Source of the DNA: Candidatus Eiseniibacteriota bacterium
GTDB taxonomy: Bacteria > Eisenbacteria > RBG-16-71-46
NCBI GenBank assembly: GCA_044223135.1
Contig: JBGAMH010000001.1
Span: 1 to 59,174, forward strand
Reading direction: 5' to 3'
DNA: 59,174 bases
In this document: in pieces, positions 1 through 59,174 of the stretch
How positions within the stretch are numbered: the first letter of the stretch is position 1
Layout of the letters: the number at the start of each line of letters is the position of its first letter
The notes under the pieces: model-generated
What the model was told of the DNA's origin: nothing
The model's database searches: none
What the model saw: only the letters and a program-made list of their open reading frames with translations
Made by a program: the position numbers and the translations under genes

Positions 1-183
1 GCGTGGTCGCGCGTGCGCGACGGACGGCACTGGCCCAGCGACGTGGTGGCGGGCGCGGCGATCGGCGGCTGGACCGCGCGCAAGGTGGACCGCTGGGCGC
101 AGCACCGCCTGCCGGACGGCTTGCTGGTGCTGGCTTGGCCGTCGGCGCGCGGCGGGCGCGTGGTGATGGGAGCGCGCTTCTAG
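1..183 (+). CDS. PAP2-family phosphatase, C-terminal fragment (5' end outside window)
   Basis: Frame 1 is open from base 1 to TAG 181-183 and reads AWSRVRDGRHWPSDVVAGAAIGGW. This is the SR-x5-H-x3-D motif of PAP2 phosphatases. It is absent from the ORF track because it has no start codon in the window. Confidence 0.6.
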   Translation, partial: AWSRVRDGRHWPSDVVAGAAIGGWTARKVDRWAQHRLPDGLLVLAWPSARGGRVVMGARF

Positions 184-288
184 CGAACGCGCCCTCGCGA
201 GCGGCCCGTTGCCCGGCACGCCCCCTGCCGGTCACTTCGCGGCCACCGGCAGAACGTCGCCGGTGGCCGCGACGCACGTACGACGCAC

Positions 289-2004
289 TCACTCCAGAAC
301 GACCGCTCGCGCCGAGGCCTCCCGCCCCCCCTGCCGCAAGCGGACCATGTACACACCGGCCGCCAGGCGGCCGGCCGCATCGAGACGGACGACGTGCGGA
401 CCGCTGCCGACGTCCGCGAGCACGCGCGACCACACGCGACGGCCCGCCACGTCGAACACCTCCAGGTCGCAGCGGCTCGCCCGCGACAACTGGAAGTGGA
501 CGGCGAACACGCCGCGGGCCGGGTTCGGCTGCAGCCGTTCGATCGCGAGCTCGCTCCGCGCCACCGACGGCGAGGGCGCGGCGACAACCGCCGTTTCGGG
601 GAACGACACCGTGAAACGGAGTGGCGCCCACGCCGTGGCGGAAACTCCGTCCGCCGGTGCGTCCCGACCGCAGGTGAACCGCGTCACCGGCTGGAACCAG
701 TCGAGGAACATCCACCGCAGCCAGTAGAACTCCCTTCGGTCGGGCGCCGCGAACGTGAACGTGCGGGACTCCACCCTCGGTTCGCCCTGGGCCTCGCCGT
801 TCACCAGTCCTGCCACCGGATCCTCGGGCTGCCAGTCGCCGAACACGTTCGCGTGCACCACGGCGTTCGCGTTGTAGTTCCCCGAGTCGCCGACGTACAT
901 CCATTGCACGGCGGCCGGGACGGACTGCCCGTGCTCGATCCGCTCGGGAAGGGCCCAGTTGACCCACGCCACCTGGTTCGCCCCGCGCGGATGGTCCCCC
1001 GGCCGCAGGAAGCCCGTGGCGAAGCAGTGGTCGGAGGCGAGCGGATCGCGGACTTCGAACGTCACCTCGCTCCACGCCGTCGGCGACACGTCGTCCGCCG
1101 GCACGTCCCGGCCGCCGTAGTAGCTCGTCACCGGGTGATACCAGCGCAGGTACATCCACCGCAGCGTGTAGCGCCCCGGCGTCGTCGGCGCCGTGAACCC
1201 GAACGACCGGCTCAGCGGCCGCGGCGCGCCCAGCAACTCGCCGTTCACCAGCCCCGCCAGCGGATCGTCCGGCTGCCACGATCCGAACACGTTCACGTTC
1301 ACCACCGCATCCGGGTTGTAGTTCCCGTCCAGCGCCGCGAACTCCCAGTCCACCTGCGCCGTCACCGTCGCGCCCGGCGCCACCCGCGCCGGCACCTCCC
1401 AGCGCAGGCGCGACACGTCGTTCACGCCCCGGTCTCGACCGTCGCCCGGCAGGCGCCAGTCCGCCACGCAGTGATCCACCGCGCCCGGCGGCACCACCTC
1501 GAAGCTCGCCTCGCTCCACGCCGTCGGCGACACGTCGTCCGGCGGGTTGTCGCGGCCGCCGTAGAAGCTCGTCACCGGGTCGTACCACGTCAGGTACATC
1601 CACCGCAGCGCGTGCCGGCCCGGCGTCGTCGGCGCCGTGAACGTGAACTGACGACTCACCGTGCGCGGCGCTCCCAGCAGCTCGCCGTTCACCAGTCCCG
1701 CCACCGGGTCCTCCGGCTGCCAGTCGCCGAACACGTTCACGTGCACCACCGCGTTCGCGTTGTACTCCCCGATCGGCGCGAACTCCCACTGCACATTCAC
1801 GGTCACGACCTGGCCGGGGGAGACGCGTGCGGGGAGATCCCACGCGACCCAGGCGACGTTGTTCACTCCGAGGCTTCGCGAAGCCACCGACAACGAGTAC
1901 TGCGGCAGGCAGTCGTCCGCCTCGCCCAGGGCACGGGCGACGGGCGGCGCGAACGCGAGGCTCGCGACGAGCAGGGCCAGGCCCGTGCATGAAGCGCGCG
2001 ACAT
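289..2004 (-). CDS. secreted protein with three ~148-aa tandem domains and a FlgD-Ig/T9SS-like C-terminal domain
   Basis: 571-aa ORF with a signal peptide (MSRASCTGLALLVASLAFAPPVARA). It has three in-frame repeats containing TAPTTPGR..LRWMYL.WY.PVTS.YGGRD..DDVSPTAWSE. The C-terminus reads LQPNPARGVFAVHFQL..DLEVFDVAGRRV..AAGVYMVRLRQGGREASARAVVLE. Confidence 0.85.
   Translation of the reverse strand: MSRASCTGLALLVASLAFAPPVARALGEADDCLPQYSLSVASRSLGVNNVAWVAWDLPARVSPGQVVTVNVQWEFAPIGEYNANAVVHVNVFGDWQPEDPVAGLVNGELLGAPRTVSRQFTFTAPTTPGRHALRWMYLTWYDPVTSFYGGRDNPPDDVSPTAWSEASFEVVPPGAVDHCVADWRLPGDGRDRGVNDVSRLRWEVPARVAPGATVTAQVDWEFAALDGNYNPDAVVNVNVFGSWQPDDPLAGLVNGELLGAPRPLSRSFGFTAPTTPGRYTLRWMYLRWYHPVTSYYGGRDVPADDVSPTAWSEVTFEVRDPLASDHCFATGFLRPGDHPRGANQVAWVNWALPERIEHGQSVPAAVQWMYVGDSGNYNANAVVHANVFGDWQPEDPVAGLVNGEAQGEPRVESRTFTFAAPDRREFYWLRWMFLDWFQPVTRFTCGRDAPADGVSATAWAPLRFTVSFPETAVVAAPSPSVARSELAIERLQPNPARGVFAVHFQLSRASRCDLEVFDVAGRRVWSRVLADVGSGPHVVRLDAAGRLAAGVYMVRLRQGGREASARAVVLE
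595..1917 (-). repeat. three in-frame tandem repeats, period ~444 nt (~148 aa), inside the 289-2004 CDS
   Basis: The string tcgctccacgccgtcggcgacacgtcgtcc recurs at about 1067 and 1511, with a more diverged copy near 623. At protein level each unit opens with D-(D/H)-C (residues 30, 177 and 325). Confidence 0.85.
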
Positions 2005-2038
2005 GAAGGCCTCCTCCGACGATGCGATGACGCGTCGA

Positions 2039-2054
2039 GGTGCACTCGTGCACC
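2039..2054. promoter_or_regulatory. palindrome GGTGCAC-tc-GTGCACC; candidate operator upstream of the repeat-protein gene
   Basis: Perfect 7-bp inverted arms lie 35-50 nt upstream of the ATG at 2004, in the 249-bp gap after the regulator gene. No protein has been assigned to it. Confidence 0.25.
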
Positions 2055-2253
2055 CGCGCGGGGCGGCTCGCAGCCGTCACCCGGTGCCGCGGGGGCATCA
2101 CCGGTCGGCCGCGCAGGTCCGCGTTCGTGGCAGCCACGGGAAGCCCCGACTTCGATTCCCCCGAAACGCCGCCGGGAACTTCCCGGGCTCCGAATGCAGA
2201 CTGGGGGCGATCGGTGCGGCCGGGGAGACTCGGAAGTGAGTCGGGTGCGTTCG

Positions 2254-3324
2254 TCAGTCGCCGGCGCCGGGGCCCGCGTCGAGTCGCAACACTCCGAGCC
2301 GGTCCATCGCCCGCCGGAAGTTCTGGGGCGACTGCCCCGCGCGTCGGGCGGCGGCGTTCACGGTGCGCTCCGCGCGAAGGAACAGAAGCAGGCGGTCCAG
2401 CTCGCCCTCGACCCGCCCGACCAGGAGAGGATTGCGCTCCGTCTCGGGCAGCGACCCCACGTCGCGCAGCCCGATCACCGGCCGGTCGCCCGCCCGCTGC
2501 CACGCCGCGAGCACGACCGTGTGCAGCTCGCGCACGTTGCCCGTCCAATCGCACTCGGACAGCACCGCGGCGACCTCCGGGTCCAGCCGCTTCGCCGGCG
2601 GCCGCGTGGACGCGAGACGCGAGAGCAACCGCTCGGACAGCGGCACGATGTCGGCGCGCCGTTCGCGGAGCGGAGGGACGTTCACGATCGCCACCGGGGG
2701 CTCGGTGGCACCGCCTCGCTCCACGATCGCGGTCCATGCCCGCAGGGTCCGCCGGGCGAGGTGCTTGCCCGAGCCTTCTTCGCCGACCGCGTAGACCGGC
2801 CCGCCCGACATGGCGGCGCCGCGGAGCTGCGCGAGCAGGGACCGCGTGCCCGCCGAGTGCGCACACCACTCAGCGACGAGTGGCTGTTCCTCCGCGGGAG
2901 CGGTGTCCGGCGGTGCACTTTCCGAGTCCGCCTCGCCGACGCCGTCCTCGTCGTCGAACAGGCGCTCCACCTTCTCGCGCAACCGGGAGAGGAAGTCCAC
3001 GGCCCTCGCGTCCAGAACGGCGTGCGCATGCGTCCGGCGCAACGCCTCCTGCGCCACGGCGTCCACGTAGTAGGAGGTGTAGAACACGCGCAGGGTGCGC
3101 TCGCTCAGCATGCGGGTCAGCTCCAGCACCTGCATGCCGGTGCCATGCCCGCCCAGGTCGAAGTCGGTGACGACCGCGCCCCACGCGTCCCCGCCCCCGA
3201 CGAGGGCCCTCACGGCCTCGTCGAAGCCGCTCACGAGCCGGCACTCGCACCGGAAACCGAGGGCCTTCGCGACGGCAGGGCCGCGTTCGATGTGATCGTC
3301 CACCACCAGCAGGCGCGGAGTCAT
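2254..3324 (-). CDS. NtrC-like response regulator with truncated sigma54-activator (AAA+) module and Fis-type HTH
   Basis: The ATG at 3322-3324 overlaps the kinase stop (ATGA). The N-terminus is REC-like (LLVVDD, VVTDFDL). Walker A (GEEGSGKH) and the PPLRERRADI..GNVRELH segment are present. The C-terminal HTH reads NAAARRAGQSPQNFRRAMDRLGV. The track ORF runs to 3945 but that extension is Arg/Gly junk overlapping the kinase. Confidence 0.8.
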   Translation of the reverse strand: MTPRLLVVDDHIERGPAVAKALGFRCECRLVSGFDEAVRALVGGGDAWGAVVTDFDLGGHGTGMQVLELTRMLSERTLRVFYTSYYVDAVAQEALRRTHAHAVLDARAVDFLSRLREKVERLFDDEDGVGEADSESAPPDTAPAEEQPLVAEWCAHSAGTRSLLAQLRGAAMSGGPVYAVGEEGSGKHLARRTLRAWTAIVERGGATEPPVAIVNVPPLRERRADIVPLSERLLSRLASTRPPAKRLDPEVAAVLSECDWTGNVRELHTVVLAAWQRAGDRPVIGLRDVGSLPETERNPLLVGRVEGELDRLLLFLRAERTVNAAARRAGQSPQNFRRAMDRLGVLRLDAGPGAGD

Positions 3325-5576
3325 GGCGCGCCCGCCGCTCCGAAGGGGGCCAGCACCCGCACGCGGAGCTGGAAGCGCGCCCCGCGCTCGCTCGGGGCCA
3401 GCGCCAGGCTCCCGCGCCAGGCGCGCGCCAGCTCGCGGGCGTGAACCAGGCCGAAGCCCCCCCGGTGACGGGTGCTGAAGGATGCTTCGAAGATCCTTTC
3501 CCGCTGCTCGTGCGGAATGCCGGGGCCGGTGTCGGCCACCTCGATCACGACCCAGCGAGGGTCGCCCTCGTCCCGCCCGACGCTCACGTGCACTTCCGCA
3601 TCCGGTCGGCGTGCCAGCTGTCGTGCGGCGTTGTCGAGCAACTCGCCCACGATCTCGCGCAACTCGTCGGGATCGAACAACACGGGGACGGCGGCACGGG
3701 GCGCGCCGGTGAAACTCGAGGCGATGCCGGCCTCCGCGAGCGCGCGCTGTCGCGAACGCAGCGCGTCCTGAGCTACGACGTCCGCTCGGCAGCCGAGGGC
3801 TGCACCTTCCTCCTCGTGCAGACGCTGGCACGTCGACTGAAGGTCGTTGCACGCCCGGACCAGCTCCATGGCCGCCGGCGCGTCGAGTGGGCCCGCGGCC
3901 ACTCGACGTTCGACGTCGTCCAGCAGCCGGGTGGCGGCCACCCACGAGGGGCCTTTCCCTCGCAGTGCCGCGGCGCGGGCGAGGTATCTCCGGATCGCGG
4001 GCACCCCCACGAGCCTCAGGTGATCACGGGCGGCCTCTCGCGGATCACCCCGCGCGGGAAGGTCCGCGTGTACCTGCTGCACCCAGCGCCGCAACGCCTC
4101 CACCGGGCCCTTCGTGTCGAACACCTCGTGACCGATCTGCAGGTGCTCCACGAGGAACTCGCGCACGCTCGCCGGTTCGCCGCGACGAGCGCCTCTCCGG
4201 GACGGCAGACGAAGCGAGGCGAGCGCTCCGACCACCAACCCCGCGAGCGCGACCAGCGCCCAGCGCCCCGGCTCCCGCATCGGCGACACGCGGCGGGCCC
4301 TCCAGTCGAGCACGCGGTCGTCCACGCTGACGAGCGCCTGCTCGGAGACACCGGTGCGACGCGGCAGGATCCGCACCGGTGACCTCGGCGCGCCGTGCAG
4401 GGGGAACCGGCCTCGCACGCGCAGGTGGTCGTCCAGGACCAGCCCCTCGCGCTCGGTGGACGCGATCACCTCCCTTTCGCCGTCGCCGTCGAGGTCGTCG
4501 CACGCCCATGCCTCGATCGCCACCGGCTCCCGGCGTGACCAGAGCGTGCGCAGGCTGTCGTCGTAGATGGCCAGGTTTCCCTCGGCGTCGCCGACGACGA
4601 ACCGCGGAGGCGCCTCGCTCAGCAAGCGTGGCATGCCGAAGCTGGTGGGAACCGCCCGCTCCCGCAGCACGCGCCCCTCGCGCGCGTCCACGACCAGCAG
4701 CCGGGCCGGACGCGGATTCTCGGCCGCGTGTTCGTGCATCGTCACGAACAGCGTCGGCGCCCGCTCGCGGCCGACCTGGCGAACGAACCCGACGAACTGC
4801 GCACGCGAGTACTGACCCCCGGTTCGAAGGGCCCACACCTTCGCGCCGTCTGCGTCGAGCGCCAGCAGGTACGAGTCGGAATCGTCGAAGGGTGGCCCGG
4901 TCCCGGCGTTGTCCGTGGCGGCGGTCCCGACGATCAGGAGCGGGCGCGCCGTGTCGGGGGCGGCCGACTCCATCGACATCAGCTCGGCCTGCATGGGAAA
5001 CGCACCGAAGGCGAACTCCCACGCCATGCGTTTCCGCGCGTGGTCGTACGCCACGATCGCGCGGGGCGGGTGCCGTTCGCCGACCACGATCGCGAGCAGG
5101 AGCCGCGCGCCGTCCGCGCGGCGGACGGCGCCCACGGGGAAAGCCGCGCCATTCCACGGGCGGCCCTGGAAGCGCGGGCCGGTGAAGGGACCGAGCGAAT
5201 CCACGGTGGCGCCCGCGCGATCCAGCAGCTCGAGGACCATGCCGCGCGTCGTGTCGTGGACGGCCACGCCGACTTCGTCCAGTCCGTCACCGTCGACGTC
5301 CACGGCGCCTTGCACCGTGATCGGCGCGGGGAAGCTGCGAACGCCGAATGCACCCGGAAGGCGACCCTGGACGCGCGCGAACAGGAAGTCCCCGTTCAGT
5401 CCCAGGGCGAGATCGTCCGTTCCGTTGCCGAGCACGTTCACGCGCTCGACCGTTCCGGCCTGTGGCGAGACGACGACATGGTCGAAGGCCAGGGGGGCGG
5501 GTGAACTCGAGAACACGACCAGCCCGCCGGCCGCGCCGAGCGCCACACCCATTCCGAATCGCAGGAACCCACGCAT
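3321..5576 (-). CDS. sensor histidine kinase with FG-GAP/beta-propeller-like extracytoplasmic domain
   Basis: Signal/anchor segment MRGFLRFGMGVALGAAGGLVVF. Periplasmic region carries DVDGDGLDEVGV and CDDLDGDGEREVIAS repeats. A transmembrane segment follows (WALVALAGLVVGALASL). The C-terminal HATPase_c motifs are ELLDNAARQ, VADTGPGIP and GGFGLVHARE. The start is taken at M71 of the track ORF; ATG 5786 is the alternative. Confidence 0.8.
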   Translation of the reverse strand: MRGFLRFGMGVALGAAGGLVVFSSSPAPLAFDHVVVSPQAGTVERVNVLGNGTDDLALGLNGDFLFARVQGRLPGAFGVRSFPAPITVQGAVDVDGDGLDEVGVAVHDTTRGMVLELLDRAGATVDSLGPFTGPRFQGRPWNGAAFPVGAVRRADGARLLLAIVVGERHPPRAIVAYDHARKRMAWEFAFGAFPMQAELMSMESAAPDTARPLLIVGTAATDNAGTGPPFDDSDSYLLALDADGAKVWALRTGGQYSRAQFVGFVRQVGRERAPTLFVTMHEHAAENPRPARLLVVDAREGRVLRERAVPTSFGMPRLLSEAPPRFVVGDAEGNLAIYDDSLRTLWSRREPVAIEAWACDDLDGDGEREVIASTEREGLVLDDHLRVRGRFPLHGAPRSPVRILPRRTGVSEQALVSVDDRVLDWRARRVSPMREPGRWALVALAGLVVGALASLRLPSRRGARRGEPASVREFLVEHLQIGHEVFDTKGPVEALRRWVQQVHADLPARGDPREAARDHLRLVGVPAIRRYLARAAALRGKGPSWVAATRLLDDVERRVAAGPLDAPAAMELVRACNDLQSTCQRLHEEEGAALGCRADVVAQDALRSRQRALAEAGIASSFTGAPRAAVPVLFDPDELREIVGELLDNAARQLARRPDAEVHVSVGRDEGDPRWVVIEVADTGPGIPHEQRERIFEASFSTRHRGGFGLVHARELARAWRGSLALAPSERGARFQLRVRVLAPFGAAGAP

Positions 5577-5926
5577 CGGTCGACCCTCGGCAGGCGGCGT
5601 TCGAACCGGCACGGGTGGCAGTGGAACACAGGCGTTCGTCGCGATCACGTCCGAAGCGGAACACTCGCGCCCACCTCCCCGTGCCATCCGCCCTCGCCGC
5701 GCACTCCCGACGAAAAACGCCGGCTCTGCGCGCGCGATCTCACGCGCCCGGCAGAGAACGATTCGATCACTTTGCGCAGTCTGCAACTTCCGGGAGAGCG
5801 TGAAGGTCGATACTGCACGCGTACATCACCGTCACGCGCCGCGCCGTCGAGCCCGCGCCGGCCTCGACCCGCCCTGTTCCGCGTGCGGCGTCGCTTCGCC
5901 TGTCCCGTCGGCGCTCGGACGTCGCC

Positions 5927-6385
5927 ATGACTCTGCTCCAGCTGCTCGAAGAACACTCCGACGAGATCGTCGAGAACGCGCTCGCCGCCGCCCAGCGCGC
6001 GCGTCTGCAGCACTACGAAGATTCCGGCCCCGAAACCACGCGCGCGCGCCTCCAGGCCCTGTTCGAGCTGGTGGTGGAGTCGGTGCGCACCAACAGCTCG
6101 GCCCCGGTGCGCGAGCACGCCCAGAAGGTGGCGGAGGAACGCTTCCGCACCGGGTTCGGCCTGGGCGAGGTGCAGACCGCCTTCAACGCGCTCGAGGAAT
6201 CGCTGTGGAAGGTCGTGATGCGCGACCTGCCGCCGGTGCAGCTGGGCGCCGCGCTCGCGGACGTGAGCACGGCGCTGGGCTCGGGCAAGGACGAGCTCGC
6301 GCGGACGTGGGTGACGCTCGCCACGCGCACGGGCAGTTCGTCGCTGCACCTGGAGAACCTGTTCAAGGGTTCGATGACCCGCTGA
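5927..6385 (+). CDS. small cytoplasmic helical protein, RsbR-N/globin-coupled-sensor-like (tentative)
   Basis: 152-aa ORF with very high GC3, divergent from the kinase operon. The N-terminus [22 protein letters not shown]...[23 protein letters not shown] resembles the non-heme globin N-domain of RsbR-type proteins, judged from memory of the pattern. Confidence 0.55.
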
Positions 6386-6605
6386 TCCTTTCCCGTCCCG
6401 GCCCGCGACGTCGCGGGCCGCGGGCGTCGTGTCATCGCGTGGCCGCCGGACACGAGGCGTCCTCGGTCGCGCGCGCTTCCCCCTCGCAGTGAACTGCGCC
6501 GTTCCGATCGAGCCGGCTCGTCGACTCCCTCGCGGGGCGGCTGCCGTGGTTCTCTCCAGCGTCCGGTCAGGCCCGGAGCCGCCGACCGGAAGACAGGAAT
6601 CGGCC

Positions 6606-8324
6606 ATGTCGACTCTCGCGATCCGTCCTCCTCGCCGCGCCCGCGTTGCGGCGCCCGCCCAGCGCGGTCACGAACTGCTGCACTCGCCGCGGTGGAACAA
6701 GGGCGCAGCGTTCACACCCGAGGAGCGCGCCCGCTTCGGCCTTCGCGGCCTCCTGCCGCCCACGCCGCAGACCATCCAGGAGCAGGTGCAGCTCGAGCTC
6801 GAACACCTGCGCCAGAAGACGGACGACCTCGAGAAGTACATCGGGCTGCGCGCGCTCTCGAACCGCAACGAGACGCTGTTCTACCGCGTGCTGGTGGAGA
6901 ACCTCGGCGAGATGATGCCGATCGTCTACACCCCGACCGTGGGCAAGGCGTGCCAGAACTACAGCCACATCTTCCGCTGGCCGCGCGGCCTGTGGATCAC
7001 GCCCGACGACGTGGACCGCATCCCCGAACTGCTGCGCAACGCCGCCGACGGTGACGTGCGGCTGATCGTGGTCACCGACAACGAGCGCATCCTCGGCCTG
7101 GGCGACCAGGGCGCGGGCGGGCTCGGCATCCCGGTGGGCAAGATCTCGCTCTACTGCGCGGCGGCGGGCATCCACCCGTCGAACACGCTGCCCGTGAGCC
7201 TGGACGTCGGCACCGACAACCCGGCGCTGCTCGAGGACCCGTTCTACATCGGGCACCGCAGCCGCCGCCTGCGCGGCCGGCGCTACGACGAGCTGGTGGA
7301 GGCGTTCGTCGAAGCCGTCATGGAGGTGTTCCCGCGCGCGCTCGTGCAGTGGGAGGACTTCCGCAAGGGCACGGCGTTCACGATCCTCGACCGCTACCGC
7401 AAGCGCATCCCGAGCTTCAACGACGACATCCAGGGCACGGCGGCCGTCGCCGTGGGCGGCATCCTGTCGGCGCTCCACACGACCGGCGGCTCGCTGGCCG
7501 ATCAGCGCATCGTATTCGCCGGCGCGGGCGCCGCGGGCGTGGGCATCGGGCGGCTCGTGGCGGCGGCCATGCTGGAGGACGGCATGGCGCCGGCCGACAT
7601 CCACCGCCAGCTCGTGTTCTGCGACAGCCGCGGACTGCTCACCGCGGGCTCCGAGATCCGCGATGCGCACAAGCTGCCGGTGGCGATGACCGCCGACGAG
7701 CAGCGCTTCTACGGCTTCGAGGGCACCGGCCCGTTCGCGCTGGCCGAGGTGGTGCGGCAGGTGAAGCCCACGATCCTGGTGGGCACGTCGGCGGTGCCGG
7801 GCCTGTTCGACGAAACCGTGGTGCGCGAGATGGCGGCGCACACGCCGATGCCGGTGATCTTCCCGCTCAGCAATCCCACCTCGATGGTGGAGTGCACACC
7901 GGCGGAGGCGCTGCGCTGGTCGGACGGTCGCGCGATCGTCGCCACCGGCAGCCCGTTCGCACCGCTGGAATACCAGGGCCGCCTGCACGAGTTCGGGCAG
8001 GGCAACAACGTGTTCATCTTCCCGGGCGTCGGGCTGGGCTGCATCCTGAGCGAGGCGCGCGAAGTGGGCGACGAGCTGATGCTGGTGGCCGCGCGCACGC
8101 TCGCCTCGTGCGTGACGCCGGCGCGTCGCGAGCACGGCTCGATCTATCCCGACGTGGCCGACCTGCGGCGCGTGAGCGCGCTCATCGCCGCGGCGGTCAT
8201 CCGCAAGGCGCGCGACCTGCGCGTGGGGCGGCGCATCGAGGACGACGAGGTCGAATCGCTCGTGGCGCGGTCGATGTGGTACCCGGACTATCCCGAGTAC
8301 GACGACTCGTCCGACACGCCGTGA
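6606..8324 (+). CDS. maeA: NAD(P)-dependent malic enzyme
   Basis: Motifs seen: [81 protein letters not shown] and FPLSNPT. The start is taken at the internal ATG (MSTLAIRP) of track ORF 6429-8324. Confidence 0.93.
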
Positions 8325-10279
8325 GCGCGGTCCCGGCGGGATCCGTCCTCGAGGCGGATCCCGCCCACCCGCTCGCGTTCGACGACGTTCCCGCGGACCA
8401 CCTGCTGCGCGCGTTCGGCGTGGAGTACGCGCACGTGCGGCCCGACGAGGGCGGCGACCTGTACGTGACGCGGTTCGGCTGGCCCGACCTGGCGTCGCTG
8501 CTGCCCGCGCGCTGGTACGCCGACGAGTGGTACTCGCGCGAGGGCACGCGTCTGCCCGGCTCCACGGGCACGGTGTACCGCGTGCGCACGCGCCCCGGGC
8601 CGGGGCGGCCGCTCGACGTGGTGGTGAAGTTCTCCCGCGTGGCGCAGGAGATCTCGGTGATGGTGGACAGCTCGTTCCCCGAGCGCATGCCGCCCGAGGT
8701 CCTCGCCGAGGCGCGGTTCAACAGCCCGATGGAGGAGTTCGGGCTCGTGAAGGAGCTGCGCGCCGCCGGCGCGGACTCGCCGGGCGGGCGGCTGCTCACG
8801 CAGCGTCCGCTCGCCATCTACGCGCCGCCCGAGGAGTTCGACCTGTGGCAGCTCGGGCGCACGCACAGCAGCTTCAGCACGCACCGGCTGCTGCTCGCCG
8901 ACGACCAGGACGACGAGGTCAAGGCGATCGAGCTCGACATCAAGCGCATCTACGTCCTGCTCTACGGCTGGGTCGACGGGCTCGACGCCGAGGACGCGTG
9001 GAGCACCGGCCTGCTGGACGAGAGCGAGTTCCGCGCGCTCACGCCGCGGGTGGTGCGCGAGATGTCGGAGCGCGGCTTCCGAGTGCTCGACAACAAGCCC
9101 AAGCACTTCATCCTGCGTCCGTGCGCGGGCGGCGGCCTGCTGCGGCGGCGCGGCCAGCTCGCGTACGCGCTCGTGGACTTCGAGCTGCTGCAGCGCACGG
9201 TGGAGCACCAGCAGGCGTTCCGTACGCGCCGCCAGCAGGAGTACTGGCGGCTGCAGAGCCGCCCGCCGAGCTCGGCGCCCGACGCCGGCCGCTCGCACCT
9301 GCGGCCGCTGCGCCTGTTCGGCGTGGACTACGTGTACGGCCACGCTCCCGACGGCGGCCGGCTGTGGGTGGTGGGCCGCGAAAGCAGCCTGTTCGACTAC
9401 TTCCTGCCCGAGCGCTGGCGACGCACGCCGCGCATCAAGCTGTCGATCGGCAACGAGGTCTACCGTACGCGCACGCGCGACGACGTGGACGTGGTCTACC
9501 GCCGCTCGCGCGTGGGACTGCGGCCGCACGCCGACCCGCTCACGCCGCAGGGCAAGGCGATCCGCGAGGCGGGGCACAACAGCCCGTTCGAGGAGATCGC
9601 GATCGCCGAGCGGCTGCGCGAGATGGGCGTGCCCACCACGCGCCCGCGCGCCGTGTACCAGACCGCCCACCGTTCGCTGAAGGTGCAGCGACTGCGCGAT
9701 CCGCGCCGTTTCGCCGAACACGCCGCGCTGCTCACGCCCGACTCGCCGCCCGAGACCGTGCTGAGCCCCGATCACGACTACTACGTGATCTGGGACACGT
9801 TCACCGGACCGGCGGAGTCGTTCGGCTCCGTGCCCGAGCACACGCGCTGCCTGGAGCGGCTCTGCGAGGAAGGGCTCGTCTCCGCGCCCGACCGCGAGGC
9901 GGCGCTCGCGCACGCGCGCGAGCGGCTCGCGGCCCGCGGGCTGCCGGTGGCCAGCATCAGCGACGACGAGTACATGGTGCGGCTGGGCCGCGACGGCGCT
10001 CCGCGGCACAGCGGCGGCACGATCGAGCTGAACCTGGTGCTCGACGCGCTCACCGCGCACGAGTACGGACTGCTCGACGAACACGCGTATCTCATGCTGC
10101 TCGAGAACTTCGAGCGCCGGCTGAACGCGGTGGACTTCGAGAAGCTCGACCTCGGCGGGCGCGACCTGCTGGTGACGCTCGACTCCGAGGGCCGGTTCCG
10201 CCGCGACGCCACGGGCGAGGTCCACGCGGCGCTCTGCGACCTGTCGCTGGTGCGCGGGCTCTACCGCCCGCTCCGCTGA
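8321..10279 (+). CDS. tandem protein-kinase-like (Kdo/WaaP/RIO-like) two-domain protein, putative
   Basis: In-frame GTG at 8321-8323 overlaps the malic-enzyme TGA (GTGA). The two halves are homologous (see finding). The first half has [18 protein letters not shown] and VDFE. The part of track ORF 7349-10279 upstream of 8321 is a shadow of maeA. Confidence 0.7.
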
Positions 10280-10280
10280 C

Positions 10281-10311
10281 CGCGCGGGGCCCCGCGCGGG
10301 GGCCCCGCGCC
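10281..10311. terminator. GC-rich palindromic hairpin between convergent genes
   Basis: Sequence cgcgcggggccccgcgcgggggccccgcgcc contains the self-complementary GCGCGGGGCCCCGCGC plus an overlapping near-copy. It fills the 36-nt gap between two convergent stops. There is no U-tract. Confidence 0.35.
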
Positions 10312-10315
10312 CGCC

Positions 10316-13300
10316 TCAGGGCAGCAGCGTCAGCTTGCGCACCACGTCGGCACGCGCGCCGTCCACCACGCCGGTCAGCCGCGCGTAGTAGACGCCCGCC
10401 GCCACCGGCTCGCCACGCTCGTCGCGCGCCGCCCACTCCACGCGCTGCTCGCCCGCGTCGCGCTCGGACTTGAACAGCGAGGCCACTCGCCGGCCGGTCA
10501 CGTCGTACACGTCGAGCTGCGCCGGCCCGGCCATCGGCAGCGCGAACGCGAAGCGGAAGCGGCGGCCCGGGTTGCCGTCCACGCGCAGCGACAGCCGCGC
10601 GGGGGCGCCGGCGGCGGGCACGCCCGTCACCTGGTCCACCGCGTCGCACGCCAGGCAGAACTGGCGCTCGGGGTTGTAGCCGTACATCGACCACACGTTG
10701 CGCGGCGCAAGGCGCTGCTGCGGCGAGTTCGTCTCGATCACCGCCATCGTCGCGCCCAAAACCACCATGTCCAGGAGGCCGTCTTCGTCCACGTCGCCCG
10801 TGGCCGGCGTCATCTCCACCTGCATGTCGAGGTCCTTGGGCCAACCCGTGTTCGTCGTACCGAAGTTGCTCCACGACCACGCCCGCGAGTCGCGCCCCGC
10901 CAGGAAGACGTCGGGGCTGCCCACGAGCACGTCCACGATCGGCGACGCGTACGTGAGCCAGCCGTCGGTGTGCGTGACCGGGAAGCCGCTCATCGCGCCG
11001 TTCAGGGACGTGACCGCCTGCAGCCGCGGCGTCAGGGCGCCGCGCTCGGTCCAGAACACCTCCGGTTCACTGGTGCCGCGGAAGTTCGCGGCGATCGGGC
11101 TGTTCAGGATCTCGCCGGCGGACGCCGTGTTCGGCCAGCCCGGCATGTCGGAGCCGTCGGGGCGGAACGCGTAGAGGTCGCCCTGCTCGCTGGCCGCGAG
11201 GATCTCCAGGTCGCCGTCGAGATCGAGGTCCGCGAGCGCGGGCGGCGCGCCGAACGTCTTCCCGGGCAGCGAGCGAAACGCCTGCACGCTGCCGTCGGTG
11301 CGGAACACGTCCATGAAGCCGTCCTGCAGGATCACGATCTCGCGATCCCCGTCGTGGTCCACGTCGCCGATCGCGGCGGGCCCGGCGACGCTCGACACGG
11401 TGTTCATGCCGGCCCCCACCTGCGCACCGTCGTGGCCGATGCGGCGAATGCGCGTGCCCGTGGCCGCCACGATCTGCAGCCGCGCGGGGTCTTCGAATCG
11501 TCCCAGCGACACGTACGTGGATCCCGAAACGCCCATCGCGTGCGGGAACCCCGGCAGCAGCGTGCCGTCGCCGTGGAATGCGTACACCTGCCCGGTCGTG
11601 TTGCCCGCGACGACTTCATTGCGCCCGTCGCCGTCGATGTCCCCCACCGCCACCGGGCCGCGCCACGCCACGTTGCCGATGTCCACCGGCCAGCCCGCGG
11701 CCAGCGTGCCGTCGTGGTTGCGCACCACGACGTTGCCACCGTCGTCGGAGAACACGATCTCGCGCTGCGGGTCGCCGTCGACTTCGGCGATCGCCGGCGG
11801 CGAGGCCGCGGCGATCGGCAGCGGAATCGGGAACCCCGGCGCATAGTTCGGCCGCCCCGGTTCGCGCAGCCACTCGGCGTCGAAGAACACCGTGTCGGGG
11901 CCCGACAGGCTCGCACGCGTCCACAGGAATCCCGCCTGGTGGCCGCGCGTGGGGTCGGTCACCAGCACGTCGTCCACGTAGATCGTCAGCGTGTTCTGGG
12001 TGTAGTTCCGATCGGCGGCGACCGCGACCGCTCCGAATGCGCGTGGCGTCGCCGCCGGCGCCGTGGACAACGCGTAGTCCCCGAACGATTCCCCGTGGCA
12101 GAGCAGGCGGAAGTTGCCGAGGGCGTCGCTATCGAGGCACGACGGCAGGCTCGACGGCAGCGGGCTCGCGGCGGCGACCGGCCACGTCGCGCCGTCGTCG
12201 GTGGACTGGCGCGCCGTCGCACCGATGATCCCGAGCGTGGCGTCGACACGGTAGTGGGTCAGGATCACGTCACCCGTCAACGGAGACGCCGCGACGTCGG
12301 CCGCGCCCTGGTCTTCGCCGTCGTTGTTGGCCGTGACGGCCACCACGGGTTGCCAGTCGGTGGAGGCGGCCATGAAGTTCAGCGCCCGGCGGTACCGCAC
12401 CGCACGATCGAGCCCGGTGCTCGCGTCGGGCAGGAACTCGTACGTGCAGTGCACCACGCCGCCACGGCCGTAGCGGATCTGCGGCACGCCGTAGCGCCGG
12501 TCGCCCGACGACAACGTCGCGATCGTGTAGCCCGCATCCCACGATGCGCCGAACGTGGTGGAGCGCGTCACCCAGATGTCGTCGCCGTTGCCGTCGCCAC
12601 CGGTGGCCGCCAGGAACAGCCGGTAGCCCGACTCGGAGCGCTCGGACGAGTGCAGCGACGGCGAGTTGAACGCGATCGCCGCCGAAGCGAGCGCCGTGAC
12701 TTCGGTCCACACCGACGCCGGCGACGCGAGCGGCTTCCAGGCCACGCGGATCGTCGCGTTCACGGCGGGCGCCGAGTACGCATACGCCACGTAGACGTTG
12801 TCCACCGCGCCTTCGCCGACGTGCAGGCTGACGCTGCGATAGCTGACGCCGGGCGTTGCGCTGCCCAGCGTGCCGTAGGACGACCAGTGCAGGCCGCCGT
12901 CGACGGACCGGAACACGCGGATCTCGGAATCGATCGGGGCGCCCGGGTCGATGTCCACGGCCACGGCGGCGTAGAGGTCGCCGGTGCTGTCGTCCACGTC
13001 CAGCGACATGTCGCCGCCCGTGGCCAGGTCGGCGCCGGTGGTCAGCATCACGTCGTCGCCACCGATGGCGTCGAAGTCGCTGACCTGCGTGCTGGCCGCA
13101 CCGAAGCGCTGCGCGGCGCGCGACACGAGCGCGTGCTCGACCCTCGACGGATCGATGGGCGCCGCGACGGGACGCGACCCGCCGGCGGGCGCGGGCCCGT
13201 CGTCGGGCGCGTCCGCGCGCGCGGCGCGAACCGGCACGAACGCCAGCGCGAGCAGAAGGCCGAGCGCGAACCGGAACCGGAGGCGGCTGCGAGCAGGCGG

Positions 13301-13324
13301 GGGAACGGGCGGCGTAGCGGACAT
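10316..13324 (-). CDS. secreted BNR/Asp-box + FG-GAP/VCBS repeat protein with FlgD-Ig/T9SS-like C-terminal domain
   Basis: Signal peptide MSATPPVPPPARSRLRFRFALGLLLALAFVPVRAARA. Asp-boxes SVDGGLHWS and STDDGATWP. FG-GAP repeats GDIDGDGRNEVVAG, GDVDHDGDREIVIL, ADLDLDGDLEILAA and GDVDEDGLLDMVVLG. The C-terminus reads LDVYDVTGRRVASLF..AAGVYYARLTG..VRKLTLLP. Confidence 0.88.
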   Translation of the reverse strand: MSATPPVPPPARSRLRFRFALGLLLALAFVPVRAARADAPDDGPAPAGGSRPVAAPIDPSRVEHALVSRAAQRFGAASTQVSDFDAIGGDDVMLTTGADLATGGDMSLDVDDSTGDLYAAVAVDIDPGAPIDSEIRVFRSVDGGLHWSSYGTLGSATPGVSYRSVSLHVGEGAVDNVYVAYAYSAPAVNATIRVAWKPLASPASVWTEVTALASAAIAFNSPSLHSSERSESGYRLFLAATGGDGNGDDIWVTRSTTFGASWDAGYTIATLSSGDRRYGVPQIRYGRGGVVHCTYEFLPDASTGLDRAVRYRRALNFMAASTDWQPVVAVTANNDGEDQGAADVAASPLTGDVILTHYRVDATLGIIGATARQSTDDGATWPVAAASPLPSSLPSCLDSDALGNFRLLCHGESFGDYALSTAPAATPRAFGAVAVAADRNYTQNTLTIYVDDVLVTDPTRGHQAGFLWTRASLSGPDTVFFDAEWLREPGRPNYAPGFPIPLPIAAASPPAIAEVDGDPQREIVFSDDGGNVVVRNHDGTLAAGWPVDIGNVAWRGPVAVGDIDGDGRNEVVAGNTTGQVYAFHGDGTLLPGFPHAMGVSGSTYVSLGRFEDPARLQIVAATGTRIRRIGHDGAQVGAGMNTVSSVAGPAAIGDVDHDGDREIVILQDGFMDVFRTDGSVQAFRSLPGKTFGAPPALADLDLDGDLEILAASEQGDLYAFRPDGSDMPGWPNTASAGEILNSPIAANFRGTSEPEVFWTERGALTPRLQAVTSLNGAMSGFPVTHTDGWLTYASPIVDVLVGSPDVFLAGRDSRAWSWSNFGTTNTGWPKDLDMQVEMTPATGDVDEDGLLDMVVLGATMAVIETNSPQQRLAPRNVWSMYGYNPERQFCLACDAVDQVTGVPAAGAPARLSLRVDGNPGRRFRFAFALPMAGPAQLDVYDVTGRRVASLFKSERDAGEQRVEWAARDERGEPVAAGVYYARLTGVVDGARADVVRKLTLLP

Positions 13325-13530
13325 GGGAATCTCCCGGGGCGAGAAGGTGTCGGCCGGCGTCGGGGCGGGCGAGCCGGGTGCCGGAGCCCCGCGGCCAGGC
13401 AGGACTCGCCACCGATACCGGAAAGCCCGCCCCGGGGGCTCACGCGCCGCGCCCGCCCGAAGCACGCCAGCAACACGTTGCAGGGCAATGCACTACCGGC
13501 GCGTCACCGGGGCTCCCCGGGCGCCGCGGG

Positions 13531-14226
13531 TCAACCGAGCAGCTTCGCCAGTCCGAACGCCGCGCCGGCGGCGAGCCCGCCCACCAGCATCGTCTGGAAG
13601 CCGCTCTTCACCGGGCTCGCGCCCGTGAAGCGGCCCTTCAGGAAGCCGAACACGAGCAGCGCCACCAGCGTGAACGCCACCGACACCCCGAGCGCGCGCT
13701 GCGCCTCCGGCACGAAGAAGTACGGCGCCAGCGGCACGAGACCGCCCGCGATGTAGGCGAACGCGATCGTGAGCGCGCTCGTCAGCGCTCGCCGCGGGTC
13801 GGGCTCTTCCAGCCCCAGCTCGAACCGCATCATGAAATCCACCCACGCCTTCGGCTTCGCCTCGAGCGCCGCCACCACCGGCGCGCTGGCCACGTCGTCC
13901 ACGCCGTACGTGCGGAAGATCGCGCGCACCTCCTCGCGCTCGAACTCGGTCTTCTGCACGATCTCGAGATCCTCGCGCCGTCGCTCGCTGGCGTAGTGGT
14001 CGGCGTCGCTCTTCGCGGCCAGGTAGCCGCCGAGGCCCATCGCGATCGAACCCGCGGCGATCTCGGCGAGGCCGGCCGTCAGGATGATGCCCGTGCTGGC
14101 GACGGCGCCCGAAAGGCCCGCGGCCAGCGCGAACGGCACGGTGAGCCCGTCCGACATGCCGATGACGGCGTCGCGCACGGTTTCGCCGGCGGTGAAGTGC
14201 TTCTCGATGTGTGGCGTCTGCGGCAT
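13531..14226 (-). CDS. VIT1/CCC1-family iron/manganese transporter
   Basis: 231 aa. Contains MPQTPHIEKHFTAGETVRDAVIGMSDGLTVPFALAAGLSGA, an EEPDPRRALTSAL segment and C-terminal transmembrane helices. The rest of track ORF 13531-16941 is shadow. Confidence 0.85.
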   Translation of the reverse strand: MPQTPHIEKHFTAGETVRDAVIGMSDGLTVPFALAAGLSGAVASTGIILTAGLAEIAAGSIAMGLGGYLAAKSDADHYASERRREDLEIVQKTEFEREEVRAIFRTYGVDDVASAPVVAALEAKPKAWVDFMMRFELGLEEPDPRRALTSALTIAFAYIAGGLVPLAPYFFVPEAQRALGVSVAFTLVALLVFGFLKGRFTGASPVKSGFQTMLVGGLAAGAAFGLAKLLG

Positions 14227-14358
14227 GATCGCCTCCTCGGGCGAAGGTGTGGGAGAACCCGCGCGCAGCTTCCGCCCGCCGCGACGCGCGCGCAACGCCC
14301 GGGGCCGCCGGGCCGCGGCGCTCGAACCCGTCCGCTCCCCTCGCACCCGGAGACCCCG

Positions 14359-15627
14359 CTGGCCCGCATCGTCCTCGCCACGTTCGGTTCGCTCGGCGAC
14401 CTGCACCCGTTCCTCGCGCTCGGCGAGGCGCTCGCCGCGCGCGGCCACGATCCCGTGGTGACCGCCAGCGAGAGCTACCGGCCGCGCGTCGAGTCGCTGG
14501 GGCTCGCGTTCGCGCCGCTGTCGCCGGACATCGCGCGCTGGGAGCACGACACCGCGGCCATGCAGGGCGCCATGCACCTGCGCGGCGGTTCGGAGTGGAT
14601 CTTCCGCCACATGGTGGCGCCCCACGTGGAGGCGACCGGGCCCGAACTGCTGCGCGCGTGCGAGGGCGCGAGCGCGATCGTGCACAGCACGCTCGTACTG
14701 GGCGCCGCCCCGGTGGCCGAGAAGCTCGGCCTGCCGCGCGTCGCCGCGACGCTGCAGCCGCTCGCGATGTTCTCGGCGAACGACCCGCCGCTGTCGCCCG
14801 GGTTGCCGCTGGTGTCGGCCGCGCTGCGCTCGCATCCCGCGGTCGCGCGCGCGCTGATGCGCCTGGCGCGGATGGCCACGCGCGACTGGTTCGCACCCGT
14901 GGCGCGGCTCCGACGCACGCTCGGCGTGTCGCCGCGGTTCGCGCACCCGATCTTCGATGCCGACGCCGGCGCCGCCGCGCACCTGGCGATGTTCTCGCGC
15001 CACTTCGCACCCGACCCGGGCGACTGGTCCGCGCACACGCGGCAGACCGGCTTCGCGTACTTCGACCACGCGCCCGGGCCGCGCGAGCTGCCGGCGGAAC
15101 TGCGCGCGTTCCTCGAGGCGGGGCCGCCACCGGTGGTGTTCACGCTGGGCTCGGCCGCCGTGTGGGTGGCCGGCGCGTTCTACGAGCACGCGTTCCGCGC
15201 CGCGCGCGAGTTGGGCGTGCGCGCCGTGCTGCTGACCGGCGAGCGGCCCGGGAACGCTCCGCGCGAAACGCACCCGGACGTGTACGTGACCGGCTGGGCG
15301 CCCTACTCGCTGCTGTTCCCGCACGCCGCGGCGCTCGTGCACCAGGGCGGCATCGGCACCACCGCGCAGGCGCTGCGAGCGGGCCGATCTCAGATCATCG
15401 TGCCGTGGAGCCACGACCAGCCCGACAACGCGCGGCGCTGCGAGCAGTTGGGCGTGGCGCGCACGATCGGCCGCGAGCGCGCGGACGCCGACGCGATGGC
15501 GCGCGCGCTGCGCGCCGTGCTCGCCGACGCCACGATGGCCGCGCGCGCCCGCGCGATGGCCGAAGCGATCCGCGCGGAGGACGGCGCGGGAGCCGCGGCG
15601 GGGGTGGTGGAGCAGATCTCGCGCTAG
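14359..15627 (+). CDS. GT1 (MGT/UGT-like, GT-B fold) glycosyltransferase; start codon uncertain
   Basis: N-terminal loop IVLATFGSLGDLHPFLALGEALAARGH. C-terminal nucleotide-sugar motif HQGGIGTTAQALRAGRSQIIVPWSHDQPDNA. No ATG, GTG or TTG lies close to the conserved N-terminus. CTG 14359 sits 6 nt after GGAG. Confidence 0.75.
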   Translation: MARIVLATFGSLGDLHPFLALGEALAARGHDPVVTASESYRPRVESLGLAFAPLSPDIARWEHDTAAMQGAMHLRGGSEWIFRHMVAPHVEATGPELLRACEGASAIVHSTLVLGAAPVAEKLGLPRVAATLQPLAMFSANDPPLSPGLPLVSAALRSHPAVARALMRLARMATRDWFAPVARLRRTLGVSPRFAHPIFDADAGAAAHLAMFSRHFAPDPGDWSAHTRQTGFAYFDHAPGPRELPAELRAFLEAGPPPVVFTLGSAAVWVAGAFYEHAFRAARELGVRAVLLTGERPGNAPRETHPDVYVTGWAPYSLLFPHAAALVHQGGIGTTAQALRAGRSQIIVPWSHDQPDNARRCEQLGVARTIGRERADADAMARALRAVLADATMAARARAMAEAIRAEDGAGAAAGVVEQISR

Positions 15628-17657
15628 GGATCGGGCGACGGCGCGATGAGAAGCGGCAGGTCGAGGACGGCCCAGGCCACGGGCCCGGCGGCACCACGCG
15701 TGGGTTGCGCACCCGCAGCCCAGAGCACGCGCCCGAGCGATCCACCGAAGCCGGTATCGGGTCCGCGCGTGCGCACGGGCTCCGACACCGCGGAAAGGTC
15801 CACCGGGTGATCGGTCACGACGAGCTTCAGGTGATCGACTCCGAGCGGAGGCTCCACACGCCACCAGTCGGGGGCAACGAAGGTGCTCCCGGCCTCCACC
15901 GACACGCTCACCGCGCCTTCGGGCTCGAGCACGTCGCACACGCGATCGGGCCCGACGTGCAACACCGCCACGCACACGCGACGCCCCGTGCGGTTCGTGA
16001 TCACGGCACGCACCCGGTCGCCGACCTCCACCGATGTCGGCGACCCGCCGGGGTGGAGCGTGTCCGACGCGGCGCCACTTCGTGTTCGGCGACGCTCGAC
16101 GACCAGCGAGAAGTCGATGCCGTCGGCGAGAGAAGGCCCCATGGTCCCGAGCCGGCGAACGTTCTCCGCCAGCGCCACCCGGCGAAGCGCGGTTTCGAGG
16201 CTGTCCACGCCCGCCTCGCTGGCGGCGGGGAACACGCGGTCGAGCGCCACGACTCCTCCGTCCAGGACGATCGCGAGGCCAGGAGGGCGCCGTGCGCGTG
16301 CCGAGCGCGCGTCGCCGGGTGCGAGCACCGTCGCCGCGATCACGCCGAGTGTCGGCGCCGCGCCGCCGCCGGAGGTCGCGTCCACCAACTCGAGCAGCGG
16401 GTCGCCCTTCAACCGATCCCGCAACCGTGCGCGCGCGAACTCCGCCACGCTGTCCGGCGCTTCCCAGGCGAAGCGAACCGGCTCGTACCCCACGCCTGGA
16501 CGACGCATGAATGCACGCGCGCCATCGGGAAGCACGATGGATTCGTCCACCCGGAGACGGCAGTCCGACGGTGCGACCTGAACGACGGGGCCTTCCACCA
16601 GGACGGAATCGTCTCTCGCGGAGCCAGCGTGCGGGGCGCGCACCGCGAGTACGGCGCCGAGCGTGATGCCCTGCAGAAGGCCGGCCTCGACGCGCAGCAG
16701 GCCGCGCCCCTCGATCCGCACGGCCAGATCCGCGCCGTCGTCCCTTGCCGAGCCTCCGAACACGGGCTGATCCAGCGGGCCCTCGCCGAGTGGAACCTGT
16801 GCCTGGTATCGCGCCCGGATCGCCCCTCCCACGCGCGCGAGGACCTGTGCGTAGGTCGTCCGTGAGGAAGCGGTCTCGAGCACCCGGGCGAGCTGATAGC
16901 TGAACACGCTGCGGAATTCGCCGCCGATGTCCTCGACCCACGATCGTTGTCCGGGCGGAGCCGCGAACAACGCGACCCCCATCGAGTCCTCGTCCGCACG
17001 GCCGCCGTGCGGGTGGACCGTCGCTCGCGACGGGGGCAGGCCATTCTGGACCCGGCCAGTCGCGAGCCCGCGCGTCAACGTTCCCGCATGGCAGGCGTCG
17101 AAGATCAGCACGACGCGCGTCGTGTACCGACGCAACTCGGCGAGCAGGTCCGCCAGCTCGTCGTCGACGACGTCGGGGATCAGCCCCTCCGGATCACGCC
17201 CGTCCCACGGCACGAGCGTCTCGTCGTAGCCGTCCGGTTCCCAGGGTTCGTGGTCGAGGTCCGCGGCACGCGAACCGTGCCCGCTGTACTGGAGCACGCA
17301 GAGCGCGCCGGGATGGAGCCGGGCGTTCTCCACGAGTTGCTCACGAATCGCCGAGAGGATGCCCGCACGGGTGGCCTGTGAATCCGCCAGGGTCCGGAAG
17401 TCCTCCGACCGGAATCCGTAGTGGCGCACCAGGACTTCGCGCAGATCGCGCACGTCCGCGACCGGCCCCGGAAGCCGGGGCACCCACCGGTAGTGCTCGA
17501 TTCCGATCTGCAGGACGAACCGGGCCGTCGGAGGGGGCGTCCGGGGATCTGGCGTTCCGGCCCACGCGCCGGCGGCGGCCGCTACGAGCTGGAGCGCAAG
17601 CAAGCCTGCCCACAGACGTGCGGCCGGCAGCCCGCCTGCCCGAAACCGTCCGATCAT
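15624..17657 (-). CDS. exported caspase-like peptidase (family C14) with beta-rich C-terminal extension (DUF4384-like, tentative)
   Basis: Signal peptide MIGRFRAGGLPAARLWAGLLALQLVAAAAGAWAG. Catalytic dyad contexts LQYSGHGS and LIFDACHAGT. SD gggagg lies before the ATG. The stop overlaps the convergent glycosyltransferase stop by 4 nt. Confidence 0.85.
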   Translation of the reverse strand: MIGRFRAGGLPAARLWAGLLALQLVAAAAGAWAGTPDPRTPPPTARFVLQIGIEHYRWVPRLPGPVADVRDLREVLVRHYGFRSEDFRTLADSQATRAGILSAIREQLVENARLHPGALCVLQYSGHGSRAADLDHEPWEPDGYDETLVPWDGRDPEGLIPDVVDDELADLLAELRRYTTRVVLIFDACHAGTLTRGLATGRVQNGLPPSRATVHPHGGRADEDSMGVALFAAPPGQRSWVEDIGGEFRSVFSYQLARVLETASSRTTYAQVLARVGGAIRARYQAQVPLGEGPLDQPVFGGSARDDGADLAVRIEGRGLLRVEAGLLQGITLGAVLAVRAPHAGSARDDSVLVEGPVVQVAPSDCRLRVDESIVLPDGARAFMRRPGVGYEPVRFAWEAPDSVAEFARARLRDRLKGDPLLELVDATSGGGAAPTLGVIAATVLAPGDARSARARRPPGLAIVLDGGVVALDRVFPAASEAGVDSLETALRRVALAENVRRLGTMGPSLADGIDFSLVVERRRTRSGAASDTLHPGGSPTSVEVGDRVRAVITNRTGRRVCVAVLHVGPDRVCDVLEPEGAVSVSVEAGSTFVAPDWWRVEPPLGVDHLKLVVTDHPVDLSAVSEPVRTRGPDTGFGGSLGRVLWAAGAQPTRGAAGPVAWAVLDLPLLIAPSPDP

Positions 17658-17746
17658 CCGTTCCCCTCCCTTCGTGCTTCGGCCATAGTGCGACACCTCC
17701 CCGACGGTGCGACGAGTACCCGGACGACAGCAACCCGAGACGGAGC

Positions 17747-20700
17747 ATGTCCCACCCGCGCCACAACGACCAAGACTCGAAGCGCGTTCCGTGGCGCCGA
17801 CTGGTTCGGGGCCTCCTCCTGCGCCTGTTGCTGGGTGCGCTCGGCGCGACCTTCCTCGCGAGTCCGGCACCCGCACTCACGAGCGGCAGGCGCCCACGGG
17901 CGCTCGACGAGGCGCGCCGGATCGAGGCCCGGGCCTCCACCGATCGCGAGCGCGGAGCCGTCGGCGAGGCGGCGGCGGGCTTCGCGCGCGCGGCGGACCA
18001 CCGTTTCGCGGCGGGCGCGTCGCACTCGAACATCGCCGATCGACTGGACAGCCTGGGACGGACGTTTCACGACGTTCCCCATGCGGGCGCATGGGCGGCC
18101 GAGGACTCGCTGCTGGAGATCGCACACCAGTGGCGTCGACGGGATCCCGACGCCACGGCCTTCGACCTCGGGTTCGATCACCTCCAGCTCGCCCGGCTGG
18201 CCGTGGAAACCCACCGCCCCGCCACCGGCCTCCCTCACGCCGATTCGGCATGGGTCCTGTTCGCAGCCAGCCCCGATCCGGGCGCACGCCTCTACGGTGC
18301 TCTTGCGCGCGCGGCCAGAGGTCGGCTCTCGTTCGACGTCGGTGACTACGTCGACGCCGACACGTCGGCCACCGCGGCACTGTCGGGAATGGATGCCGGC
18401 GATGTGCAGCAGGCGCCCTACCGGTTCGACGCCCTCACCGCGCGCGGGGAAGCCCGACGCGAACGGGGTCGCCTCGCCGAAGCCGAAGCCGATTTCCGGG
18501 CCGCACTCGATCTCGCCGAACGCGAAGCAGCCGATCCGGCCTGGAGGCCCAACGCACTCAATCTCATTGCTGGCCTCCATCGCGATCAGGAGCGTTGGGA
18601 TCTTGCCGAACCGCTCCTTCGCGAGGCGCTGGAGCTGTCCCGTCCTCTCGAGCAGAACGATCCTCGTCGCGTCGCGACGGCCGTCTTGAACGTGGCGGAA
18701 GCCCTGCAGCACCAGGGACGGTCGCAGGAGGCAGCGCCCGGTTACCTCGAGGCCGTCGAGCGCGCGCGACGCGCGTGGCCACCCGAGGACCCGGGGCTCG
18801 TCGTGTTCCTGCAACAGGCCGGGGACTGCCTCCGGCAGGTCGGACGGGGGGAGGACGCCGAACGGCTTCTGCGGGAAGCCGTCACGACAGCCCGTGCCGA
18901 CTCGCAGGGCGGCCCACTCCCGCTCGCCGGTGCCATGCACGCACTCGCCGAGCTGATGCTCGAACGCGGCCGCGTGGTGGCCGCCGATTCGCTCGCCCGC
19001 GGATCTCTGACCCTGCGCGAACAGCGCCTCCCGTCGGATTCCCGTGTGCTCGCCGAAAGCCACGAGCTCCTCGCGCGCTGCGCGCTCGCGGAGGGGGCGG
19101 GTTCGCTGCGCGAAGTGGAGATCCATGCGGAAGCCGTGCTGCGCATCCTCGGGCAAAGCCCTCTCGCCCCCGACACGAGGCTCTCGGCATTCGCGGCCCT
19201 CGCGGGTGTCGCCGAAGCGCGCGGCGACACGGGCGCGTTCGATCGATGGATGGGAAGCGCCCTCCCGGTCGTCGACGAGTTGCGGCTGACGCGTGGGGGG
19301 GATGCCAGTCGGGTGCAGTTCCTGCGGCGCGCGCTCCCGATGTTCGACCGCGTATTCGATCACGCGATCGCGGTCGGCGACATCGACCGCGCCTTCCAGA
19401 TTCACGAGCGTGGCCGGAGCCGCGTCCTGCTGGAGACTCTCGCTGCTCCCCGCGCGCTCGGGGGCACGGACGACCGAAGCGGCGATCCGCTCGTCGCGCG
19501 CCTCGACACGCTGCGCCAGCAACTCACCGGCCTCCAGGCGCGGCTCGACTCGGAAGGGCAATGGTCGATGCTGTCCGAGAGCGTCCAGTTCGAGCGTCGG
19601 TCGGCCCTCGCGGCCCGTCGTGACAGCCTCGTGCTCGAGTACGCCCGTGTGCGAGACGCCGTCCGCATGCGCCGCCCCGGGTGGCGAGACGCGCTCGCGC
19701 ACTCGCGCTCGACCGTGGGCGCGCCCGCGGTCCTCGCGCACGCCCGGCGCCTCGGCGAGCCGGTGCTCGTCTATCACGTGAGTGCGCGGGGGGCGTGGCT
19801 CTTCTCGTTCCTGCCCGGCGATCGGCAACCGCGGCTCGACACGCTCCGGCTGGCCGAGACGGCGGCGCGGGCACTCGGAGTTCGACCCGGCCCGCTCGAT
19901 GACGCACGCCTCTCCGTGATCCTCGAAGGGACCTCGCCGGGAGCCGGGCTGCTCTCGGCCCTGGCGCGAGGTGAAGGGGACACCCGCGGATTCTCGCGCG
20001 TGCGCACCGACGCGGTGATCGCTCCGACCGACGCGCGACTGAAACTCCTGTTCGAAGCACTCGTTCCGGCCACGACCTGGCGCCGGATTCGCCATGCGCG
20101 TACGGCCGTCGTGATCCCGGACGGCAGCCTCGCGAGTCTGCCGTTCGATGCGCTCGTCGTGGACACCGGCGCGACGGCGTCCGCGCGCCGCTACTGGCTC
20201 GACGACGGCCCCGCATTGCGGGTCGCGCCCTCGGCGAGCACGCTGCTCGTGTTCGACGATCGTCCGCGCGGGCCTCATCGCGATGGCCGCCTCGCGCTGT
20301 CGCTGTACGACGTCGAATACCGGGACACTTCCCAGGCCGACCGAACCGTCGCCTGGAGACCGCTGCCGGGCACGCGCGTCGAGGCCGAACGGCTCCGCAG
20401 CGCGCTGGGAGCCGCCAACGTGGACACGCTTTCCGGTACGCGCGCCACGGAGGCGGCACTTCGAGAGGCTCTCCCCGGGCACGCGCTCGTCCACCTGGCG
20501 ACCCACGGCTTCGCCTCGGGGGACGAGAGCGAGCTGCTCGCTGGCCTGGTCCTCGCGCCGGGAACGAGCTCGCGTCGCCCCGAGGACGACGGCCGCCTCC
20601 AGTCGTACGAGTTGCCCGAACTCACGCTCGATGCCTCCCTCGTGGTGCTTTCCGCCTGCGAGACGAACGGCGGCCGGCGCATCGCGGGCGAGGGCGTGTT

Positions 20701-20947
20701 CGCGCTCTCGCGCGGATTCCTTGCCGCCGGCGCACAGCGCGTGATCTCCGCGCTCTGGTCGGTGCCCGACGATGCAACGGCCGAACTGATGGGCGGACTG
20801 TTCGAGCGCCTCGCCCCGGCGCTGCGCTCCGCGCGTACGCCCGATGCCGTCGTGGCGCTGCGCGACGCCAAGCGGCGCGTCCGGCGCGACCCCCGGTGGG
20901 CCGCGCCGTCCGCGTGGGCCGCGTTCACGATGTCCGGCCGCCGGTAG
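17747..20947 (+). CDS. TPR-repeat CHAT-domain protease-like protein with N-terminal hydrophobic anchor
   Basis: N-terminus MSHPRHNDQDSKRVPWRRLVRGLLLRLLLGALGATFLASPAPA. TPR-like helical repeats follow (LNVAEALQHQGRSQEAAPGYLEAVE and others). The C-terminal CHAT motifs are LVHLATHGF and VVLSACETNGG..GFLAAGAQRVISALW. Confidence 0.85.
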   Translation: MSHPRHNDQDSKRVPWRRLVRGLLLRLLLGALGATFLASPAPALTSGRRPRALDEARRIEARASTDRERGAVGEAAAGFARAADHRFAAGASHSNIADRLDSLGRTFHDVPHAGAWAAEDSLLEIAHQWRRRDPDATAFDLGFDHLQLARLAVETHRPATGLPHADSAWVLFAASPDPGARLYGALARAARGRLSFDVGDYVDADTSATAALSGMDAGDVQQAPYRFDALTARGEARRERGRLAEAEADFRAALDLAEREAADPAWRPNALNLIAGLHRDQERWDLAEPLLREALELSRPLEQNDPRRVATAVLNVAEALQHQGRSQEAAPGYLEAVERARRAWPPEDPGLVVFLQQAGDCLRQVGRGEDAERLLREAVTTARADSQGGPLPLAGAMHALAELMLERGRVVAADSLARGSLTLREQRLPSDSRVLAESHELLARCALAEGAGSLREVEIHAEAVLRILGQSPLAPDTRLSAFAALAGVAEARGDTGAFDRWMGSALPVVDELRLTRGGDASRVQFLRRALPMFDRVFDHAIAVGDIDRAFQIHERGRSRVLLETLAAPRALGGTDDRSGDPLVARLDTLRQQLTGLQARLDSEGQWSMLSESVQFERRSALAARRDSLVLEYARVRDAVRMRRPGWRDALAHSRSTVGAPAVLAHARRLGEPVLVYHVSARGAWLFSFLPGDRQPRLDTLRLAETAARALGVRPGPLDDARLSVILEGTSPGAGLLSALARGEGDTRGFSRVRTDAVIAPTDARLKLLFEALVPATTWRRIRHARTAVVIPDGSLASLPFDALVVDTGATASARRYWLDDGPALRVAPSASTLLVFDDRPRGPHRDGRLALSLYDVEYRDTSQADRTVAWRPLPGTRVEAERLRSALGAANVDTLSGTRATEAALREALPGHALVHLATHGFASGDESELLAGLVLAPGTSSRRPEDDGRLQSYELPELTLDASLVVLSACETNGGRRIAGEGVFALSRGFLAAGAQRVISALWSVPDDATAELMGGLFERLAPALRSARTPDAVVALRDAKRRVRRDPRWAAPSAWAAFTMSGRR

Positions 20948-21386
20948 AATCCGCGGGCCGCGAAGCCCGCTGCAGGAGCTCGGCGTCGCCGCCGAGCCGC
21001 AGCTCGATCGCACGAGAGCCCTGGTTCGTGACCAGCACGCGATAGCAGTCCCCGGGCAACACCAGCCAGGCCACCCGGAACTCGCCCTGGGTGTTCACGT
21101 GCCGACCCGCCGTGTCGCCATCCGCCGTGACGATCAGCACCTCGACGCGGCCCGAGTCCGCGCCCTGCACGTCGATCGTCGCGGAACCGATGCCGGCGAA
21201 GCACTCGGCGACCATCGATCGCTGCCCGGGACCGAGGTGAACCGCCTCGGCGTCCGCCCCGTCCGTCGCGCCGCCCGCGACCGCGTCCCGCCCGGTCCCC
21301 GCGCCGGCCAGCGCCGACAGCACCAGCACCGACGTGAGCCCGACCGCCAGGGGCACGGACGCACGTTTCCCCGAACCCTTCCTCAT
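20925..21386 (-). CDS. small exported beta-sandwich protein (distant PPC-like)
   Basis: 153 aa. SD gaggagg lies 8 nt before the ATG. Signal peptide MRKGSGKRASVPLAVGLTSVLVLSALAGAG. The C-terminal pattern GDCYRVLVTNQGSRAIELRLG parallels GGSYRIEVDNRGSVWNEYRIT of the PPC-like paralogs. It overlaps the CHAT gene 3' end by 23 nt. Confidence 0.6.
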   Translation of the reverse strand: MRKGSGKRASVPLAVGLTSVLVLSALAGAGTGRDAVAGGATDGADAEAVHLGPGQRSMVAECFAGIGSATIDVQGADSGRVEVLIVTADGDTAGRHVNTQGEFRVAWLVLPGDCYRVLVTNQGSRAIELRLGGDAELLQRASRPADSTGGRTS

Positions 21387-21500
21387 GACGATGTCCTCCT
21401 CTTCGCGCTGGGGAGCCGACTTTCCGGTGCGGAATCTCCACTCCGGCGATTTCGCTGCTCGCGGGGCGCCGCCGGGCGGCGCGTGCGTGCCGGTGCGAAG

Positions 21501-21526
21501 CCCTCGCCGGACCACTCCGGCGAGGG
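21501..21526 (-). terminator. 11-bp perfect GC hairpin downstream of the 21550-21930 gene
   Basis: ccctcgccgga-ccac-tccggcgaggg: a perfect 11-bp stem with a tetraloop, 24 nt past the stop at 21550. There is no U-tract. Confidence 0.45.
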
Positions 21527-21549
21527 CTGGTGTTCGGTCGTCGACTCCA

Positions 21550-21930
21550 TCAGTACGCGCCGATGCGGAAGTCGTTGTAGATGCCGCCGAGATTGCGGAC
21601 CACGACGCGGAAGTTGCCGCCGCGAGTCACGAAGAACGTGGCGACGCACTCGTCGCTGCTGTCCGTGTCGGAGGCGATCAGGCGACCGAAGCCGTCGTAC
21701 ACGAGGAGATCCAGGTCCGACGTGCCGTCGCCGCTCACCGTGATCTGCGTCCACTCGCCACTGCTGCAGCAGACGTCGAAGCTCCGGCTCGCGAACGCCT
21801 CCACGCGGTGATTCCCCCACTCGGCGCCGTTGCACGGATCCGCCGCCGCCGCGCGCGGCATCGCGGCCGAGATCGTCATCGCCGTCACCACCGTCAGCAT
21901 CGCCACACCGATCGCACGCATCGTCTTCAT
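21550..21930 (-). CDS. small exported PPC (pre-peptidase C-terminal)-like domain protein, paralog A
   Basis: 126 aa. AGGAGG lies 5 nt before the ATG. Signal peptide MKTMRAIGVAMLTVVTAMTISAAMPRAAAA. Motif ITVSGDGTSDLDLLVYDGFGRLIASDTDSSDECVATFFVTRGGNFRVVVRNLG, which is the DLDLYLYD-type PPC signature. Confidence 0.8.
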   Translation of the reverse strand: MKTMRAIGVAMLTVVTAMTISAAMPRAAAADPCNGAEWGNHRVEAFASRSFDVCCSSGEWTQITVSGDGTSDLDLLVYDGFGRLIASDTDSSDECVATFFVTRGGNFRVVVRNLGGIYNDFRIGAY

Positions 21931-22003
21931 CGTTGCCTCCTGGTCGCCGGCCCGTCGGGCCGCGGGTCTGGTTCCGGCGCTTCCCACGAGCGCCTTCGCC
22001 CCC

Positions 22004-22032
22004 TTCGTTGCGCAGGACGCGACGGTGTGACA
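22004..22032 (-). promoter_or_regulatory. bipartite element TGTCACAC-N13-GCAACGAA (copy a); candidate ECF-type promoter of paralog A
   Basis: Minus strand reads tgtcacac cgtcgcgtcctgc gcaacgaa, ending 74 nt before the start at 21930. Confidence 0.6.
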
Positions 22033-22216
22033 GCGATCGTGAAAACGGCGTCCGTGTGTGGGCGGAGGCGCTTTTTCATGGGGGAATCCCGCGCCGGGCT
22101 TGCTAGGCTTCCCGGGCGGGAAAGGCGTCAGCGGGCGTCCGTTCCCCGTTCACAGTCCGGACGTCCGGTGCGCCGGGCGTCACGACCGATGGACCTGGAC
22201 GCCTGGAGCCCTTCCC

Positions 22217-25200
22217 ATGCGCATGCGCCAATGGGTGCTCGCCGGCCATTTCGCCGCCGCACTCCTCGCCCTCGCCGCTATCGCCGCCCCCGCGCGTGCC
22301 GCCCGCACGCTGATCAGCCCGAGGCCGATCGACCGGCCGTACCCCACGTATGCGGGCGTGGTCATCGGGTCGTTCCGACCCGCGTGCAGCCAGGTGACGA
22401 TTCATGTGGCCCGCTGTTCGGATCTCCAGCTCGGCGGCTGCTACGGATTCGGCGGCGGTGGAACCTTCGACGTTCTGTGCGTCGCGGATTCCGCGTCGGT
22501 CGCGAACCACCTGACGACGGGCCTGCAGGGTTTCTCCGGCGGGTGCAACGCCGACGACGAGGGCCAGAATCGAAACACCCAGAACTACGACCAGACCAAT
22601 CGTTCCTTCCCCGTCCACTGGCAGGCCTCGTCGCGCGGATGGAGGCTCCATGGACAGGCGCAGTGGAACTCGGGCATTCGCCTCGCGCATTACGGAGACT
22701 CCGCCACCATCGTCGTCACGGGCCTCACGCTCGGGCAGGCCTACACGCTGTACGGAACGACTTCGCCCTACGATCCCCTTTCGTCGGGATCCGTCTGCAC
22801 GAATCTCACCGCGTGGGTCACCGAGGACTCGAGCATCGTCGAGCACGACTGGAGCACGTCCGCCAGCTCGGCGCTTCCCGTTTCGCTCGCGTCCCGAGCA
22901 TTCACGCTGGCCGCGAGCCCGCAGGGAGGCGTGTTCGTGCGGTGGTCCGATGGGGACAGCGCGCGCACGGCGCGCGTGGACGCGGACGGCGCCGCGAGCG
23001 TCTTCGACCGGTGGGTGGGAAGCGCGACGCACGGGCTGACGAAGCCGGACGGCTGGGCTTCCGTGACCGATGCGCAGGGAAACGAGCTCCGCCTCTGCGG
23101 AGAATACGGCGCGGGCTTTGGCGGAGCCTTCCTGTCGGCCCGCAAGTCCGACGGAGCGGGCAACGCTCTCGCAGGTTGGCCCGACCGTGGTGACCCGCCA
23201 CGGACGCTCGTCGACCTGACCGGGGACCAGGAAGCCCCCGCCGCGACGGCCACCTCCGACGGCGGCGCGATCGTGGCGTGGACCGACACGCGCAATGGCG
23301 CCTACTCACGCAACTGGCGGGACGTGCTCACGGCGGCCTCGACGGACGACTACCAGCTGCTCCGCGTGGACCTCCAGAACGACGGCCGCGACGAACTCCT
23401 CTCGGTCCGCATCGCCGAGGACCGGATCGTCGCGTTCGCCCGGCAAGGCGACGCACTCGCTCCGATCGACACGTTTCCGACCAGTCACACCCCCGTCATC
23501 GCGCGCACGGCGGACCTCAACGCGGACGGACGGCCCGATATCGTGGTCTCCTGCGCGAACAGCGACTCACTCGATGTGTACCTCAGCACAGGCGCCCCGG
23601 GCGTGTACGCGCGGGGCGCCATCACGGGGGCCGCCGGCGCCTCCGACCTCGTCCTGGCGGACCTCTCGGGTGACGGCCTTCCCGACGTGGCACACGTTCG
23701 CCCTCATGCACCGGCGATGGCCGTCCGCCTCGGGCTCGGAGGTGGCGCGTTCGGCCCGGCCATCGCCTACGCGGCCCCGGTCGAACCGGAGTTCATCGCT
23801 GCCGGAGATCTCGACGGCGATGGCCGCACGGATCTCGCCGTGCTCGGTTACACGACCCCCCAGGGAATCGTGCGTGCCTACCGGAACCTCGGAGGCGGCG
23901 TCTTCGCCGCCGCGGGAGATCGCAGCGTCGAGCCCTCCGCTCATGGTCTCGTGATCGGTAAGTTCGCAGGCGACTCCCGGGACGATGTCGCCGTGCCTCC
24001 GGGACTCAACGGGCCCAGCACCACGCTCAGGATCTTCGCCGGCAGTGCGGGAGGCGACATCCTCTCCGGAGGAGTCGCGAACATCTCGCTGGCGGCTCAT
24101 CCCTACACGCTCGTCACCGACGACATCGACCAGGACGGCTTCGCGGATCTCGTCGCGCCCTATTCCCCTGACGGGACCGCGCCAGCCCAGGTGCTCTGGG
24201 GATCGGCCGCGGGTGTCGGCGCTCCCGTGTCCCTGCCGGCCTCCCTCCGGTCCCGTTGGGCCGCGGCGGTAGACCTCGACGGAGACGGCGCACGGGAGCT
24301 GGTCCTGTCCGATACGGGTCCGGTTTCGCCCTACTGGAGCACGCTGCACGTCCACCAGCGAGTCCGACGCGGACGGGACGTCTATGCGCTGCGAGTGACT
24401 CCCGGGGGGGCCCCGGCGCCCGGCTGGACCGCCACGGGCCTCGCTGTCGCGACGGACACGATGGACGTCGAACACATCCGGATCGTCGGCGACGGCCAGG
24501 ATGGCGCCTACGTCGCCTGGGAGAGCTTCCCGCCCTCGGATCCTTCGGGGTGGCTCGTGTTCCCGAGGAAGGTCCGCGTGCAGCATGTGCTCGCGAACGG
24601 CGAACTCGATCCGAACTGGCCCGACAGCAGCTACGGTGGCGTGTGGCCCGGCGGATCCGTACCACAACACCTCACGGACCAGGTTCCGATGCCGAACGCA
24701 CCCGACGGCCTCGGAGGTGTGGTCCTCGGCTACTGGGCCGACAACCCTAACGAAGTGCGACGGGCGTACGCCCGCCGCGTCACCGACGCGTCGGAAGTGA
24801 CACCGCTGCTCCAAGCATCCGGCGGTGCGAGGCCGCGCCTGGGCGCGTGGCCCGACGCCGATGTCCAGGCGGCCTGGCAGGGTCTGGCCGGGAGCTTCTC
24901 GACCCTGCGTCTCTCACCGGAGGGGGTTCCCCGGCCGGGCTGGCCTTCCAACGGCACGATCCTCACGTCATCGCTCGACACCGGTGCGATCGAGGAGAAC
25001 GGGGCGCTCTGCATCACCGACTCGGCGCATGTCGTGTTCGCCTGGCGCGACAGCGGGCGGGTTCGCGTGCGGAGGCTGGGCGCGGGCGGAACCACCGGAT
25101 CGTGGCCCGCTCCCATCACGGCACTGTCTGCCGCTTCGTCGCAGGAGCAGCTCGTCGCGGGACGCCGGGGCGAGACGTTTCTGGCGGCGCGCGGAGCGGA

Positions 25201-26179
25201 CCAGATCGTCGTGCAGCGGATCGACGCGACCGGCGCGGTGGGCGACATGAGCCCCGAGATCGCCCTCGCGGCGGACAGGCGGCCCGACCAGGGTGGCGTC
25301 GTGCGCGTGAGCTGGCTGCCGAGCCCGCTGGAGCGCTCGACACCATTCCGCAATGAAGGCGGAACGTACCGGCTCTACACGGTCGCGCCCTCCGGTGCGC
25401 GCACGCTGGTCTCGGTTCAGACCGCCGGCGAGGGATGCGCCTACTGGGCGGACGTGGCGATCCCGGGAGTCGTGCCGGCGAACTTCACCGAGTTCGGCCC
25501 CAAGCCCCGAACGGTGTTCGAGCTCGAAACGCTCAACCCGACGACCGGGGACGTGCTGGTGGCGCCGCGCGACAGCGCCTTCTCGGTCGACGATCTCCCG
25601 CCGCCCGCACCCACCGCCTTCAGCTCGGCCTTCACCGCGACCGGGGCCGGGACCGGCATCACCGAGTTCGACTGGACCCCGACGCCGGTCGGCGACCTCG
25701 CGGAGTACCGGATCTTCGGCAGCCCGGATTCGCTGTTCTGGTCGCACGTGACGACGACGCCCGCACCGGCCTCGCACGCCAGCGCCCCGACGCCCGCGGG
25801 GAGGAGGTTCTTCCGGCTCTACGCTGCGGACATCCACGGCAACACGAGCGCGCCGGCTTCGCCGGTGTTCCAGCTCGATGCCCCCGACAGCGGCGCCCCA
25901 CTCACACTGTCCTTCGCGCCACCCTCGCCGAGCCCGGCCCGCACGAGCACGCACATGCGACTGTCGCTGCCCTCGCGCGCGTCGATCGAACTCGCCGCGT
26001 TCGACCTGCTCGGCCGGCGCGTGCGGCGCATCGCGGGGGGCGAGCGCGCCCCCGGCGTGTACGACGTGTCGTGGGACCTGCGCGACGACGAAGGCCTCTC
26101 GCTCGCGCCAGGGCTCTACCTCGTTCGCCTGCGCACGGGCGGCCGGGAGTTCCGCCATCGCGTCCTCGTCGTCCGATAG
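22217..26179 (+). CDS. giant secreted FG-GAP/VCBS repeat protein with FlgD-Ig/T9SS-like C-terminal domain
   Basis: 1320 aa. Signal peptide MRMRQWVLAGHFAAALLALAAIAAPARA. FG-GAP repeats VDLQNDGRDELLSV, ADLNADGRPDIVVSC, ADLSGDGLPDVAHV, GDLDGDGRTDLAVLG, DDIDQDGFADLVAP and VDLDGDGARELVLSD. The C-terminus reads IELAAFDLLGRRVRRI..APGLYLVRLRTGGREFRHRVLVVR. Confidence 0.9.
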   Translation: MRMRQWVLAGHFAAALLALAAIAAPARAARTLISPRPIDRPYPTYAGVVIGSFRPACSQVTIHVARCSDLQLGGCYGFGGGGTFDVLCVADSASVANHLTTGLQGFSGGCNADDEGQNRNTQNYDQTNRSFPVHWQASSRGWRLHGQAQWNSGIRLAHYGDSATIVVTGLTLGQAYTLYGTTSPYDPLSSGSVCTNLTAWVTEDSSIVEHDWSTSASSALPVSLASRAFTLAASPQGGVFVRWSDGDSARTARVDADGAASVFDRWVGSATHGLTKPDGWASVTDAQGNELRLCGEYGAGFGGAFLSARKSDGAGNALAGWPDRGDPPRTLVDLTGDQEAPAATATSDGGAIVAWTDTRNGAYSRNWRDVLTAASTDDYQLLRVDLQNDGRDELLSVRIAEDRIVAFARQGDALAPIDTFPTSHTPVIARTADLNADGRPDIVVSCANSDSLDVYLSTGAPGVYARGAITGAAGASDLVLADLSGDGLPDVAHVRPHAPAMAVRLGLGGGAFGPAIAYAAPVEPEFIAAGDLDGDGRTDLAVLGYTTPQGIVRAYRNLGGGVFAAAGDRSVEPSAHGLVIGKFAGDSRDDVAVPPGLNGPSTTLRIFAGSAGGDILSGGVANISLAAHPYTLVTDDIDQDGFADLVAPYSPDGTAPAQVLWGSAAGVGAPVSLPASLRSRWAAAVDLDGDGARELVLSDTGPVSPYWSTLHVHQRVRRGRDVYALRVTPGGAPAPGWTATGLAVATDTMDVEHIRIVGDGQDGAYVAWESFPPSDPSGWLVFPRKVRVQHVLANGELDPNWPDSSYGGVWPGGSVPQHLTDQVPMPNAPDGLGGVVLGYWADNPNEVRRAYARRVTDASEVTPLLQASGGARPRLGAWPDADVQAAWQGLAGSFSTLRLSPEGVPRPGWPSNGTILTSSLDTGAIEENGALCITDSAHVVFAWRDSGRVRVRRLGAGGTTGSWPAPITALSAASSQEQLVAGRRGETFLAARGADQIVVQRIDATGAVGDMSPEIALAADRRPDQGGVVRVSWLPSPLERSTPFRNEGGTYRLYTVAPSGARTLVSVQTAGEGCAYWADVAIPGVVPANFTEFGPKPRTVFELETLNPTTGDVLVAPRDSAFSVDDLPPPAPTAFSSAFTATGAGTGITEFDWTPTPVGDLAEYRIFGSPDSLFWSHVTTTPAPASHASAPTPAGRRFFRLYAADIHGNTSAPASPVFQLDAPDSGAPLTLSFAPPSPSPARTSTHMRLSLPSRASIELAAFDLLGRRVRRIAGGERAPGVYDVSWDLRDDEGLSLAPGLYLVRLRTGGREFRHRVLVVR

Positions 26180-26197
26180 CCCGGGGACGAGCCGAAG

Positions 26198-26222
26198 CCC
26201 CGCCGGGGATCTCCCGGCGGGG
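26198..26222. terminator. 10-bp GC hairpin between convergent genes
   Basis: ccccgccggg-gatct-cccggcgggg, 19 nt after the stop at 26179. There is no U-tract. Confidence 0.4.
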
Positions 26223-26328
26223 CGAGGGGCTTCGTCACCGTGCCAGCGGGTCGCGGTGCGGAGCCTCCCGGATCGTGCTCCGCGTGGGGCGAGACCTCCT
26301 TTCCGGTGCGCCCACGCACCGGCGGGAA

Positions 26329-26688
26329 TCACCGCGCCGTGATCCGGTACTCGTTCCAGACGGACCCGCGGTTGTCGACCTCGATGCGATAGCTGCCGCC
26401 GCGCGGCACGTAGAACCGCGTGATGCACACGTCGGTGTCGTCGTCGTCCGACGCGATCATGCGGCCGCTCTCGTCGTACACGTACAGATCGAGATCGGTG
26501 TCGTGGTCGCCGATCACGGTCACGCTCGCGTACTCGCCGCCGCGGAACGACACGTTGAACGCATCCTCCGACCACGCGTTCACGCGGTGCACGCCCGTCT
26601 GCGTCCCTCCCCAGGGACCCGCCACCGCCGCCTGCGCCACCGCCACCACCGCCAGCACCGCCGCCACCAGTCCGTTGAACTTGCGCAT
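26329..26688 (-). CDS. small exported PPC-like domain protein, paralog B
   Basis: 119 aa. AGGAGG lies 6 nt before the ATG. Signal peptide MRKFNGLVAAVLAVVAVAQAAVAG. Motif VTVIGDHDTDLDLYVYDESGRMIASDDDDTDVCITRFYVPRGGSYRIEVDNRGSVWNEYRITAR. Roughly 45% identical to paralog A by hand alignment over about 87 aa. Confidence 0.85.
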   Translation of the reverse strand: MRKFNGLVAAVLAVVAVAQAAVAGPWGGTQTGVHRVNAWSEDAFNVSFRGGEYASVTVIGDHDTDLDLYVYDESGRMIASDDDDTDVCITRFYVPRGGSYRIEVDNRGSVWNEYRITAR

Positions 26689-26763
26689 CGTCTGCCTCCT
26701 GTCGGTGAGCCCGATGGGCTCGTGGTCTTCGTTCCGGCGCTCCATCCGAGCGCCTTCACACCG

Positions 26764-26792
26764 TTCGTTGCTCGACCCGGCGGGCTGTGACA
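26764..26792 (-). promoter_or_regulatory. bipartite element TGTCACAG-N13-GCAACGAA (copy b)
   Basis: Minus strand reads tgtcacag cccgccgggtcga gcaacgaa, ending 76 nt before the start at 26688. Confidence 0.6.
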
Positions 26793-26935
26793 TCGGAGTC
26801 CCCCGCGCGCCACGAAGCGCGGTCGCGCCGCAGGTGGAGTGGTGGACGGCGGCGCCGCAGGCACGAGACACGAAGAAGCGGACCGGCCGCATGGGCCGAT
26901 CCGCTCCTCGTACCGAGCTCCGCTTGCCGCGCGGG

Positions 26936-27304
26936 TCAGTCGCCGTGGCGCAGGTGGCGCAGTCCCTCGCGCCAGGGATGCACGCGGGCCCCGCGACAGT
27001 CGCTGCCCTCGCAGTCGCCCGCGGCGCGCGCGGCGCGACGGTCGCCCGTATCGCAGACCTGCGGGCGGGCGACACGGCCGCGACAGTCATTGCCCTCGCA
27101 GTCGCCGCGGGCCGATGCGACCGCCGCCGCCGCAGGCGCGCTCCCGGCGAAGCACGGATCCGTATCGCATTCGCCGCGAACGACAACCACCACCGTGGCC
27201 GGTGCAGGGGTCTCGATGCACGGATCCGTCTCGCAGCTCCGTCCCGGGCCGGCCATCGCCACGAGCCCCAGTCCCAGCGCCAATCCCATCACGATCGCCT
27301 TCAT
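26936..27304 (-). CDS. small exported acidic Cys-repeat (CX4C) protein with His-rich tail
   Basis: 122 aa. GGAGG lies 6 nt before the ATG. Signal peptide MKAIVMGLALGLGLVAMAG. Repeats CETDPC, CDTDPC, GDCEGNDCRG and GDCEGSDCRG. Tail HPWREGLRHLRHGD. The nucleotide repeat gacagtc(g/a)(c/t)tgccctcgcagtcgcc appears twice. Confidence 0.7.
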   Translation of the reverse strand: MKAIVMGLALGLGLVAMAGPGRSCETDPCIETPAPATVVVVVRGECDTDPCFAGSAPAAAAVASARGDCEGNDCRGRVARPQVCDTGDRRAARAAGDCEGSDCRGARVHPWREGLRHLRHGD

Positions 27305-27364
27305 CTGCCACCTCCTTCGTTCGAGTGTCCGCCGTGGATCCGGCGGCCCGTTGCCGCCGCCCGC

Positions 27365-27393
27365 TTCGTTGCCCGGAGCGCCCGGGTGTGACA
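27365..27393 (-). promoter_or_regulatory. bipartite element TGTCACAC-N13-GCAACGAA (copy c)
   Basis: Minus strand reads tgtcacac ccgggcgctccgg gcaacgaa, ending 61 nt before the start at 27304 and 13 nt after the lipoprotein stop. Confidence 0.6.
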
Positions 27394-27405
27394 CCCCGTC
27401 CGGCG

Positions 27406-27780
27406 CTAGTTCACGTTCAGCGACACGGCGGCTGGCACGTCGCTGTCGTTCTCGACCGTGATCTCCACGCGTCCGCCCCCCTGCGCGGCGCCCCCGACCA
27501 CGTCCGCACCCGTGTACGCCCCCTCGGCGGCGAGCGCGCCCGACGCCCCGAAGACCCGGACCTCCATGCCCACGGTGACGAGTCCCGGGCTGCACGCGAC
27601 GGCCCACGTGCCGTCGTGCGCGAACGTCTGACCGACCACGACCCGCTCGCCCGGATTCACCGAGCGCGTGTTGAGCGCGGTCGCGAGGATGTCCTCCGCG
27701 ATGCACCCCGTGAGCGAAGCGCCGACCAACCCCGCCAGCACCAACGCCATCGTCGCCCGAACCGCCTTCCGCATCGCCAT
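27406..27780 (-). CDS. small lipoprotein, beta-rich
   Basis: 124 aa. GGAGG lies 6 nt before the ATG. Lipobox in MAMRKAVRATMALVLAGLVGASLTGC. The C-terminus GGGRVEITVENDSDVPAAVSLNVN resembles the last strands of the PPC-like proteins. Confidence 0.7.
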   Translation of the reverse strand: MAMRKAVRATMALVLAGLVGASLTGCIAEDILATALNTRSVNPGERVVVGQTFAHDGTWAVACSPGLVTVGMEVRVFGASGALAAEGAYTGADVVGGAAQGGGRVEITVENDSDVPAAVSLNVN

Positions 27781-27850
27781 GCCGCACCTCCCGTTCGTGG
27801 GCGGGCACCGCGCGCCGTCCGGGGCGCGGCGTTTCCGCCGGTACGCCTCG

Positions 27851-27879
27851 TTCGTTGCGCGCGCGGCGCGCGTGTGACA
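27851..27879 (-). promoter_or_regulatory. bipartite element TGTCACAC-N13-GCAACGAA (copy d)
   Basis: Minus strand reads tgtcacac gcgcgccgcgcgc gcaacgaa, ending 71 nt before the start at 27780. Confidence 0.6.
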
Positions 27880-27901
27880 CCCGGACGGCCGACGGTTTCC
27901 G

Positions 27902-27931
27902 TTGACCCTGTCACACGCGGTTCCCTAGGCT
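27902..27931 (+). promoter_or_regulatory. sigma70-type promoter candidate TTGACC-N18-TAGGCT for the sigma operon
   Basis: ttgacc at 27902-27907 and taggct (fits TAnnnT) at 27926-27931, 51 nt before GTG 27982. The spacer contains TGTCACAC (27909-27916), the inverted mate of the box at 27872-27879. Confidence 0.4.
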
Positions 27932-27981
27932 CCCGCCCCACGCGCCGCGCCGACCCGGCCGGCGGGAGGCCCACTCAGACC

Positions 27982-28563
27982 GTGACGGAACCCATCCCCG
28001 CCCGAGAGGAACAGCGCATCGCGTCGGAAGCCCGCACCTGGTACCTCGCCTTCTTCGAGCGGCGGGTCGGGGCGCGTGGCCGCGACCTCGCTGACGACCT
28101 CGCCCAGGAAGCGGCCATCGGCCTGCTGCGCGCGCTGCGCGCGACGGGCGCCGATTCGCTCGAGGCCCTGCGCGCGACCATCGGAACGCGTACGTGGTTC
28201 GGCTTCCTGCGCCGCGAGTACCGGTGGAAGAAGGTCTGGGACGACACCGCCGTGGAAGAGACGGACGCGCCGGCGCCGCCCGCGACGCAGCCCGGGGCCC
28301 ACCTGCACGTGGGTGATCCGGGCGAACGACTCCGATTCCAGGTGCTCGAGTTCTATCGCGCCCACAACGCGAAGTGCCTGGGGCTCGCCGAGCTCTTCTT
28401 CGGCGGGGTGGACTGGATGGACGCCGCCTCGCGGCTGAACCTGGGGTACGCGGCCATCCGCCAGCAGTGGTCCCGCTGCCTCAAACTGCTGCGCGAAGTC
28501 GTGACCCGCGACGAGGACCTGCGTGACTCGCTCTGGGCCTTCTGGAGCGACAGCGATGCCTGA
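27982..28563 (+). CDS. ECF-type sigma-70 family factor (divergent)
   Basis: 193 aa from a GTG, with GGAGG 12 nt upstream. Region-2-like segment DLAQEAAIGLLRAL..TRTWFGFLRREYRWKK. Region-4-like HTH WMDAASRLNLGYAAIRQQWSRCLKLLRE. Followed by an anti-sigma gene. Confidence 0.65.
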   Translation: MTEPIPAREEQRIASEARTWYLAFFERRVGARGRDLADDLAQEAAIGLLRALRATGADSLEALRATIGTRTWFGFLRREYRWKKVWDDTAVEETDAPAPPATQPGAHLHVGDPGERLRFQVLEFYRAHNAKCLGLAELFFGGVDWMDAASRLNLGYAAIRQQWSRCLKLLREVVTRDEDLRDSLWAFWSDSDA

Positions 28564-28723
28564 CGCCCGTCACAGCGAGGCCCCCCGCGCAACGATGCCT
28601 GCGAGGGGCCGATGGATCGGGGGCGTTCGCGGCGGGAACGGCACCCGGTGCGAGGGCGCGAGCCCGTGGATCCACCACGGCGCAGCGACCGCGCAGAGGC
28701 CCTCGAGGTCTGCGAATGAGTGA
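28556..28723 (+). CDS. possible 55-aa bridging ORF between sigma and anti-sigma genes
   Basis: Its ATG at 28556 overlaps the sigma stop (ATGCCTGA) and its stop at 28721-28723 overlaps the anti-sigma start (ATGAGTGA). GC3 is about 84% by hand count. The Arg/Gly-rich sequence has no recognisable motif. Confidence 0.25.
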   Translation: MPDARHSEAPRATMPARGRWIGGVRGGNGTRCEGASPWIHHGAATAQRPSRSANE

Positions 28724-29675
28724 CACGCGAACGCCTCCGGGCGGCCCGCCGCCGGCCGACCACGCCTGGGTACTGAGTCGCCTCGCCCCGTACTGGGCCG
28801 GCCTGCTCGACGACTCCGCGAACGAGCGCGTCGAGTCGCACGTCGCCTCGTGCGAGCCGTGCCGACGCGCATGGGAGGCGCAGTCCGCGACGCCGGCGAT
28901 CACGCCGGGAGCCGAAGCGCACGTACCGGCGGCGCTCGTCGCGGACTGGGATCGCCAGCAACGCACGCTGCGCGGGCTCGAACGGGCCACCGTCCGGCAT
29001 CACCTCGAACGCTGCGACGATTGCCGCCGCGACCTGCAGGCACTCGGTCACGAGCCCGTGCTGGAGTTCATCGCCGCGCTCGAGCCCGAGGGCATGATGC
29101 CCGGCACGGCGGCGCCACCCGCCGCTGCACGGCGGGAGGTTCGACCGACGGCGATGGAGGGCGCGCTCGATCGCCTGCGCCGTTTCAACTGGGTCCTCGG
29201 AAGCTGGGCCGCCCTCGCCACGAGCGCCGCCGCGGTGATGACGTTCGTGCTGTTGCGCGGTGGGGCACCGATCCCGGAGGGCACGCTGCCGCAGCCGGGA
29301 TTCGGCGGACCGGGCACGACCAGCATCTCCTCCGGCGCACTCCCTTCGGTGGAGGCCGCGGTCACGCTCGTGCTTCAGCCGGGGGCACCGGGCGAGGGAC
29401 CGGTCGCCCTGGCCCCGGCGGCGGCGCCTCGACGCGTGATCGCGCTGCAGCTGCGCGGGCTGACCACCGCACCCGACGACAGCCTCCGGTTCGTGATCGA
29501 GCAGGGCTCGCGGACCGTCGTCCGGCAGGCTCTGCCAGCGAAGCTCGCCGCCGATTCGGTGTTCACGGTGGTCCTGCGCGGCGCCCCGAGGGCGCTGCCG
29601 CCGGGCGCCTACCGGCTTCGCGTCGGGGGTGCCGCCGGGGAGAGGGCGTATGCCTTCCGAATCGCGGAGCGCTGA
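28716..29675 (+). CDS. membrane anti-sigma factor with two zf-HC2 (ZAS) motifs
   Basis: HVASCEPC and HLERCDDC both fit H-x3-C-x2-C. One transmembrane segment (WVLGSWAALATSAAAVMTFVLL) is followed by a ~135-aa extracytoplasmic domain. Confidence 0.75.
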   Translation: MSDTRTPPGGPPPADHAWVLSRLAPYWAGLLDDSANERVESHVASCEPCRRAWEAQSATPAITPGAEAHVPAALVADWDRQQRTLRGLERATVRHHLERCDDCRRDLQALGHEPVLEFIAALEPEGMMPGTAAPPAAARREVRPTAMEGALDRLRRFNWVLGSWAALATSAAAVMTFVLLRGGAPIPEGTLPQPGFGGPGTTSISSGALPSVEAAVTLVLQPGAPGEGPVALAPAAAPRRVIALQLRGLTTAPDDSLRFVIEQGSRTVVRQALPAKLAADSVFTVVLRGAPRALPPGAYRLRVGGAAGERAYAFRIAER

Positions 29676-31686
29676 GCGCAAGCGAGGCCCACGAGGGATC
29701 GCGGTGCGCCTCGGAACGGGCCTGGCGCTCACGCTCATGCTCACGCTCGCGCTCGCGAACGGCGCGGGTTCGGCAGGACCCGTCCGGCTCGTGCGCCCCG
29801 GCGCGACGGTCGAGCTCCGACGCGCGCCCATCGGCACGCAACCGCTCATCGGCCTGCCGGTGGTTCGCGCCCTGCGGGCAGGCAGCACGCCGAAACGCCG
29901 TGAAGCCGCCGACGACCGCCTGGTCGCCTATCACGTCGAGTTCGCCGACGCGGCCAGCTGCAACCGGTACGCACCGCCCGGAGGGACGGTCTTCCATCGC
30001 TTCCAGCGCTTCGCCGGCGTGTTCGTGGCTTCGGACCGGATCGACGACCTCGTCCGGGCCACGGTGCGCGCGCCCGGATTCCGCGCGATCGAGGACGACG
30101 ACATCACGCAGCTCCCTCCGCGCCCCCGGCCGAGGACCGCACCACCCTCGAAGGCGGTGCCCGAGAACATCGTGCGCGGCGGGCTCGCCGGGCTCACCGG
30201 GCGCGGCACGCTCGTGGGCATCGTGGACACCGGCGTCGATTTCCGGCACAGCGACTTCGTCACGGAAGGGTCCGACGGTCCTCGTTCACGCATCGTGGCG
30301 TACTGGGACACCGGCCTGCCGTTCGATCCGTCGCGCGGCAGCGGGCGACCGGGCCCGATCACCTATCCGAACGGCCAGCCCGTGGGCACGGTGTTCACCG
30401 GCGCCGAGCTCACCCACGCCCTGCGGAATGGCGGACTCGACGATCTCGTCGATCACGTCGGGCACGGCACGGCCTGCGCCGGGATCGCCGCCGGCAACGG
30501 GCGCGGCCTGGAGAGCACGCGCGAGGTGCTGGGCGTGGCTCCCGGCGCCGCGCTGCTCGTGGTGCGCGCCCAGACCTCGGACGAACTCCCCGGGCTCTCG
30601 AACTTCGTGATCACTCCCGCGGTCCACTGGATGAGCACCATCGCCGACTCGCTGCGCCGCCCGCTCGTCGTGTCCTGCTCGTTCGGCCAGCAGATCGGTC
30701 TGCACGACGGCAGCCGGCTCGTCGAGCGCGAACTGGAAGCGCTGCTGCCGGACGGAGCGCCCGGGCGCGCACTCGTCGTTTCGGCGGGCAACGACGGCAC
30801 GCGGCCGGTGCATGCTCGCATGACGCTCGGCGCGAAGCCGCAGGTGCTCGAATGGCATTGTGGCGACGGCGACGCGTTGCTCGAGCTGCACCTGCGGACC
30901 CGCGACTCGAGCGCGGTGCAGGCCGCGGTCGCCGTTCGCTCCGACAACCGCCCGTCCGACATCGCGACCTACCCGCTCGCGCCCGTCGTGAAGGGCTCCG
31001 CCTGGCAGATCGTGCGCTTCCGGGTGGCAGGCGACATCGGCGGCATCTACCTCTGGTCGAAGACTCCGGGCGTGCCGGTCGAGGCCTACATTTCGGGTGG
31101 GGAGTTCGCCGCCCGGTTCACGGTGCCGACGGGCACGGTGGCGAGCCCGGGTACGTGCCGCGCGGCGATCACGGTGGGGAGCTACGACTGGAACGACATG
31201 TTCGATCAGAAGGGGCTCGGCCCGACGACACTCTTCAACGCCTGTTCGGAGACACCCATCGAGATCGGTGAACTCTCGTGCTATTCCAGTCGAGGCTTCG
31301 TGCACCGCGGGCTCGTGAAGCCCGACCTCGTCGCGCCCGGGCAGTGGTTCACGGCACCCGTGTCTCTCCTCGCGCCCGATCGGCCCGCCGGGCTCGGCAT
31401 GGCTTCCGCGGGAGTGTACGAAGGCCTGCACGGCTCCGGGCACTACCGCTGGTTCAACGGCACGAGCGCTGCCGCGCCATACGTGGCGGGCGTGCTCGCT
31501 CTGGCGCTGGAGCGCGATCCCCGTCTCACGCTCGGTTCGCTTCGAAACCGATTGCGCGCGAGCCTCTCGCGGGACGCGACGACCGGCGCCGTGCCCAACA
31601 CGGCGTGGGGATACGGTCGGCTCGACCTCGCCGCCGTGAAGCGGTTCCTCGCCGTCGGCGTGCGCGCCACACCCCGGGGTCGTTGA
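29650..31686 (+). CDS. secreted subtilisin-like serine peptidase (family S8)
   Basis: Signal peptide RLGTGLALTLMLTLALANGAGSA. Catalytic triad contexts GIVDTGVDFRH, DHVGHGTACAGIAAG and FNGTSAAAPYVAGVLALAL, with VVSAGNDG for the oxyanion Asn. It overlaps the anti-sigma 3' end by 26 nt; the alternative start is 29629. Confidence 0.9.
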   Translation: MPSESRSAERKRGPRGIAVRLGTGLALTLMLTLALANGAGSAGPVRLVRPGATVELRRAPIGTQPLIGLPVVRALRAGSTPKRREAADDRLVAYHVEFADAASCNRYAPPGGTVFHRFQRFAGVFVASDRIDDLVRATVRAPGFRAIEDDDITQLPPRPRPRTAPPSKAVPENIVRGGLAGLTGRGTLVGIVDTGVDFRHSDFVTEGSDGPRSRIVAYWDTGLPFDPSRGSGRPGPITYPNGQPVGTVFTGAELTHALRNGGLDDLVDHVGHGTACAGIAAGNGRGLESTREVLGVAPGAALLVVRAQTSDELPGLSNFVITPAVHWMSTIADSLRRPLVVSCSFGQQIGLHDGSRLVERELEALLPDGAPGRALVVSAGNDGTRPVHARMTLGAKPQVLEWHCGDGDALLELHLRTRDSSAVQAAVAVRSDNRPSDIATYPLAPVVKGSAWQIVRFRVAGDIGGIYLWSKTPGVPVEAYISGGEFAARFTVPTGTVASPGTCRAAITVGSYDWNDMFDQKGLGPTTLFNACSETPIEIGELSCYSSRGFVHRGLVKPDLVAPGQWFTAPVSLLAPDRPAGLGMASAGVYEGLHGSGHYRWFNGTSAAAPYVAGVLALALERDPRLTLGSLRNRLRASLSRDATTGAVPNTAWGYGRLDLAAVKRFLAVGVRATPRGR

Positions 31687-31693
31687 CGCCCGC

Positions 31694-33052
31694 TCACCGC
31701 AACAGGACGACGGACGTCGATCGCCGCTGCCGCGTCGCTTCCAGGACCGCGAAGTAGACCCCCGGCGGCAGCACGCGGCCGTCCGCGCCGAGCGTGTTCC
31801 AGACGGCTTGCCTCGGGCCCGGCGGCAGGTCCGCGTCGAGTATCGTCGCCACGGTCGCGCCGGCCACGTCCAGAACCCGAAGTCGCACGGGGCCCGGAAC
31901 GGGCAGCGCGAACTGGAACCGGACGAGCGTCCCCGCCCGGGCCGGGTTCGTGCCCGCCCGGAGGAGCAGGCTCGCCGCGGGTTGCGGTCGTTCGGCATCC
32001 ACCTGCGCACCACACTGGAAGGGCGTCGCCCAGCACACGCCCGAGAGCGACGGAGCGTTCGTCGAGCGCACGATCGTGAGCTGCTCCGGCGGTCCGTCGC
32101 GCTGAATCGTGTAGCCGGCCCCGGGGCAGGCCTGCTGGAGACACGGCCAGCTGCACGTCCAGTCCGATCCCGTCCACACGCAGTTCCACACGCAGAGGGA
32201 CGTCGGAGAGGGCACCTGGAATCGCTGCGTCTGCCCGGCCGGGATCGTCGACGAGTTGCTGCCCACGGAAACCAGCACGCTCCCGGAATAGGCGTTCGTC
32301 ACCGAGATGGTGCAGGCGCGGCAGGCCACGGGCAGGTCCGGCCACGCGGCCGAGGCCTCCGACGACACTGGCGACGTCGGGTGCGTGGACGAGACGTCCG
32401 CTTCCATCGACACCCCGCACGCGGAGGGCGCGGATACGCCCCAGAAGAACGGCGGATGTCCCGGGTAGGGGGACTCCACGGACCACCAGCCGGTGACCGC
32501 GTACTGGGCGCCGGGCGTGAGCCCCGTCAGGATCAGGCGTGCACGCGCGGTGTCGCAGGGCGCAGCGGGCACCGCGGGCGACGCGGCGAATCGCAGGCAG
32601 CGCGAGCCATTCACGAACGCCACGGAAGCTCCGGCCCCCATCCGCCAGCCATCCGCGAACCAGTCTCCGGCGAAGTCCTCGTCGAGCACCGGAGTGCCAC
32701 TGCTGGAATAGCACCAGTTGTGATAGAGCGGGTTGCCATTGGCGTCCGTCACGTTCGGACAGCGCGTGCAGACGGGATTGCTGCGCAGGTCGCCGTAGCG
32801 CTGAACGAGGATGTCGTCGATGCCGACCACGCCGTACGACGTACCGCTCGAGGACGTGAGCTTCACCGCCAGGTCGACGAAGACCGTGCAACTCGGCGCG
32901 AAGAAGTAGAGCGGGTCCTGCATCTGGCACCAGTCGATGGCCGGGTACGGGCGGTCGATCGGCCGCATGGGCACGAGCGTCCGTTCCGCGTGCGCGTCGG
33001 CGGCTCCCACCAGCAGGGCGATCGCGACGCCGAGGGCCGCCCCGGCGCGCAT
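31694..33052 (-). CDS. secreted Cys-rich protein with FlgD-Ig/T9SS-like C-terminal domain; N-terminal module shared with the giant protein
   Basis: 452 aa. Signal peptide MRAGAALGVAIALLVGAADAHA is followed by ERTLVPMRPIDRPYP. There are many Cys residues (CTRC, CVWNCVWTGSDWTCSWPC). The C-terminus reads VRLRVLDVAGATVATI..PPGVYFAVLEATRQRRSTSVVLLR. The rest of track ORF 31694-34972 is shadow. Confidence 0.8.
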   Translation of the reverse strand: MRAGAALGVAIALLVGAADAHAERTLVPMRPIDRPYPAIDWCQMQDPLYFFAPSCTVFVDLAVKLTSSSGTSYGVVGIDDILVQRYGDLRSNPVCTRCPNVTDANGNPLYHNWCYSSSGTPVLDEDFAGDWFADGWRMGAGASVAFVNGSRCLRFAASPAVPAAPCDTARARLILTGLTPGAQYAVTGWWSVESPYPGHPPFFWGVSAPSACGVSMEADVSSTHPTSPVSSEASAAWPDLPVACRACTISVTNAYSGSVLVSVGSNSSTIPAGQTQRFQVPSPTSLCVWNCVWTGSDWTCSWPCLQQACPGAGYTIQRDGPPEQLTIVRSTNAPSLSGVCWATPFQCGAQVDAERPQPAASLLLRAGTNPARAGTLVRFQFALPVPGPVRLRVLDVAGATVATILDADLPPGPRQAVWNTLGADGRVLPPGVYFAVLEATRQRRSTSVVLLR

Positions 33053-33487
33053 CGCGATCTCGAGCAGGTGGTCAACGGAACCCCGGTGGGTGCGTCGGGA
33101 CCGCGGGTGAGTCCCGACGATGACGGCGGCGGAGTCGTGGAGGGGATGGCGCACGCGCTCTCCTCGGTTCGGGTGAGCAACAGCCGCGCCGCGGCCCGGG
33201 GGTGCGCCAGCGCCGATGGACGGATCGGGAACCGGGGGATGCCCGGGGAACTGTAGGGAGCCCGGCGGAGGCCTGTCGAGATCGGAGTCGTCGGGCGCGC
33301 GGCCTGGCGCGCGCCCGCGGCGCGGGCAATCCCGTGCGCCGCCATCCCGCCACCCGCGTGCTGGCCGAGGCCGCCGCTTCGCGCGCGCTGTGAGCGGGCG
33401 TATCGTCCGCGGCGCCCCCCGGGCATCGCCCGCGCGAGCGCCGTGCTCGCGCGCCAACCCGTGAACGCAGCGCGTGAGGGCGCGTGC

Positions 33488-34087
33488 ATGGCCGCCGATT
33501 CCGAGAAACCCGCCTGGCCGCTGATGGTGCTGGCCGTGACGTCGTTCGTGCCGTGCGTGGGCTTCGCGCTCGCCTCGGCCACGGTGTCGTGGGCGCTGGT
33601 CGCTCCGCGCCGGCACGCGCGCATCGCCATCGCCATCGCGGTGGTCGGCGCGCTGCTCAATGCCGGGTTCGGATTCGTGGTGGGCTCGGCCTGGCTCGCG
33701 AAACACCCGCTGCCGACGCCCGAGCCCCCGTCCAACATGCTGGTCAAGACGCAGCAGCACCTGGACCTCACGGCCGGGCTGATCGAGGAGTACCGCGCGA
33801 CGCACGGCTCGTATCCGGCGTCGCTCGAGGAGATGATCGCGCCGATGGGAACGGTCCCGGACTCCGGGCACGTGGTCATCGACACGTCGAAGGTCTTCCC
33901 GCCGGTGGACCCGCTCTCGTACGCCGCGGGACACCCGCGGCTGTTCACCTACGTCGTGTCGGCCGACCGCCAGCAATACGACCTCTACTCGCCGGGCCGG
34001 GACGGCAGGACCCCGAGCTCCGACGACATGCGCCCGATGCTGTCGATCGAGGCGCGGCGCAAGTCCGGCTACCAGCCGGGGCTCTGA
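33488..34087 (+). CDS. membrane protein with GspG/pseudopilin-like C-terminal domain (no prepilin leader)
   Basis: 199 aa with two N-terminal transmembrane helices, then LIEEYRATHGSYPASLEEMIAP, the G.YP.sL pattern typical of type II secretion G-like domains. Confidence 0.55.
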   Translation: MAADSEKPAWPLMVLAVTSFVPCVGFALASATVSWALVAPRRHARIAIAIAVVGALLNAGFGFVVGSAWLAKHPLPTPEPPSNMLVKTQQHLDLTAGLIEEYRATHGSYPASLEEMIAPMGTVPDSGHVVIDTSKVFPPVDPLSYAAGHPRLFTYVVSADRQQYDLYSPGRDGRTPSSDDMRPMLSIEARRKSGYQPGL

Positions 34088-34220
34088 CCCGCGGGGGGCG
34101 GCGAGAGCGGGCCCGCGCGCCCCGTCGGGAGACCGCCGCCGTCTTGCGGGGCCGCGGGGGCCGACTCTACTCTCCGTCGCTGCTTCCGCCGGTCTCCCGA
34201 CAACACTTCGCGAAAGGACG

Positions 34221-35894
34221 ATGACGGTGTCCTCGCCCCGCTGGTCCGCTCTGTTGCCCGCCGCGCTCGCGGCCTTCGCTCTCGCCGGTTGCTCCCGGGA
34301 CGGCGCCGAACTCGCGCGTGTCGGCGACCACGTGGTCACGCAGGCCGAGTTCGTCGACGTGGCCCGCGACAAGGAATCGCAGTATCCCGGCGACGACGCC
34401 ACCGCCAAGAAGGGGCTGCTCGAGGACATCATCCGCCGCGAGCTGCTGCTGCAGGTGGCGCACCAGCGCGGCGACGACACCACGGCCATCGCGCGCGGCT
34501 TCCGCGAGAAGCTCGAGCGCGAGGTGCTCACGATGGGCCTGGTGGACGAGCTGTCCCCGCAGGCCGTGGGCGTGAGCGACGCCGAGGTGAAGGCGCTGTA
34601 CGAGGCGCGCCGCAACGTGGTGGACGTGTCGCTCATCTTCACCACGGACACGGGGCTGCTGCGGCTGGCGGTCGCCGACCTCGCGCGCGGCATGTCGTTC
34701 GCCGAGGTGGCCGACCGCACGAACAGCCCCGGCATGCTGCCGCCGGCCGGCGCGCTGGGCCCGATGATGCCCGGCCAGCTCGTGCCGCCGCTGGACGCCG
34801 AGATGATCAAGCTGCCGGTGGGCGGCGTGGGCGGGCCGTACGAGACGCCGCAGGGCTGGTTCCTGTTGAAAGTGAACAGCCGCCAGGAGCACGAGCAGGC
34901 GCCGCTCGCCACGCAGCAGTCGATGCTGGCCGAGGCGATCCGGCAGCGGAAGCAGCGCCAGGCGCTCACCACGCGGCTCGCCGACCTGCGCTCCGCCTAC
35001 CACGTCACCCCGGAGCCGGGCGGCGGGCAGGCGCTGTTCGCACTGCTGCAGCCGAGCCGCGTGGACGAGCCCGTCGACCTGGCGAATGCCAACCGCAAGC
35101 AGGTGCTCGCGCGCTGGGACGGCGGCGTGTACACGCTGGGCGACGCGATCAAGGACCTGTCGGCCGAGCGCGAGCGCCCGCCGGCGGCGATGCTGCCCGC
35201 GCTGGAGGGCTGGATCGAGAACCAGGTGATGGCGCGCGTGTCGCTGGCCGAGGCCAGGCGCCGCCACATCGCGGACAAGCCCGCCGTGGCGCGCCAGCTG
35301 CGCGGGCGCTGGGAGGAGTTCCTGCTCGAAGGCGTGTACTCCACGATCATCGCGGAGCTGCCGCCGGCGTCGCCCGAACAGGCGCGAGCGTTCTACGACG
35401 GCGCGAAGGGCCAGTTCGCGCGCCTGCAGAGCGCGCACGTGTACCGCCTGCTCACGTCGGACTCGACGGTGGCGTTCCAGGTGGCGCGACACGGCGGCCA
35501 CGCGGGCACGCTCAAGGAGTCCGCGGCGATGGTGGACCCGAAGCTGGTGGTCGAGGAGCTGAACGTCACGTACCCGAATCCCGACCGCGAGTGGGCGATG
35601 CTCGAGGCCACGCTGCTGCGCATGCCGGACGGCGAATGGGAAGGCCCGGTGCAGACCCCGACCGGCTGGCGGATCCTGCAGCTGATCGACCGCAACGTGG
35701 CCACGCCGTCGTTCGAGCAGCTCGATCCGGGCCTGCAGCAGCGCATCGTGGCGATGGCCTCCGAGATGGATCGCGACCGCAGGCTCGTTTCGTACAGCGA
35801 CTCGCTGCGCACCACGTCGCGCGTGGCCGTGAACGACGCGAACCTGGCGCGCGCGCCGTGGCCGGCGCCGCGCATCATCGCGGTCGGCCCGTGA
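34221..35894 (+). CDS. SurA/PpiD-like lipoprotein, parvulin-type peptidyl-prolyl isomerase
   Basis: Lipobox ALAAFALAGC. SurA-N-like segment VVTQAEFVDVARDK..IIRRELLLQVA. Rotamase-like segments YETPQGWFLLKV and VQTPTGWRILQLI. Confidence 0.7.
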   Translation: MTVSSPRWSALLPAALAAFALAGCSRDGAELARVGDHVVTQAEFVDVARDKESQYPGDDATAKKGLLEDIIRRELLLQVAHQRGDDTTAIARGFREKLEREVLTMGLVDELSPQAVGVSDAEVKALYEARRNVVDVSLIFTTDTGLLRLAVADLARGMSFAEVADRTNSPGMLPPAGALGPMMPGQLVPPLDAEMIKLPVGGVGGPYETPQGWFLLKVNSRQEHEQAPLATQQSMLAEAIRQRKQRQALTTRLADLRSAYHVTPEPGGGQALFALLQPSRVDEPVDLANANRKQVLARWDGGVYTLGDAIKDLSAERERPPAAMLPALEGWIENQVMARVSLAEARRRHIADKPAVARQLRGRWEEFLLEGVYSTIIAELPPASPEQARAFYDGAKGQFARLQSAHVYRLLTSDSTVAFQVARHGGHAGTLKESAAMVDPKLVVEELNVTYPNPDREWAMLEATLLRMPDGEWEGPVQTPTGWRILQLIDRNVATPSFEQLDPGLQQRIVAMASEMDRDRRLVSYSDSLRTTSRVAVNDANLARAPWPAPRIIAVGP

Positions 35895-38011
35895 GTCGGC
35901 CCCGCACGATCGCGGCGGCCGTGCTCGCGCTGTCGCTCGTGCGGGCATTCGCACCGGTGTCCGCACGCGCGCAGACGGTCGCCGAGTCGGTCGGCGATCG
36001 CATCGTCCGCTTCCACGCCGACACCGCCGCGCGCGACGCGGCGCTGCCGTCGCTCGCGCTGGCGAAACCGCTGCCGGCGCAGGGCCCCGCGCCGGAGGGT
36101 TTCCCGGTGCGGCCGCGCTTCGAACGGCGCATGGGCGGCCAGGTCGTGCACATCGACATCGAGCGCGGCACGTCGCTGTACGGCGCCGGCGAGAGCATCG
36201 GGCCGCTGCAGCTGAACGGCCGCCAGGTGCTGTGCTGGAACACCGACGCGTACGCGTACCGCGACCCGGCGCTGTACCAGTCGCACCCGTGGGTGCTCGC
36301 GGTGCGCGCCGACGGCAGCGCGTTCGGCGTGCTCGCCGACACTCCGAACCGCATCGTGTGCGACTTCGCGAGCGGCATCGAGTTCCGCGCGCAGGGTCCG
36401 GCGTTCCCGGTGATCGTGATCGACCGCGGCTCGCCGCAGGCCGTGCTGCAGGCGCTCGCCGCGCTCGTGGGCACGATGCCGCTGCCGCCGAAGTGGGCGC
36501 TGGGCTACCAGCAGTGCCGCTTCTCGTACTGGCCCGATTCCGAGGTCGTGCAGGTGGCGAAGACGTTCCGCACGAAGCGCATTCCGTGCGACGTGCTCTG
36601 GTACGACATCGACTACATGGACGGCTTCCGCAGCTTCACGTGGCACCCGCGCGGGTTCTCCGACCCGGTCGCGCTGCACCGCGTGCTCGCCGCGCAGGGC
36701 TTCCGCACCGTGGCGATCCTCGATCCGGGCCTGAAGCGCGACCCGGGCTACTTCGCCTGGGAGCAGGGCACGAAGGGCGACCACTGGGTGAAGACCGCGG
36801 CGGGCGAGCCGTACGTGGGCAAGGTGTGGCCGGGCGAGTGCATGTTCCCCGACTTCACGCGCGCCGCCACGCGGCGGTGGTGGGCGGGGCTCGTCTCCGA
36901 CTTCATGAAGGACCGTCTCGACGGGCTGTGGAACGACATGAACGAGCCCGCGATCTTCGAGACACCCACGAAGACCATGCCCGAGACCAACCGCCACGAC
37001 GCCGACCCGGAGCTGGGCGGGCCGAGTTTCCATTCGCGCTACCACAACGTGTATGGCTCGCTCATGGCGCGCGCGTCGCGCGACGGCGCGCTGCAGGCCT
37101 ATCCCGAACGCCGCCCGTTCGTGCTGTCGCGCGCGGGTTACATCGGCGACCAGCGCTGGGCCGCCACGTGGACCGGCGACAATCGCGCCACCTGGGAGCA
37201 CCTGCGGCTCTCCGTGCCGATGACGCTGTCGCTGGGCCTGTCGGGCCAGCCGTTCGCGGGCCCCGACCTGGGCGGCTTCGGCGGCAGCCCCGACGCGGCG
37301 CTCTACTCGCGCTGGATCGGCGTGGGCGCGCTGTTCCCGTTCGCCCGCGGCCACAGCGAGAAGGGCTCCGCGCGCCGCGAACCGTGGAGCTACGGCGCCG
37401 CGGTCGAGGCCACCGGCCGCCGCGCGCTCGAGGTGCGCTACCGCCTGATGCCCTACCTGTACACGCTGTTCGAGGAAGCCTCGCGCACCGGGCTGCCGGT
37501 GATGCGGCCGGTGTTCTTCATCGACCCGCGCGACATCACGCTGCGCGCCGAGCAGCAGAGCTTCCTGCTCGGCGCGGACCTGCTGGTGCAGGCCGCGCTC
37601 GACGAGCAGCCTTCGGCGGCCAGCACCGTGAGCGAGCGGCTCGCGCGCCGGGGCGCGTCGTGGCGGCTCGCGAACGTGCTCGCCACGAGCGACGCCGCGA
37701 ACGACGCGAACCTGCCCAGGCTGTACGTGCGCCCGGGGGCCGTGATCCCGCTGGGCCCGGTGATGCAGCACGTGGACGAGCACCCGCTCGAGGAGGTGAC
37801 GCTGCTCGTGTCGCTCGACGCGAACGGCCGCGCGCGCGGCACGCTCTACGAGGACGCGGGCGACGGCTGGGGCTTCCAGAAGGGCGAGTACCGCCGCTCC
37901 ACGATCGTGGTGGAGCGCCGCGGTAAGGACGTGAACGTGCGCGTCACGTCGGACGACGGCACGTGGAAGCCGCCCGGCAAGCGCACCTACACGGCGGTCG
38001 TGCTGGAGTGA
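35891..38011 (+). CDS. GH31 alpha-glucosidase, secreted
   Basis: The GTG start overlaps the upstream TGA (GTGA). Signal peptide VSRPRTIAAAVLALSLVRAFAPVSARA. Motifs DVLWYDIDYMDGFRSFTW, DGLWNDMNEPAIF (nucleophile region) and ATWTGDNRATWEHL. Confidence 0.9.
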   Translation: MSRPRTIAAAVLALSLVRAFAPVSARAQTVAESVGDRIVRFHADTAARDAALPSLALAKPLPAQGPAPEGFPVRPRFERRMGGQVVHIDIERGTSLYGAGESIGPLQLNGRQVLCWNTDAYAYRDPALYQSHPWVLAVRADGSAFGVLADTPNRIVCDFASGIEFRAQGPAFPVIVIDRGSPQAVLQALAALVGTMPLPPKWALGYQQCRFSYWPDSEVVQVAKTFRTKRIPCDVLWYDIDYMDGFRSFTWHPRGFSDPVALHRVLAAQGFRTVAILDPGLKRDPGYFAWEQGTKGDHWVKTAAGEPYVGKVWPGECMFPDFTRAATRRWWAGLVSDFMKDRLDGLWNDMNEPAIFETPTKTMPETNRHDADPELGGPSFHSRYHNVYGSLMARASRDGALQAYPERRPFVLSRAGYIGDQRWAATWTGDNRATWEHLRLSVPMTLSLGLSGQPFAGPDLGGFGGSPDAALYSRWIGVGALFPFARGHSEKGSARREPWSYGAAVEATGRRALEVRYRLMPYLYTLFEEASRTGLPVMRPVFFIDPRDITLRAEQQSFLLGADLLVQAALDEQPSAASTVSERLARRGASWRLANVLATSDAANDANLPRLYVRPGAVIPLGPVMQHVDEHPLEEVTLLVSLDANGRARGTLYEDAGDGWGFQKGEYRRSTIVVERRGKDVNVRVTSDDGTWKPPGKRTYTAVVLE

Positions 38012-38033
38012 GGCGACGACCGGCCCGGAGCGC

Positions 38034-38987
38034 TCACCAGCACTTCGGGCCCAGCAGCATCTCCCCGATCACGCGCGCGAGGTCGCCGGAGTTGTTCGTG
38101 CCGATGCGGCCCATCGCGGCATCACCCGCGCCGCCGCTGCAGTTGCCCATCGCGATGCCGAGCGAGAACTCGCGCAGCATCTCGGCGTCGTTGCCGCTGT
38201 CGCCGAACGTGATCAGGCGCGTGGGGCGCTCCGCGAGCGTCGCCAGCCCGGCGCGGATCGCGGCGGCCTTCGACACGCCGGGCGCGAGCGCCTCCACGGT
38301 GCCCTTGCCACTGCGCACCACCTTCGCGTAGCGGCCGAGCGCGGCGCGCACGGCGCGCTCCAGCGTGTCGGCGGCGGCGGAGTCGCGCGCGAACGCGAGC
38401 AGCTTGAGTGGCGGCTCCTGCACGGCGGCGCTGCCCCGGGCCGACCACGGCTGCGGCTCGAGCGGCAGGCGGTAGGAACGCGCGAAGTCCGCCTCGGTGG
38501 CGGTGCCGAGCACGCCCCACGTGTGCGTGCGCGACTGCACGAGCACGCCCGTGGCACCGCTCACGCCGCGGAACGCCTGCGACGCGCGCGCGACCGCGGC
38601 GGTCTTCATGGGCCACGAGGCGAGCAGCCGGCCGTCGGGAGTTTCCACCAGCGCGCCGTTGAACAGCACCACCGGCAGATCGGCGTGCAGCGCGGTGATC
38701 GCCGCGTCGGCCTGCGCGCGCACGCGCCCGGTGGCGACGCCCACGCGGCCGCCGCACGCCTGGAAGCGCTGCACCGCGGCCGTGGTCGCGGCAGGCACGG
38801 CGCCGGTGCTGTCGAGCGTGGTGCCGTCCAGGTCGAGCACGACGGCCTGCACGCGCAGTTGCAGGTCCGCGTGCGACGGCGTGGCGACGGTGACGGACAG
38901 GGGCACGAGCATCAGCAGGGCGGCGAGCACGCCGCGCCGTGCGGGCCCGGGCGAAGATCGAGTCGAATCGTGCACACGAGATCTCAT
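38034..38987 (-). CDS. Cof-type HAD-IIB hydrolase with signal peptide
   Basis: Motifs VVLDLDGTTLDS (motif I) and ITFGDSGNDAEMLREFSLGIAMGN (motif IV). N-terminal hydrophobic segment VLAALLMLVPLSVTVATPSHA. Confidence 0.85.
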   Translation of the reverse strand: MRSRVHDSTRSSPGPARRGVLAALLMLVPLSVTVATPSHADLQLRVQAVVLDLDGTTLDSTGAVPAATTAAVQRFQACGGRVGVATGRVRAQADAAITALHADLPVVLFNGALVETPDGRLLASWPMKTAAVARASQAFRGVSGATGVLVQSRTHTWGVLGTATEADFARSYRLPLEPQPWSARGSAAVQEPPLKLLAFARDSAAADTLERAVRAALGRYAKVVRSGKGTVEALAPGVSKAAAIRAGLATLAERPTRLITFGDSGNDAEMLREFSLGIAMGNCSGGAGDAAMGRIGTNNSGDLARVIGEMLLGPKCW

Positions 38988-39268
38988 GGCGACCCCTCCG
39001 CCCGCAGGGTGGACCGGCCGCGCGGATCGATCAACCGTGGGCGCCACTCGCAACCACAGTTGCGAGGCGTGGGGGCTCGCCCGCCCCGCCGGAATGGCAG
39101 GCCTCGCGTACGCGACGACGATCGGGACTCGCCCCGGAACGCATGCCGTCGCTCGAGGCGGTTTCTTCGTTGTCCCGCCGACACACCTCCACTAGGTTCC
39201 GATCACTCTCCTCCCTCTCCCTCGCCGGTCGTCGAGCGCCACCGTCCCCCTTCACCGCGAGGAATCCG

Positions 39269-40573
39269 ATGACGCCGCACGCACGCGTACCTGCCGCGCT
39301 GCTCCTGCTGGCCGCGGCCACCGCCGCACACGCCGCGACGGTCACGGAGTTGCCGATGCTGCCCGCGCCCACCAGCCCGTACCCGCCGGCCTTCACGGCG
39401 GCGCCGAGGCCCGTGCACATCAACGCCGGCGGCGACGTGCTGGGCACCGTCACGTTCACGCGCAAGGCGTGCGGCAGCTGCACCGCGCAGACGATCCGGC
39501 GTTCGTTCCTCGTCTCGAACGGCGTCGCCACGCAGGTGGGCATCGACGAGTTCATCGCGTCCGACATGAACGACGCCGGCGAGATCGTGGGCAACTGGCG
39601 CGACACGTGGGGCACCGGCGCCACGTGGGCCTATCGCATCGACGCCGGGGCCATGGTGCCGCTCGACACGGTGCCCCACTCGGTGATCGACGTGAACAAC
39701 CGGGGCGAGGTGTCGTTCGGACCGTACTTCAACGACCACGGCGTGCAGGCCGCGCTGATGAGCGACACCGAGCACGGCACGCACGTGTTCAAGTGGGCGG
39801 GCGAGTTCCCGGCCAACGACGTGAGCTGCTCCGTGCCCTCGCCGCTCTACGAGTGCGTCACCGGCATGACCACCGGCTTCGACGCCGTGCACGCGCTGAA
39901 CGACGGCGCGACGCCCGCCGAGGCGATGGCCGTGGGCGAGGATCGCGACAACCCGTGGTCCTCGAGCTACGGCCGCCAGCACGCGTTCGTGGGCTGGCAG
40001 GGCGTCACGACCGATCTCTCCAGCGGCTTCACGGCGGCGGCACTGGCGGTGAACGACGCCGGACTGATCGTGGGCTACGACGACGGCCAGGCGGTGCTCT
40101 GGGCGCCGGATGCCGCGGGCGGCTGGTCGGAGCACACCGTCGCGTCGCTCGTGAACGACCCGAGCTGGACGTTCCGGCAGGCGACCACCGTCAACGACGC
40201 CGGCGTGGTGGCGGGCTGGGGCACGCACGACGGCGCGCCCGCGATGTTCCTGCTCACGAACGGGCTCGTGGCCGCCGAGCCGCCCGCCGCCGGCGCGGCG
40301 GCGGTGCGCTTCTCGGCCTACCCGAACCCGGCGCGCGGCGCGGTGCGCTTCCGCGGCACGTTGCCGGCCTCGGCGGCGATCGCGCGCATCACCGTGGTGG
40401 ACGTCTCGGGCCGGCGCGTGGCGAGCGTGCGGGCGCCGCTCACGAACGGTGCGTTCGACGCGGGCTGGGACGGCCGCGCCGCGAACGGCGACGCGCTGCG
40501 GGCGGGCATGTACTTCGCGCGCATCGAGGCGGGCGGGCGAGTCGCCCGGACGGCCGTGATGATCGCGCGCTGA
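39269..40573 (+). CDS. secreted HAF-type extracellular repeat protein (tentative) with FlgD-Ig/T9SS-like C-terminal domain
   Basis: Signal peptide MTPHARVPAALLLLAAATAAHA. Repeats MNDAGEIVGNW, VNNRGEVSFG, VNDAGLIVGY and VNDAGVVAGW, with QHAFVGW. The C-terminus reads VRFSAYPNPARGAVRFRG..ITVVDVSGRRVASV..AGMYFARIEAGGRVARTAVMIAR. Confidence 0.8.
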   Translation: MTPHARVPAALLLLAAATAAHAATVTELPMLPAPTSPYPPAFTAAPRPVHINAGGDVLGTVTFTRKACGSCTAQTIRRSFLVSNGVATQVGIDEFIASDMNDAGEIVGNWRDTWGTGATWAYRIDAGAMVPLDTVPHSVIDVNNRGEVSFGPYFNDHGVQAALMSDTEHGTHVFKWAGEFPANDVSCSVPSPLYECVTGMTTGFDAVHALNDGATPAEAMAVGEDRDNPWSSSYGRQHAFVGWQGVTTDLSSGFTAAALAVNDAGLIVGYDDGQAVLWAPDAAGGWSEHTVASLVNDPSWTFRQATTVNDAGVVAGWGTHDGAPAMFLLTNGLVAAEPPAAGAAAVRFSAYPNPARGAVRFRGTLPASAAIARITVVDVSGRRVASVRAPLTNGAFDAGWDGRAANGDALRAGMYFARIEAGGRVARTAVMIAR

Positions 40574-40586
40574 CGGATCTTCCCCC

Positions 40587-40640
40587 CGTCGCCCTTCCCG
40601 GGGCGACGTGCTCGGGCGGGGCGGCCGTACGCCGCCCCGC
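40587..40640. terminator. two adjacent GC hairpins between convergent genes
   Basis: cgtcgccc-ttcccg-gggcgacg at 40587-40608 and gcggggcgg-ccgtacg-ccgccccgc at 40616-40640. The second abuts the cupin stop codon. Confidence 0.4.
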
Positions 40641-41003
40641 TCAGATCCAGTCGAACCGCTTCACCTCGCGCGGGTCCGCCACGCCGCCGGTGTGCTGGAT
40701 GCCCGAGGGCTCCACCAGCACGAAGCGGCACTCTTCCGTGGCGCGCGGCCGGTGCTCTACGCCCTTCGGCACCACGCACAGCTCGCCGGGACCGAGCACC
40801 ACCTCGCCGTCGCGCAGCTCGATCGTCATCGTGCCCGCGATCACCAGGAACAGCTCGTCCTCGTGCTCGTGCGCGTGCCACACGAACTCGCCCTGCATGC
40901 GGCCCACCTTCACGTCGCAACCGGCCACCTGCGCGACGATGCGAGGGCTCCACAGCTCGGGCACCTTCGCCAGCTTCTCGGCCAGGTTCACCTTCGTCAG
41001 CAT
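40641..41003 (-). CDS. cupin-domain protein
   Basis: 120 aa. GGAGG lies 4-5 nt before the ATG (M13 of the track ORF). Cupin motifs GEFVWHAHEHEDELFLVIAG and PKGVEHRPRA. Confidence 0.85.
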   Translation of the reverse strand: MLTKVNLAEKLAKVPELWSPRIVAQVAGCDVKVGRMQGEFVWHAHEHEDELFLVIAGTMTIELRDGEVVLGPGELCVVPKGVEHRPRATEECRFVLVEPSGIQHTGGVADPREVKRFDWI

Positions 41004-41095
41004 GCGTCCTCCCCGTGCGCGAAGTGCTCGAAACGGCACGGGCCGCCCGGAGGCGGCCCGTCGGTCGTCGTGATCCGGGCGAGCGCCCGGCGGAA

Positions 41096-42466
41096 CTACA
41101 TCTTGCGGCGGGCGCGGCGCCCGGTGCTGGGCTGCGGGCGACGGCCGTGCTGGATCGGGCCCGAACCGGGGCGCACCGACACCACCGAACCGGCGCTGTC
41201 GCCGCTCACCGGGCCGTGCTGGTCGCGGCGCCGCTCCACGCGCGGGTCGTGTCCGTCGCGGTCGCGGCCACGGCGGCCCCGCTCGCCGCGCTCGTCCGCG
41301 ATGCCGCGCTTGAGCAGCTCGCCCGACAGGGTCTCCGCGCGCTTCTTGTAGTCGAAGTCGGGAAGCGTCACGCGCGGGATGCCGTTGCCGAGGAAGCGCT
41401 CGATGTCCTTCACGCCGCGCTCTTCCTCGCGGCTCATCAGCGTGAACGCGTCACCGGTGGCGTCCTGCCGGCCGGTGCGACCGATGCGGTGCACGTAGTC
41501 CTCGGGCGTGCCGGGAACGTCGAAGTTGATCACGTGCGTGATGTCGTCCACGTCGATGCCGCGCGAGGCGATGTCCGTGGCCACCAGGATCTGCACGCGA
41601 CCGCGGCGCAGGTCGCGCAGCGCGCGTTCGCGCTGGCTCTGCGTGCGGTTGCCGTGCAGCGCCGCCACCGAGTGCCCGCGGCGCTCGAGCTGGCGCGCCA
41701 GGCGGTCGGCGCCGTGCTTGGTGCGCGTGAAGCAGATCACGCTGCCCATGGCGCCGCGCGCCACGAGCGCGTCGAGCAGCTCCACCTTCAGATGACGCGG
41801 CACGGGGTAGACGGCCTGCGTGATGCCCGCGGCGGGCTTCGACGGCGGCGCCAGGTCCACGCGCACCGGGTCGTGCATCGCCTCGTTCGCGACCTTGTTG
41901 AGGTCGGCCGGCATCGTGGCGGAGAACAGCATCGTCTGCCGGTTCTTCGGCAGCAGCCGCAGGATGCGCCGCAGGTCGGGCGCGAAGCCCATGTCCACCA
42001 TGCGGTCGGCCTCGTCGAGCACCAGCATCTCGACGTCCTCGAACGTGACGCTGTCGCGGCCGTACAGGTCGAGCAGCCGCCCCGGCGTGGCCACGAGCAC
42101 GTCCACGCCCTCGCCGCGCAGCATGCGCTCCTGCGGCCCGATGTTGACGCCGCCGTACGCCACGCCCACGCGCAGGCGCGTGTGGCGCGCGTAGTCGCGA
42201 GCGTTGGTCTCCACCTGCGCGGCCAGTTCGCGCGTGGGCACCAGCACGAGCGCGCGGAACGCGTGGGGTCCTTCCACGAGCTGCGACAGGATCGGCAGCA
42301 CGAACGCGGCGGTCTTGCCGCTGCCCGTCTGCGCGGCGGCCACGATGTCGTGGCCCTCGAGAATGAGCGGGATCGCCTTGAGCTGGACGGGCGTGGGAGT
42401 GACGTAGCCGGCGGACCGCACGCCGCGAAGAATGGCGGGCGCGAGCCCCAGATCACTGAATGACAC
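41096..42466 (-). CDS. DEAD-box ATP-dependent RNA helicase with Arg-rich C-terminal tail
   Basis: GTG start 4 nt after GGAGG. Q-motif region YVTPTPVQ, then AAAQTGSGKT, DEAD, SAT and HRIGRTGR. Tail RGERGRRGRDRDG...RRARRKM. Confidence 0.93.
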   Translation of the reverse strand: MSFSDLGLAPAILRGVRSAGYVTPTPVQLKAIPLILEGHDIVAAAQTGSGKTAAFVLPILSQLVEGPHAFRALVLVPTRELAAQVETNARDYARHTRLRVGVAYGGVNIGPQERMLRGEGVDVLVATPGRLLDLYGRDSVTFEDVEMLVLDEADRMVDMGFAPDLRRILRLLPKNRQTMLFSATMPADLNKVANEAMHDPVRVDLAPPSKPAAGITQAVYPVPRHLKVELLDALVARGAMGSVICFTRTKHGADRLARQLERRGHSVAALHGNRTQSQRERALRDLRRGRVQILVATDIASRGIDVDDITHVINFDVPGTPEDYVHRIGRTGRQDATGDAFTLMSREEERGVKDIERFLGNGIPRVTLPDFDYKKRAETLSGELLKRGIADERGERGRRGRDRDGHDPRVERRRDQHGPVSGDSAGSVVSVRPGSGPIQHGRRPQPSTGRRARRKM

Positions 42467-42771
42467 GAAGCCTCCGGAAACAGGGTTGAGGCCCGGAGAG
42501 TGCGGGATCGGCGCGGCCGTGTCGAATCGGCGGCGCGCCGCCGGCGTGCGGCCGGAACCGCCCGGCCGGGGGCCGCGAACCCCGCGCCGGGCCGGAGCGC
42601 GCTGCCGTCGTTCGACTTGGCTCCTGCCGCGGCGGCACCACGGCGAAGCGTGGCGGCCGCGCTCCGGCGCGCGCCGATGCCGGGATCGAGGCCCGCGTGG
42701 AGCCGGAACGGCGCGGGCGCCGCGACGCGGTGTTCCGCGCGGCGGCGCCCGCGACCCGCGTCGACGTCGCG

Positions 42772-43548
42772 CTACCGCAGGCGGCGACGCACCTCCGCCG
42801 CACGGCGCTCGCTGGCTTCCACGCGCGTGCCGTCCTTCAAGCGCAGCACCAGCACGCCGTCCTCGGCGCCGTAGCTCTCGATGGCGTTCACGTTCACGAG
42901 CGCGCCGCGGTGCACGCGCACGAACTGGCCCTCGGGCAGCCGGCCTTCCAGTTCCTGCAGCGTGTAGTCCACCAGGAACTCCTTGCCCTCGCTGCGCGCG
43001 AGCACCAGCCGGTCGCGACTGAACACCAGCGGCACGTCGGCCAGGTCGAGCAGCTTCACCTCGCGGCGGTGCCGCACCGGCAGCCGCAGCAGCGGCGGCG
43101 AGCTGTCGCGCACCGCTTCGTTCGACAGCGCCTCGCGCACGGCGGCGGCGTTGCCGCTGCGGCGCGCGCCCTGCTGCGCCTCGCGCGTCACGCGCTGCAC
43201 GGTCTCGGCGAGCCGTTCGCGGCGGATCGGCTTGAGGACGTAGTCCAGCGCCGCCAGCTCGAACGCCTCGATCGCGTGCTGGTCGTACGCGGTCACGAAC
43301 ACGATCACGGGCGCGTCCTCGCCCTTCAGGTGGCGCGCCACCTCGAGCCCCGACAGGTCGGGCATGTGGATGTCGAGGAACGCGACGTCGGGACGCTGCT
43401 TGGCGATCAGCTGCAGCGCCTCGGCTCCGCCGCGCGCCACGCCCACCACCTCCACGTTCTCGTGCTCGCCCAGCAGCTTCTCCAGGAACTGCCGAGCGCG
43501 CGGCTCGTCGTCGGCGATCACCACACGCAGTCGCGTCACCGTGGTCAC
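42772..43548 (-). CDS. LytR/AlgR-family response regulator (REC + LytTR)
   Basis: The GTG overlaps the kinase TGA (GTGA), with GGAGGG 5 nt upstream. Motifs RVVIADDE, DVAFLDIHMPDLSG, YVLKP and, for LytTR, FVRVHRGALVNVNAI. Confidence 0.9.
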   Translation of the reverse strand: MTTVTRLRVVIADDEPRARQFLEKLLGEHENVEVVGVARGGAEALQLIAKQRPDVAFLDIHMPDLSGLEVARHLKGEDAPVIVFVTAYDQHAIEAFELAALDYVLKPIRRERLAETVQRVTREAQQGARRSGNAAAVREALSNEAVRDSSPPLLRLPVRHRREVKLLDLADVPLVFSRDRLVLARSEGKEFLVDYTLQELEGRLPEGQFVRVHRGALVNVNAIESYGAEDGVLVLRLKDGTRVEASERRAAEVRRRLR

Positions 43549-45755
43549 GAAATCCCTCCAGCGGGCACCAGCCACGAAAGCTGCACGACGAAGCCTCCAC
43601 CCGCACGCGGGCCCGCCGTCACGCGTGCATCCGGGCCGGCGAAGCGCCGCACGCGCTGTTCCAGGTTCTCCAATCCCACACCCAGCCCGGGAGCGCCGCG
43701 GCCATTCAGCGTGCCGTCGTCGGCGAACTCCATCTCGAACCGGCCCTCCACCATCCGTGCTTCCAGCGTCATGTGCAGACTGTCGGCCCCGGGCGCGAGC
43801 CCGTGCTTGAGACTGTTCTCCACCAGCGGCTGCAGCACCAGCGGCGGCACGCTGGAGGACAGCAGATCGTCGCCGCCGCGGAACTCGAACACCAGCGGGT
43901 TCTCGTAGCGCTCGCGCGCCACGCCCAGGTAGTCCTCGACGAACGCGATCTCGTCCGACAGCAGCGCCGCGGGGCGCTGCCCGGCCTGCACCGCGTAGCG
44001 CAGCATGTCGGCGAGCCGTTCGGTGAAGCGCTGCGCGGCGGGGGGATCGGTCTCGATCAGGTACGCGAGCGCGTTCAGCGCGTTGAACAGGAAGTGCGGC
44101 TGCACCTGCGCCTGCAGCGCGCGCAACTCGGCGCGCGTCGCGGCCTCGCGCATCTCGACGGCCTGGCGCGCGGCGTTCGCGCGCTCGGCGGCGAGCGCCA
44201 GGTTCTCGAGCCGGATGCCCGCCTGCGCGAGCAACGTTTCGAGCGCGCCGCGCGCGTGCTCGGGCGCCTCCTCGGGATCGGCCAGCCGCGGCGCGGCATC
44301 CTCGGGCCACTCGATCGCGAGCGGCCGGCGCAGCCCGCGCGCGATGCCCTGCTCCACGGCGCGACGCACCTCGCCGCGGTCGAGCGCCGACAGCAGGTCG
44401 CGCCCGGCCTGGTCGAGCGCGGCGCGCAACGCCTCGGGGTCGCGGCCGTACACGCGGTTGATCGTGCGCTGCACGCGCTCGCGCAGCGGCGCGAACGCGA
44501 ACGCCACCACGAGCGCCGCCACCACGTTGAATGCCAGCGCCTGTTCGCCGGTCAGCGACGCGAACACGCGCTGGCCGGCCAGCACGACGCCCAGGTAGAT
44601 TGCGGCGAGCAGCCCCGACAGCAGCGCGTACGGCAGGCCGCCCACCACGAGCCGCCGCGGGTCGAACAGCGGGTCGTCGGCGATCAGGTAGGCGATCACC
44701 AGCGGTGTCGACAGCCACGCGATCAGGATGGCCGGGAACACCGCGCGCATGACCTCGTCGGGCACCAGGTCGAGCAGGCGCGGGTCCAGCACGAGCACGT
44801 TGAACGCCGCGCTCGCCAGCAGCACCGCGGCCACGAGCAGCGCGAGCAGGCGCTGCTGGTTCGTCGGACGCCAGTCGGGGCCCTCGCGGCTGTAGCGCTC
44901 CAGCAGCGAGCCGGTGCCCACCACCAGCGCCACCGCCTCGAAGGCGTCGGCCCACGCGGAGGGCGGGCTGTCCTGCAGCAGCGCGCGGCTCACGGCGTGC
45001 ATCACGAACGGCGTCGCGTACGCGGCCACGGTCAGCCAGAACCACGGATTGCGCATGTGCTGGCCGAGCTTCCAGCGCGGCCGCGGGAACATGCACATGA
45101 AGTGCACGAAGCTGGCCGGGTAGAACCACGTCAGCCACTCGTATCCGCGCAGGTACAGCTCGAACGTCGGGGACAGGTCGCCCTGCGCGAAGTGGAATCG
45201 CCGGAAGATCACGCCCGCGCCCTGCACGGCGGCGAACCACAGGAACACCCACGCGGAGGTGAGGTCGGGCCGGCGCCACACCAGCAGGAACGCCACGAGC
45301 GGCGCCGCGATGACCGCGGCGATCGGGTACGTCCACAGGCGCAGGCGCTGCCACGGCGACATCCGCACCGGCGGCACCTGCAGCGTGAGGTTCTGCCCGT
45401 CGCGGCGCACGGTGAGTGCGAGCGTCTCGCGCGGCCAGCTCTTCGCGGGCATCCGGCTGCGCGCGGCCGAGTCGCCCAGCGCGACGCCGTTGATCGCCAC
45501 CAGCGTGTCGCCCTTCTCGAGCAGTCCGCGCGCCGGCGGGCCGACCACGGCCTGCACGTCGCCCGAGCGCCCCACGTCGGCGCCGAGGCGCGGGTAGGGC
45601 GTGTGCGTGAGGAACCGCGGCAGCATGATCGCGGCGGCCAGCAGGACGGCGGCCAGCGCCAGGGCGCGGCGTGTGCGGATATCCGGCTTCACGCGTGGCA
45701 CCTTCGCACGGGTGGGATTCGTCGGGTGGACATCGAGGTGGTTTCCTGTGGGCAC
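43545..45755 (-). CDS. LytS-type (His_kinase family) sensor kinase with N-terminal PDZ-like domain
   Basis: PDZ-like segment GLLEKGDTLVAINGVALGD..LALTVRRDGQNLTLQV, followed by multiple transmembrane helices. Motifs QVQPHFLFNALNALAYLIETDP and LVLQPLVENSLKHG. The GTG start at 45755 is uncertain. Confidence 0.8.
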   Translation of the reverse strand: MPTGNHLDVHPTNPTRAKVPRVKPDIRTRRALALAAVLLAAAIMLPRFLTHTPYPRLGADVGRSGDVQAVVGPPARGLLEKGDTLVAINGVALGDSAARSRMPAKSWPRETLALTVRRDGQNLTLQVPPVRMSPWQRLRLWTYPIAAVIAAPLVAFLLVWRRPDLTSAWVFLWFAAVQGAGVIFRRFHFAQGDLSPTFELYLRGYEWLTWFYPASFVHFMCMFPRPRWKLGQHMRNPWFWLTVAAYATPFVMHAVSRALLQDSPPSAWADAFEAVALVVGTGSLLERYSREGPDWRPTNQQRLLALLVAAVLLASAAFNVLVLDPRLLDLVPDEVMRAVFPAILIAWLSTPLVIAYLIADDPLFDPRRLVVGGLPYALLSGLLAAIYLGVVLAGQRVFASLTGEQALAFNVVAALVVAFAFAPLRERVQRTINRVYGRDPEALRAALDQAGRDLLSALDRGEVRRAVEQGIARGLRRPLAIEWPEDAAPRLADPEEAPEHARGALETLLAQAGIRLENLALAAERANAARQAVEMREAATRAELRALQAQVQPHFLFNALNALAYLIETDPPAAQRFTERLADMLRYAVQAGQRPAALLSDEIAFVEDYLGVARERYENPLVFEFRGGDDLLSSSVPPLVLQPLVENSLKHGLAPGADSLHMTLEARMVEGRFEMEFADDGTLNGRGAPGLGVGLENLEQRVRRFAGPDARVTAGPRAGGGFVVQLSWLVPAGGIS

Positions 45756-46074
45756 GCAGCGTGCGGCCTCGCGCGGTCCCGCGGCCAGCGGCCCCTCACG
45801 AGCGCGGCGCGCGCCACGCCGAGCGAGTGTCCGGACCGCGCAAAGCCCCGTCCGGGCCCGACAATTGCGTGCACCTGCGGAAAGCCGCTGATAGACTGCG
45901 GCCCCGATTCCGGGCAGGAACAGCCGGTCCCGCTCGTGTGACCGGCGGATCGCCTTCGCTCGCCGATCCGTCCGGATCGCCCGCGCCCCGCGCGGGCTTC
46001 ACCCGAGCCGCCGGCCGCTCCGGCCTCGACCCCCGCGCAGCCCACCGGCGAGGCGGGATTCCAGGAGGTTCACG

Positions 46075-47535
46075 TTGAAGTTCGGATCGCGCGCCGCACT
46101 GGCCGCCTTGCTGGTGCTCGCCCTCGCTTCTGTCTTCGCCGCCCACGCCGCCACGCCGTCGCGCGCCGCGCGCCCGACGACGCCGGCGACGCCCACGCCC
46201 ACGCCGGCCGCCCCGGTCCGTCCGGCCGCGGGCACGCCGCCCGCCCCGGCCGCCGGCGAGGACGAGTCCGTGGACGCCGTGGCCGCCACGGTGAACGACG
46301 AAGTCGTGCTGATGAGCGACGTCGAGGAGCAGCTCTACCTGTTCCTGCAGCGCTCCAACGCGCGCCCGTCCGACGTGGAGCTGGACACGCTCCGCAAGGC
46401 CGTTCTGAACCAGCTCATCGACGAGCGCCTGATCCTGGCCGAGGCCAAGCGCCAGAACATCACCGTGCCCGACGCCGAGGTGGCGAAGCAGGTGGACGCC
46501 GCGATCGACGACGCGAAGCAGCGGCTGGGCAGCGAGGCCGCCTACCTGGAGCAGCTCAAGCGCGAGAACACCACCGAGGCCCGCCTGCGCGAGAAGTACC
46601 GCGGCGAGGTCACGCGCCAGATGCAGGAGCAGCGGCTCGTGCAGAAGATGTTCCCGAAGCGCGCGGTGCCGATGGCCGAGGCCGAGGCCTACTTCAAGGC
46701 GCACCCGGACCAGTTCCCGAAGGTGCCCGGGCAGCTGCGCCTGCAGGTGATCCAGATCCCGCCGACGCCGGATTCGATGGCGCTCGTGCGCGGCAAGCAG
46801 AAGATCGAGGGCATCCGCCGGCGCATCACCACCGGCGGCGAGAAGTTCGCGAAGGTGGCGCCCGAGGTGTCCGACGACCCGGGCTCGGCCCGTTCCGGCG
46901 GCGACCTGGGCTTCTTCACGCGCGGCCAGATGGACCCCACGGTCGAGAAGGCCGCGTTCGAGGGCAAGCTCAACACGGTGAGCGCGCCGGTGCTGTCGTC
47001 GTACGGCTGGCACCTCGTGGAGCCGCTCGAGCGCGACACGGTGAAGGCCATGTCGGGCCGCGACTCGCTCGACGCCGAGGGCAAGCCGCTGCTCGAGGTG
47101 CACGCGCGGCACATCCTGGTGCGCGTCACGCCCGAGGACGCGGACGTCGAGCGCGCCCGCGCGCTGGCGGATCGCGTGCGCGACGAGGCCGTGCGCGGCA
47201 CCAACTTCGGCGTGCTGGCGCGCCGCTACAGCAAGTACAACGGCCCCGCCGACGAGCAGGGCGACGTGGGCTTCGTGTCGGTGGGCAACCTGCAGCCGCA
47301 GATCCGCGCCGGCCTCGACTCGCTCGAGGTGGGCCAGGTCAGCGAAGTGCTGGTGAACCAGTCGGGCTTCAACATCTTCAAGGTCGTGGACAAGAAGCCG
47401 GAACGCGAGTACTCGGTGGAGGAGATCCGCGAGGAGCTCCCCGATGCCGTGGCGCAGATCCAGTTCCGCGAGAAGTACGACGTGTGGGTCAAGACCCTGC
47501 GGGCCAAGGCGACGATCGACATCAAGAGCCTCTGA
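46075..47535 (+). CDS. SurA-like periplasmic chaperone/peptidyl-prolyl isomerase (two parvulin-like domains)
   Basis: TTG start 6 nt after AGGAGG, with a signal peptide and a Pro/Thr-rich linker. SurA-N segment VNDEVVLMSDVEEQLYLF..LIDERLILAEAKRQNI. Rotamase segments GDLGFFTRGQM..SSYGWHLVEP and GFVSVGNLQP..QSGFNIFKVVD. Confidence 0.85.
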   Translation: MKFGSRAALAALLVLALASVFAAHAATPSRAARPTTPATPTPTPAAPVRPAAGTPPAPAAGEDESVDAVAATVNDEVVLMSDVEEQLYLFLQRSNARPSDVELDTLRKAVLNQLIDERLILAEAKRQNITVPDAEVAKQVDAAIDDAKQRLGSEAAYLEQLKRENTTEARLREKYRGEVTRQMQEQRLVQKMFPKRAVPMAEAEAYFKAHPDQFPKVPGQLRLQVIQIPPTPDSMALVRGKQKIEGIRRRITTGGEKFAKVAPEVSDDPGSARSGGDLGFFTRGQMDPTVEKAAFEGKLNTVSAPVLSSYGWHLVEPLERDTVKAMSGRDSLDAEGKPLLEVHARHILVRVTPEDADVERARALADRVRDEAVRGTNFGVLARRYSKYNGPADEQGDVGFVSVGNLQPQIRAGLDSLEVGQVSEVLVNQSGFNIFKVVDKKPEREYSVEEIREELPDAVAQIQFREKYDVWVKTLRAKATIDIKSL

Positions 47536-47583
47536 CCCGCTGTCCGTGAATCTTGCGGCCGCCCAGGGAGGGGCGTGAACGCG

Positions 47584-48321
47584 ATGATCACCTTCGAGCA
47601 CGTGACGAAGCGCTACGGAGAGCGGCTGGCCCTGGACGACGTGAACTGGCGTCTGTCCGAGGGCGAGTGCGTCAGCGTGGTCGGCCACAGCGCCGCCGGC
47701 AAGACCACGCTCCTGCGCCTGATCACCCACGAGACGCTGCCCACTTCGGGCAGCGTCGCCGTGGGCACGTTCCGCAGCGGCAACCTGTCGCGGGCGCAGC
47801 GGGCTCTGCTGCGCCGCACGATCGGCGTGATCTACGAGGACTTCCGCCTGCTGCCCGACCGCAGCGCGTTCGAGAACGTGGCGCTGGCGGTGCGCATCGC
47901 CGGCCACTTCGCGGACGCCGAGGTGATCCCGCGCGTGATGTACGCGCTCGAGGAAGTCGGGCTCAAGGACAAGCAGACGGCGCTCCCCTCGGAGCTGTCG
48001 TTCGGCGAGAAGCAGCGGTGCGCCATCGCGCGCGCGATCGTCAACCGGCCCGCGCTGCTGCTGGCCGACGAGCCGACGGGCGCGCTGGAACCCAAGAGCG
48101 CCGGCGAAGTGCTGGCGCTGCTCAAGCGCATCCACGCCGACGGCGCCGCGCTGATCGTGGGCACGACGCGGCCCGAGGTGGCCGAGGCCGTGGGCGGCAC
48201 GCGCTACACCCTTCTCGAGGGCCGGCTCACGCGCGAGGGGCAGGCGGCCGCGGCGTACGCGCCGCCGTCGTCGTCCGCGCCGCCCGCGCACCCGTTCGCT
48301 CCGCCGGGAGGGCCGCTCTGA
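47584..48321 (+). CDS. ftsE: cell-division ABC ATPase FtsE
   Basis: N-terminus MITFEHVTKRYG, Walker A GHSAAGKTT, signature LSFGEKQR, Walker B LLLADEPTG. Immediately followed by ftsX. The alternative GTG start is at 47575. Confidence 0.88.
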   Translation: MITFEHVTKRYGERLALDDVNWRLSEGECVSVVGHSAAGKTTLLRLITHETLPTSGSVAVGTFRSGNLSRAQRALLRRTIGVIYEDFRLLPDRSAFENVALAVRIAGHFADAEVIPRVMYALEEVGLKDKQTALPSELSFGEKQRCAIARAIVNRPALLLADEPTGALEPKSAGEVLALLKRIHADGAALIVGTTRPEVAEAVGGTRYTLLEGRLTREGQAAAAYAPPSSSAPPAHPFAPPGGPL

Positions 48322-49178
48322 TGCACCTGTTCTTCTGGAAGGAAGCCTGGCGCTCGCTGAACGCGCACCGCGGCCTCGCGTGGACGGCGGTGTTCTCGCT
48401 GACGGCGGCGCTGACGCTGGTGGGCCTGCTGCTGACGCTGTCGTGGAACGCCCGCCAGGCGCTGCACGCGATCGGCGACCGGCGCGAGATGATCGTGTAC
48501 CTGCGCGACGACGTGAGCGAGGCGCAGATGCAGCCGCTCGTGGAGCGCGTGCGCCAGTACTACGGCGCGCCCACGTACGTGAGCCGCGCACAGGCGTGGG
48601 AGGAGTTCTCGCAGCAGGTGGGCGACCCCGAGCTGCTGAAGGCCGTCGACCAGAACCCGCTGCCCGCGTCGCTGCGCATCAAGCTCAAGCCGGAGCTGCT
48701 CAGCTACCCCGCGATGGAGCAGGCCGCGCAGCAGCTGTCGCAGCTGCCGGAGGTCGAAGACGTGCGCTACGGCGCGGAGTGGGTGCGCCGGCTCGACGAC
48801 GTGAGCGGCGCGCTGCACCGCAGCACGGTGGCCGTGGGGCTGGTGGTGGCGCTCGCGATCGTGTTCATCCTCACGAACACGCTGCGACTGACCGTGCTCG
48901 CTCGGCGCCAGCAGGTGGAGATCATGACCAAGCTGGGCGCCACGGACCGCTTCGTGGCGATCCCGTTCGTGATCGAGGCCGTGCTCCAGGTGCTCGTGGC
49001 CGCCATGTTCGCGCTGCTGATCACGTTCGCGCTGCAGCAGGCCGTGGCCACGCGCGTGACGGGGATCGAGTTCCTGCCGCCGCTGTGGATGGCCGCGTTC
49101 GTGGGAGGCGCCGTCGTGCTGGGCTGGGCGGCCGGCAGCTGGGTGCTCATGCGCGCGCTGCGGCACACCGGCGCATGA
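48321..49178 (+). CDS. ftsX: cell-division permease-like protein FtsX
   Basis: The ATG shares one base with the ftsE TGA (TGATG). Layout is one transmembrane segment, a periplasmic domain and three C-terminal transmembrane segments (VAVGLVVALAIVFILTNTLRL and others). Confidence 0.88.
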   Translation: MHLFFWKEAWRSLNAHRGLAWTAVFSLTAALTLVGLLLTLSWNARQALHAIGDRREMIVYLRDDVSEAQMQPLVERVRQYYGAPTYVSRAQAWEEFSQQVGDPELLKAVDQNPLPASLRIKLKPELLSYPAMEQAAQQLSQLPEVEDVRYGAEWVRRLDDVSGALHRSTVAVGLVVALAIVFILTNTLRLTVLARRQQVEIMTKLGATDRFVAIPFVIEAVLQVLVAAMFALLITFALQQAVATRVTGIEFLPPLWMAAFVGGAVVLGWAAGSWVLMRALRHTGA

Positions 49179-50359
49179 TGCGGCGCCTCGGGCTCGTGCT
49201 GTTCGCCGCGCTGCTGATGGCGGCGCCGGTGCTCGCGCAGCAGGACAGCGTGGAGCAGGCCGAGCGCCGCCGCCTGGAGCAGCTCACGCGGCAGGCGCGC
49301 GAGAAGCGCGAGGCCGCCACGCGGCTGCGCGGGCAGGAGAACCGCGCGCTCGGCGAGCTCAAGCGCACCGAGCGCGAACTGGGCCTGACGCGCCGCCGCC
49401 TGCAGCAGCTCACGAGCAAGCAGCGCACGCTCGACACGCAGCTCGACGTGACGCGCGCGAACCTGGAACGCAGCATCGTGTCGCTGAACGCGCAGCGCGA
49501 CCGCCTGCGCAAGCGGCTGCGCAACCTCTACAAGTACGGCCCGGCGCGCGAGCTGGAGTACCTGCTGTCCACGCGCTCGTTCGGACAGCTCATGGCGCGC
49601 TGGGACTTCCTCACCATGGTGGCGCAGCAGGACCGCTACCTGCTCGAGGGGGTGCGCGCCGAGAAGGAGCAGGTCGAGGCCGACAAGCACCGGCTCGAGT
49701 CGAACCTCACGCAGGTGCAGCAGAACGCCAAGGAGACGTCGAAGACGTCCGCGAAGTTGGCCGACCTGCGCTCGCAGCGCGCGCGCAACGTGAAGGCGAT
49801 CCAGACGCAGCGCGAGGCGTACGAGGCGGCCGCGGCCGACCTCGAGCGCGCCGCCCGCCGCACGCAGGCGCTGCTCGCGCGGCTCGAGCGCCAGCGCCGC
49901 GAGGAGGCCGATCGCGCGCGTGCGCAGGGCCGCAATCCGCAGCCCTACTCGGGCGACTTCGCGAAGGGGCAGGGCCAGCTCGACTGGCCGGTGCGCGGCC
50001 CGGTGGTGGGCCGCTTCGGTCTCGAGACGCATCCGCGCTTCGGCACGAAGGTCAACAACGACGGCATCGACATCCAGGTGGCGGTGGGCACCGCGGTGCG
50101 CGCGGTGGCGAAAGGCCGCGTGGACTTCGCGAGCGACGACTACGAGGGCATGGGCGGCCTGGTGGTGCTGAACCACGGCGACGGCTACTTCACGGTGTAC
50201 GGCCACCTGTCGGGCGTGTCGGTGAAGAACGCGCAGGAGGTGCTGCCGGGCGCGGTGATCGGCCGCTCCGGCGAGGTCGGCTCGCTGAAGGGCCCGGTGC
50301 TGCACTTCGAAGTGCGCAAGGGCTCCGCCGCGATGAACCCGGAGAGCTGGCTGCAGTAG
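49175..50359 (+). CDS. envC: EnvC-like murein hydrolase activator (coiled coil + degenerate LytM/M23 domain)
   Basis: The ATG overlaps the ftsX TGA (ATGA). It has a signal peptide and a long coiled coil. The C-terminus DWPVRGPVVGRFG..GIDIQVAVGTAVRAVAKGRV..VLNHGDGYFTVYGHL..LHFEVR lacks the first catalytic His context. Confidence 0.85.
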   Translation: MMRRLGLVLFAALLMAAPVLAQQDSVEQAERRRLEQLTRQAREKREAATRLRGQENRALGELKRTERELGLTRRRLQQLTSKQRTLDTQLDVTRANLERSIVSLNAQRDRLRKRLRNLYKYGPARELEYLLSTRSFGQLMARWDFLTMVAQQDRYLLEGVRAEKEQVEADKHRLESNLTQVQQNAKETSKTSAKLADLRSQRARNVKAIQTQREAYEAAAADLERAARRTQALLARLERQRREEADRARAQGRNPQPYSGDFAKGQGQLDWPVRGPVVGRFGLETHPRFGTKVNNDGIDIQVAVGTAVRAVAKGRVDFASDDYEGMGGLVVLNHGDGYFTVYGHLSGVSVKNAQEVLPGAVIGRSGEVGSLKGPVLHFEVRKGSAAMNPESWLQ

Positions 50360-50437
50360 CACGCCGGCGGATCGCCTCGAGCATGGGGCGCCGACGGGGA
50401 GTGCTCCGGCAGGGGCCGCTCCGTCGCGCGGCAGCCG

Positions 50438-51964
50438 CTACGCGCCGAAGATCTCGTCGAGCGTCTTCGTGAGTTCCGCGCGCGTGTGCGGCTTGCGCAG
50501 CGTCCGCGTCACGCCGTGCGCGCGCAGCATCTCCGGGTCCGCCGTCTGCGCCAGCCCCGAGATCAGCAGCACCGGCACGTCCGCGCGCGTCGCACGCACG
50601 CGCATGGACAGCTCCAGCCCCGTCAGCAGTGGCATCGTGTTGTCGGTGATCACCAGGTCGTACGACTCCGGGCTCGCCTGGAAGTCCTCCCACGCCTCCA
50701 CCGCCGACGCCCGCGCCGTCACGCGCAGCCCCAGCGACTCCAGCTGGCGTCGCAGCATCGACAGCAGCTCGGCCTCGTCGTCCACCAGCAGCACGTGGTG
50801 CGCGGACGCCGGCAACGCCTCCGCCGGGAGCGGCGCCGGCTCGGCCGGGCTCTCCGCGTGCGCCGGAAGGTAGACGTCCATGCGCGTGCCGCGCCCCACT
50901 TCGCTCTGCACGTCCACGAACCCTCCGTGCGCGTGCACGATGCCGTGGATCACCGACAGCCCCAGCCCCGTGCCGAGCCCCACCGGCTTCGTGGTGAAGA
51001 ACGGTTCGAACGCCCGCCGCAGCACCTCCGGTGGCATGCCCTGGCCGGTGTCCTTCACCGTGAGTCGCGCATAGCGCCCCGGGCGCAGCGCCGGTCGCGA
51101 AGCCGCGAGCGCTTCGTCCACCACCGCCAGCGACAGCCGCACCTCCAGCGTGCCGCCCTCCGGCATCGCGTGCGCGGCGTTCGTCGCCAGGTTCATCAGC
51201 ACCTGATGGATCGACGTCTCGTCCGACAGCACTTCGGGCGTGGCCGGGTCCAGCGCATCGAGCATCCGGATCGTCGTCGGCAGCGTCGCGCGCAGCAGGT
51301 GCAGCACCTCGCGCACGGAGCGGTCCAGCCGCACGGGCACGCGCGGCGCCTCGTTCGGGCGGCTGAACGACAGGATGCGCTGCACCAGCAGCCGTCCTCG
51401 GTCGGCCGCCTTCAGCACCTGTGCGAGGTCCTCGTGCAGCGAGTCGGGCAGGTTCGGCGAGTCCGCGATGAGTTCGGTGTAGCCGATGATGCCCAGCAGC
51501 ACGTTGTTGAAGTCGTGCGCGATGCCGCCCGCGAGCGTACCGATGGCCTCCATCTTCTGCGAGTGCCGCACGCGTTCCTCGATGCGCCGGCGGCCGCTGA
51601 TGTCCACCACCGAAGCGAGCACGATCAGGCCGTCGGGCCGGTTCACGGGGTTCAGCCCGATCTCCACCGGGAACTCGGTGCCGTCGCGGTGCAGGCCGTA
51701 CAGGTCGCGTCCCTCGCCCATGGGGCGCGTCTGCGCGTGCGAGGCATAGCCCGCGCGATGACCCGGATGATGTGTCCGGAAGCGACCGGGCACGAGCTTC
51801 TCGATCGGCTCGCCGATCAGCTCGTCGAGCGTGTAGCCGAACAGGCGCTGCACTTCGGCGTTCGCGAGCCGGATGCGACCCTCGCCGTCCACGGCGAGCA
51901 TGCCGGACGGCGACAGATCGAAGGCGAGCCGGAACAGGTCGGCGTGGGGTTGCTGCGGAACCAT
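50438..51964 (-). CDS. hybrid sensor histidine kinase/response regulator (PAS-HisKA-HATPase-REC)
   Basis: PAS segment FDLSPSGMLAVDGEGRIRLANAEVQRLFGY, H-box AIGTLAGGIAHDFNNVL, then HATPase_c. REC motifs HVLLVDDE, DLVITDNTMP and LRKPH. Confidence 0.9.
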   Translation of the reverse strand: MVPQQPHADLFRLAFDLSPSGMLAVDGEGRIRLANAEVQRLFGYTLDELIGEPIEKLVPGRFRTHHPGHRAGYASHAQTRPMGEGRDLYGLHRDGTEFPVEIGLNPVNRPDGLIVLASVVDISGRRRIEERVRHSQKMEAIGTLAGGIAHDFNNVLLGIIGYTELIADSPNLPDSLHEDLAQVLKAADRGRLLVQRILSFSRPNEAPRVPVRLDRSVREVLHLLRATLPTTIRMLDALDPATPEVLSDETSIHQVLMNLATNAAHAMPEGGTLEVRLSLAVVDEALAASRPALRPGRYARLTVKDTGQGMPPEVLRRAFEPFFTTKPVGLGTGLGLSVIHGIVHAHGGFVDVQSEVGRGTRMDVYLPAHAESPAEPAPLPAEALPASAHHVLLVDDEAELLSMLRRQLESLGLRVTARASAVEAWEDFQASPESYDLVITDNTMPLLTGLELSMRVRATRADVPVLLISGLAQTADPEMLRAHGVTRTLRKPHTRAELTKTLDEIFGA

Positions 51965-52188
51965 GTGCGGACGCTCCTCACGGGGGGAGACCAGCTCGAA
52001 GGGGCCGGCGCGCGCACTATGCCCCAACCGGAGAACGACTCCAACGGATTACTCACTCCCCTGTGCGACATGAGGTTGACGACTTCCTACCATGTCGGCC
52101 GAGGAGCACGTGCTAGGCTCCGCGCCGTTCTCCAGTCGACCCCGCCAGCCGCCGATACCGCGGGCGTCCCGCTGCACCCGGAGGTTCC

Positions 52189-52590
52189 GTGATCCGTCGC
52201 TCGCGCTGGTACCCCGTCGTCGCGCTGGTCAGCACGCTCGTGCTGCTGGTGGCGGCCGACGTGTGCCTGCTCGTGACGTGCGCACCCCGGGCGCGCGACG
52301 CGGCGCGTTGCGCGCACTGCGCGATGCCGGCGCCCTCCACGAAGGCGCCGCTCGCCGGCCACGGCGCCGACACGAACGCGCCGTGCTGCGTGCAGCTGAC
52401 GCTGGCCAGCGCACCCACCGTGACCGCTCCCGCCGCGGCGCCCGCGCACTTCGCCCCGGCGCTGCTGGCGTTCGCCGTGTCCGCACCCGCCCCCGTGATG
52501 GCGCGCTTCGAGCCGCCGCGCGACGAAGCACCCCCGCCCACACGCGAAGCACTCGATCCGCGCGCCGAGCGCGGACCTCCCTCCTGCTGA
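52189..52590 (+). CDS. small Cys-containing membrane protein leading the efflux operon
   Basis: 133 aa. GTG start 4 nt after GGAGG, with very high GC3. Transmembrane segment WYPVVALVSTLVLLVAADVCLLV. Cys motifs CAHCAMP and APCCVQL. Confidence 0.55.
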   Translation: MIRRSRWYPVVALVSTLVLLVAADVCLLVTCAPRARDAARCAHCAMPAPSTKAPLAGHGADTNAPCCVQLTLASAPTVTAPAAAPAHFAPALLAFAVSAPAPVMARFEPPRDEAPPPTREALDPRAERGPPSC

Positions 52591-52699
52591 ACTCCGCCGG
52601 GCACTGACCCGGCCCGCGCCGCACGTGCGTCCGCACGCGCGGCAGTCGTCGCTTTCGCCCTTCCGCCGCGCGGAAGGCACGACGCCCGGAGGCAGCACG

Positions 52700-53992
52700 A
52701 TGTCCGTTCGCCCGTTCGCGTGCGCGACCCTGATCGCGCTCGCGTCGCTCGCTCCACCCGCCCGTGCGCTGGACCTGCCCGGCGCGCTCGCGCAGGTGGC
52801 GGCCGCCAACCCCTCGCTCGCCGCGCGGCGCCAGATGGCCGACGCCGCGCACGCGCGCATCGCGCCCGCCGGCGCATGGAGCCCGCCGATGCTCGAAGGC
52901 GGGCTCGTGAACGCCCCGGTGGGCGGCGCGCTCGACATGGACGACATGACCATGCGCATGGTGGGCGTGGCGCAGAAGCTGCCGCTGTCGGGCGCGAACG
53001 GGCTCGCCCGGCGCGCCGCGCGGCAGGCCTGGGTGGCCGAGAGCGCCGGCGCCGAGGATGCGCACTGGGCGATGCTCGGCGAGGCGTGGCAGGCGTACGC
53101 CGACGCGTGGTGGGCGGAGGAACTCGCGCGCTGCGCCGCCGGGCACGGCGGCACGATGGACGCGCTCGTGGGCACGGCGCGCGCGCGCGTCGCCTCGGGT
53201 CGCGCGCGTTGGGACGAGATCCCGGCGGCGGAGGCCGAGCGCGCCCGCACGCGCGCCGACCTCGCGGACTGGCGCGCCGAGGCGAGGGCCGCCCGCGCGC
53301 GGCTCGACGCGATGCGCGGCGTGGACCCCGGCGCCGACGCCGGCGACACGCTGGCGCCGATGCCCGAGCCCGACGCGCCCGACTCCGCGTGGCTCGCGGG
53401 CGCGAACGCCGCCCACCCGCGGCTGCGCGCGGCCGACGCGCAGGTGCAGCGCTGGTCACTCGGCGCGCGGGCCGCCCGGCGCATGGCGTGGCCCGACCTC
53501 GAGGTGCGCGCGTCGTACGGATGGCGCGCACCGATGCCCGACGGCATGACGCGCGACGCCATGTACAGCGTGACCGGTGCGATCATGCTGCCGCTGTTCG
53601 CGCGCTCGCGCGAAGGCGCCGAGGGCGCCGAGATGGACGCCATGGCGCGCGCGGCCGGCGACGAACGCCGCGCCGACGAACTCGCGCTGCGTTCCGGCAT
53701 CGCGGAACTGCTCGCGCAGCGCGCCGCCGCCCGCGAACGCGTGGCGCTGCTCGCCGACACGGTGGTGGTGGCGCGGCGCGCGGCCTACGACGCGGTGCAG
53801 CACGCGTGGAGCGCCGGCCTCGCCGACTTCTCGCGCGTGCTCGACGCCGAACACGCGCTGTACGCCGAGGAGACGTCGCTGATCCGCGCCCGCCAACAGC
53901 TCTCGCGCCTGACCGGCGCGCTCGTTTCCCTTGCCGCGCGCGGCGACCTCGCGGGCTTCCCGCTGCCCGCCGCGCCCCGGAGCCAGCCATGA
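52700..53992 (+). CDS. outer-membrane efflux protein (TolC/CusC family)
   Basis: GGAGG lies 7 nt before the ATG. Signal peptide MSVRPFACATLIALASLAPPARA. N-terminus LPGALAQVAAANPSLAARRQMADAA. It precedes the adaptor and pump genes, with ATGA coupling to the adaptor. Confidence 0.7.
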   Translation: MSVRPFACATLIALASLAPPARALDLPGALAQVAAANPSLAARRQMADAAHARIAPAGAWSPPMLEGGLVNAPVGGALDMDDMTMRMVGVAQKLPLSGANGLARRAARQAWVAESAGAEDAHWAMLGEAWQAYADAWWAEELARCAAGHGGTMDALVGTARARVASGRARWDEIPAAEAERARTRADLADWRAEARAARARLDAMRGVDPGADAGDTLAPMPEPDAPDSAWLAGANAAHPRLRAADAQVQRWSLGARAARRMAWPDLEVRASYGWRAPMPDGMTRDAMYSVTGAIMLPLFARSREGAEGAEMDAMARAAGDERRADELALRSGIAELLAQRAAARERVALLADTVVVARRAAYDAVQHAWSAGLADFSRVLDAEHALYAEETSLIRARQQLSRLTGALVSLAARGDLAGFPLPAAPRSQP

Positions 53993-55299
53993 CCACGACT
54001 CCCCTGAACACCGGATCCACGCTGCACCAGCCCCCGCCGGGCGCCGGCTTCATGAACGCGCTGCGCTGGGCGCTGTTCGTGGTGCTGCTGCTGCTGGCCG
54101 TCGTCTCGATCGCCAGCTACGTCGCGTGGCGGCGCGACGAGGGCCGCACGGCCCGCGTGGGCGTCGGCCAGCGCTGGCACTGCCCGATGCATCCCGCCTA
54201 CACGTCGGATCGCGCCGGCGACTGCCCCATCTGCGGCATGGCGCTGGTGCCGATCCCGGCGAACGCGGCCGGCGGACATCCCGGCGACGTGAGCGGACTC
54301 ACGACGGTGGAGCTGGACCAGGGCCGCGTGCAGGCGATCGGCGTGCGCCTGGCGGTGGCGACGCGCGCGTCGATGTCCGACGACCTCGAACTGGCCGCGT
54401 TCCTGTCGCCCGACGAGTCGCGCGTGCACACCGTGCAGCTGCGCGTGGCCGGCTGGATCCAGGCGTTGCACGTGGACGTGACCGGTCAGCACGTGTCGGC
54501 CGGGCAGCCGCTGGTGACGCTGTACAGCCCCGAACTGTTCCAGAGCGAGAGCGAGTTCGTGCTGGCGCTGCAGTCCGGCATGGGCGCCGACGCGGTGCGC
54601 GAACGCCTGCGCCTGCTCGGCGTGCCCGACGCCGAGGTCGCGCGCCTGGAGCGGGACCGCACGCCGAGCACGCGGCTCACGATGCGCGCGCCCGTGAGCG
54701 GCACCGTGCTCGAGCGGCTCGTCACCGCCGGGCAGTCGGTGGGCCCCGACACGCCGCTGATGGTGCTCGGCGACCTCACGCGCCCGTGGGTGCTCGCCGA
54801 CGTGTACGAGCTGGACCTGGCGCGCGTGACCACCGGGGCGCCGGTCACGTTCACGAGCCAGTCGCTGCCCGGCCGCTCGTGGCGCGGCCGCGTGGAGTTC
54901 CTGTACCCCACGGTCTCGGGCGACACGCGCACGATGCGCGCGCGCATCGCGCTCGACGGCGACACGCGCGACCTGCGGCCGGGCCTGTTCGGCTCGGTGC
55001 GCGTGGCCGGCCGCGGCGCGAGCGCGCTGCAGGTGCCGACCGAAGCCGTGGTGCACACGGGCGAGCAGGATTACGTGTTCCTGGCGCGCGCGGGCGGCCG
55101 CTTCGAGCCGCGGCTCGTGCGCACGGGGCGCGAGGCCGGCGAACGCGTGGAGGTGCTGCAGGGCCTCGCCGCCGGCGACACCGTGGTGGCGAGCGCGTCG
55201 TTCCTGATCGACTCCGAGAGCCGCATGCAGGCGGCGATCGCGGGACTGGGCGCACACCGCGCCGACACCACGACCGGCGCCGCCGGTCACGGACACTGA
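53989..55299 (+). CDS. cusB: RND efflux periplasmic adaptor with N-terminal heavy-metal-binding domain (CusB-like)
   Basis: One transmembrane segment, then WHCPMHPAYTSDRAGDCPICGMALVP (HMBD pattern). Typical HlyD-like segments follow: VRLAVATR..VQLRVAGWIQAL..AGQPLVTLYSPELFQSESEF. Confidence 0.85.
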   Translation: MTTTPLNTGSTLHQPPPGAGFMNALRWALFVVLLLLAVVSIASYVAWRRDEGRTARVGVGQRWHCPMHPAYTSDRAGDCPICGMALVPIPANAAGGHPGDVSGLTTVELDQGRVQAIGVRLAVATRASMSDDLELAAFLSPDESRVHTVQLRVAGWIQALHVDVTGQHVSAGQPLVTLYSPELFQSESEFVLALQSGMGADAVRERLRLLGVPDAEVARLERDRTPSTRLTMRAPVSGTVLERLVTAGQSVGPDTPLMVLGDLTRPWVLADVYELDLARVTTGAPVTFTSQSLPGRSWRGRVEFLYPTVSGDTRTMRARIALDGDTRDLRPGLFGSVRVAGRGASALQVPTEAVVHTGEQDYVFLARAGGRFEPRLVRTGREAGERVEVLQGLAAGDTVVASASFLIDSESRMQAAIAGLGAHRADTTTGAAGHGH

Positions 55300-55306
55300 G
55301 GCCGCC

Positions 55307-58300
55307 ATGGTCGCCCGCATCATCGAATGGTGTGCGACGCACCGCGCGGCGGTGTTCCTGGCCACGGCGTTCGCGTTGTTCGGCGCGGTGCTCGCGATCC
55401 GGCGCGTGCCGCTGGACGCGATCCCGGATCTCGGCGATCCGCAGGTGATCGTGTTCACCGACTGGATGGGCCGCAGCCCCGACCTGGTCGAGGACCAGGT
55501 GACGTATCCCATCGTGTCGTCGCTGCTCGGCGCGCCCAAGGTGGTGGCGGTGCGCGGCCAGAGCATGTTCGGCATGAGCTTCGTGTACGTGATCTTCGAG
55601 GAGGGCACCGACCTCTACTGGGCGCGCAGCCGCGTGGTCGAGACCATGGGCACGATGCGCTCGCGACTCCCGGAGGGCGTCACGCCCACGCTCGGCCCCG
55701 ACGCGACCAGCGTGGGCTGGGTGTTCCAGTACGCGCTCGAGGACCGCACCGGCAAGCACGACCTCGCCGAGCTGCGCGCGTTCCAGGACTTCCAGCTCCG
55801 CTACGCGCTCGCCAGCGTGCCGGGCGTGGCCGAGGTGGCCACGGTCGGCGGGTACGAGCGGCAGTACCAGGTGGAGGTGGACCCGATCCGCCTGCACGCG
55901 TACGACCTGTCGGTGGGCGACGTGGTGAGCGCGATCCGGCGCAGCAACCGCGACGTGGGCGGGCGCGTGCTGGAGATGTCGGGCCGCGAGTACTACGTGC
56001 GCGGCCGCGGCTACGTGAAGAGCCTGGACGACCTGAGCCGCGTGGCGCTGGGCGTGGACGCGCGCACGGGCACCCCGGTGCGGGTGGCGGACGTGGGCCG
56101 CGTGTCGTTCGGCCCCGACATCCGCCGCGGCGTGTCCGAGCTGGACGGCGAAGGCGAGGCCGTGGGCGGCGTGGTGGTGATGCGCACCGGCGAGAACGCG
56201 CTGCACGTGATCGAGCGCGTGAAGCAGCGCCTGCGCGAGCTGCAGTCCACGCTGCCGCAGGGCGTGCACGTGAAGGTGGTGTACGACCGCTCGTCGCTCA
56301 TCCAGCACGCGATCGGCACGCTGCGACACACGCTGATCGAGGAGATGATCGTGGTGAGCCTGATCATCTTCCTGTTCCTGCTGCACCTGCGCAGCACGCT
56401 CGTGCCGGTGCTCGCGCTGCCGGTGGCCGTGGCGCTCGCGTTCGTGCCGATGGCGTTCCTGGGCATCAACGCCGACATCATGAGCCTCGGCGGCATCGCC
56501 ATCGCGATCGGCGCCATGGTGGACGCCTCGATCGTGCTGGTGGAGAACGCGCACAAGCACCTGGAGATCGCTCCACCCGACGCCGACCGCAACCGCGTGC
56601 TGATCGACGCGGCGAAGGAAGTGGGCCCGCCCATCTTCTTCGCGCTGCTCGTGATCACGGTGGCGTTCGTGCCGATCTTCGCGCTGGACGGGCAGGCCGG
56701 CCGCCTGTTCAAGCCGCTCGCGTGGACGAAGACGTTCGCGATGGCGTTCGCCGCGCTCACGTCGATCACGCTGGCGCCCGCGCTGATGACGGTGTTCGTG
56801 CGCGGCCGCGTGCGCCCCGAGCACGAGCATCCCGTGTCGCGTGCGCTGATCGCGGCGTACCGGCCGTTCGCGTGGGTGGCGCTGAAGAACCCGCGCACCA
56901 CGATCGCGATCGGGCTCGCGGCGCTGCTGTCGGCCGCGCCGCTGGCGATGCGGCTCGGCCACGAGTTCATGCCGCCGCTGAACGAGGGCGACCTGCTGTA
57001 CATGCCCACCACGTTCCCGAACATCTCGATCGAGGAGGCGAAGCGGCATCTGCAGCTGCAGGACCGCCTGATCCGCGAGGTGCCCGAGGTGGAGCGTGTG
57101 TTCGGCAAGGCCGGGCGCGCGAACACGCCCACGGACCCCGCTCCGCTGTCGATGGTGGAGACGGTGGTCAAGCTGCGGCCGCGCGCGCAGTGGCGCGAGC
57201 ACTCGGTGACGCGGTGGTGGTCGCACGGCGCGCCCGGCTGGACGCGGCCCGCGCTGCGCGTGCTGTGGCCCGACCGCCGGCGGATCACGTGGGACGAGCT
57301 GGTGGCCGAGCTCGACGCGCGCGTGCGGCTGCCGGGCTGGACGAACGCGTGGACGATGCCCATCAAGACGCGCGTGGACATGCTGAGCACCGGCATCCGC
57401 ACGCCGATCGGCGTGAAGGTGTTCGGCGCCGACCTCGACACGATCGAGCGCATCGGCGTCGACCTGGAGCGCGTGCTCGCGCGCGTGCCCGACACGCGCA
57501 GCGTGTACTCGGACCGCAACACGGGCGGCCTGTACCTGGACATCGTGCCCGACCGCGCGGCGCTCGCGCGCTACGGGCTCACGGTGGGCGAGGTGCAGGA
57601 CGTGATCGAGGCCGCGGTGGGCGGCGAGCCCATCGAGGTCACGGTGGAGGGCCGGCAGCGTTTCACGATCAACGTGCGCTACCCGAGCGACCACCGCGAG
57701 AACATCGACCGTCTGCGCCACGTGCTGATCCCGCTGCCCGCGGGCCGCGGCGCGGCACCGGCCGGCGGTGGCGCGGGCATGGGCGGCGGGATGGGACCGA
57801 GCAGCACCGCGGTCCCCGCGCGCGCCGAGGCCGCGGACGCGGGCGTGCTGCTCGCGAGCGCCGGCATGTCCGACGGCGGCGACCCTGGCATGGGCGGGGG
57901 CGCGACCGGCTCGTCCGGCGGAGGCATGGGCGGCGCCGCGGGCGGCGGCATGGGCGGCGCGGCGAGCGGTGGCGGCATGCGCGCGGGCGAGGGCTCGGCC
58001 GGCCCGCAGGGCGCCGCGTCGGCGTTCGACTTCGAGAAGTGGGCCGGCCACGGCGGGCGGCACGTGCCGCTGGGGCTGGTGGCGGACATCCGCGTGAGCA
58101 CCGGCCCGCCGATGATCCGCGACGAGTCCGGCATGCTCGCGGGCTACGTGTACGTGGACATGGACGCGAGCCGGCGCGACATCGGCAGCTGGGTCGCCGA
58201 GGCCAAGCGGGACGTCGCGAAGCAGGTGCGCCTGCCCGCGGGCTACGAACTGCGCTGGACCGGGCAGTACGAGCTGCTCGAGGCGATGCAGAAACGCATG

Positions 58301-58822
58301 AAGGTGCTGGTGCCGGTGACACTGCTGATCGTGGTGCTGCTGCTGTACCTGAACTTCGGCAGCCTGGCGCAGACGTTCCTGGTGCTGGCGTCGGTGCCGT
58401 TCGCACTGGTGGGCAGCGTGTGGCTGATGGCGCTGCTGCACTACAACCTCTCCACGGCGACGTGGGTGGGCCTGATCGCGCTGGTGGGGCTGGCCACGCA
58501 GACGGGCGTGGTGATGGTGGTGTACTGCGACGGGGCCTACCTGCGCTGGAAGCGCGAGGGGCGCATCCGCACGTTCGACGACGTGGTGGAGGCGACGCTC
58601 GAGGGCTCGGTGCAGCGCGTGCGCCCGAAGCTGATGACGGTGGCGACCACGATGATCGGCCTGGTGCCGCTGCTGTGGTCGCAGGGGGCGGGTGCGGACG
58701 TGATGAAGCGCCTGGCGGCGCCGATGGTGGGCGGACTGTTCACGTCGGTGTTCCTGACCCTGGAGATCATCCCCGTGCTGTACGCCCACTGGCGGTGGTG
58801 GCAGGTGAAGCGCGGCAAGTGA
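55307..58822 (+). CDS. cusA: CusA/CzcA-family heavy-metal RND efflux pump with a Gly/Met-rich insertion
   Basis: 1171 aa. N-terminus MVARIIEWCATHRAAVFLATAF..LDAIPDLGDPQVIVFTDWMGRSPDLVEDQVTYPI. Further motifs SLGGIAIAIGAMVDASIVLVEN and a C-terminal LRVRPKLMTVATTMIGLVPLLW. Confidence 0.93.
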   Translation: MVARIIEWCATHRAAVFLATAFALFGAVLAIRRVPLDAIPDLGDPQVIVFTDWMGRSPDLVEDQVTYPIVSSLLGAPKVVAVRGQSMFGMSFVYVIFEEGTDLYWARSRVVETMGTMRSRLPEGVTPTLGPDATSVGWVFQYALEDRTGKHDLAELRAFQDFQLRYALASVPGVAEVATVGGYERQYQVEVDPIRLHAYDLSVGDVVSAIRRSNRDVGGRVLEMSGREYYVRGRGYVKSLDDLSRVALGVDARTGTPVRVADVGRVSFGPDIRRGVSELDGEGEAVGGVVVMRTGENALHVIERVKQRLRELQSTLPQGVHVKVVYDRSSLIQHAIGTLRHTLIEEMIVVSLIIFLFLLHLRSTLVPVLALPVAVALAFVPMAFLGINADIMSLGGIAIAIGAMVDASIVLVENAHKHLEIAPPDADRNRVLIDAAKEVGPPIFFALLVITVAFVPIFALDGQAGRLFKPLAWTKTFAMAFAALTSITLAPALMTVFVRGRVRPEHEHPVSRALIAAYRPFAWVALKNPRTTIAIGLAALLSAAPLAMRLGHEFMPPLNEGDLLYMPTTFPNISIEEAKRHLQLQDRLIREVPEVERVFGKAGRANTPTDPAPLSMVETVVKLRPRAQWREHSVTRWWSHGAPGWTRPALRVLWPDRRRITWDELVAELDARVRLPGWTNAWTMPIKTRVDMLSTGIRTPIGVKVFGADLDTIERIGVDLERVLARVPDTRSVYSDRNTGGLYLDIVPDRAALARYGLTVGEVQDVIEAAVGGEPIEVTVEGRQRFTINVRYPSDHRENIDRLRHVLIPLPAGRGAAPAGGGAGMGGGMGPSSTAVPARAEAADAGVLLASAGMSDGGDPGMGGGATGSSGGGMGGAAGGGMGGAASGGGMRAGEGSAGPQGAASAFDFEKWAGHGGRHVPLGLVADIRVSTGPPMIRDESGMLAGYVYVDMDASRRDIGSWVAEAKRDVAKQVRLPAGYELRWTGQYELLEAMQKRMKVLVPVTLLIVVLLLYLNFGSLAQTFLVLASVPFALVGSVWLMALLHYNLSTATWVGLIALVGLATQTGVVMVVYCDGAYLRWKREGRIRTFDDVVEATLEGSVQRVRPKLMTVATTMIGLVPLLWSQGAGADVMKRLAAPMVGGLFTSVFLTLEIIPVLYAHWRWWQVKRGK
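57740..58060 (+). repeat. low-complexity Gly/Met-rich insertion (~107 aa) inside cusA
   Basis: Reads AGRGAAPAGGGAGMGGGMGPSS...DPGMGGGATGSSGGGMGGAAGGGMGGAASGGGMRAGEG... The nucleotide unit ggcatgggcgg is reiterated. Confidence 0.85.
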
Positions 58823-58847
58823 GCGTTGTGCGCGGAAGATTGCAGTT

Positions 58848-58880
58848 GCCGGGGCCTCGTCCTTTGCGGACGGGGCCCCG
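58848..58880. terminator. intrinsic-terminator-like hairpin after cusA
   Basis: ccggggcctcgtcc-tttgc-ggacggggccccgg: a 14-bp stem with one G-U pair and a 5-nt loop, followed by agcTTTc. It lies between convergent stops at 58822 and 58887. Confidence 0.6.
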
Positions 58881-58886
58881 GAGCTT

Positions 58887-59174
58887 TCAGAACGCGTAGC
58901 GGCGGCGGTGCTGGCGGCAGTGCTCGATCCGCCGTGTCGGCACCTGCCGCCAGTAGTAGCGCGCCCACCGTGCCGGCAGGGCCACGCGCGTCACGAACAA
59001 CCGCCGCGCGAGGATGTCCCGCAGCCGCAGGCGGCGCGAAGCCACGCCCGCGCGCATCGCCGGCGTGCCGTCGTGCCGGCGCTCCGAGAACCACTTCACG
59101 AAGTTCCGCCACACGATCAGCAGCCACAGCCGCTCGGCCGCACTCTGCCGGCGCTTGCTGAACGCGATCGTCTC
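58887..59174 (-). CDS. hypothetical Arg-rich protein, C-terminal fragment (5' end outside window)
   Basis: The minus frame is open from the window edge to the stop at 58887. It reads ETIAFSKRRQSAAERLWLLIVWRNFVKWFSERRHDGTPAM...ARWARYYWRQVPTRRIEHCRQHRRRYAF. I did not recognise a family. Confidence 0.45.
   Translation of the reverse strand, partial: ETIAFSKRRQSAAERLWLLIVWRNFVKWFSERRHDGTPAMRAGVASRRLRLRDILARRLFVTRVALPARWARYYWRQVPTRRIEHCRQHRRRYAF

Follow-up and report, generated by a model that had tools for sequence, protein, structure and literature searches.

In E. coli (sigmaE-RseA, with DegS/RseP) and B. subtilis (sigmaW-RsiW, with PrsW), an ECF sigma factor is released from its anti-sigma factor by regulated proteolysis. 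Johnson et al. are said to have described, in 2022, gasdermin operons in which a small partner is followed by caspase-like, CHAT, trypsin-like or subtilase proteases, often repeat bearing. In the type III-E Craspase, Csx30 is a binding partner of the ECF sigma factor RpoE and is cleaved by the TPR-CHAT protease Csx29; some Csx30 C-terminal domains are DUF4384 domains (bioRxiv 10.1101/2022.08.17.504292). Metacaspase operons that include sigma-70-family factors occur in Myxococcus, Anaeromyxobacter, Haliangium, Sorangium, Ralstonia and Fibrobacter, and many prokaryotic metacaspases bear N-terminal signal or TM segments (PMC3501461). ECF41 promoters have the form TGTCACA-n16-CGTC, the heptamer TGTCACA being called ECF41 specific (PMC3426412).

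We analyzed a 59-kb window (the whole stretch of DNA studied, 59,174 nucleotides) from an uncultured soil bacterium, Candidatus Eisenbacteria, calling genes by GC3 together with a coding score, given a G+C content of ~72%. A block spanning 17.4 kb, whose gene content was observed directly, encodes a C14 peptidase, a TPR-CHAT peptidase, an S8 subtilase, a sigma-like protein, a double-ZAS anti-sigma factor, five small exported proteins and two surface proteins (Table 1). All of the parts named in an initial annotation were recovered at the positions given there, and its overall interpretation was partly supported. The block had been called an island; horizontal acquisition found no support, as no tRNA was found and its G+C content equals that of the flanks, which carry metabolic or envelope genes, GC3 alone being somewhat lower in the block.

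Table 1. Features of the block and their positions in the window.
Feature	Position	Strand	Description
C14 caspase-type peptidase, exported	15624..17657	-	677 aa; PF00656 E = 4.8e-22
TPR-CHAT peptidase, exported	17747..20947	+	1066 aa; PF12770 E = 1.1e-56; TPR_12, TPR_MalT
Mini A	20925..21386	-	153 aa, exported; degenerate PPC-like paralogue
Mini B	21550..21930	-	126 aa, exported mini-PPC; AGGAGG ribosome-binding site; in alignment A1
Element upstream of mini B	22004..22032	-	exact TGTCACA-N14-GCAACGAA; kept in L015, L020
Cargo1	22217..26179	+	1320 aa; signal peptide, RPIDRPYP N-module, FG-GAP repeats, FlgD_ig-type C-terminal domain
Mini C	26329..26688	-	119 aa, exported mini-PPC; PPC E = 5.7e-4, below cut-off
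Element upstream of mini C	26764..26792	-	exact TGTCACA-N14-GCAACGAA
Mini E	26936..27304	-	122 aa, exported, Cys-rich; CxTDPC and DCEGxDC repeats; GGAGG ribosome-binding site
Element upstream of mini E	27365..27393	-	exact TGTCACA-N14-GCAACGAA
Mini D	27406..27780	-	124 aa, small lipoprotein, LTGC lipobox; divergent from sigma gene
Element upstream of mini D	27851..27879	-	kept as YGTCACA-N14-GCRACGRA in L015, L019, L020
Sigma-like protein	27982..28563	+	193 aa; highly divergent ECF-like
Fifth element	28568..28596	+	CGTCACA-N14-GCAACGAT; sigma stop to anti-sigma start interval
Anti-sigma	28716..29675	+	319 aa; PF13490 (zf-HC2) in two stretches, E = 7.9e-11; one TM helix
S8 subtilase, exported	29650..31686	+	678 aa; PF00082 E = 2.9e-33 in two stretches
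Cargo2	31694..33052	-	452 aa; signal peptide, RPIDRPYP N-module, cargo1-like C-terminal domain

The proteases had been taken to represent three unrelated types. Because C14 and CHAT are both caspase-fold peptidases of clan CD, however, the block contains two protease folds rather than three. The two caspase-fold genes are divergent, with an 89-nt spacer between them, and their catalytic motifs can be read in the sequence (SGHG and DACHAG, with the His and Cys, in C14; HLATHG and LSACET in TPR-CHAT). The C14 N terminus reads as signal peptide-like, and its C-terminal region of ~380 aa matches that of C14 partners in five other genomes (L015, L029, L035, L037 and L044). The S8 protein retains its D/H/S motifs, has a CspBA-type family as its top NCBIfam match, far under the cut-off, and starts within the anti-sigma gene, overlapping its stop by 26 nt.

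The count of five small exported genes, four of them with a shared element upstream (B, C, E and D), was confirmed; all five lie on the minus strand and have AGGAGG-type ribosome-binding sites and hydrophobic N termini. Minis B and C are clearly paralogous, with 45% of residues identical (E = 3e-35). In an AF2 model with a pLDDT of >93 across the mature domain, the mature part of mini C forms one compact 95-aa beta-sandwich without a flexible tail, and Foldseek matched this model to the C-terminal jelly-roll of Tk-SP subtilisin and to PPC/collagen-binding domains. The fold is the same as that of the C-terminal beta-jelly-roll/PPC domains of secreted proteases (3afg, Tk-SP subtilisin; 3jqw, ColH collagen-binding domain; 5sv5, B. 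anthracis collagenase PPC), the model and these domains superposing with an rmsd of 1.7 to 2.3 A across 90 to 94 aligned columns. Unlike them, the block mini-PPC is free-standing and separately exported, with its own promoter and signal peptide, and is encoded beside caspase-fold proteases rather than fused to a serine protease or metalloprotease. The mini-PPC alignment contains an invariant Arg in an NRG motif and a conserved acidic motif (GDxDTDLDLYVYD, SDDDxTD) that suggests Ca2+ binding.

The fifth small protein, annotated as related to the others, proved to be mini A, a weak relative of mini B (BLASTP E = 1e-5) that aligns with the mini-PPC profile (hhalign E = 0.0018, 69 columns) with the acidic motif lost. 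In this genome, mini A lacks a promoter motif, whereas its orthologues in L015 and L020 have one. Sequence comparison found minis D and E to be unrelated to minis A, B and C; mini D showed no similarity to the mini-PPC profile, and no sequence similarity was found between mini-PPC and the anti-sigma periplasmic domain, mini D or S8. Orthologues of mini D adjoin the sigma gene in L015, L019, L020 and L022 (36 to 93% identity), and mini E has orthologues in L019 (48%) and L022 (98%).

The proposed pairing of an ECF-like sigma factor with a double-ZAS transmembrane anti-sigma factor held firmly for the latter, whereas the assignment of the sigma factor is weak and sub-threshold. The anti-sigma factor scores 42.3 bits with PF13490 against a cut-off of 22.2, matches NF052375 (E = 1.6e-6) and combines two HxxxCxxC (ZAS) motifs with a periplasmic domain of ~140 aa. 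The sigma-like protein weakly matches Sigma70_r2 (E = 3.4e-3) and TIGR02937 (E = 6e-3), both under curated cut-offs, and SigK sigma-4; its top PDB sequence match has an E value of 0.073. Its AF2 model has a pLDDT of 64.7, and ~45 of the top 50 Foldseek matches to it were sigma factors, none below 1e-3. Only 6 relatives were found among 5.8e9 proteins; in one genome, L102, the sigma protein is 40% identical and the anti-sigma double ZAS is kept, with S8 absent.

The proposed element shared by the small genes is real. We directly observed four exact matches to TGTCACA-N14-GCAACGAA in the window, all on the minus strand and each beginning ~100 nt ahead of the start codon of B, C, E or D, where 0.10 were expected and 0 of 100 shuffles reached four. 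A PWM trained on these four sites alone gave the fifth element a score of 20.0, the runner-up across the 59 kb scoring 11.8, and the position of this element is kept in L019 and L020. All five elements lie on the coding strand and start ~95 to 150 nt upstream of start codons. Their geometry is ECF-like, with the −35 heptamer of ECF41 and a −10 of the CGA type; unlike at ECF41 promoters, the −10 is GCAACGAA and not CGTC/TGTT, and the block sigma lacks the ECF41 C-terminal extension, comes with an anti-sigma factor and has targets other than COE genes. In L015, L019 and L020, the motif is kept upstream of the mini orthologues and in the sigma/anti-sigma interval. We infer that this sigma factor reads the motif. 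The idea that the block is sigma controlled thus gained support for the motif-bearing minis and for anti-sigma/S8 but not for C14, CHAT and the cargo: because the PWM scan found no motif upstream of C14, CHAT, cargo1 or cargo2 (nor upstream of the sigma gene), these proteases and surface proteins are not shown to be under its control.

As in sigmaE-RseA and sigmaW-RsiW, a small two-domain sigma protein adjoins a single-pass anti-sigma factor with a cytoplasmic sigma-binding domain (here of the ZAS type) and an extracytoplasmic domain, a bipartite −35/−10 promoter serves a small local regulon of envelope proteins, and a sigma-type promoter for anti-sigma synthesis implies negative feedback. The locus differs from those systems in that its sigma protein passes no curated model, its anti-sigma factor has two ZAS motifs, its promoter lies between sigma and anti-sigma and not upstream of the sigma gene, its subtilase is translationally coupled to the anti-sigma factor and the members of its regulon are exported proteins, tiny PPC-fold ones among them.

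The two surface proteins resemble each other at both ends, as annotated: BLASTP aligns their N-terminal modules at E = 1e-6 and their C-terminal domains at E = 1e-5. Cargo1 matches FG-GAP_3 (E = 5.9e-22) and FlgD_ig (28.2 bits against a cut-off of 27), and the FlgD_ig/Por-tail-like C-terminal domain recurs genome-wide, with five such proteins within the window. Cargo2 has orthologues in L019 and L022, and L015 carries paralogues of the N-module. Directly behind the signal peptide, orthologues and paralogues carry RPIDRP[YF]P without variation, although elsewhere they are ~28 to 55% identical. This motif is a candidate processing or recognition site, and the proteins bearing it are probable clients of the block proteases. 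The N-module is very rare (14 clusters among 1.84e9 representatives), yet each relative has two to three of them within its block.

The synteny of the block was observed directly in relatives. The expectation that its components would co-occur was borne out: three distant relatives, L015, L019 and L020 (sigma 62 to 82% identical), keep the promoter sites and the block parts that their contigs cover. Jointly, L015 and L020 cover CHAT, C14, the minis, cargo1, sigma, anti-sigma, S8 and the RPIDRP-cargo, with the order of the CHAT/C14 pair swapped in L015. In L022, a near-identical strain (sigma 96%), the whole span from mini B to cargo2 is retained before the contig ends. Because sigma, anti-sigma, S8 and the cargo N-module are limited to this narrow clade, their linkage is not separable from shared ancestry.

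The mini-PPC family itself is far broader, with 246 loci among GTDB species representatives. Its neighborhood was also observed directly: CHAT or C14 lies beside mini-PPC at 55 of the 82 loci examined, 17 loci having both, and these loci span at least six phyla. The distance is within 1.4 kb in 40 of the 55, mostly on the same strand, and in none does it exceed 5.4 kb. CHAT and C14 genes are generally few per genome, and given this together with the distance distribution, the association probably lies above background. By a crude hydrophobicity test, 61 of 89 CHAT/C14 open reading frames at mini-PPC loci have a signal peptide-like N terminus. The protease types around mini-PPC vary (C14, CHAT and trypsin-like). 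CHAT and C14 are absent from 27 of the 82 loci, 14 of which have ample flanks, and Alloprevotella-type mini-PPC loci are solo. One of the 17 loci with both proteases, an operon in Pyrinomonadaceae, runs PPC, C14-DUF4384, TPR-CHAT, and in L035 and L037 an authentic ECF sigma gene divergently adjoins the same cassette. The neighborhood comparison outside Eisenbacteria found the cassette without this sigma, S8 or cargo. Conservation of the neighborhood across phyla thus backs the earlier suggestion of a putative link between mini-proteins and proteases. We found no description of a pairing of a tiny protein with a caspase-like protease. The metacaspase operons of the published survey resemble the locus in that caspase-type peptidases are co-localized with sigma factors; compared by description, that survey gives no small PPC-type partner, CHAT pairing or promoter motif.

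We consider the chances about even that the block forms an extracytoplasmic proteolysis module in two layers, with feedback through the sigma factor. One layer, old and widespread, would pair an exported protein of the PPC (beta-jelly-roll) fold with either or both of two exported caspase-fold peptidases, namely TPR-CHAT and a C14 whose tail is of the DUF4384 type. For these peptidases, the mini-PPC would be a dedicated partner, most likely a tight-binding regulator or inhibitor or a trans-acting stabilizer and less likely a substrate. The other layer, found in this Eisenbacteria clade, would be the divergent ECF-like sigma factor, held at the inner membrane by the double-ZAS anti-sigma factor. 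Csx29/Csx30/RpoE supports such a module, being an earlier case in which the target of a TPR-CHAT protease is an anti-sigma-like protein in complex with an ECF sigma factor. As in Craspase, the TPR-CHAT gene shows genetic linkage with genes for an ECF sigma and an anti-sigma-like protein, and DUF4384 recurs: in the L035 form of the cassette, it is fused to the C14 partner. Unlike Craspase, the block has no Cas7-11 or CRISPR array, its small partner is PPC fold and not Csx30/Csx31, and its proteases, which have export signals, would work outside the cytoplasm; cleavage is known for Craspase and predicted here.

An unlikely but serious alternative is that two or three independent modules lie side by side, with no cross talk of the sigma layer with the caspase-fold proteases or cargo: sigma/anti-sigma/S8 with small regulon proteins, the old mini-PPC/C14/CHAT cassette, and ordinary surface proteins whose C-terminal sorting domain is common in this genome. 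The lack of the motif upstream of C14, CHAT and the cargo genes, the five C-terminal-domain proteins in the window, the sigma/anti-sigma pair without S8 in L102 and the cassette without this sigma, S8 or cargo beyond Eisenbacteria all fit this arrangement. It accounts poorly for a sigma-type promoter preceding the canonical mini-PPC genes B and C, whose family is tied to CHAT/C14 across phyla, or for a linkage that outlasts CHAT/C14 rearrangement, a different ECF sigma beside the cassette in Pyrinomonadaceae, and the concentration of the very rare cargo N-module within the block. We judge it improbable that mini-PPC is instead a substrate or pro-form from which the exported caspase-fold proteases cut an active fragment (signal, adhesin or toxin), an arrangement with formal parallels in the gasdermin/protease operons of bacteria and in Craspase with Csx30. 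A small gene followed by one or more proteases does recall the gasdermin operons, as does one small partner amid varied protease types, and the invariant Arg of the NRG motif would suit orthocaspases, described as Arg/Lys specific (PMC6426788). Against a substrate role, the single compact, confidently modeled domain offers no flexible tail, its fold is typical of protease accessory or stabilizing domains and binding modules, and no pore-forming or toxin-like features or defense-family matches were found in it. The block also differs from gasdermin operons in having no gasdermin fold, a beta-sandwich partner and exported components throughout.

That the repeated element is the operator of another regulator or a duplication remnant, and the sigma-like protein no sigma factor, seems very unlikely to us. 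All sigma-family scores are sub-threshold, and similarity upstream of the paralogous minis B and C (72% identity over 65 nt; family D3) could be partly inherited; yet the same bipartite element with its fixed 14-nt spacer also precedes the unrelated mini D, mini E and anti-sigma genes, where spacer and flanks are not conserved, and it is kept in relatives though the surroundings diverge. Moreover, the protein adjoins a bona fide ZAS anti-sigma factor, and its top structural neighbors are nearly all sigma factors. Least credible of all is an anti-phage or abortive-infection island with caspase, CHAT and subtilase effectors. PADLOC models for "caspase" (E = 3.8e-14) and "subtilase" (E = 3.4e-17) do match, and CHAT/caspase proteases function in type III CRISPR and gasdermin defense, but these matches are to generic models and limited to the catalytic domains, all three proteases and the small partners carry export signals, profile searches found no NTPase, nuclease, CRISPR or gasdermin components in the block, and the flanking genes are metabolic or envelope genes.

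Returning to the two-layer module, we infer its functional links, including protein-protein and protease-substrate contacts and the direction of regulation, as follows. The anti-sigma factor would be inactivated by proteolysis, for which the cis-encoded S8, C14 and CHAT are candidates, or through zinc/thiol chemistry at the ZAS motifs, and RNA polymerase with the sigma factor would then read YGTCACA-N14-GCAACGA promoters. Minis B, C, D and E and the anti-sigma/S8 operon would be transcribed, as would mini A through read-through from B, providing more protease partners, more S8 and new anti-sigma factor and so closing a negative feedback loop. The pairing of mini-PPC with CHAT/C14 is the old core of this system, to which sigma, anti-sigma, S8 and cargo add a layer specific to Eisenbacteria.

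Because the window has a G+C content of ~72% throughout, genes were called by third-position G+C (GC3) together with a coding log-odds score. Those that make up the block are listed in the table, in which minis A to E are five small exported proteins and cargo1 and cargo2 are surface proteins that share an N-terminal module and a C-terminal domain.

Genes of the block, with their positions in the window and the domain match or feature recorded for each
Gene	Coordinates	Strand	Match or feature
C14 peptidase	15624-17657	-	Pfam E = 4.8e-22, 79.2 bits (cutoff 21.4)
TPR-CHAT peptidase	17747-20947	+	CHAT E = 1.1e-56, 192.9 bits (cutoff 24); TPR_12 61.6 bits
Mini A	20925-21386	-	
Mini B	21550-21930	-	
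Cargo1	22217-26179	+	FG-GAP repeats, FlgD_ig C-terminal domain
Mini C	26329-26688	-	PPC E = 5.7e-4, sub-threshold
Mini E	26936-27304	-	
Mini D	27406-27780	-	LTGC lipobox
Sigma-like gene	27982-28563	+	Sigma70_r2 E = 3.4e-3, sub-threshold
Anti-sigma	28716-29675	+	Two zf-HC2 motifs, E = 7.9e-11
S8 subtilase	29650-31686	+	Pfam E = 2.9e-33, 115.8 bits (cutoff 21.8)
Cargo2	31694-33052	-	

The catalytic residues of the proteases can be read in translation. The His/Cys dyad of the C14 peptidase is intact (YSGHGS and FDACHAG), the CHAT peptidase, which has N-terminal TPRs, carries the His/Cys motifs HLATHG and LSACET, and the S8 subtilase has a legible Asp/His/Ser triad (DTGVD, HGTACAG, and GTSAAAP). 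The initial annotation counted three unrelated protease types, but C14 and CHAT peptidases both have the caspase fold, so the block contains only two protease folds. Every one of the three proteases, the five minis, and the two cargo proteins has a hydrophobic, signal-like N terminus. Each of the five mini genes has a ribosome-binding site of the AGGAGG or GGGAGG type, and the stop codon of the anti-sigma gene overlaps the start of the S8 gene by 26 nt. A protein-cluster look-up returned no names for the Eisenbacteria proteins. Outside the block, a 667-aa open reading frame (ORF) at 8276-10279(+) combines a very strong coding signal (GC3 of 0.95) with the absence of any Pfam match at E ≤ 1e-4.

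The AF2 model of the mature domain of mini C, based on an 18-sequence alignment, is an eight-stranded beta-sandwich with a pLDDT of >93. The best Foldseek match was the C-terminal beta-jelly-roll of Tk-SP subtilisin (3afg; E = 3e-6, rmsd of 1.7 Å, 93 aligned columns), and collagen-binding domain 3 of ColH (3jqw; E = 1.3e-4) and the PPC domain of a Bacillus anthracis collagenase (5sv5; E = 1.7e-3) were also matched; the TM-scores of these solved PPC- or collagen-binding-type neighbors relative to the mini C query were 0.66 to 0.69. Other neighbors were the C-terminal domains of the subtilases KP-43 and SubHal and, more distantly, GOLD domains and the lysozyme inhibitor PliG. Against the Pfam PPC model (PF04151, cutoff of 25.9 bits), mini C scored 21.1 bits and its homologue in a Pyrinomonadaceae genome (L035) scored 23.1 bits, and a search of minis A, B, and D with this model gave no hit. 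In the mini-PPC family, to which paralogues B and C belong, the acidic clusters GDxDTDLDLYVYD and SDDDxTDxC and an NRG motif are invariant, and the invariance of the acidic clusters suggests that they may bind Ca2+. Mini A is related but degenerate, the acidic motif having been lost, and minis D and E are unrelated to the mini-PPCs. Mini E is an exported, Cys-rich protein with CxTDPC and DCEGxDC repeats and an internal direct repeat (26991-27019 and 27078-27106, 93% identical), and its orthologues are confined to the closest relatives (L019 and L022). The idea that the minis are decoys mimicking the periplasmic domain of the anti-sigma was discarded, as hhalign comparisons of the mini-PPC profile with that domain, with mini D, and with S8 were empty.

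A word-indexed protein search for relatives of mini C returned 18 hits, whereas a scan of one genome per GTDB species with a single back-translated peptide pattern, [TS]DLDLY[VI]Y[DS], yielded 246 confirmed mini-PPC loci; an estimate of rarity taken from the word-indexed search alone is badly misleading. According to their record titles, the loci come from Bacteroidota, Planctomycetota, Acidobacteriota, Lentisphaeria, Pseudomonadota, and Eisenbacteria, and the cultured carriers include Bacteroides uniformis, Bacteroides ilei, Prevotella, and Larkinella. We took 80 of the 246 loci, each with as much as 10 kb of sequence on either side, added loci L013 and L015 to give 82, and searched the ORFs of all six frames with HMMs built from the window's own CHAT, C14, and mini C domains. 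A CHAT or C14 ORF was present in 55 of the 82 loci. The gap between the mini gene and the protease was <1.4 kb in 40 of these 55, mostly on the same strand, and in ~15 more, of the Prevotella/Bacteroidales type, CHAT lay ~4 kb downstream on the same strand; no CHAT or C14 ORF was found between 5.4 and 10 kb from the mini gene. Both proteases occur together, as they do in the window, in 17 loci. Neither was found in 27 of the 82, 13 of which are cut off within 5 kb of the mini gene on one or both sides. In L035, Pfam-confirmed genes for PPC (9653-10345), C14-DUF4384 (10349-12328), and TPR-CHAT (12330-15656) proteins follow one another on one strand in an operon-like arrangement, and the C-terminal region of the window's C14 peptidase (~380 aa) is common to the acidobacterial and planctomycete C14 partners. 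By a crude hydrophobicity test, 61 of the 89 CHAT/C14 ORFs in the loci have a signal-peptide-like N terminus, and in many of the C14 partners the caspase domain begins directly after it.

Among the examined loci, the S8 subtilase, the block's sigma and anti-sigma, minis A, D, and E, and the cargo N-terminal module were found in Eisenbacteria only. In both L035 and L037, the divergent neighbor of the PPC gene is a bona fide ECF sigma gene (PF07638, E = 3.8e-61), and sigma control of the mini-PPC/C14/CHAT cassette may therefore have arisen more than once. Genes for a Ser/Thr kinase with TPRs and a Reg_prop/Y_Y_Y histidine kinase also lie near the operon in L035 (3592-9517) and L037. In many of the Bacteroidales loci (L025 to L086; for example, L081 10001-16763), the mini-PPC gene comes first in a conserved same-strand run that continues with a ~490-aa protein unmatched in Pfam, an FHA-TM-trypsin-like protein, a protein resembling a kinase (partial Pkinase match, E = 3.6e-7) with a hydrophobic TM-like segment, and TPR-CHAT. 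The composition of this run suggests a transmembrane signaling or proteolysis apparatus.

Within the window, most of the small genes share a repeated promoter-like element. There are exactly four copies of TGTCACA-N14-GCAACGAA in the 59 kb, all of them on the minus strand (0.10 occurrences expected; 0 of 100 shuffles reached four), and each begins ~100 nt ahead of the start codon of a small gene (mini B, C, E, or D). A weight matrix trained on these four exact sites only retrieved a fifth, CGTCACA-N14-GCAACGAT, at 28568-28596(+), with a score of 20.0 versus 11.8 for the next best in the window (shuffled sequences gave 0.15 hits of ≥15 per trial). This site begins 5 bases past the stop codon of the sigma-like gene, ~150 nt before the anti-sigma gene starts. 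Each of the five putative promoters (YGTCACA-N14-GCAACGA) lies upstream of a gene neighboring the sigma-like gene. The same scan found no comparable site upstream of C14, CHAT, cargo1, cargo2, mini A, or the sigma-like gene, for which the best upstream score was 0.9. The proposal that the block is sigma controlled can therefore be kept for minis B, C, D, and E and the anti-sigma/S8 pair but not for C14, CHAT, and the cargo genes. Since a sigma-type promoter precedes the anti-sigma gene and not the sigma gene, the circuit would have negative feedback without positive autoregulation, which would be unusual for ECF systems. Sigma autoregulation through an inverted TGTCACA at 27909(+) was rejected, as there is no matching −10 element. 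Together with the mini D −35, that heptamer makes up an inverted repeat, CGCGTGTGACA ... TGTCACACGCG, in the spacer between the divergent mini D and sigma genes (27873-27915). The 59-kb window has five TGTCACA heptamers, none of them outside the block. Generic sigma-70 promoter and terminator scans were uninformative, with counts at or below shuffle expectation, and an Rfam search of 15 to 34 kb returned no family. The 5' untranslated regions of mini B (21931-22003) and mini C (26689-26763) each contain two hairpins, GGCGCTC...GAGCGCC and GGCCCG...CGGGCC, just 3' of the −10. Their sequence is shared with the L015 and L020 counterparts, and a conserved RNA structure was not called, because 2 covarying pairs of 18 over four sequences are too few.

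The sigma-like protein itself (193 aa) lies under the curated cutoffs of both Sigma70_r2 (17.6 bits versus 24) and TIGR02937 (16.2 versus 42.9). A six-sequence profile searched against PDB sequences matched only region 4 of SigK (E = 0.073). In the AF2 model, which is of low confidence overall (pLDDT of 64.7, with 77 to 88 in the C-terminal domain), two helical domains are separated by a disordered linker. About 45 of its 50 best Foldseek neighbors are sigma factors, mostly of the ECF type and including AlgU, SigL, RpoE-NepR, BldN, and SigH, the best at E = 0.05 and none significant. The adjoining anti-sigma, which starts 152 nt downstream of the sigma stop, matches zf-HC2 (PF13490) over two stretches (42.3 bits versus a cutoff of 22.2) and has two zinc-finger anti-sigma (ZAS) motifs of the HxxxCxxC form, HVASCEPC and HLERCDDC. 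The weak sequence match, the adjoining ZAS anti-sigma, and the ECF-like bipartite motif make it likely that the regulator is a very divergent ECF-like sigma. It is a member of a tiny, unclassified lineage, with six relatives among 5.8e9 proteins. A metagenome scan with the sigma profile added three weak loci only, and the one that was informative (L102; sigma 40% identical) keeps the double-ZAS anti-sigma and has no S8 gene after it.

A published comparison for the promoter is ECF41, for which the −35 heptamer TGTCACA has been described as specific and the −10 is CGTC (PMC3426412). The −35 heptamer of the block element is identical, but its −10 is of the CGA type. Furthermore, ECF41 sigma factors have a C-terminal regulatory extension, work without an anti-sigma, and have a COE target gene, whereas the block sigma lacks the extension and is adjoined by an anti-sigma, and no COE-type gene is among the block's neighbors.

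The prediction that the components would co-occur as a block in related genomes held within the clade, which is a narrow one, so that the synteny of S8 and the cargo genes could reflect common descent. In L015 (sigma 62% identical), the order is CHAT(+), C14(−), mini A, mini B, cargo1, mini D, sigma, anti-sigma, S8, and two cargo genes, so that the CHAT/C14 pair is swapped relative to the window and still attached to the block; the trailing cargo proteins are one of 985 aa beginning RPIDRPFP and one of 1201 aa with N-module similarity to cargo2. L020 (64%) has C14 through anti-sigma in the same order up to the contig end. L019 (82%) and the close relative JBGAOB010000004.1 (MAG: Candidatus Eisenbacteria bacterium; L022; sigma 96%, mini C 97%) retain mini E and mini D through cargo2, and L022 additionally has mini C, cargo1, and mini B. 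The element YGTCACA-N14-GCRACGRW lies upstream of every mini gene in L015, L019, and L020, and the site in the sigma/anti-sigma spacer is also present in L019 and L020. An exact-sequence look-up of mini C matched only contigs of ≤1.4 kb. The window and L022, a near-identical strain, are collinear over 21526-36666 at 87 to 89% DNA identity except for ~2.2 kb in the middle of cargo1 (22828-25014), where only a 67% patch of the FG-GAP region aligns. Cargo1 is 55% identical at the protein level, compared with 88 to 97% for neighboring genes, and its center looks like an allelic replacement or diversification of a surface-exposed region.

The initial annotation had called the block an island, and a horizontally acquired island is not supported: overall G+C is that of the flanks, there is no tRNA, and no integrase or transposase was found among the flanking Pfam hits. 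Only GC3 is lower (0.82 to 0.89 in the large block genes versus 0.91 to 0.97 in the flanks; 15624-33154 compared with flanks: C14, 0.83; CHAT, 0.82; cargo1, 0.85; anti-sigma, 0.86; S8, 0.87), for which low expression, relaxed selection, and a different history are possible reasons.

Both cargo proteins have the N-terminal module and the C-terminal domain that were noted as shared, but the latter is not block specific, because five proteins in the window carry such a FlgD_ig/Por-tail-like domain, which serves this genome generally for export or anchoring. The cargo1 C terminus scores 28.2 against FlgD_ig (cutoff of 27) and 18.2 against TIGR04183, a model of the T9SS type A sorting domain (cutoff of 23), and that of cargo2 has BLAST similarity to the cargo1 C terminus only. 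Outside the block, FlgD_ig or Por_Secre_tail-like ends are found at 289-2004(−), 10316-13324(−), and 39269-40573(+), in one case together with FG-GAP repeats. In the N-terminal module, RPIDRP[YF]P lies 5 to 8 residues past the predicted signal-peptide cleavage site and is invariant in the orthologues of cargo1 and cargo2 and in the 985-aa L015 paralogue, proteins elsewhere only ~28 to 56% identical. A word-indexed protein search with the module found nothing, and its profile matched no more than 14 clusters in a set of 1.84e9 representative proteins; in distant members the motif takes PPRPIDRKFP-like forms. Four stand-alone relatives of ~255 aa (P0050 and P0053 to P0055) have a PPRPIDRKFP-like motif past the signal peptide and a conserved WGxxKxxYR end.

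The best-supported reading of the block is a two-layer module. An old cassette of exported caspase-fold proteases and a dedicated PPC-fold partner would, in Eisenbacteria, have been put under a private ECF-like sigma/anti-sigma circuit, whose outputs, judged by the motif, would be the small proteins and the anti-sigma/S8 operon. Proteolysis would free the sigma, the minis would inhibit or stabilize the proteases, and the RPIDRPYP proteins would be protease clients. More broadly, we tentatively raise the possibility that mini-PPCs are obligate partners (inhibitor, activator, or bait) of a large class of exported C14-DUF4384/TPR-CHAT proteases, the two forming a periplasmic or surface proteolytic signaling cascade in Bacteroidota (gut Bacteroides and Prevotella included), Planctomycetota, Acidobacteriota, Lentisphaeria, Pseudomonadota, and Eisenbacteria, which in Eisenbacteria is wired to the unclassified ECF-like sigma through protease destruction of the double-ZAS anti-sigma. 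A published precedent for CHAT-to-sigma signaling is the type III-E pathway, in which the TPR-CHAT protease Csx29 cleaves Csx30 in its complex with RpoE, an ECF sigma, and in which the tail of some Csx30 proteins is DUF4384 (bioRxiv 10.1101/2022.08.17.504292). Cas7-11/gRAMP, a CRISPR array, and Csx30/Csx31 were absent from the Pfam, NCBIfam, and PADLOC results for the block and flanks, and there was no repeat array. Sigma factors in metacaspase operons were noted in a 2012 survey (PMC3501461).

The components might instead be independent modules lying side by side, a reading that we regard as rather unlikely. That the minis are substrates or pro-forms of the proteases, not regulators, appears quite improbable, and it is very unlikely that the repeated motif is read by something other than the sigma-like protein. 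A defense island is scarcely credible: the PADLOC matches are to generic "caspase" and "subtilase" models plus a marginal BovA (E = 5.6e-4), but the minis, sigma, and anti-sigma have no PADLOC match and all parts carry export signals.

The domain families in the block, and the ECF logic, are all known already. In literature searches of incomplete coverage, we found no description of a free-standing mini-PPC family or its C14/CHAT pairing, of the sigma lineage with its double-ZAS anti-sigma and promoter, or of the RPIDRP[YF]P module. In bacteria, cytoplasmic proteases of the caspase-like and CHAT types act in gasdermin-mediated cell death. They are also known from CRISPR type III-E (bioRxiv 10.1101/2022.08.17.504292). 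Versions with signal peptides are far less known, and the literature searched assigned them no role.

The locus offers three handles on these exported proteases: a conserved small partner protein beside them in six phyla; a compact regulatory circuit in Eisenbacteria (sigma, anti-sigma, and five promoter sites) that predicts which genes respond together; and a rare N-terminal motif, RPIDRP[YF]P, by which candidate substrates can be picked out. Should the partner prove to be an inhibitor or activator, it and the protease would make up a new protease-regulator pair, and if the proteases cleave the anti-sigma, this would be a new trigger for ECF signaling. The cascade as a whole, if real, would be an extracytoplasmic counterpart of the Craspase-Csx30-RpoE pathway.

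Follow-up and report, generated by a model that had tools for sequence, protein, structure and literature searches.

Candidate promoters with an ECF41-like -35 box beside a divergent ECF-type sigma factor gene in Candidatus Eisenbacteria

Five oriented copies of a bipartite element in a 59,174-nt stretch of Candidatus Eisenbacteria DNA (hereafter the window, meaning the whole stretch analysed) are very probably promoters that RNA polymerase recognises with the ECF-type sigma factor whose gene is at 27982-28563. The original prediction had read four of them as -35/-10 promoters served by the ECF-like sigma encoded nearby and had grouped their genes into a compact local regulon, and this interpretation is supported both by orthologous loci and by the co-occurrence of the motif with the sigma family.

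Candidate promoter sites and putative target genes

A search of the window for TGTCACAS-N13-GCAACGAA returns four exact matches, all on the minus strand and exactly where they had been predicted, with 15 of the 16 box positions invariant among them, as had also been claimed. When up to two mismatches are allowed the window contains five matches, compared with 0.06 expected from 100 dinucleotide-preserving shuffles of the window, none of which reached five; the generalised form GTCACA-N15-CRAC also occurs five times (0.30 expected). Taken separately, GCAACGAA is found five times, four of these being motif sites, where 1.0 is expected, and TGTCACA is not enriched (5 versus 3.5 expected), so the signal resides in the pairing of the boxes at a fixed distance. 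The sites are the following.

Promoter copy a, 22004-22032, minus strand: exact match, TGTCACAC-N13-GCAACGAA, 73 nt to the ATG of gene a
Promoter copy b, 26764-26792, minus strand: exact match, TGTCACAG-N13-GCAACGAA, 75 nt to the ATG of gene b
Promoter copy c, 27365-27393, minus strand: exact match, TGTCACAC-N13-GCAACGAA, 60 nt to the ATG of gene c
Promoter copy d, 27851-27879, minus strand: exact match, TGTCACAC-N13-GCAACGAA, 70 nt to the ATG of lipoprotein gene d
Promoter copy e, 28568-28596, plus strand: two-mismatch match, CGTCACAG-N13-GCAACGAT (cGTCACAG-N13-GCAACGAt)

The motif is asymmetric and is always directed at the downstream gene. Copies a to d are each co-oriented with a small gene bearing an N-terminal signal or lipoprotein-like sequence, at a distance of 60-75 nt from the end of the box to the start codon; the co-orientation had been described correctly, and the 61-76 nt given for the distance was a count shifted by one. 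Copy c begins 12 nt past the stop codon of gene d, while copy d is divergent from the sigma gene and 102 nt from its start, in line with the approximately 100 bp proposed for the divergent sigma/anti-sigma pair. Copy e, which the original prediction did not include, lies between the sigma and anti-sigma genes, 5 nt past the stop codon of the former and 119 nt ahead of the ATG of the latter. Only the boxes are conserved among the sites, and their flanks are not. The spacer had been described as invariant in length and free in sequence: its length is indeed fixed at 13 nt and most of its sequence varies, but CG is kept at positions 11-12 in copies b, c, d and e and, across the sigma family, C is present in 31/31 and G in 28/31. 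The genome has a G+C content of 72.6%.

The genes downstream of copies a to d, together with the gene that follows gene a, are all on the minus strand.

Gene a, 21550-21930, minus strand: 126-aa secreted PPC-like protein, paralogous to gene b
Gene a2, 20925-21386, minus strand: 153-aa secreted protein, encoded 3' of gene a
Gene b, 26329-26688, minus strand: 119-aa secreted protein with a weak PPC (pre-peptidase C-terminal) match
Gene c, 26936-27304, minus strand: 122-aa secreted protein, Cys-rich, its translation containing repeated C-x-x-D/N-x-C units
Gene d, 27406-27780, minus strand: 124-aa predicted lipoprotein with an LTGC lipobox in its translation

The match of gene b to the Pfam PPC model (E=5.7e-4) falls under the gathering score. 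Gene a is 47% identical to gene b and 53-56% identical to 124-aa genes of the related loci L001 and L008 that have the same promoter. The promoter is also found upstream of the gene c ortholog L007_99 (47% identical) and upstream of each of the gene d orthologs in L007, L001 and L008. The orthologs of gene a2 carry a motif of their own (L001 4769-4797, L008 2401-2429); in the window the -35 box of this gene is lost and only a GCAGCGAA relic is left, and gene a2 is possibly a former or read-through member of the regulon. The regulon may be larger than what is visible here, because the scan spanned just 59 kb of the genome.

Sigma factor, anti-sigma factor and S8 peptidase

Three genes on the opposite strand encode the putative regulator, its partner and a peptidase.

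ECF-type sigma gene of a divergent family, 27982-28563, plus strand: 193 aa, GTG start
Anti-sigma factor gene, 28716-29675, plus strand: 319 aa, HxxxCxxC (zf-HC2) motif present twice, a single predicted membrane helix, outer C-terminal part
Subtilisin-like S8 peptidase gene, 29629-31686, plus strand: Pfam Peptidase_S8 at 3e-33, ORF overlapping the anti-sigma end

Taken alone, the window sigma matches Sigma70_r2 weakly (E=0.0034, 17.6 bits versus a Pfam cut-off of 24), and its scores are under the curated cut-offs of both Pfam and NCBIfam. At the family level, 73 of 75 members match Sigma70_r2 (best 3.7e-11) and 14 match Sigma70_ECF, and the family profile A2 matches the solved ECF sigmas SigE (1e-10, region 2), SigL, BldN, SigR, SigH and SigJ. 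The size of the protein, like that of the family (about 175-200 aa), fits a sigma factor that lacks regions 1.1 and 3. Region 4 is detected among the 75 members by Sigma70_r4 in 7, by r4_2 in 2 and by a Myb-like model in 25, and when the full-length profile is aligned to SigE, SigL and SigK, the alignments reach across region 4.2. Domain 4, in which C132, W145, W163 and C166 are invariant, is atypical and very divergent: a family profile confined to this domain found no sigma among all PDB sequences. In an AF2 model computed from six sequences (pLDDT 65 overall) domain 4 is helical, with pLDDT values of 80-89, and the top Foldseek matches of this modest-quality model are nearly all sigma factors, yet all have E-values above 0.05. 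On these comparisons the protein is a member of a small, divergent family of ECF sigma factors paired with an anti-sigma factor.

The anti-sigma factor matches Pfam zf-HC2 (7.9e-11) in two stretches, corresponding to the motifs H-VAS-C-EP-C and H-LER-C-DD-C, and NCBIfam anti-sigma models match it as well. Its predicted features are those of the ZAS type, an HxxxCxxC N-terminal domain encoded by a gene beside that of the sigma, and an anti-sigma factor with the tandem motif is encoded directly 3' of the sigma gene in distant loci of the family too. Since the two ORFs overlap, the S8 peptidase gene is probably in one operon with the anti-sigma gene; the gene order and the overlap are repeated in L001, L007 and L008.

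Conservation of the sites in orthologous and distant loci

Five orthologous loci, in which the sigma is 58-83% identical to that of the window, have the motif at the same positions, upstream of the orthologous targets and after the sigma stop codon, always with a 13-nt spacer; most of the spacer sequence and the flanks diverge. This spacing, and an orientation towards a gene, are common to the five window sites and about 17 sites in the orthologous loci. Across these loci and the distant ones described below, the genes constantly shared are those of the sigma and the anti-sigma.

Copy a, orthologous sites: L001 5317-5345; L008 2951-2979; L021 482-506
Copy b, orthologous site: L021 5197-5221
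Copy c, orthologous sites: L007 358-386; in L021 the site reads TTTCACAC-N13-GCAACGAA
Copy d, orthologous sites: L001 9851-9879; L007 867-895; L008 7471-7499
Copy e, position occupied: L007 1573-1601; L008 8195-8223; L011 2462-2490; L021 6999-7023; degenerate in L001, GGTCACGA-N13-GCGACGGC

The association of the motif with the sigma extends to distant members of the family, represented by 50 metagenomic loci (253 kb). When GTCACA-Nx-CGAC was scanned in these loci with x from 8 to 23, 33 occurrences were found at x=15 and between 0 and 4 at each other spacing, and nearly all of the x=15 sites are just upstream of the sigma gene. Of 44 eligible loci, 39 have a relaxed motif on the strand of the sigma gene, at most 350 nt upstream of it, and one has it on the opposite strand. 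CGTC as the -10 part gave 0 matches at spacers of 14-17 in the 50 loci. Two loci whose sigma is 35-40% identical, L018 and L015, contain 7 and 3 GTCACA-N15-CRAC sites, respectively, versus 0.08 expected; each of the ten precedes a called gene of like orientation, by about 20-170 nt in nine cases and by 552 nt in one. Conservation of a motif upstream of an ECF gene is the usual criterion for predicting ECF target promoters (PMC7826278). Because GTCACA-N15-CGAC shows a single spacing peak and its sites stand upstream of the family's sigma genes, the window motif is, on this evidence from sequence comparison, a local variant (CAAC for CGAC) of the cognate promoter of the sigma family.

Comparison with known systems and alternative explanations

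The closest known counterpart of the motif is the experimentally mapped promoter of ECF41 sigma factors, TGTCACA-n16(+/-1)-CGTC (Wecke et al. 2012, PMC3426412). These sigmas have a fused C-terminal domain and no anti-sigma factor (PMC3426412), the extension being SnoaL-like, regulatory and about 100 aa long (PMC3426412, PMC7826278). The original prediction had named TGTCACA as the -35 element of ECF41 sigmas, which lack anti-sigma partners, in agreement with the published motif, and had correctly suggested that the pairing found here would be a different one. The likeness consists of the identical -35 heptamer TGTCACA, the bipartite oriented layout, with a spacer of 15 nt here versus 16+/-1 in ECF41, and a small local regulon adjoining the sigma gene. 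The differences are the following. The -10 part here is C(G/A)AC(G), never the CGTC of ECF41; the 193-aa sigma ends shortly past region 4, with no SnoaL/NTF2 Pfam match; a zf-HC2 anti-sigma gene is directly downstream, here and family-wide; and the putative targets are small exported proteins, whereas the sole target of ECF41 is the neighbouring carboxymuconolactone-decarboxylase/oxidoreductase/epimerase (COE) gene. The family profile also matches SigE (1e-10) far better than it matches SigJ (0.012), an ECF41 protein, and a residue-level link between domain 4 and that of SigJ was rejected, because the domain-4-only profile retrieves no PDB sigma. Compared in this way, the sigma departs from every ECF41 criterion except the -35 box and the spacer layout.

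This partial likeness bears on an alternative that we consider improbable, namely that the sites are promoters or activator sites of another regulator encoded elsewhere in the genome, with the adjacency of the sigma being coincidental or indirect. As ECF41 sigmas read the same TGTCACA -35 box (PMC3426412), a sigma of the ECF41 type elsewhere might in principle recognise sites of this kind; moreover, the sigma gene of the Eisenbacteria subgroup has no motif upstream, and the link between sigma and sites is drawn here from sequence comparison. However, the motif tracks the sigma family across differing contexts and lineages in which the sigma and anti-sigma genes are the sole constant neighbours, its -10 part is CGAC or CAAC and never the CGTC of ECF41, and neither a SnoaL-extended sigma nor a COE gene is present in the window region or among the genes called in the related loci.

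It is more improbable still, to the point of being very unlikely, that the boxes are parts of the transcripts, either a common 5' leader or RNA element or remnants of the duplicated upstream regions of paralogs. Genes a and b are indeed paralogous, and their leaders share an invariant GAAGGCGCTC-N5-GAGCGCCGGAAC hairpin just past the box. Yet this hairpin, which lacks covariation, is confined to the PPC-like genes, whereas the boxes are common to the non-homologous genes c, d and anti-sigma, and in distant relatives they stand upstream of sigma genes and are followed by unrelated sequence. There is no mutual complementarity between the two boxes, the sequence between them is largely unconstrained and Rfam gives no match in the window; an RNA element was rejected on the absence of an Rfam match and on the restricted, non-covarying hairpin. 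Finally, a chance similarity, a dispersed repeat or the end of a mobile element, for which the high G+C content (72.6%) and the lack of enrichment of TGTCACA alone might speak, can be practically dismissed given the five paired sites versus 0.06 expected, the conserved boxes in unconserved flanks, the position and orientation relative to genes kept in orthologs and the single sharp peak of the spacer-profile control. Recognition of the sites by the neighbouring ECF-type sigma remains the preferred reading.

The module can be set beside several other systems. Like the ZAS modules SigR-RsrA, SigE-RseA, SigH-RshA and SigL-RslA, it combines a two-domain sigma, an adjacent co-oriented gene for an HxxxCxxC anti-sigma, which here has a membrane anchor, and a bipartite cognate promoter. 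It differs from them in the two tandem HxxxCxxC motifs of the anti-sigma, conserved family-wide, in the atypical domain 4 of the sigma (Myb-like in 25/75) and in the absence of its own promoter motif upstream of the Eisenbacteria-subgroup sigma gene. The common ECF consensus, AAC in the -35 and CGT in the -10, is not found here, the corresponding elements being GTCACA (CAC, as in ECF41) and CGAC/CAAC. The motif CGATGAGTT-N14-GGTC of ECF56 differs from that of the window, and a sigma-54 reading was rejected, the boxes being 13 nt apart and not of the form GG-N10-GC. A neighbour-only regulon with conserved synteny and motif is shared with the local-regulator ECF sigmas, as described by Todor et al. 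2020 (PMC7776599), in the text of which the present family, motif and targets are not described. In searches of article text, GTCACA/TGTCACA is associated with an ECF only in work on ECF41.

Proposed regulatory circuit

The element that would drive the sigma gene itself lies between copy d and the sigma start codon.

Housekeeping-type promoter candidate of the sigma gene, 27902-27931, plus strand: TTGACC-N18-TAGGCT (TTGACC at 27902-27907, TAGGCT at 27926-27931), its function being suggested by conservation

This promoter candidate had been pointed out in the original prediction, which did not recognise it as a conserved element of the sigma gene. It is conserved upstream of the sigma gene in five orthologs, with CGTTGAC and TAG-CT invariant and the spacer fixed at 18 nt but variable in sequence. 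A built-in sigma-70 scan of the window did not report it, because TAGGCT fits TATAAT at just 3 of 6 positions. Within the Eisenbacteria subgroup (window and orthologs) the ECF-type motif is absent upstream of the sigma gene, which has the conserved TTGACN-N18-TAGGCT, and an ECF-type promoter precedes the anti-sigma/S8-peptidase operon; the argument from autoregulation therefore rests on the relatives. An inverted TGTCACAC box facing the sigma gene (27909-27916) is present as predicted, but the functional weight placed on it is unsupported: the box reads TGTCGCAC in a strain with a 95%-identical sigma and is absent in four other orthologs, and its candidacy as an operator or second promoter was rejected for this lack of conservation.

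We propose the following scheme. Sigma domain 4 would contact GTCACA as the -35 element and domain 2 would contact C(A/G)AC, 15 nt downstream within the GCAACG box, as the -10 element, with transcription predicted to start a few nucleotides past GCAACGAA. The sigma gene would be transcribed from its conserved housekeeping-type promoter TTGACC-N18-TAGGCT, and its product is presumably kept inactive by the membrane-anchored zf-HC2 anti-sigma factor. Once freed, the sigma would switch on four separately promoted genes, encoding two PPC-like proteins, one Cys-rich protein and one lipoprotein, and, via the fifth promoter, the anti-sigma/S8-peptidase operon. Because copy e would drive the anti-sigma operon while the sigma gene has a housekeeping-type promoter, the feedback on induction would be negative, and the sigma gene would lack the positive autoregulation that is usual. 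Expression of an anti-sigma factor driven by its sigma has a precedent in E. coli, where a sigmaE-dependent promoter within or behind rpoE also serves rseA. An inducing signal and a role for the S8 peptidase are inferred parts of the scheme.

Significance

The switch appears to be a real one of an ordinary bacterial kind, here in the little-studied phylum Candidatus Eisenbacteria, known here only from a metagenome-assembled genome record, and it gives this phylum a testable set of sigma, promoter and anti-sigma; the current view of ECF regulation is not overturned. The comparisons define GTCACA-N15-CGAC(G) as the putative promoter of a small divergent ECF family spread in soil metagenomes, and indicate that a -35 box regarded as ECF41-specific may also be recognised by an ECF sigma that is under anti-sigma control and whose domain 4 is very different. 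Such sharing bears on how -35 specificity is coded and on orthogonal ECF parts for synthetic circuits, and the loss of sigma autoregulation in a subgroup that has kept the sigma-dependent anti-sigma promoter would be a natural rewiring of a circuit. More speculatively, and with considerable doubt, the family might be an ECF group not yet described, whose unrelated, Myb-like domain 4, marked by pairs of invariant Cys and Trp residues, reads an ECF41-like GTCACA -35 and whose anti-sigma has a duplicated HxxxCxxC; rewiring in Eisenbacteria would have made the sigma gene constitutive and left only the anti-sigma/S8 operon sigma-dependent (pure negative-feedback, pulse-type), with the S8 peptidase and the small exported PPC-like proteins as a possible signalling or output module. 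If this is true, the duplicated HxxxCxxC leaves room for redox or metal sensing by cysteines of both partners.

Additional observations on the locus

A 55-aa ORF that spans the junction of the sigma and anti-sigma genes is open in 6/6 orthologs but doubtful as a gene: its peptide is not conserved and its 3' frame shifts between near-identical strains. Other neighbours of the sigma locus include an FG-GAP protein and the S8 peptidase beside small secreted proteins.

A paired motif beside a sigma gene

Five sites built on the bipartite motif TGTCACAS-N13-GCAACGAA lie in the window close to an ECF-like sigma gene, four on the minus strand (copies a–d, each pointing at the gene of the same letter) and a fifth, newly found, on the plus strand (copy e):

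22004–22032, minus strand: copy a, exact match
26764–26792, minus strand: copy b, exact match
27365–27393, minus strand: copy c, exact match, beginning 12 nt past the gene d stop
27851–27879, minus strand: copy d, exact match
27982–28563, plus strand: sigma gene, 193 aa, weak match to sigma-70 region 2
28568–28596, plus strand: copy e, CGTCACAG-N13-GCAACGAT
28716–29675, plus strand: anti-sigma gene, 319 aa, two zf-HC2 stretches (7.9e-11), NCBIfam anti-sigma matches, one hydrophobic helix
29629–31686, plus strand: S8 peptidase ORF, overlapping the anti-sigma gene end

The four minus-strand sites of the original prediction are all present exactly, at confirmed coordinates. With up to two mismatches, the 59-kb window holds five matches, against a mean of 0.06 in dinucleotide-preserving shuffles, which never gave five. 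TGTCACA by itself shows no enrichment (5, with 3.5 expected) and GCAACGAA by itself does (5, with 1.0 expected); the signal is the two boxes paired at a fixed distance. Copies a–d each face a small gene, with 60–75 nt between box and start codon, and copy e starts 5 bases past the sigma stop codon and ends 119 bases ahead of the anti-sigma start codon. The products of genes a and b are paralogous PPC-like proteins (47% identical; that of b matches the PPC domain at 5.7e-4), gene c encodes a Cys-rich repeat protein and gene d a predicted lipoprotein; all four have signal-peptide-like or lipobox sequences at their N-termini. Genes d, c and b form three tandem single-gene units with one site apiece.

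The window has a G+C content of 72.6%, and the database record of a strain with a 95% identical sigma names it a Candidatus Eisenbacteria MAG. The contigs of the five close homologs other than the window's own sigma (L001, L007, L008, L011 and L021) are syntenic, carrying small secreted-protein genes, an FG-GAP protein, sigma, anti-sigma and S8 peptidase. A scan allowing three mismatches found the motif at corresponding positions in all five: upstream of the a/b, c and d orthologs, upstream of the ortholog of a2 (a secreted-protein gene downstream of gene a) in L001 and L008, and directly past the sigma stop codon in L007, L008, L011 and L021, with a degenerate form there in L001. The inter-box distance is constant at 13 nt and spacer and flanks diverge, giving a subgroup consensus of (T/C/G)GTCACA(C/G)-N13-(G/A)C(A/G)ACG(A/G)N. 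Gene a2 (20925–21386, a 153-aa secreted protein) has orthologs in L001 and L008 with their own GTCACA-N15-CRAC promoter; ahead of it in the window (21387–21549, minus strand) only a GCAGCGAA relic is left, at about 21452–21459, and the -35 box is lost, as if the promoter had decayed in this lineage. Between the relic and gene a lies a strong hairpin, GCCCTCGCCGG-N6-CCGGCGAGGGC (21500–21527).

A divergent ECF family

Taken alone, the window sigma matches sigma-70 region 2 at E=0.0034 and scores 16 bits against TIGR02937 (cut-off 42.9). Only six close relatives (58–100% identity) turned up among 5.8 billion proteins in a word-indexed search, and searching 1.84 billion cluster representatives exhaustively by HMM gave 312 matches at E<=1e-3. 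The profile of 75 members matches solved ECF sigmas, M. tuberculosis SigE first (1e-10), followed in order by an unnamed ECF sigma, SigL, BldN, SigR, SigH, SigC, SigJ and SigK. Pfam Sigma70_r2 is matched by 73 of the 75 members and Sigma70_ECF by 14, and NCBI and JGI annotate the more typical members as sigma-70 family proteins. The PDB matches of the AF2 model (pLDDT 65 overall, 80–89 in region 4) are almost all sigma factors, but with weak E-values. Region 4 is unusual: only 7 members match Sigma70_r4 and 25 match a Myb-like DNA-binding model, and a region-4-only profile found no sigma among solved structures. Within it, residues C132, W145, W163 and C166 (about 28375–28479) are invariant in the 75 members, with the hallmark AVRKQWSRC. 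We conclude from these comparisons that the protein belongs to a genuine but divergent ECF family; with its invariant Cys pair, the sigma might itself be subject to redox or metal control.

The anti-sigma carries two HxxxCxxC zinc-finger motifs in tandem (residues about 41–50 and 95–104), the second within a family-wide signature, LRGLER..VR.HL.RC..CR.DL..LGH, that is kept in distant soil-metagenome relatives.

The motif tracks the sigma

Two paralogous family sigmas, 35–40% identical to the window protein and with zf-HC2 partners, share one 379-kb MAG contig. In their neighbourhoods, GTCACA(C/A)-N13-NCGAC(A/C) occurs 7 (L018) and 3 (L015) times against 0.08 expected, every site lying upstream of a co-oriented gene. 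The comparison fixes the register: the core common to the family is GTCACA-N15-C(G/A)AC, and the window's GCAACG is the local form of GCGACG, which L001, within the close subgroup, retains.

Fifty metagenomic loci (253 kb) were gathered through the family-specific peptide [VI]RKQWSRC. In these, 33 copies of GTCACA-Nx-CGAC have x=15, and each other x from 8 to 23 has 0–4; CGTC is absent at the relevant spacings after GTCACA. A relaxed motif ([GT]TCAC[AG]) stands within 350 nt upstream of sigma on the same strand in 39 of the 44 loci with enough upstream sequence, against 1 on the opposite strand and at most 4 for each other spacer. The gene after sigma encodes the same tandem-HxxxCxxC anti-sigma. 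Several of the soil-metagenome loci (L025, L030, L038, L044, L058) also keep (C/G)ATCTG(G/A)TTCGGTG between the promoter and sigma, about 10–15 nt ahead of the probable start codon.

The spacer had been described as fixed in length and free in sequence. The length holds, at 13 nt throughout including the orthologs; the freedom is not complete, as in a matrix of 31 distinct sites spacer positions 11–12, two bases ahead of the GC(A/G)ACG box, are C in 31/31 and G in 28/31. Four of the five window sites have this CG (minus strand 26774–26773, 27375–27374 and 27861–27860; plus strand 28586–28587) and copy a has TG instead; the -10 region may thus extend beyond four bases.

Sigma and anti-sigma are the genes common to these loci throughout, and because the motif tracks both, with one spacing and one orientation, it is best explained as the cognate promoter of the sigma family. 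Promoters of ECF groups in general have been predicted by the same co-occurrence reasoning (PMC7826278). The proposal that the sites are promoters of the adjoining sigma is thus supported and extended by footprint and co-occurrence, and we regard it as very probably correct for all five. Reading by a different regulator is disfavoured by the same co-occurrence data. An RNA element is unlikely: the two boxes are mutually non-complementary and common to non-homologous genes, the window has no Rfam match, and the sole conserved hairpin in the leaders occurs with the PPC-like genes alone and lacks covariation. A dispersed repeat or chance is excluded by shuffle statistics, ortholog positions and spacer profile.

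The leaders of the PPC-like genes (window 21931–22003 and 26689–26763, minus strand; L001 5242–5316; L008 2876–2950) have an invariant GAAGGCGCTC-N5-GAGCGCCGGAAC hairpin a few nt past the predicted start, kept even between paralogs with 47% protein identity, and after it a second hairpin, GGCCCG-N4-CGGGCC.

Comparison with ECF41

ECF41 promoters, with mapped start sites, are TGTCACA-n16(+/-1)-CGTC (PMC3426412); the proteins have a fused C-terminal regulatory domain and no anti-sigma, and their target is an adjoining carboxymuconolactone-decarboxylase, oxidoreductase or epimerase gene (PMC3426412; PMC7826278). The original prediction had the ECF41 -35 box and the missing anti-sigma right, and its suggestion of a different pairing is borne out. 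The two systems are alike in -35 heptamer, near-equal spacing and promoter layout. However, the window sigma lacks the fused extension, has an anti-sigma and adjoins no ECF41-type target gene, the -10 is CGAC/CAAC here rather than CGTC, and the family profile is far nearer SigE than SigJ, the ECF41 structure. Assignment to ECF41 was rejected on these protein-level criteria, the -10 and the profile; the family may already be one of the existing 157 ECF groups. The locus adds a new and well-footprinted case to a known kind of system, an ECF sigma with anti-sigma and local promoter set, and is unusual in having an ECF41-like -35 box outside ECF41, a Cys/Trp-marked region 4, a tandem zinc-finger anti-sigma and, in one subgroup, a sigma gene without a sigma-dependent promoter upstream.

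A proposed circuit in Eisenbacteria

That subgroup, of Eisenbacteria (window and orthologs), has no family motif ahead of the sigma gene. All five orthologs keep CGTTGAC(C/G)-N18-TAG(G/C)CT there, with a variable 18-nt spacer, which looks like a housekeeping-type -35/-10 pair. An inverted TGTCACAC box inside this spacer (27909–27916), once noted as facing the sigma gene, was given no functional weight: the 95% strain has TGTCGCAC in its place, and the remaining orthologs have unrelated sequence. The family motif has moved to, or been retained at, a place past the sigma stop and ahead of the anti-sigma/S8 operon. The proposed circuit would make sigma at a basal level, with both its inhibitor and the output genes dependent on sigma.

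A second TAGGCT hexamer (22104–22109, plus strand), some 110 nt ahead of the start of the FG-GAP gene (22217), is probably chance, since TTGAC is absent at 17–18 nt from it. In the close orthologs the regulon is bordered by genes for large TPR/CHAT and caspase-like (Peptidase_C14) proteins and for secreted FG-GAP/FlgD_ig proteins (window 17378–20947 and 22217–26179, plus strand; L001 1–4126), and in the distant L015 the sigma/anti-sigma pair is likewise followed by a TPR protein, of 987 aa (11784–14747); no motif lies upstream of these genes in the window, L001 or L015. Between sigma and anti-sigma, a 55-codon ORF (28556–28723, plus strand) has its ATG 5 nt ahead of the sigma stop, contains copy e and overlaps the anti-sigma start codon with its end. 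It is open in 6/6 orthologs (54–56 codons), its peptide is unconserved, and at its 3' end the frame in the window is not that of the 95% strain. Either translation as a coupling ORF or an artefact of G+C could account for it.

What the first reader, a model, noticed from the sequence alone, without database searches (positions are those of the whole stretch)
27982..31686. Sigma / 152-nt spacer with bridging sORF / double-ZAS anti-sigma / S8 protease arranged as one operon
The sigma gene (27982-28563) and anti-sigma gene (28716-29675) are separated by 152 nt, whereas such pairs are usually tightly coupled. The S8 subtilase start (29650) lies 26 nt inside the anti-sigma 3' end, which argues for co-translation of protease and anti-sigma. 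The anti-sigma carries two consecutive H-x3-C-x2-C motifs (HVASCEPC and HLERCDDC) rather than one. A secreted serine protease encoded in the same operon as a transmembrane anti-sigma suggests it could act as the site-1 protease or as an output of the pathway. That role is inference only.
Basis: partly seen in the sequence, partly recalled or inferred. Interest (0 to 1): 0.6.

Follow-up and report, generated by a model that had tools for sequence, protein, structure and literature searches.

The report
ECF sigma module with recruited protease
This is a real but fairly ordinary stress-switch locus (a sigma factor, its membrane inhibitor and a secreted protease) in an uncultured Eisenbacteria genome. 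The odd gap between the first two genes holds a copy of the sigma factor's own promoter, not a small gene.

Summary
All the sequence observations hold: the three genes, the 152-nt gap, the 26-nt anti-sigma/S8 overlap and the two H-x3-C-x2-C motifs.

- **The gap.** It holds one of only five exact copies in the 4.6-Mb genome of GTCACA-N14-GCAACGA. The other four precede small secreted-protein genes within 6.6 kb. In six relatives a near-identical motif lies upstream of a tightly coupled sigma/anti-sigma pair. Here it lies downstream of sigma, so it most likely drives only anti-sigma plus S8 (negative feedback plus output).
- **The bridging sORF.** Not supported. The sister genome has a 1-nt indel that changes its frame, and no homologue was found.
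- **The double zinc motif.** It is a trait of the whole anti-sigma family (17 of 19 orthologues; 401 cluster representatives at E<=1e-10).
- **The S8.** It is an active-looking subtilase whose closest solved relatives are Csp germination proteases. It lies beside this sigma in only four lineages and two arrangements. In one it is divergent, behind its own sigma-type motif. Elsewhere its family pairs with caspase-like proteases instead.
- **Reading.** Regulon cargo is favoured. A site-1 protease role is untested.
- **Limits.** No RNA data could be obtained.
- **Earlier work.** The scan had already noted the promoter motif on this same DNA, and nothing on other DNA.

The parts
27902..27931 (+). 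Candidate housekeeping-type promoter of the sigma gene: TTGACC-N18-TAGGCT. Weak, inferred.
   Evidence: Both hexamers are identical in the sister genome G195, while the 18-nt spacer has 3 substitutions. The TGTCACA at 27909 inside it is not conserved (TGTCGCA in G195) and has no -10 half. The consensus scan did not report it, because the -10 matches only 3 of 6.
27982..28563 (+). Divergent ECF-type sigma factor, 193 aa (sigma2 plus a very divergent sigma4)
   Evidence: The window protein scores 17.6 bits on Sigma70_r2, below the 24-bit cut-off. 19 of 20 family members hit Sigma70_r2. The family profile hits M. tuberculosis SigE at 1.2e-8. The AF2 model has pLDDT 81, and the top 21 Foldseek hits are sigma-factor entries, nearly all ECF-type (prob up to 0.99, E about 0.02).
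28564..28715 (+). 152-nt spacer: an internal promoter plus a roughly 113-120-nt leader of the anti-sigma/S8 unit
   Evidence: No frame signal. No Rfam match. The leader fold is no better than shuffles, z = -0.47. No terminator-like site. G195 is 84% identical here with a 1-nt indel.
28569..28595 (+). Sigma-type bipartite promoter motif GTCACA-N14-GCAACGA, 120 nt upstream of the anti-sigma ATG
   Evidence: There are five exact copies in the 4.59-Mb genome, all within 22005-28595 of the window, against 0.06 expected by chance in the window. Both halves are conserved in G195, with changes only in the N14. A related motif lies 74-137 nt upstream of sigma in six orthologous loci.
28556..28723 (+). 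The 'bridging sORF' (55 codons): not a supported gene
   Evidence: In G195 the 1-nt indel puts the 3' half in another frame, giving a different peptide. No homologue and no self-record among 5.8 billion proteins. Its first 14 codons lie over the promoter motif.
28716..29675 (+). Single-pass membrane anti-sigma with a tandem (double) ZAS cytoplasmic domain and an Ig-like outer domain
   Evidence: Each module has four ligands: H16...H42-x3-C46-x2-C49 and H69...H96-x3-C100-x2-C103, all invariant or nearly so. The AF2 model shows two three-helix modules (pLDDT 80-94), a helix at 146-181 and a seven-strand beta domain at 213-316. Module 1 aligns to RsiW and ChrR, and module 2 to DdvA and RslA.
29650..31686 (+). 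Secreted S8 subtilase, 678 aa, with an I9-like N-terminal region and a long insert; its closest solved relatives are Csp germination proteases
   Evidence: Peptidase_S8 scores 116 bits in two stretches. D193, H272, N381 and S606 are invariant in a 44-sequence family alignment. The best solved relatives are the germination proteases CspB and CspC, at 1e-17. The signal-peptide-like N-terminus is read directly from the sequence.
29650..29675 (+). 26-nt overlap of the anti-sigma 3' end and the S8 5' end, with a Shine-Dalgarno-like GGAGAGGG just upstream
   Evidence: conserved in G195. The same 26-nt overlap occurs in the 58%-identity lineage, and a 4-nt overlap in the 43%-identity lineage.

Best explanation
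**What it is.** The locus is an ECF-type sigma/anti-sigma switch of an uncharacterised family common in Candidatus Eisenbacteria.

**The anti-sigma.** It holds sigma through a cytoplasmic domain built from two tandem zinc-binding (ZAS) modules. It spans the membrane once and exposes an Ig-like domain outside.

**The usual family layout.** The two genes are normally translationally coupled and sit behind the sigma's own promoter (GTCACA-N14-GCGACGA).

**The layout in this genus.** The motif sits in a 152-nt spacer between the two genes instead.
- Sigma is probably made from a separate, housekeeping-type promoter.
- The anti-sigma and the translationally coupled S8 protease are induced by free sigma.
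- This gives negative feedback through the anti-sigma and one output, the protease.
- Four small secreted-protein genes nearby carry the same motif.

**The S8.** It is a secreted subtilase with an intact catalytic triad, closest among solved structures to Csp proteases. It is lineage-specific cargo recruited into this local regulon, not a core part of the switch.

**Shown:** the gene identities, the motif distribution, and the conservation patterns.

**Inferred:** that the motif is a promoter used by this sigma, that sigma itself is not autoregulated, that translation is coupled, and where the S8 acts.
For: **The motif is specific to this locus**
- All five exact motif copies in the genome cluster within 6.6 kb around the sigma gene. 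Each is oriented toward a downstream gene and lies 61-120 nt from its start.
- The spacer copy is conserved in G195 in both halves, but not in the N14.

**Relatives show the ancestral layout**
- In six orthologous loci the motif, at 1 mismatch or fewer, lies 74-137 nt upstream of sigma. Those loci have tightly coupled sigma/anti-sigma pairs.
- Of 15 such hits in 428 kb searched, six are in that position. Most of the others cluster at the same loci.

**The protein identities hold**
- Sigma identity.
- Double ZAS conserved in 17 of 19 orthologues, and 401 cluster representatives at E<=1e-10.

**The S8 is linked but not core**
- Full-length orthologues occur in only 3 of 201 genomes of the phylum and 3 of 89 of the family. 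Every one lies beside the orthologous sigma.
- Two further metagenomic lineages carry sigma / zf-HC2 / S8 in a row.
- In G113 the S8 is divergent from sigma, with GTCACA-N16-CGACA 118 nt upstream. Five of the six genome-wide matches to GTCACA-N15-16-CGACA lie on that contig.
- Of 80 S8-family loci from other phyla, 78 lack this sigma.
- Downstream cargo of the sigma family varies: propeller/FlgD_ig, LVIVD, CsgG-like plus CHAT, and cytochrome c with a NosZ-like protein.
Against:
- No terminator separates sigma from the anti-sigma. Read-through would make all three genes one transcript as well.
- The spacer motif differs from the other four copies at two flanking positions (C for T before GTCACA, T for A after GCAACGA).
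- The proposed sigma promoter is weak (-10 matches 3 of 6, 18-nt spacer) and rests on only two genomes.
- The G113 -10 variant was defined after looking at that locus.
- The window's own sigma is below Pfam's threshold, and its sigma4 is recognised by fold only.
Confidence: 0.6

Rival explanations
1. The S8 is the site-1 (signal-transducing) protease of the pathway. It is made in a fixed ratio with the anti-sigma by translational coupling. It then cleaves the anti-sigma's outer Ig-like domain on a cue, starting regulated proteolysis that frees sigma.
For: - The anti-sigma/S8 overlap recurs in three lineages: 26, 26 and 4 nt.
- The S8 has a signal peptide, so it would share a compartment with the anti-sigma's outer domain.
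- The S8 has an intact triad.
- S8 orthologues in this phylum are found only beside this sigma.
Against: - 16 of the 19 anti-sigma orthologues examined have no S8 nearby, yet most keep a similar outer domain. The family's signalling therefore does not need the S8.
- In G113 the S8 is divergent and not coupled to the anti-sigma.
- The S8 family is mostly found without any such sigma.
- No known bacterial anti-sigma site-1 protease is an S8 (own knowledge, not checked here).
Confidence: 0.12
2. There is one plain operon from a single promoter upstream of sigma. The spacer is neutral or carries a translated bridging sORF that couples sigma termination to anti-sigma initiation. The motif copy there is not a working promoter.
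For: - No terminator in the spacer.
- An ORF starting on the sigma stop and ending on the anti-sigma start is open in G000 and G195. A 56-codon ORF was called at the same place in the 58%-identity lineage.
Against: - The peptide is not conserved. There is a frame change between sister genomes and no homologue.
- An open 55-codon frame is expected about 40% of the time at this GC content (own calculation).
- All three frames are largely open.
- A fifth exact copy of a 13-specified-base motif at this spot has negligible chance expectation.
Confidence: 0.08
3. The S8 is chiefly a maturation protease for co-located secreted proteins. Candidates are the four small motif-driven proteins, or the exported caspase-like C14 and TPR-CHAT proteins 9-14 kb upstream. 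This would resemble Csp proteases activating a zymogen. The sigma only times its production.
For: - Csp germination proteases are the closest solved relatives.
- 25 of 80 S8-family loci have a C14 neighbour and 16 of 80 a CHAT neighbour within 6 kb, usually directly downstream (examples).
- The window itself carries both.
Against: - No substrate was tested.
- The C14 and CHAT genes in the window have no motif copy and lie more than 9 kb away.
- Synteny elsewhere does not show a protease-substrate relation.
Confidence: 0.2

Closest known systems
Classical ECF sigma / class I (ZAS) anti-sigma pairs, such as SigW-RsiW, SigE-ChrR and SigR-RsrA
   Same: - A two-domain sigma of about 190 aa.
- An adjacent anti-sigma with the H...H-x3-C-x2-C signature. 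Module 1 aligns to RsiW and ChrR.
- A bipartite cognate promoter that, in most family members, precedes the sigma/anti-sigma operon.
   Different: - The anti-sigma has two complete ZAS modules in tandem.
- Sigma4 is too divergent for the Pfam models (1 of 20 members hit).
- In this genus the cognate promoter sits between the sigma and anti-sigma genes.
ECF41 promoters (TGTCACA-n16-CGTC; Wecke et al. 2012, PMC3426412)
   Same: The -35 element is the same, TGTCACA, with similar spacing to a CG-rich -10.
   Different: - ECF41 sigmas carry a fused C-terminal regulatory extension and lack an anti-sigma. This sigma is 193 aa with an anti-sigma partner.
- The -10 here is GCAACGA or GCGACGA.
Csp germination subtilases of clostridia (CspB, CspC; PDB 4i0w, 6mw4)
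   Same: They are the best solved-structure and NCBIfam matches. Both are S8 proteins whose catalytic domain is split by a long insert.
   Different: - Identity is low (E about 1e-17 over part of the protein).
- This one is secreted by a diderm-type lineage, with no spore context.
- The fold of the insert was not modelled here.
Regulated intramembrane proteolysis of anti-sigma factors (DegS/RseP, PrsW/RasP) and the eukaryotic subtilisin-type site-1 protease
   Same: A membrane anti-sigma is encoded next to a secreted serine protease.
   Different: No cleavage evidence. The linkage is confined to a few lineages. No site-2 protease was examined.

Membership tests
ECF (group IV) sigma-70 family | Sigma2 domain (regions 2.1-2.4) | tested here: met
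   The window protein scores 17.6 bits, below Pfam's 24. However, 19 of 20 orthologues hit Sigma70_r2 (best 2.6e-9), and the family profile hits M. tuberculosis SigE region 2 at 1.2e-8.
ECF (group IV) sigma-70 family | Sigma4 helix-turn-helix domain | tested here: inconclusive
   Only 1 of 20 members hits Sigma70_r4, and the HMM alignment to SigE region 4 is weak. The AF2 model has helices at 113-190. Foldseek aligns the whole length to ECF sigmas with prob up to 0.99, but E is about 0.02 and TM about 0.3.
ECF (group IV) sigma-70 family | No regions 1.1 or 3; about 170-220 aa | tested here: met
   193 aa, with family members at 186-214 aa.
ECF (group IV) sigma-70 family | Cognate bipartite promoter upstream of its own operon (autoregulation) | tested here: not met
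   This holds in six orthologous loci. In the window the motif is downstream of sigma, and the upstream TGTCACA lacks a -10 half and is not conserved.
ZAS / class I anti-sigma domain (Pfam zf-HC2) | H/C-x23-26-H-x3-C-x2-C zinc ligands on a helical bundle | tested here: met
   Present twice: H16/H42/C46/C49 and H69/H96/C100/C103. zf-HC2 scores 42 bits. Zinc binding itself was not tested.
ZAS / class I anti-sigma domain (Pfam zf-HC2) | Binds its cognate sigma | not tested
Adjacency held in 19 of 20 loci.
Peptidase S8 (subtilase) | Asp-His-Ser triad in that order, plus an oxyanion Asn | tested here: met
   Peptidase_S8 scores 116 bits. D193, H272, N381 and S606 are invariant in 44 sequences.
Csp-type subtilases | Jelly-roll insert in the catalytic domain, with the prodomain retained | tested here: inconclusive
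   There is an insert of about 100 residues between the two Pfam stretches. Csp proteins are the best PDB and NCBIfam hits, though far below the family cut-offs. No model of the S8 was made.
ECF41 | Fused C-terminal regulatory extension and no anti-sigma | tested here: not met
   The sigma ends after sigma4 at residue 193 and has an adjacent anti-sigma. Only the -35 motif is shared.
Anti-sigma site-1 protease | Cleaves the extracytoplasmic part of the anti-sigma on a signal | not testable with these tools
   This needs a biochemical or genetic assay.

The most novel reading that the evidence does not exclude
The subtilase is a dedicated site-1 protease for a double-ZAS anti-sigma. That would be a bacterial counterpart of the eukaryotic subtilisin-type S1P step in regulated intramembrane proteolysis. 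The sigma-dependent promoter would make protease and substrate together, giving a self-resetting pulse.
Probability: 0.1. Interest if true: 0.7.

Novelty: new variant of a known kind. Interest (0 to 1): 0.36.

Why it matters
- **A testable promoter.** It gives a candidate cognate promoter for an uncharacterised ECF sigma family in a phylum with no cultured members.
- **Natural rewiring.** The same switch appears to have moved from positive autoregulation (promoter before sigma) to negative feedback only (promoter before the anti-sigma). This bears on how ECF circuits evolve and on their use as synthetic parts.
- **An undescribed domain form.** The tandem-ZAS anti-sigma domain has at least 401 cluster representatives and is mostly annotated 'hypothetical'. 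I found no description of it in the held literature. Whether it binds two zinc ions, and how it grips sigma, is open.
- **Limited reach of the protease link.** It is confined to a few lineages, so its general importance is modest.

Tried and rejected
- **Complex prediction**, S8 (residues 40-678) with the anti-sigma outer domain (181-319): no verdict, score 0.00. This is not evidence either way.
Co-transcription could not be examined, and read laying was not used.
- **Homologue search with the 55-aa sORF peptide:** nothing found.
- **Rfam** on 27700-29000: nothing.
- **Leader RNA fold:** not better than shuffles.
- **Sigma-70 consensus and terminator scans:** none found.
- **First motif guess, GTCACA-N14-19-CGT:** no match.
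- **Foldseek on the anti-sigma model:** only generic Ig-like hits to the outer domain.
- **Literature.** Casas-Pastor et al. 2021 (PMC7826278) has none of my S8, subtilase or zf-HC2 terms in its main text. No ECF group number could be assigned. A search for tandem or double ZAS anti-sigma factors found no description.
- **PADLOC:** only generic subtilase and caspase domain hits, and no defence system.
- **DNA of the 58% and 43% S8 lineages:** not retrievable. Their spacers and promoters were not inspected.


Full report
**1. Observation**

The window is a contig of a 4.59-Mb metagenome-assembled genome, 82.5% complete and about 72% GC. Its nearest public relatives are labelled Candidatus Eisenbacteria. 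Three co-directional ORFs are as described:
- 27982-28563, 193 aa.
- 28716-29675, 319 aa.
- 29650-31686, 678 aa from the ATG. An in-frame GTG lies at 29629.

A codon-position GC plot supports each frame. It shows no coding signal in the 152-nt gap. A convergent gene ends 7 nt after the S8 stop, so the unit ends there.

**2. The three proteins**

*Sigma*
- The window protein alone is sub-threshold: Sigma70_r2 scores 17.6 bits against a 24-bit cut-off, with no region-4 hit.
- It has homologues in 43 of 201 genomes of the phylum.
- 19 of 20 aligned members hit Sigma70_r2.
- The family profile finds M. tuberculosis SigE at 1.2e-8.
- An AF2 model (pLDDT 81) is all-helical in two blocks. Its top 21 Foldseek hits are sigma-factor entries, nearly all ECF-type, though at weak E-values.
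- I accept it as a divergent ECF-type sigma. Sigma4 is recognised only by fold.

*Anti-sigma*
- It has two complete ZAS modules, each with an upstream His and H-x3-C-x2-C. A predicted membrane helix spans 146-181, and a seven-strand beta domain follows.
- Both motifs are present in 17 of 19 orthologues at constant spacing.
- A profile of the two-module region finds 401 cluster representatives at E<=1e-10. The best 150 nearly all match across both modules in one stretch.
- The few that carry names are 'hypothetical' or 'RsiW'.
- The double ZAS is therefore a family trait, not a peculiarity of this gene.

*S8*
- It has an intact D/H/N/S set that is invariant in its family.
- It has a signal-peptide-like N-terminus.
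- Its catalytic domain is split by an insert.
- Its closest solved relatives are the Csp germination proteases.

**3. The spacer**

All five lie within 22005-28595 of the window, against 0.06 expected there by chance.
- Four copies face small secreted-protein genes on the minus strand.
- The fifth, at 28569-28595, lies inside the sigma/anti-sigma gap, 120 nt before the anti-sigma ATG.
- In the sister genome G195 both halves of this copy are unchanged, while the N14 and the rest of the spacer have diverged.
- Six more distant orthologous loci have coupled sigma/anti-sigma genes. There a near-identical motif (GTCACA-N14-GCGACGA, 1 mismatch or fewer) lies 74-137 nt upstream of sigma. This is the classical autoregulated ECF layout.
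- The -35 half equals the ECF41 -35, but the ECF41 membership features are not met.
- The simplest reading is that this is the family's cognate promoter. In the clade of G000, G195 and probably the 58%-identity metagenomic lineage (159-nt gap), it sits between the two genes.
- Upstream of sigma only a weak, conserved TTGACC-N18-TAGGCT is seen.
- No terminator, Rfam family or unusual fold is present in the spacer.

**4. The sORF**

- The frame from the ATG on the sigma stop to the stop on the anti-sigma start is open in G000 and G195. A 1-nt indel makes the two peptides differ over their 3' halves.
- All three frames are mostly open at this GC content.
- The peptide has no homologue or record.
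- Its first codons overlie the promoter motif.
- I reject it as a gene. A 56-codon ORF was called at the same place in another lineage, but this is what gene callers tend to do in such DNA.

**5. Does the S8 travel with sigma?**

- Full-length S8 orthologues occur in 3 of 201 genomes of the phylum and 3 of 89 of the family: G000, G195 and G113. Each lies beside the orthologous sigma.
- Two metagenomic lineages, at 58% and 43% S8 identity, have sigma / zf-HC2 / S8 in a row with overlaps of 26 and 4 nt.
- In G113 the S8 is upstream of sigma and divergent from it. A GTCACA-N16-CGACA site lies 118 nt before its start. Five of the six genome-wide matches to GTCACA-N15-16-CGACA lie on that contig. 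I defined this variant after seeing the locus, so it counts as supportive only.
- Conversely, 16 of the 19 anti-sigma orthologues examined have no S8 nearby. Their downstream genes vary widely.
- Of 80 S8-family loci from Acidobacteriota, Planctomycetota, Armatimonadota and other phyla, 78 lack this sigma.
- The link is therefore real but confined to a few lineages. It looks like cargo recruited into a local regulon.

**6. Mechanism**

*Favoured model (confidence about 0.6)*
- Sigma comes from its own promoter.
- Free sigma induces the anti-sigma (negative feedback) and the coupled S8 (output), together with the four small secreted proteins.

*The site-1 protease idea (about 0.12)*
- The recurring overlap and the shared compartment are in its favour.
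- Against it, the anti-sigma family works without an S8, and G113 uncouples the two genes.
- The one complex prediction gave no verdict.

*A third reading*
- The S8 may mature other exported proteins. Its family shows strong synteny with caspase-like C14 and CHAT proteases elsewhere, in 25 and 16 of 80 loci.

**7. Novelty and score**

- The kind of system is well known.
- The variants are the tandem ZAS domain, which I did not find described in the held literature, the relocated promoter, and the recruited subtilase.
- The promoter motif had already been reported by this scan on this same DNA. Nothing was found on other DNA.
- No RNA evidence was obtainable.
- Interest is modest, at 0.36.

Noticed in passing
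window 15624-20947; loci L049-L118: The S8 subfamily (about 600-710 aa) is syntenic with caspase-fold proteases across Acidobacteriota, Planctomycetota and Armatimonadota. A C14 homologue lies within 6 kb in 25 of 80 loci and a CHAT homologue in 16 of 80, 36 loci in all, often directly downstream of the S8. The window carries a C14 gene (15624-17657, minus strand) and a TPR-CHAT gene (17747-20947, plus strand) 9-14 kb upstream. This could be a protease cascade, but it is untested.
   Followed up: partly
window 31694-33052 (-); L022 7680-9923: The 452-aa FlgD_ig-tailed protein convergent with the S8 has a homologue in G113 (57% identity over its N-terminal 190 residues). There it sits directly downstream of the anti-sigma in the same direction, as a 748-aa propeller/FlgD_ig protein.
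   Followed up: partly
L038 (G198) 90-12211: Six copies of the family motif (GTCACA-N14-xCGACGA) cluster around another sigma orthologue. A second zf-HC2-like gene follows its anti-sigma. This looks like a larger local regulon of the same kind.
   Followed up: no
L025 (G196) 2676-6256: In this orthologous locus a family motif just after the anti-sigma precedes a CsgG-like gene and an 800-aa CHAT protease. A caspase-fold protease may therefore be the output there.
   Followed up: no
protein P0097: A 2668-aa protein in the representative library matches the second ZAS module in 27 separate stretches, so it is a giant repeat of H-x3-C-x2-C-like units.
   Followed up: no
G000:C84:11193-11690 (-): The same genome has a second, distant paralogue of this sigma (24% identity, E = 3e-10). 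Its neighbours were not examined.
   Followed up: no
window 27873-27915: TGTGACA and TGTCACA face each other 29 nt apart between the divergent 124-aa gene and sigma. The plus-strand copy has no -10 half and is TGTCGCA in G195, so it is probably not a promoter.
   Followed up: yes
sigma family alignment A3: Sigma4 of this family has invariant W145, W163 and R165 and nearly invariant C132 and C166 (the ...QWSRC... block). This signature is unlike standard region 4.2.
   Followed up: no
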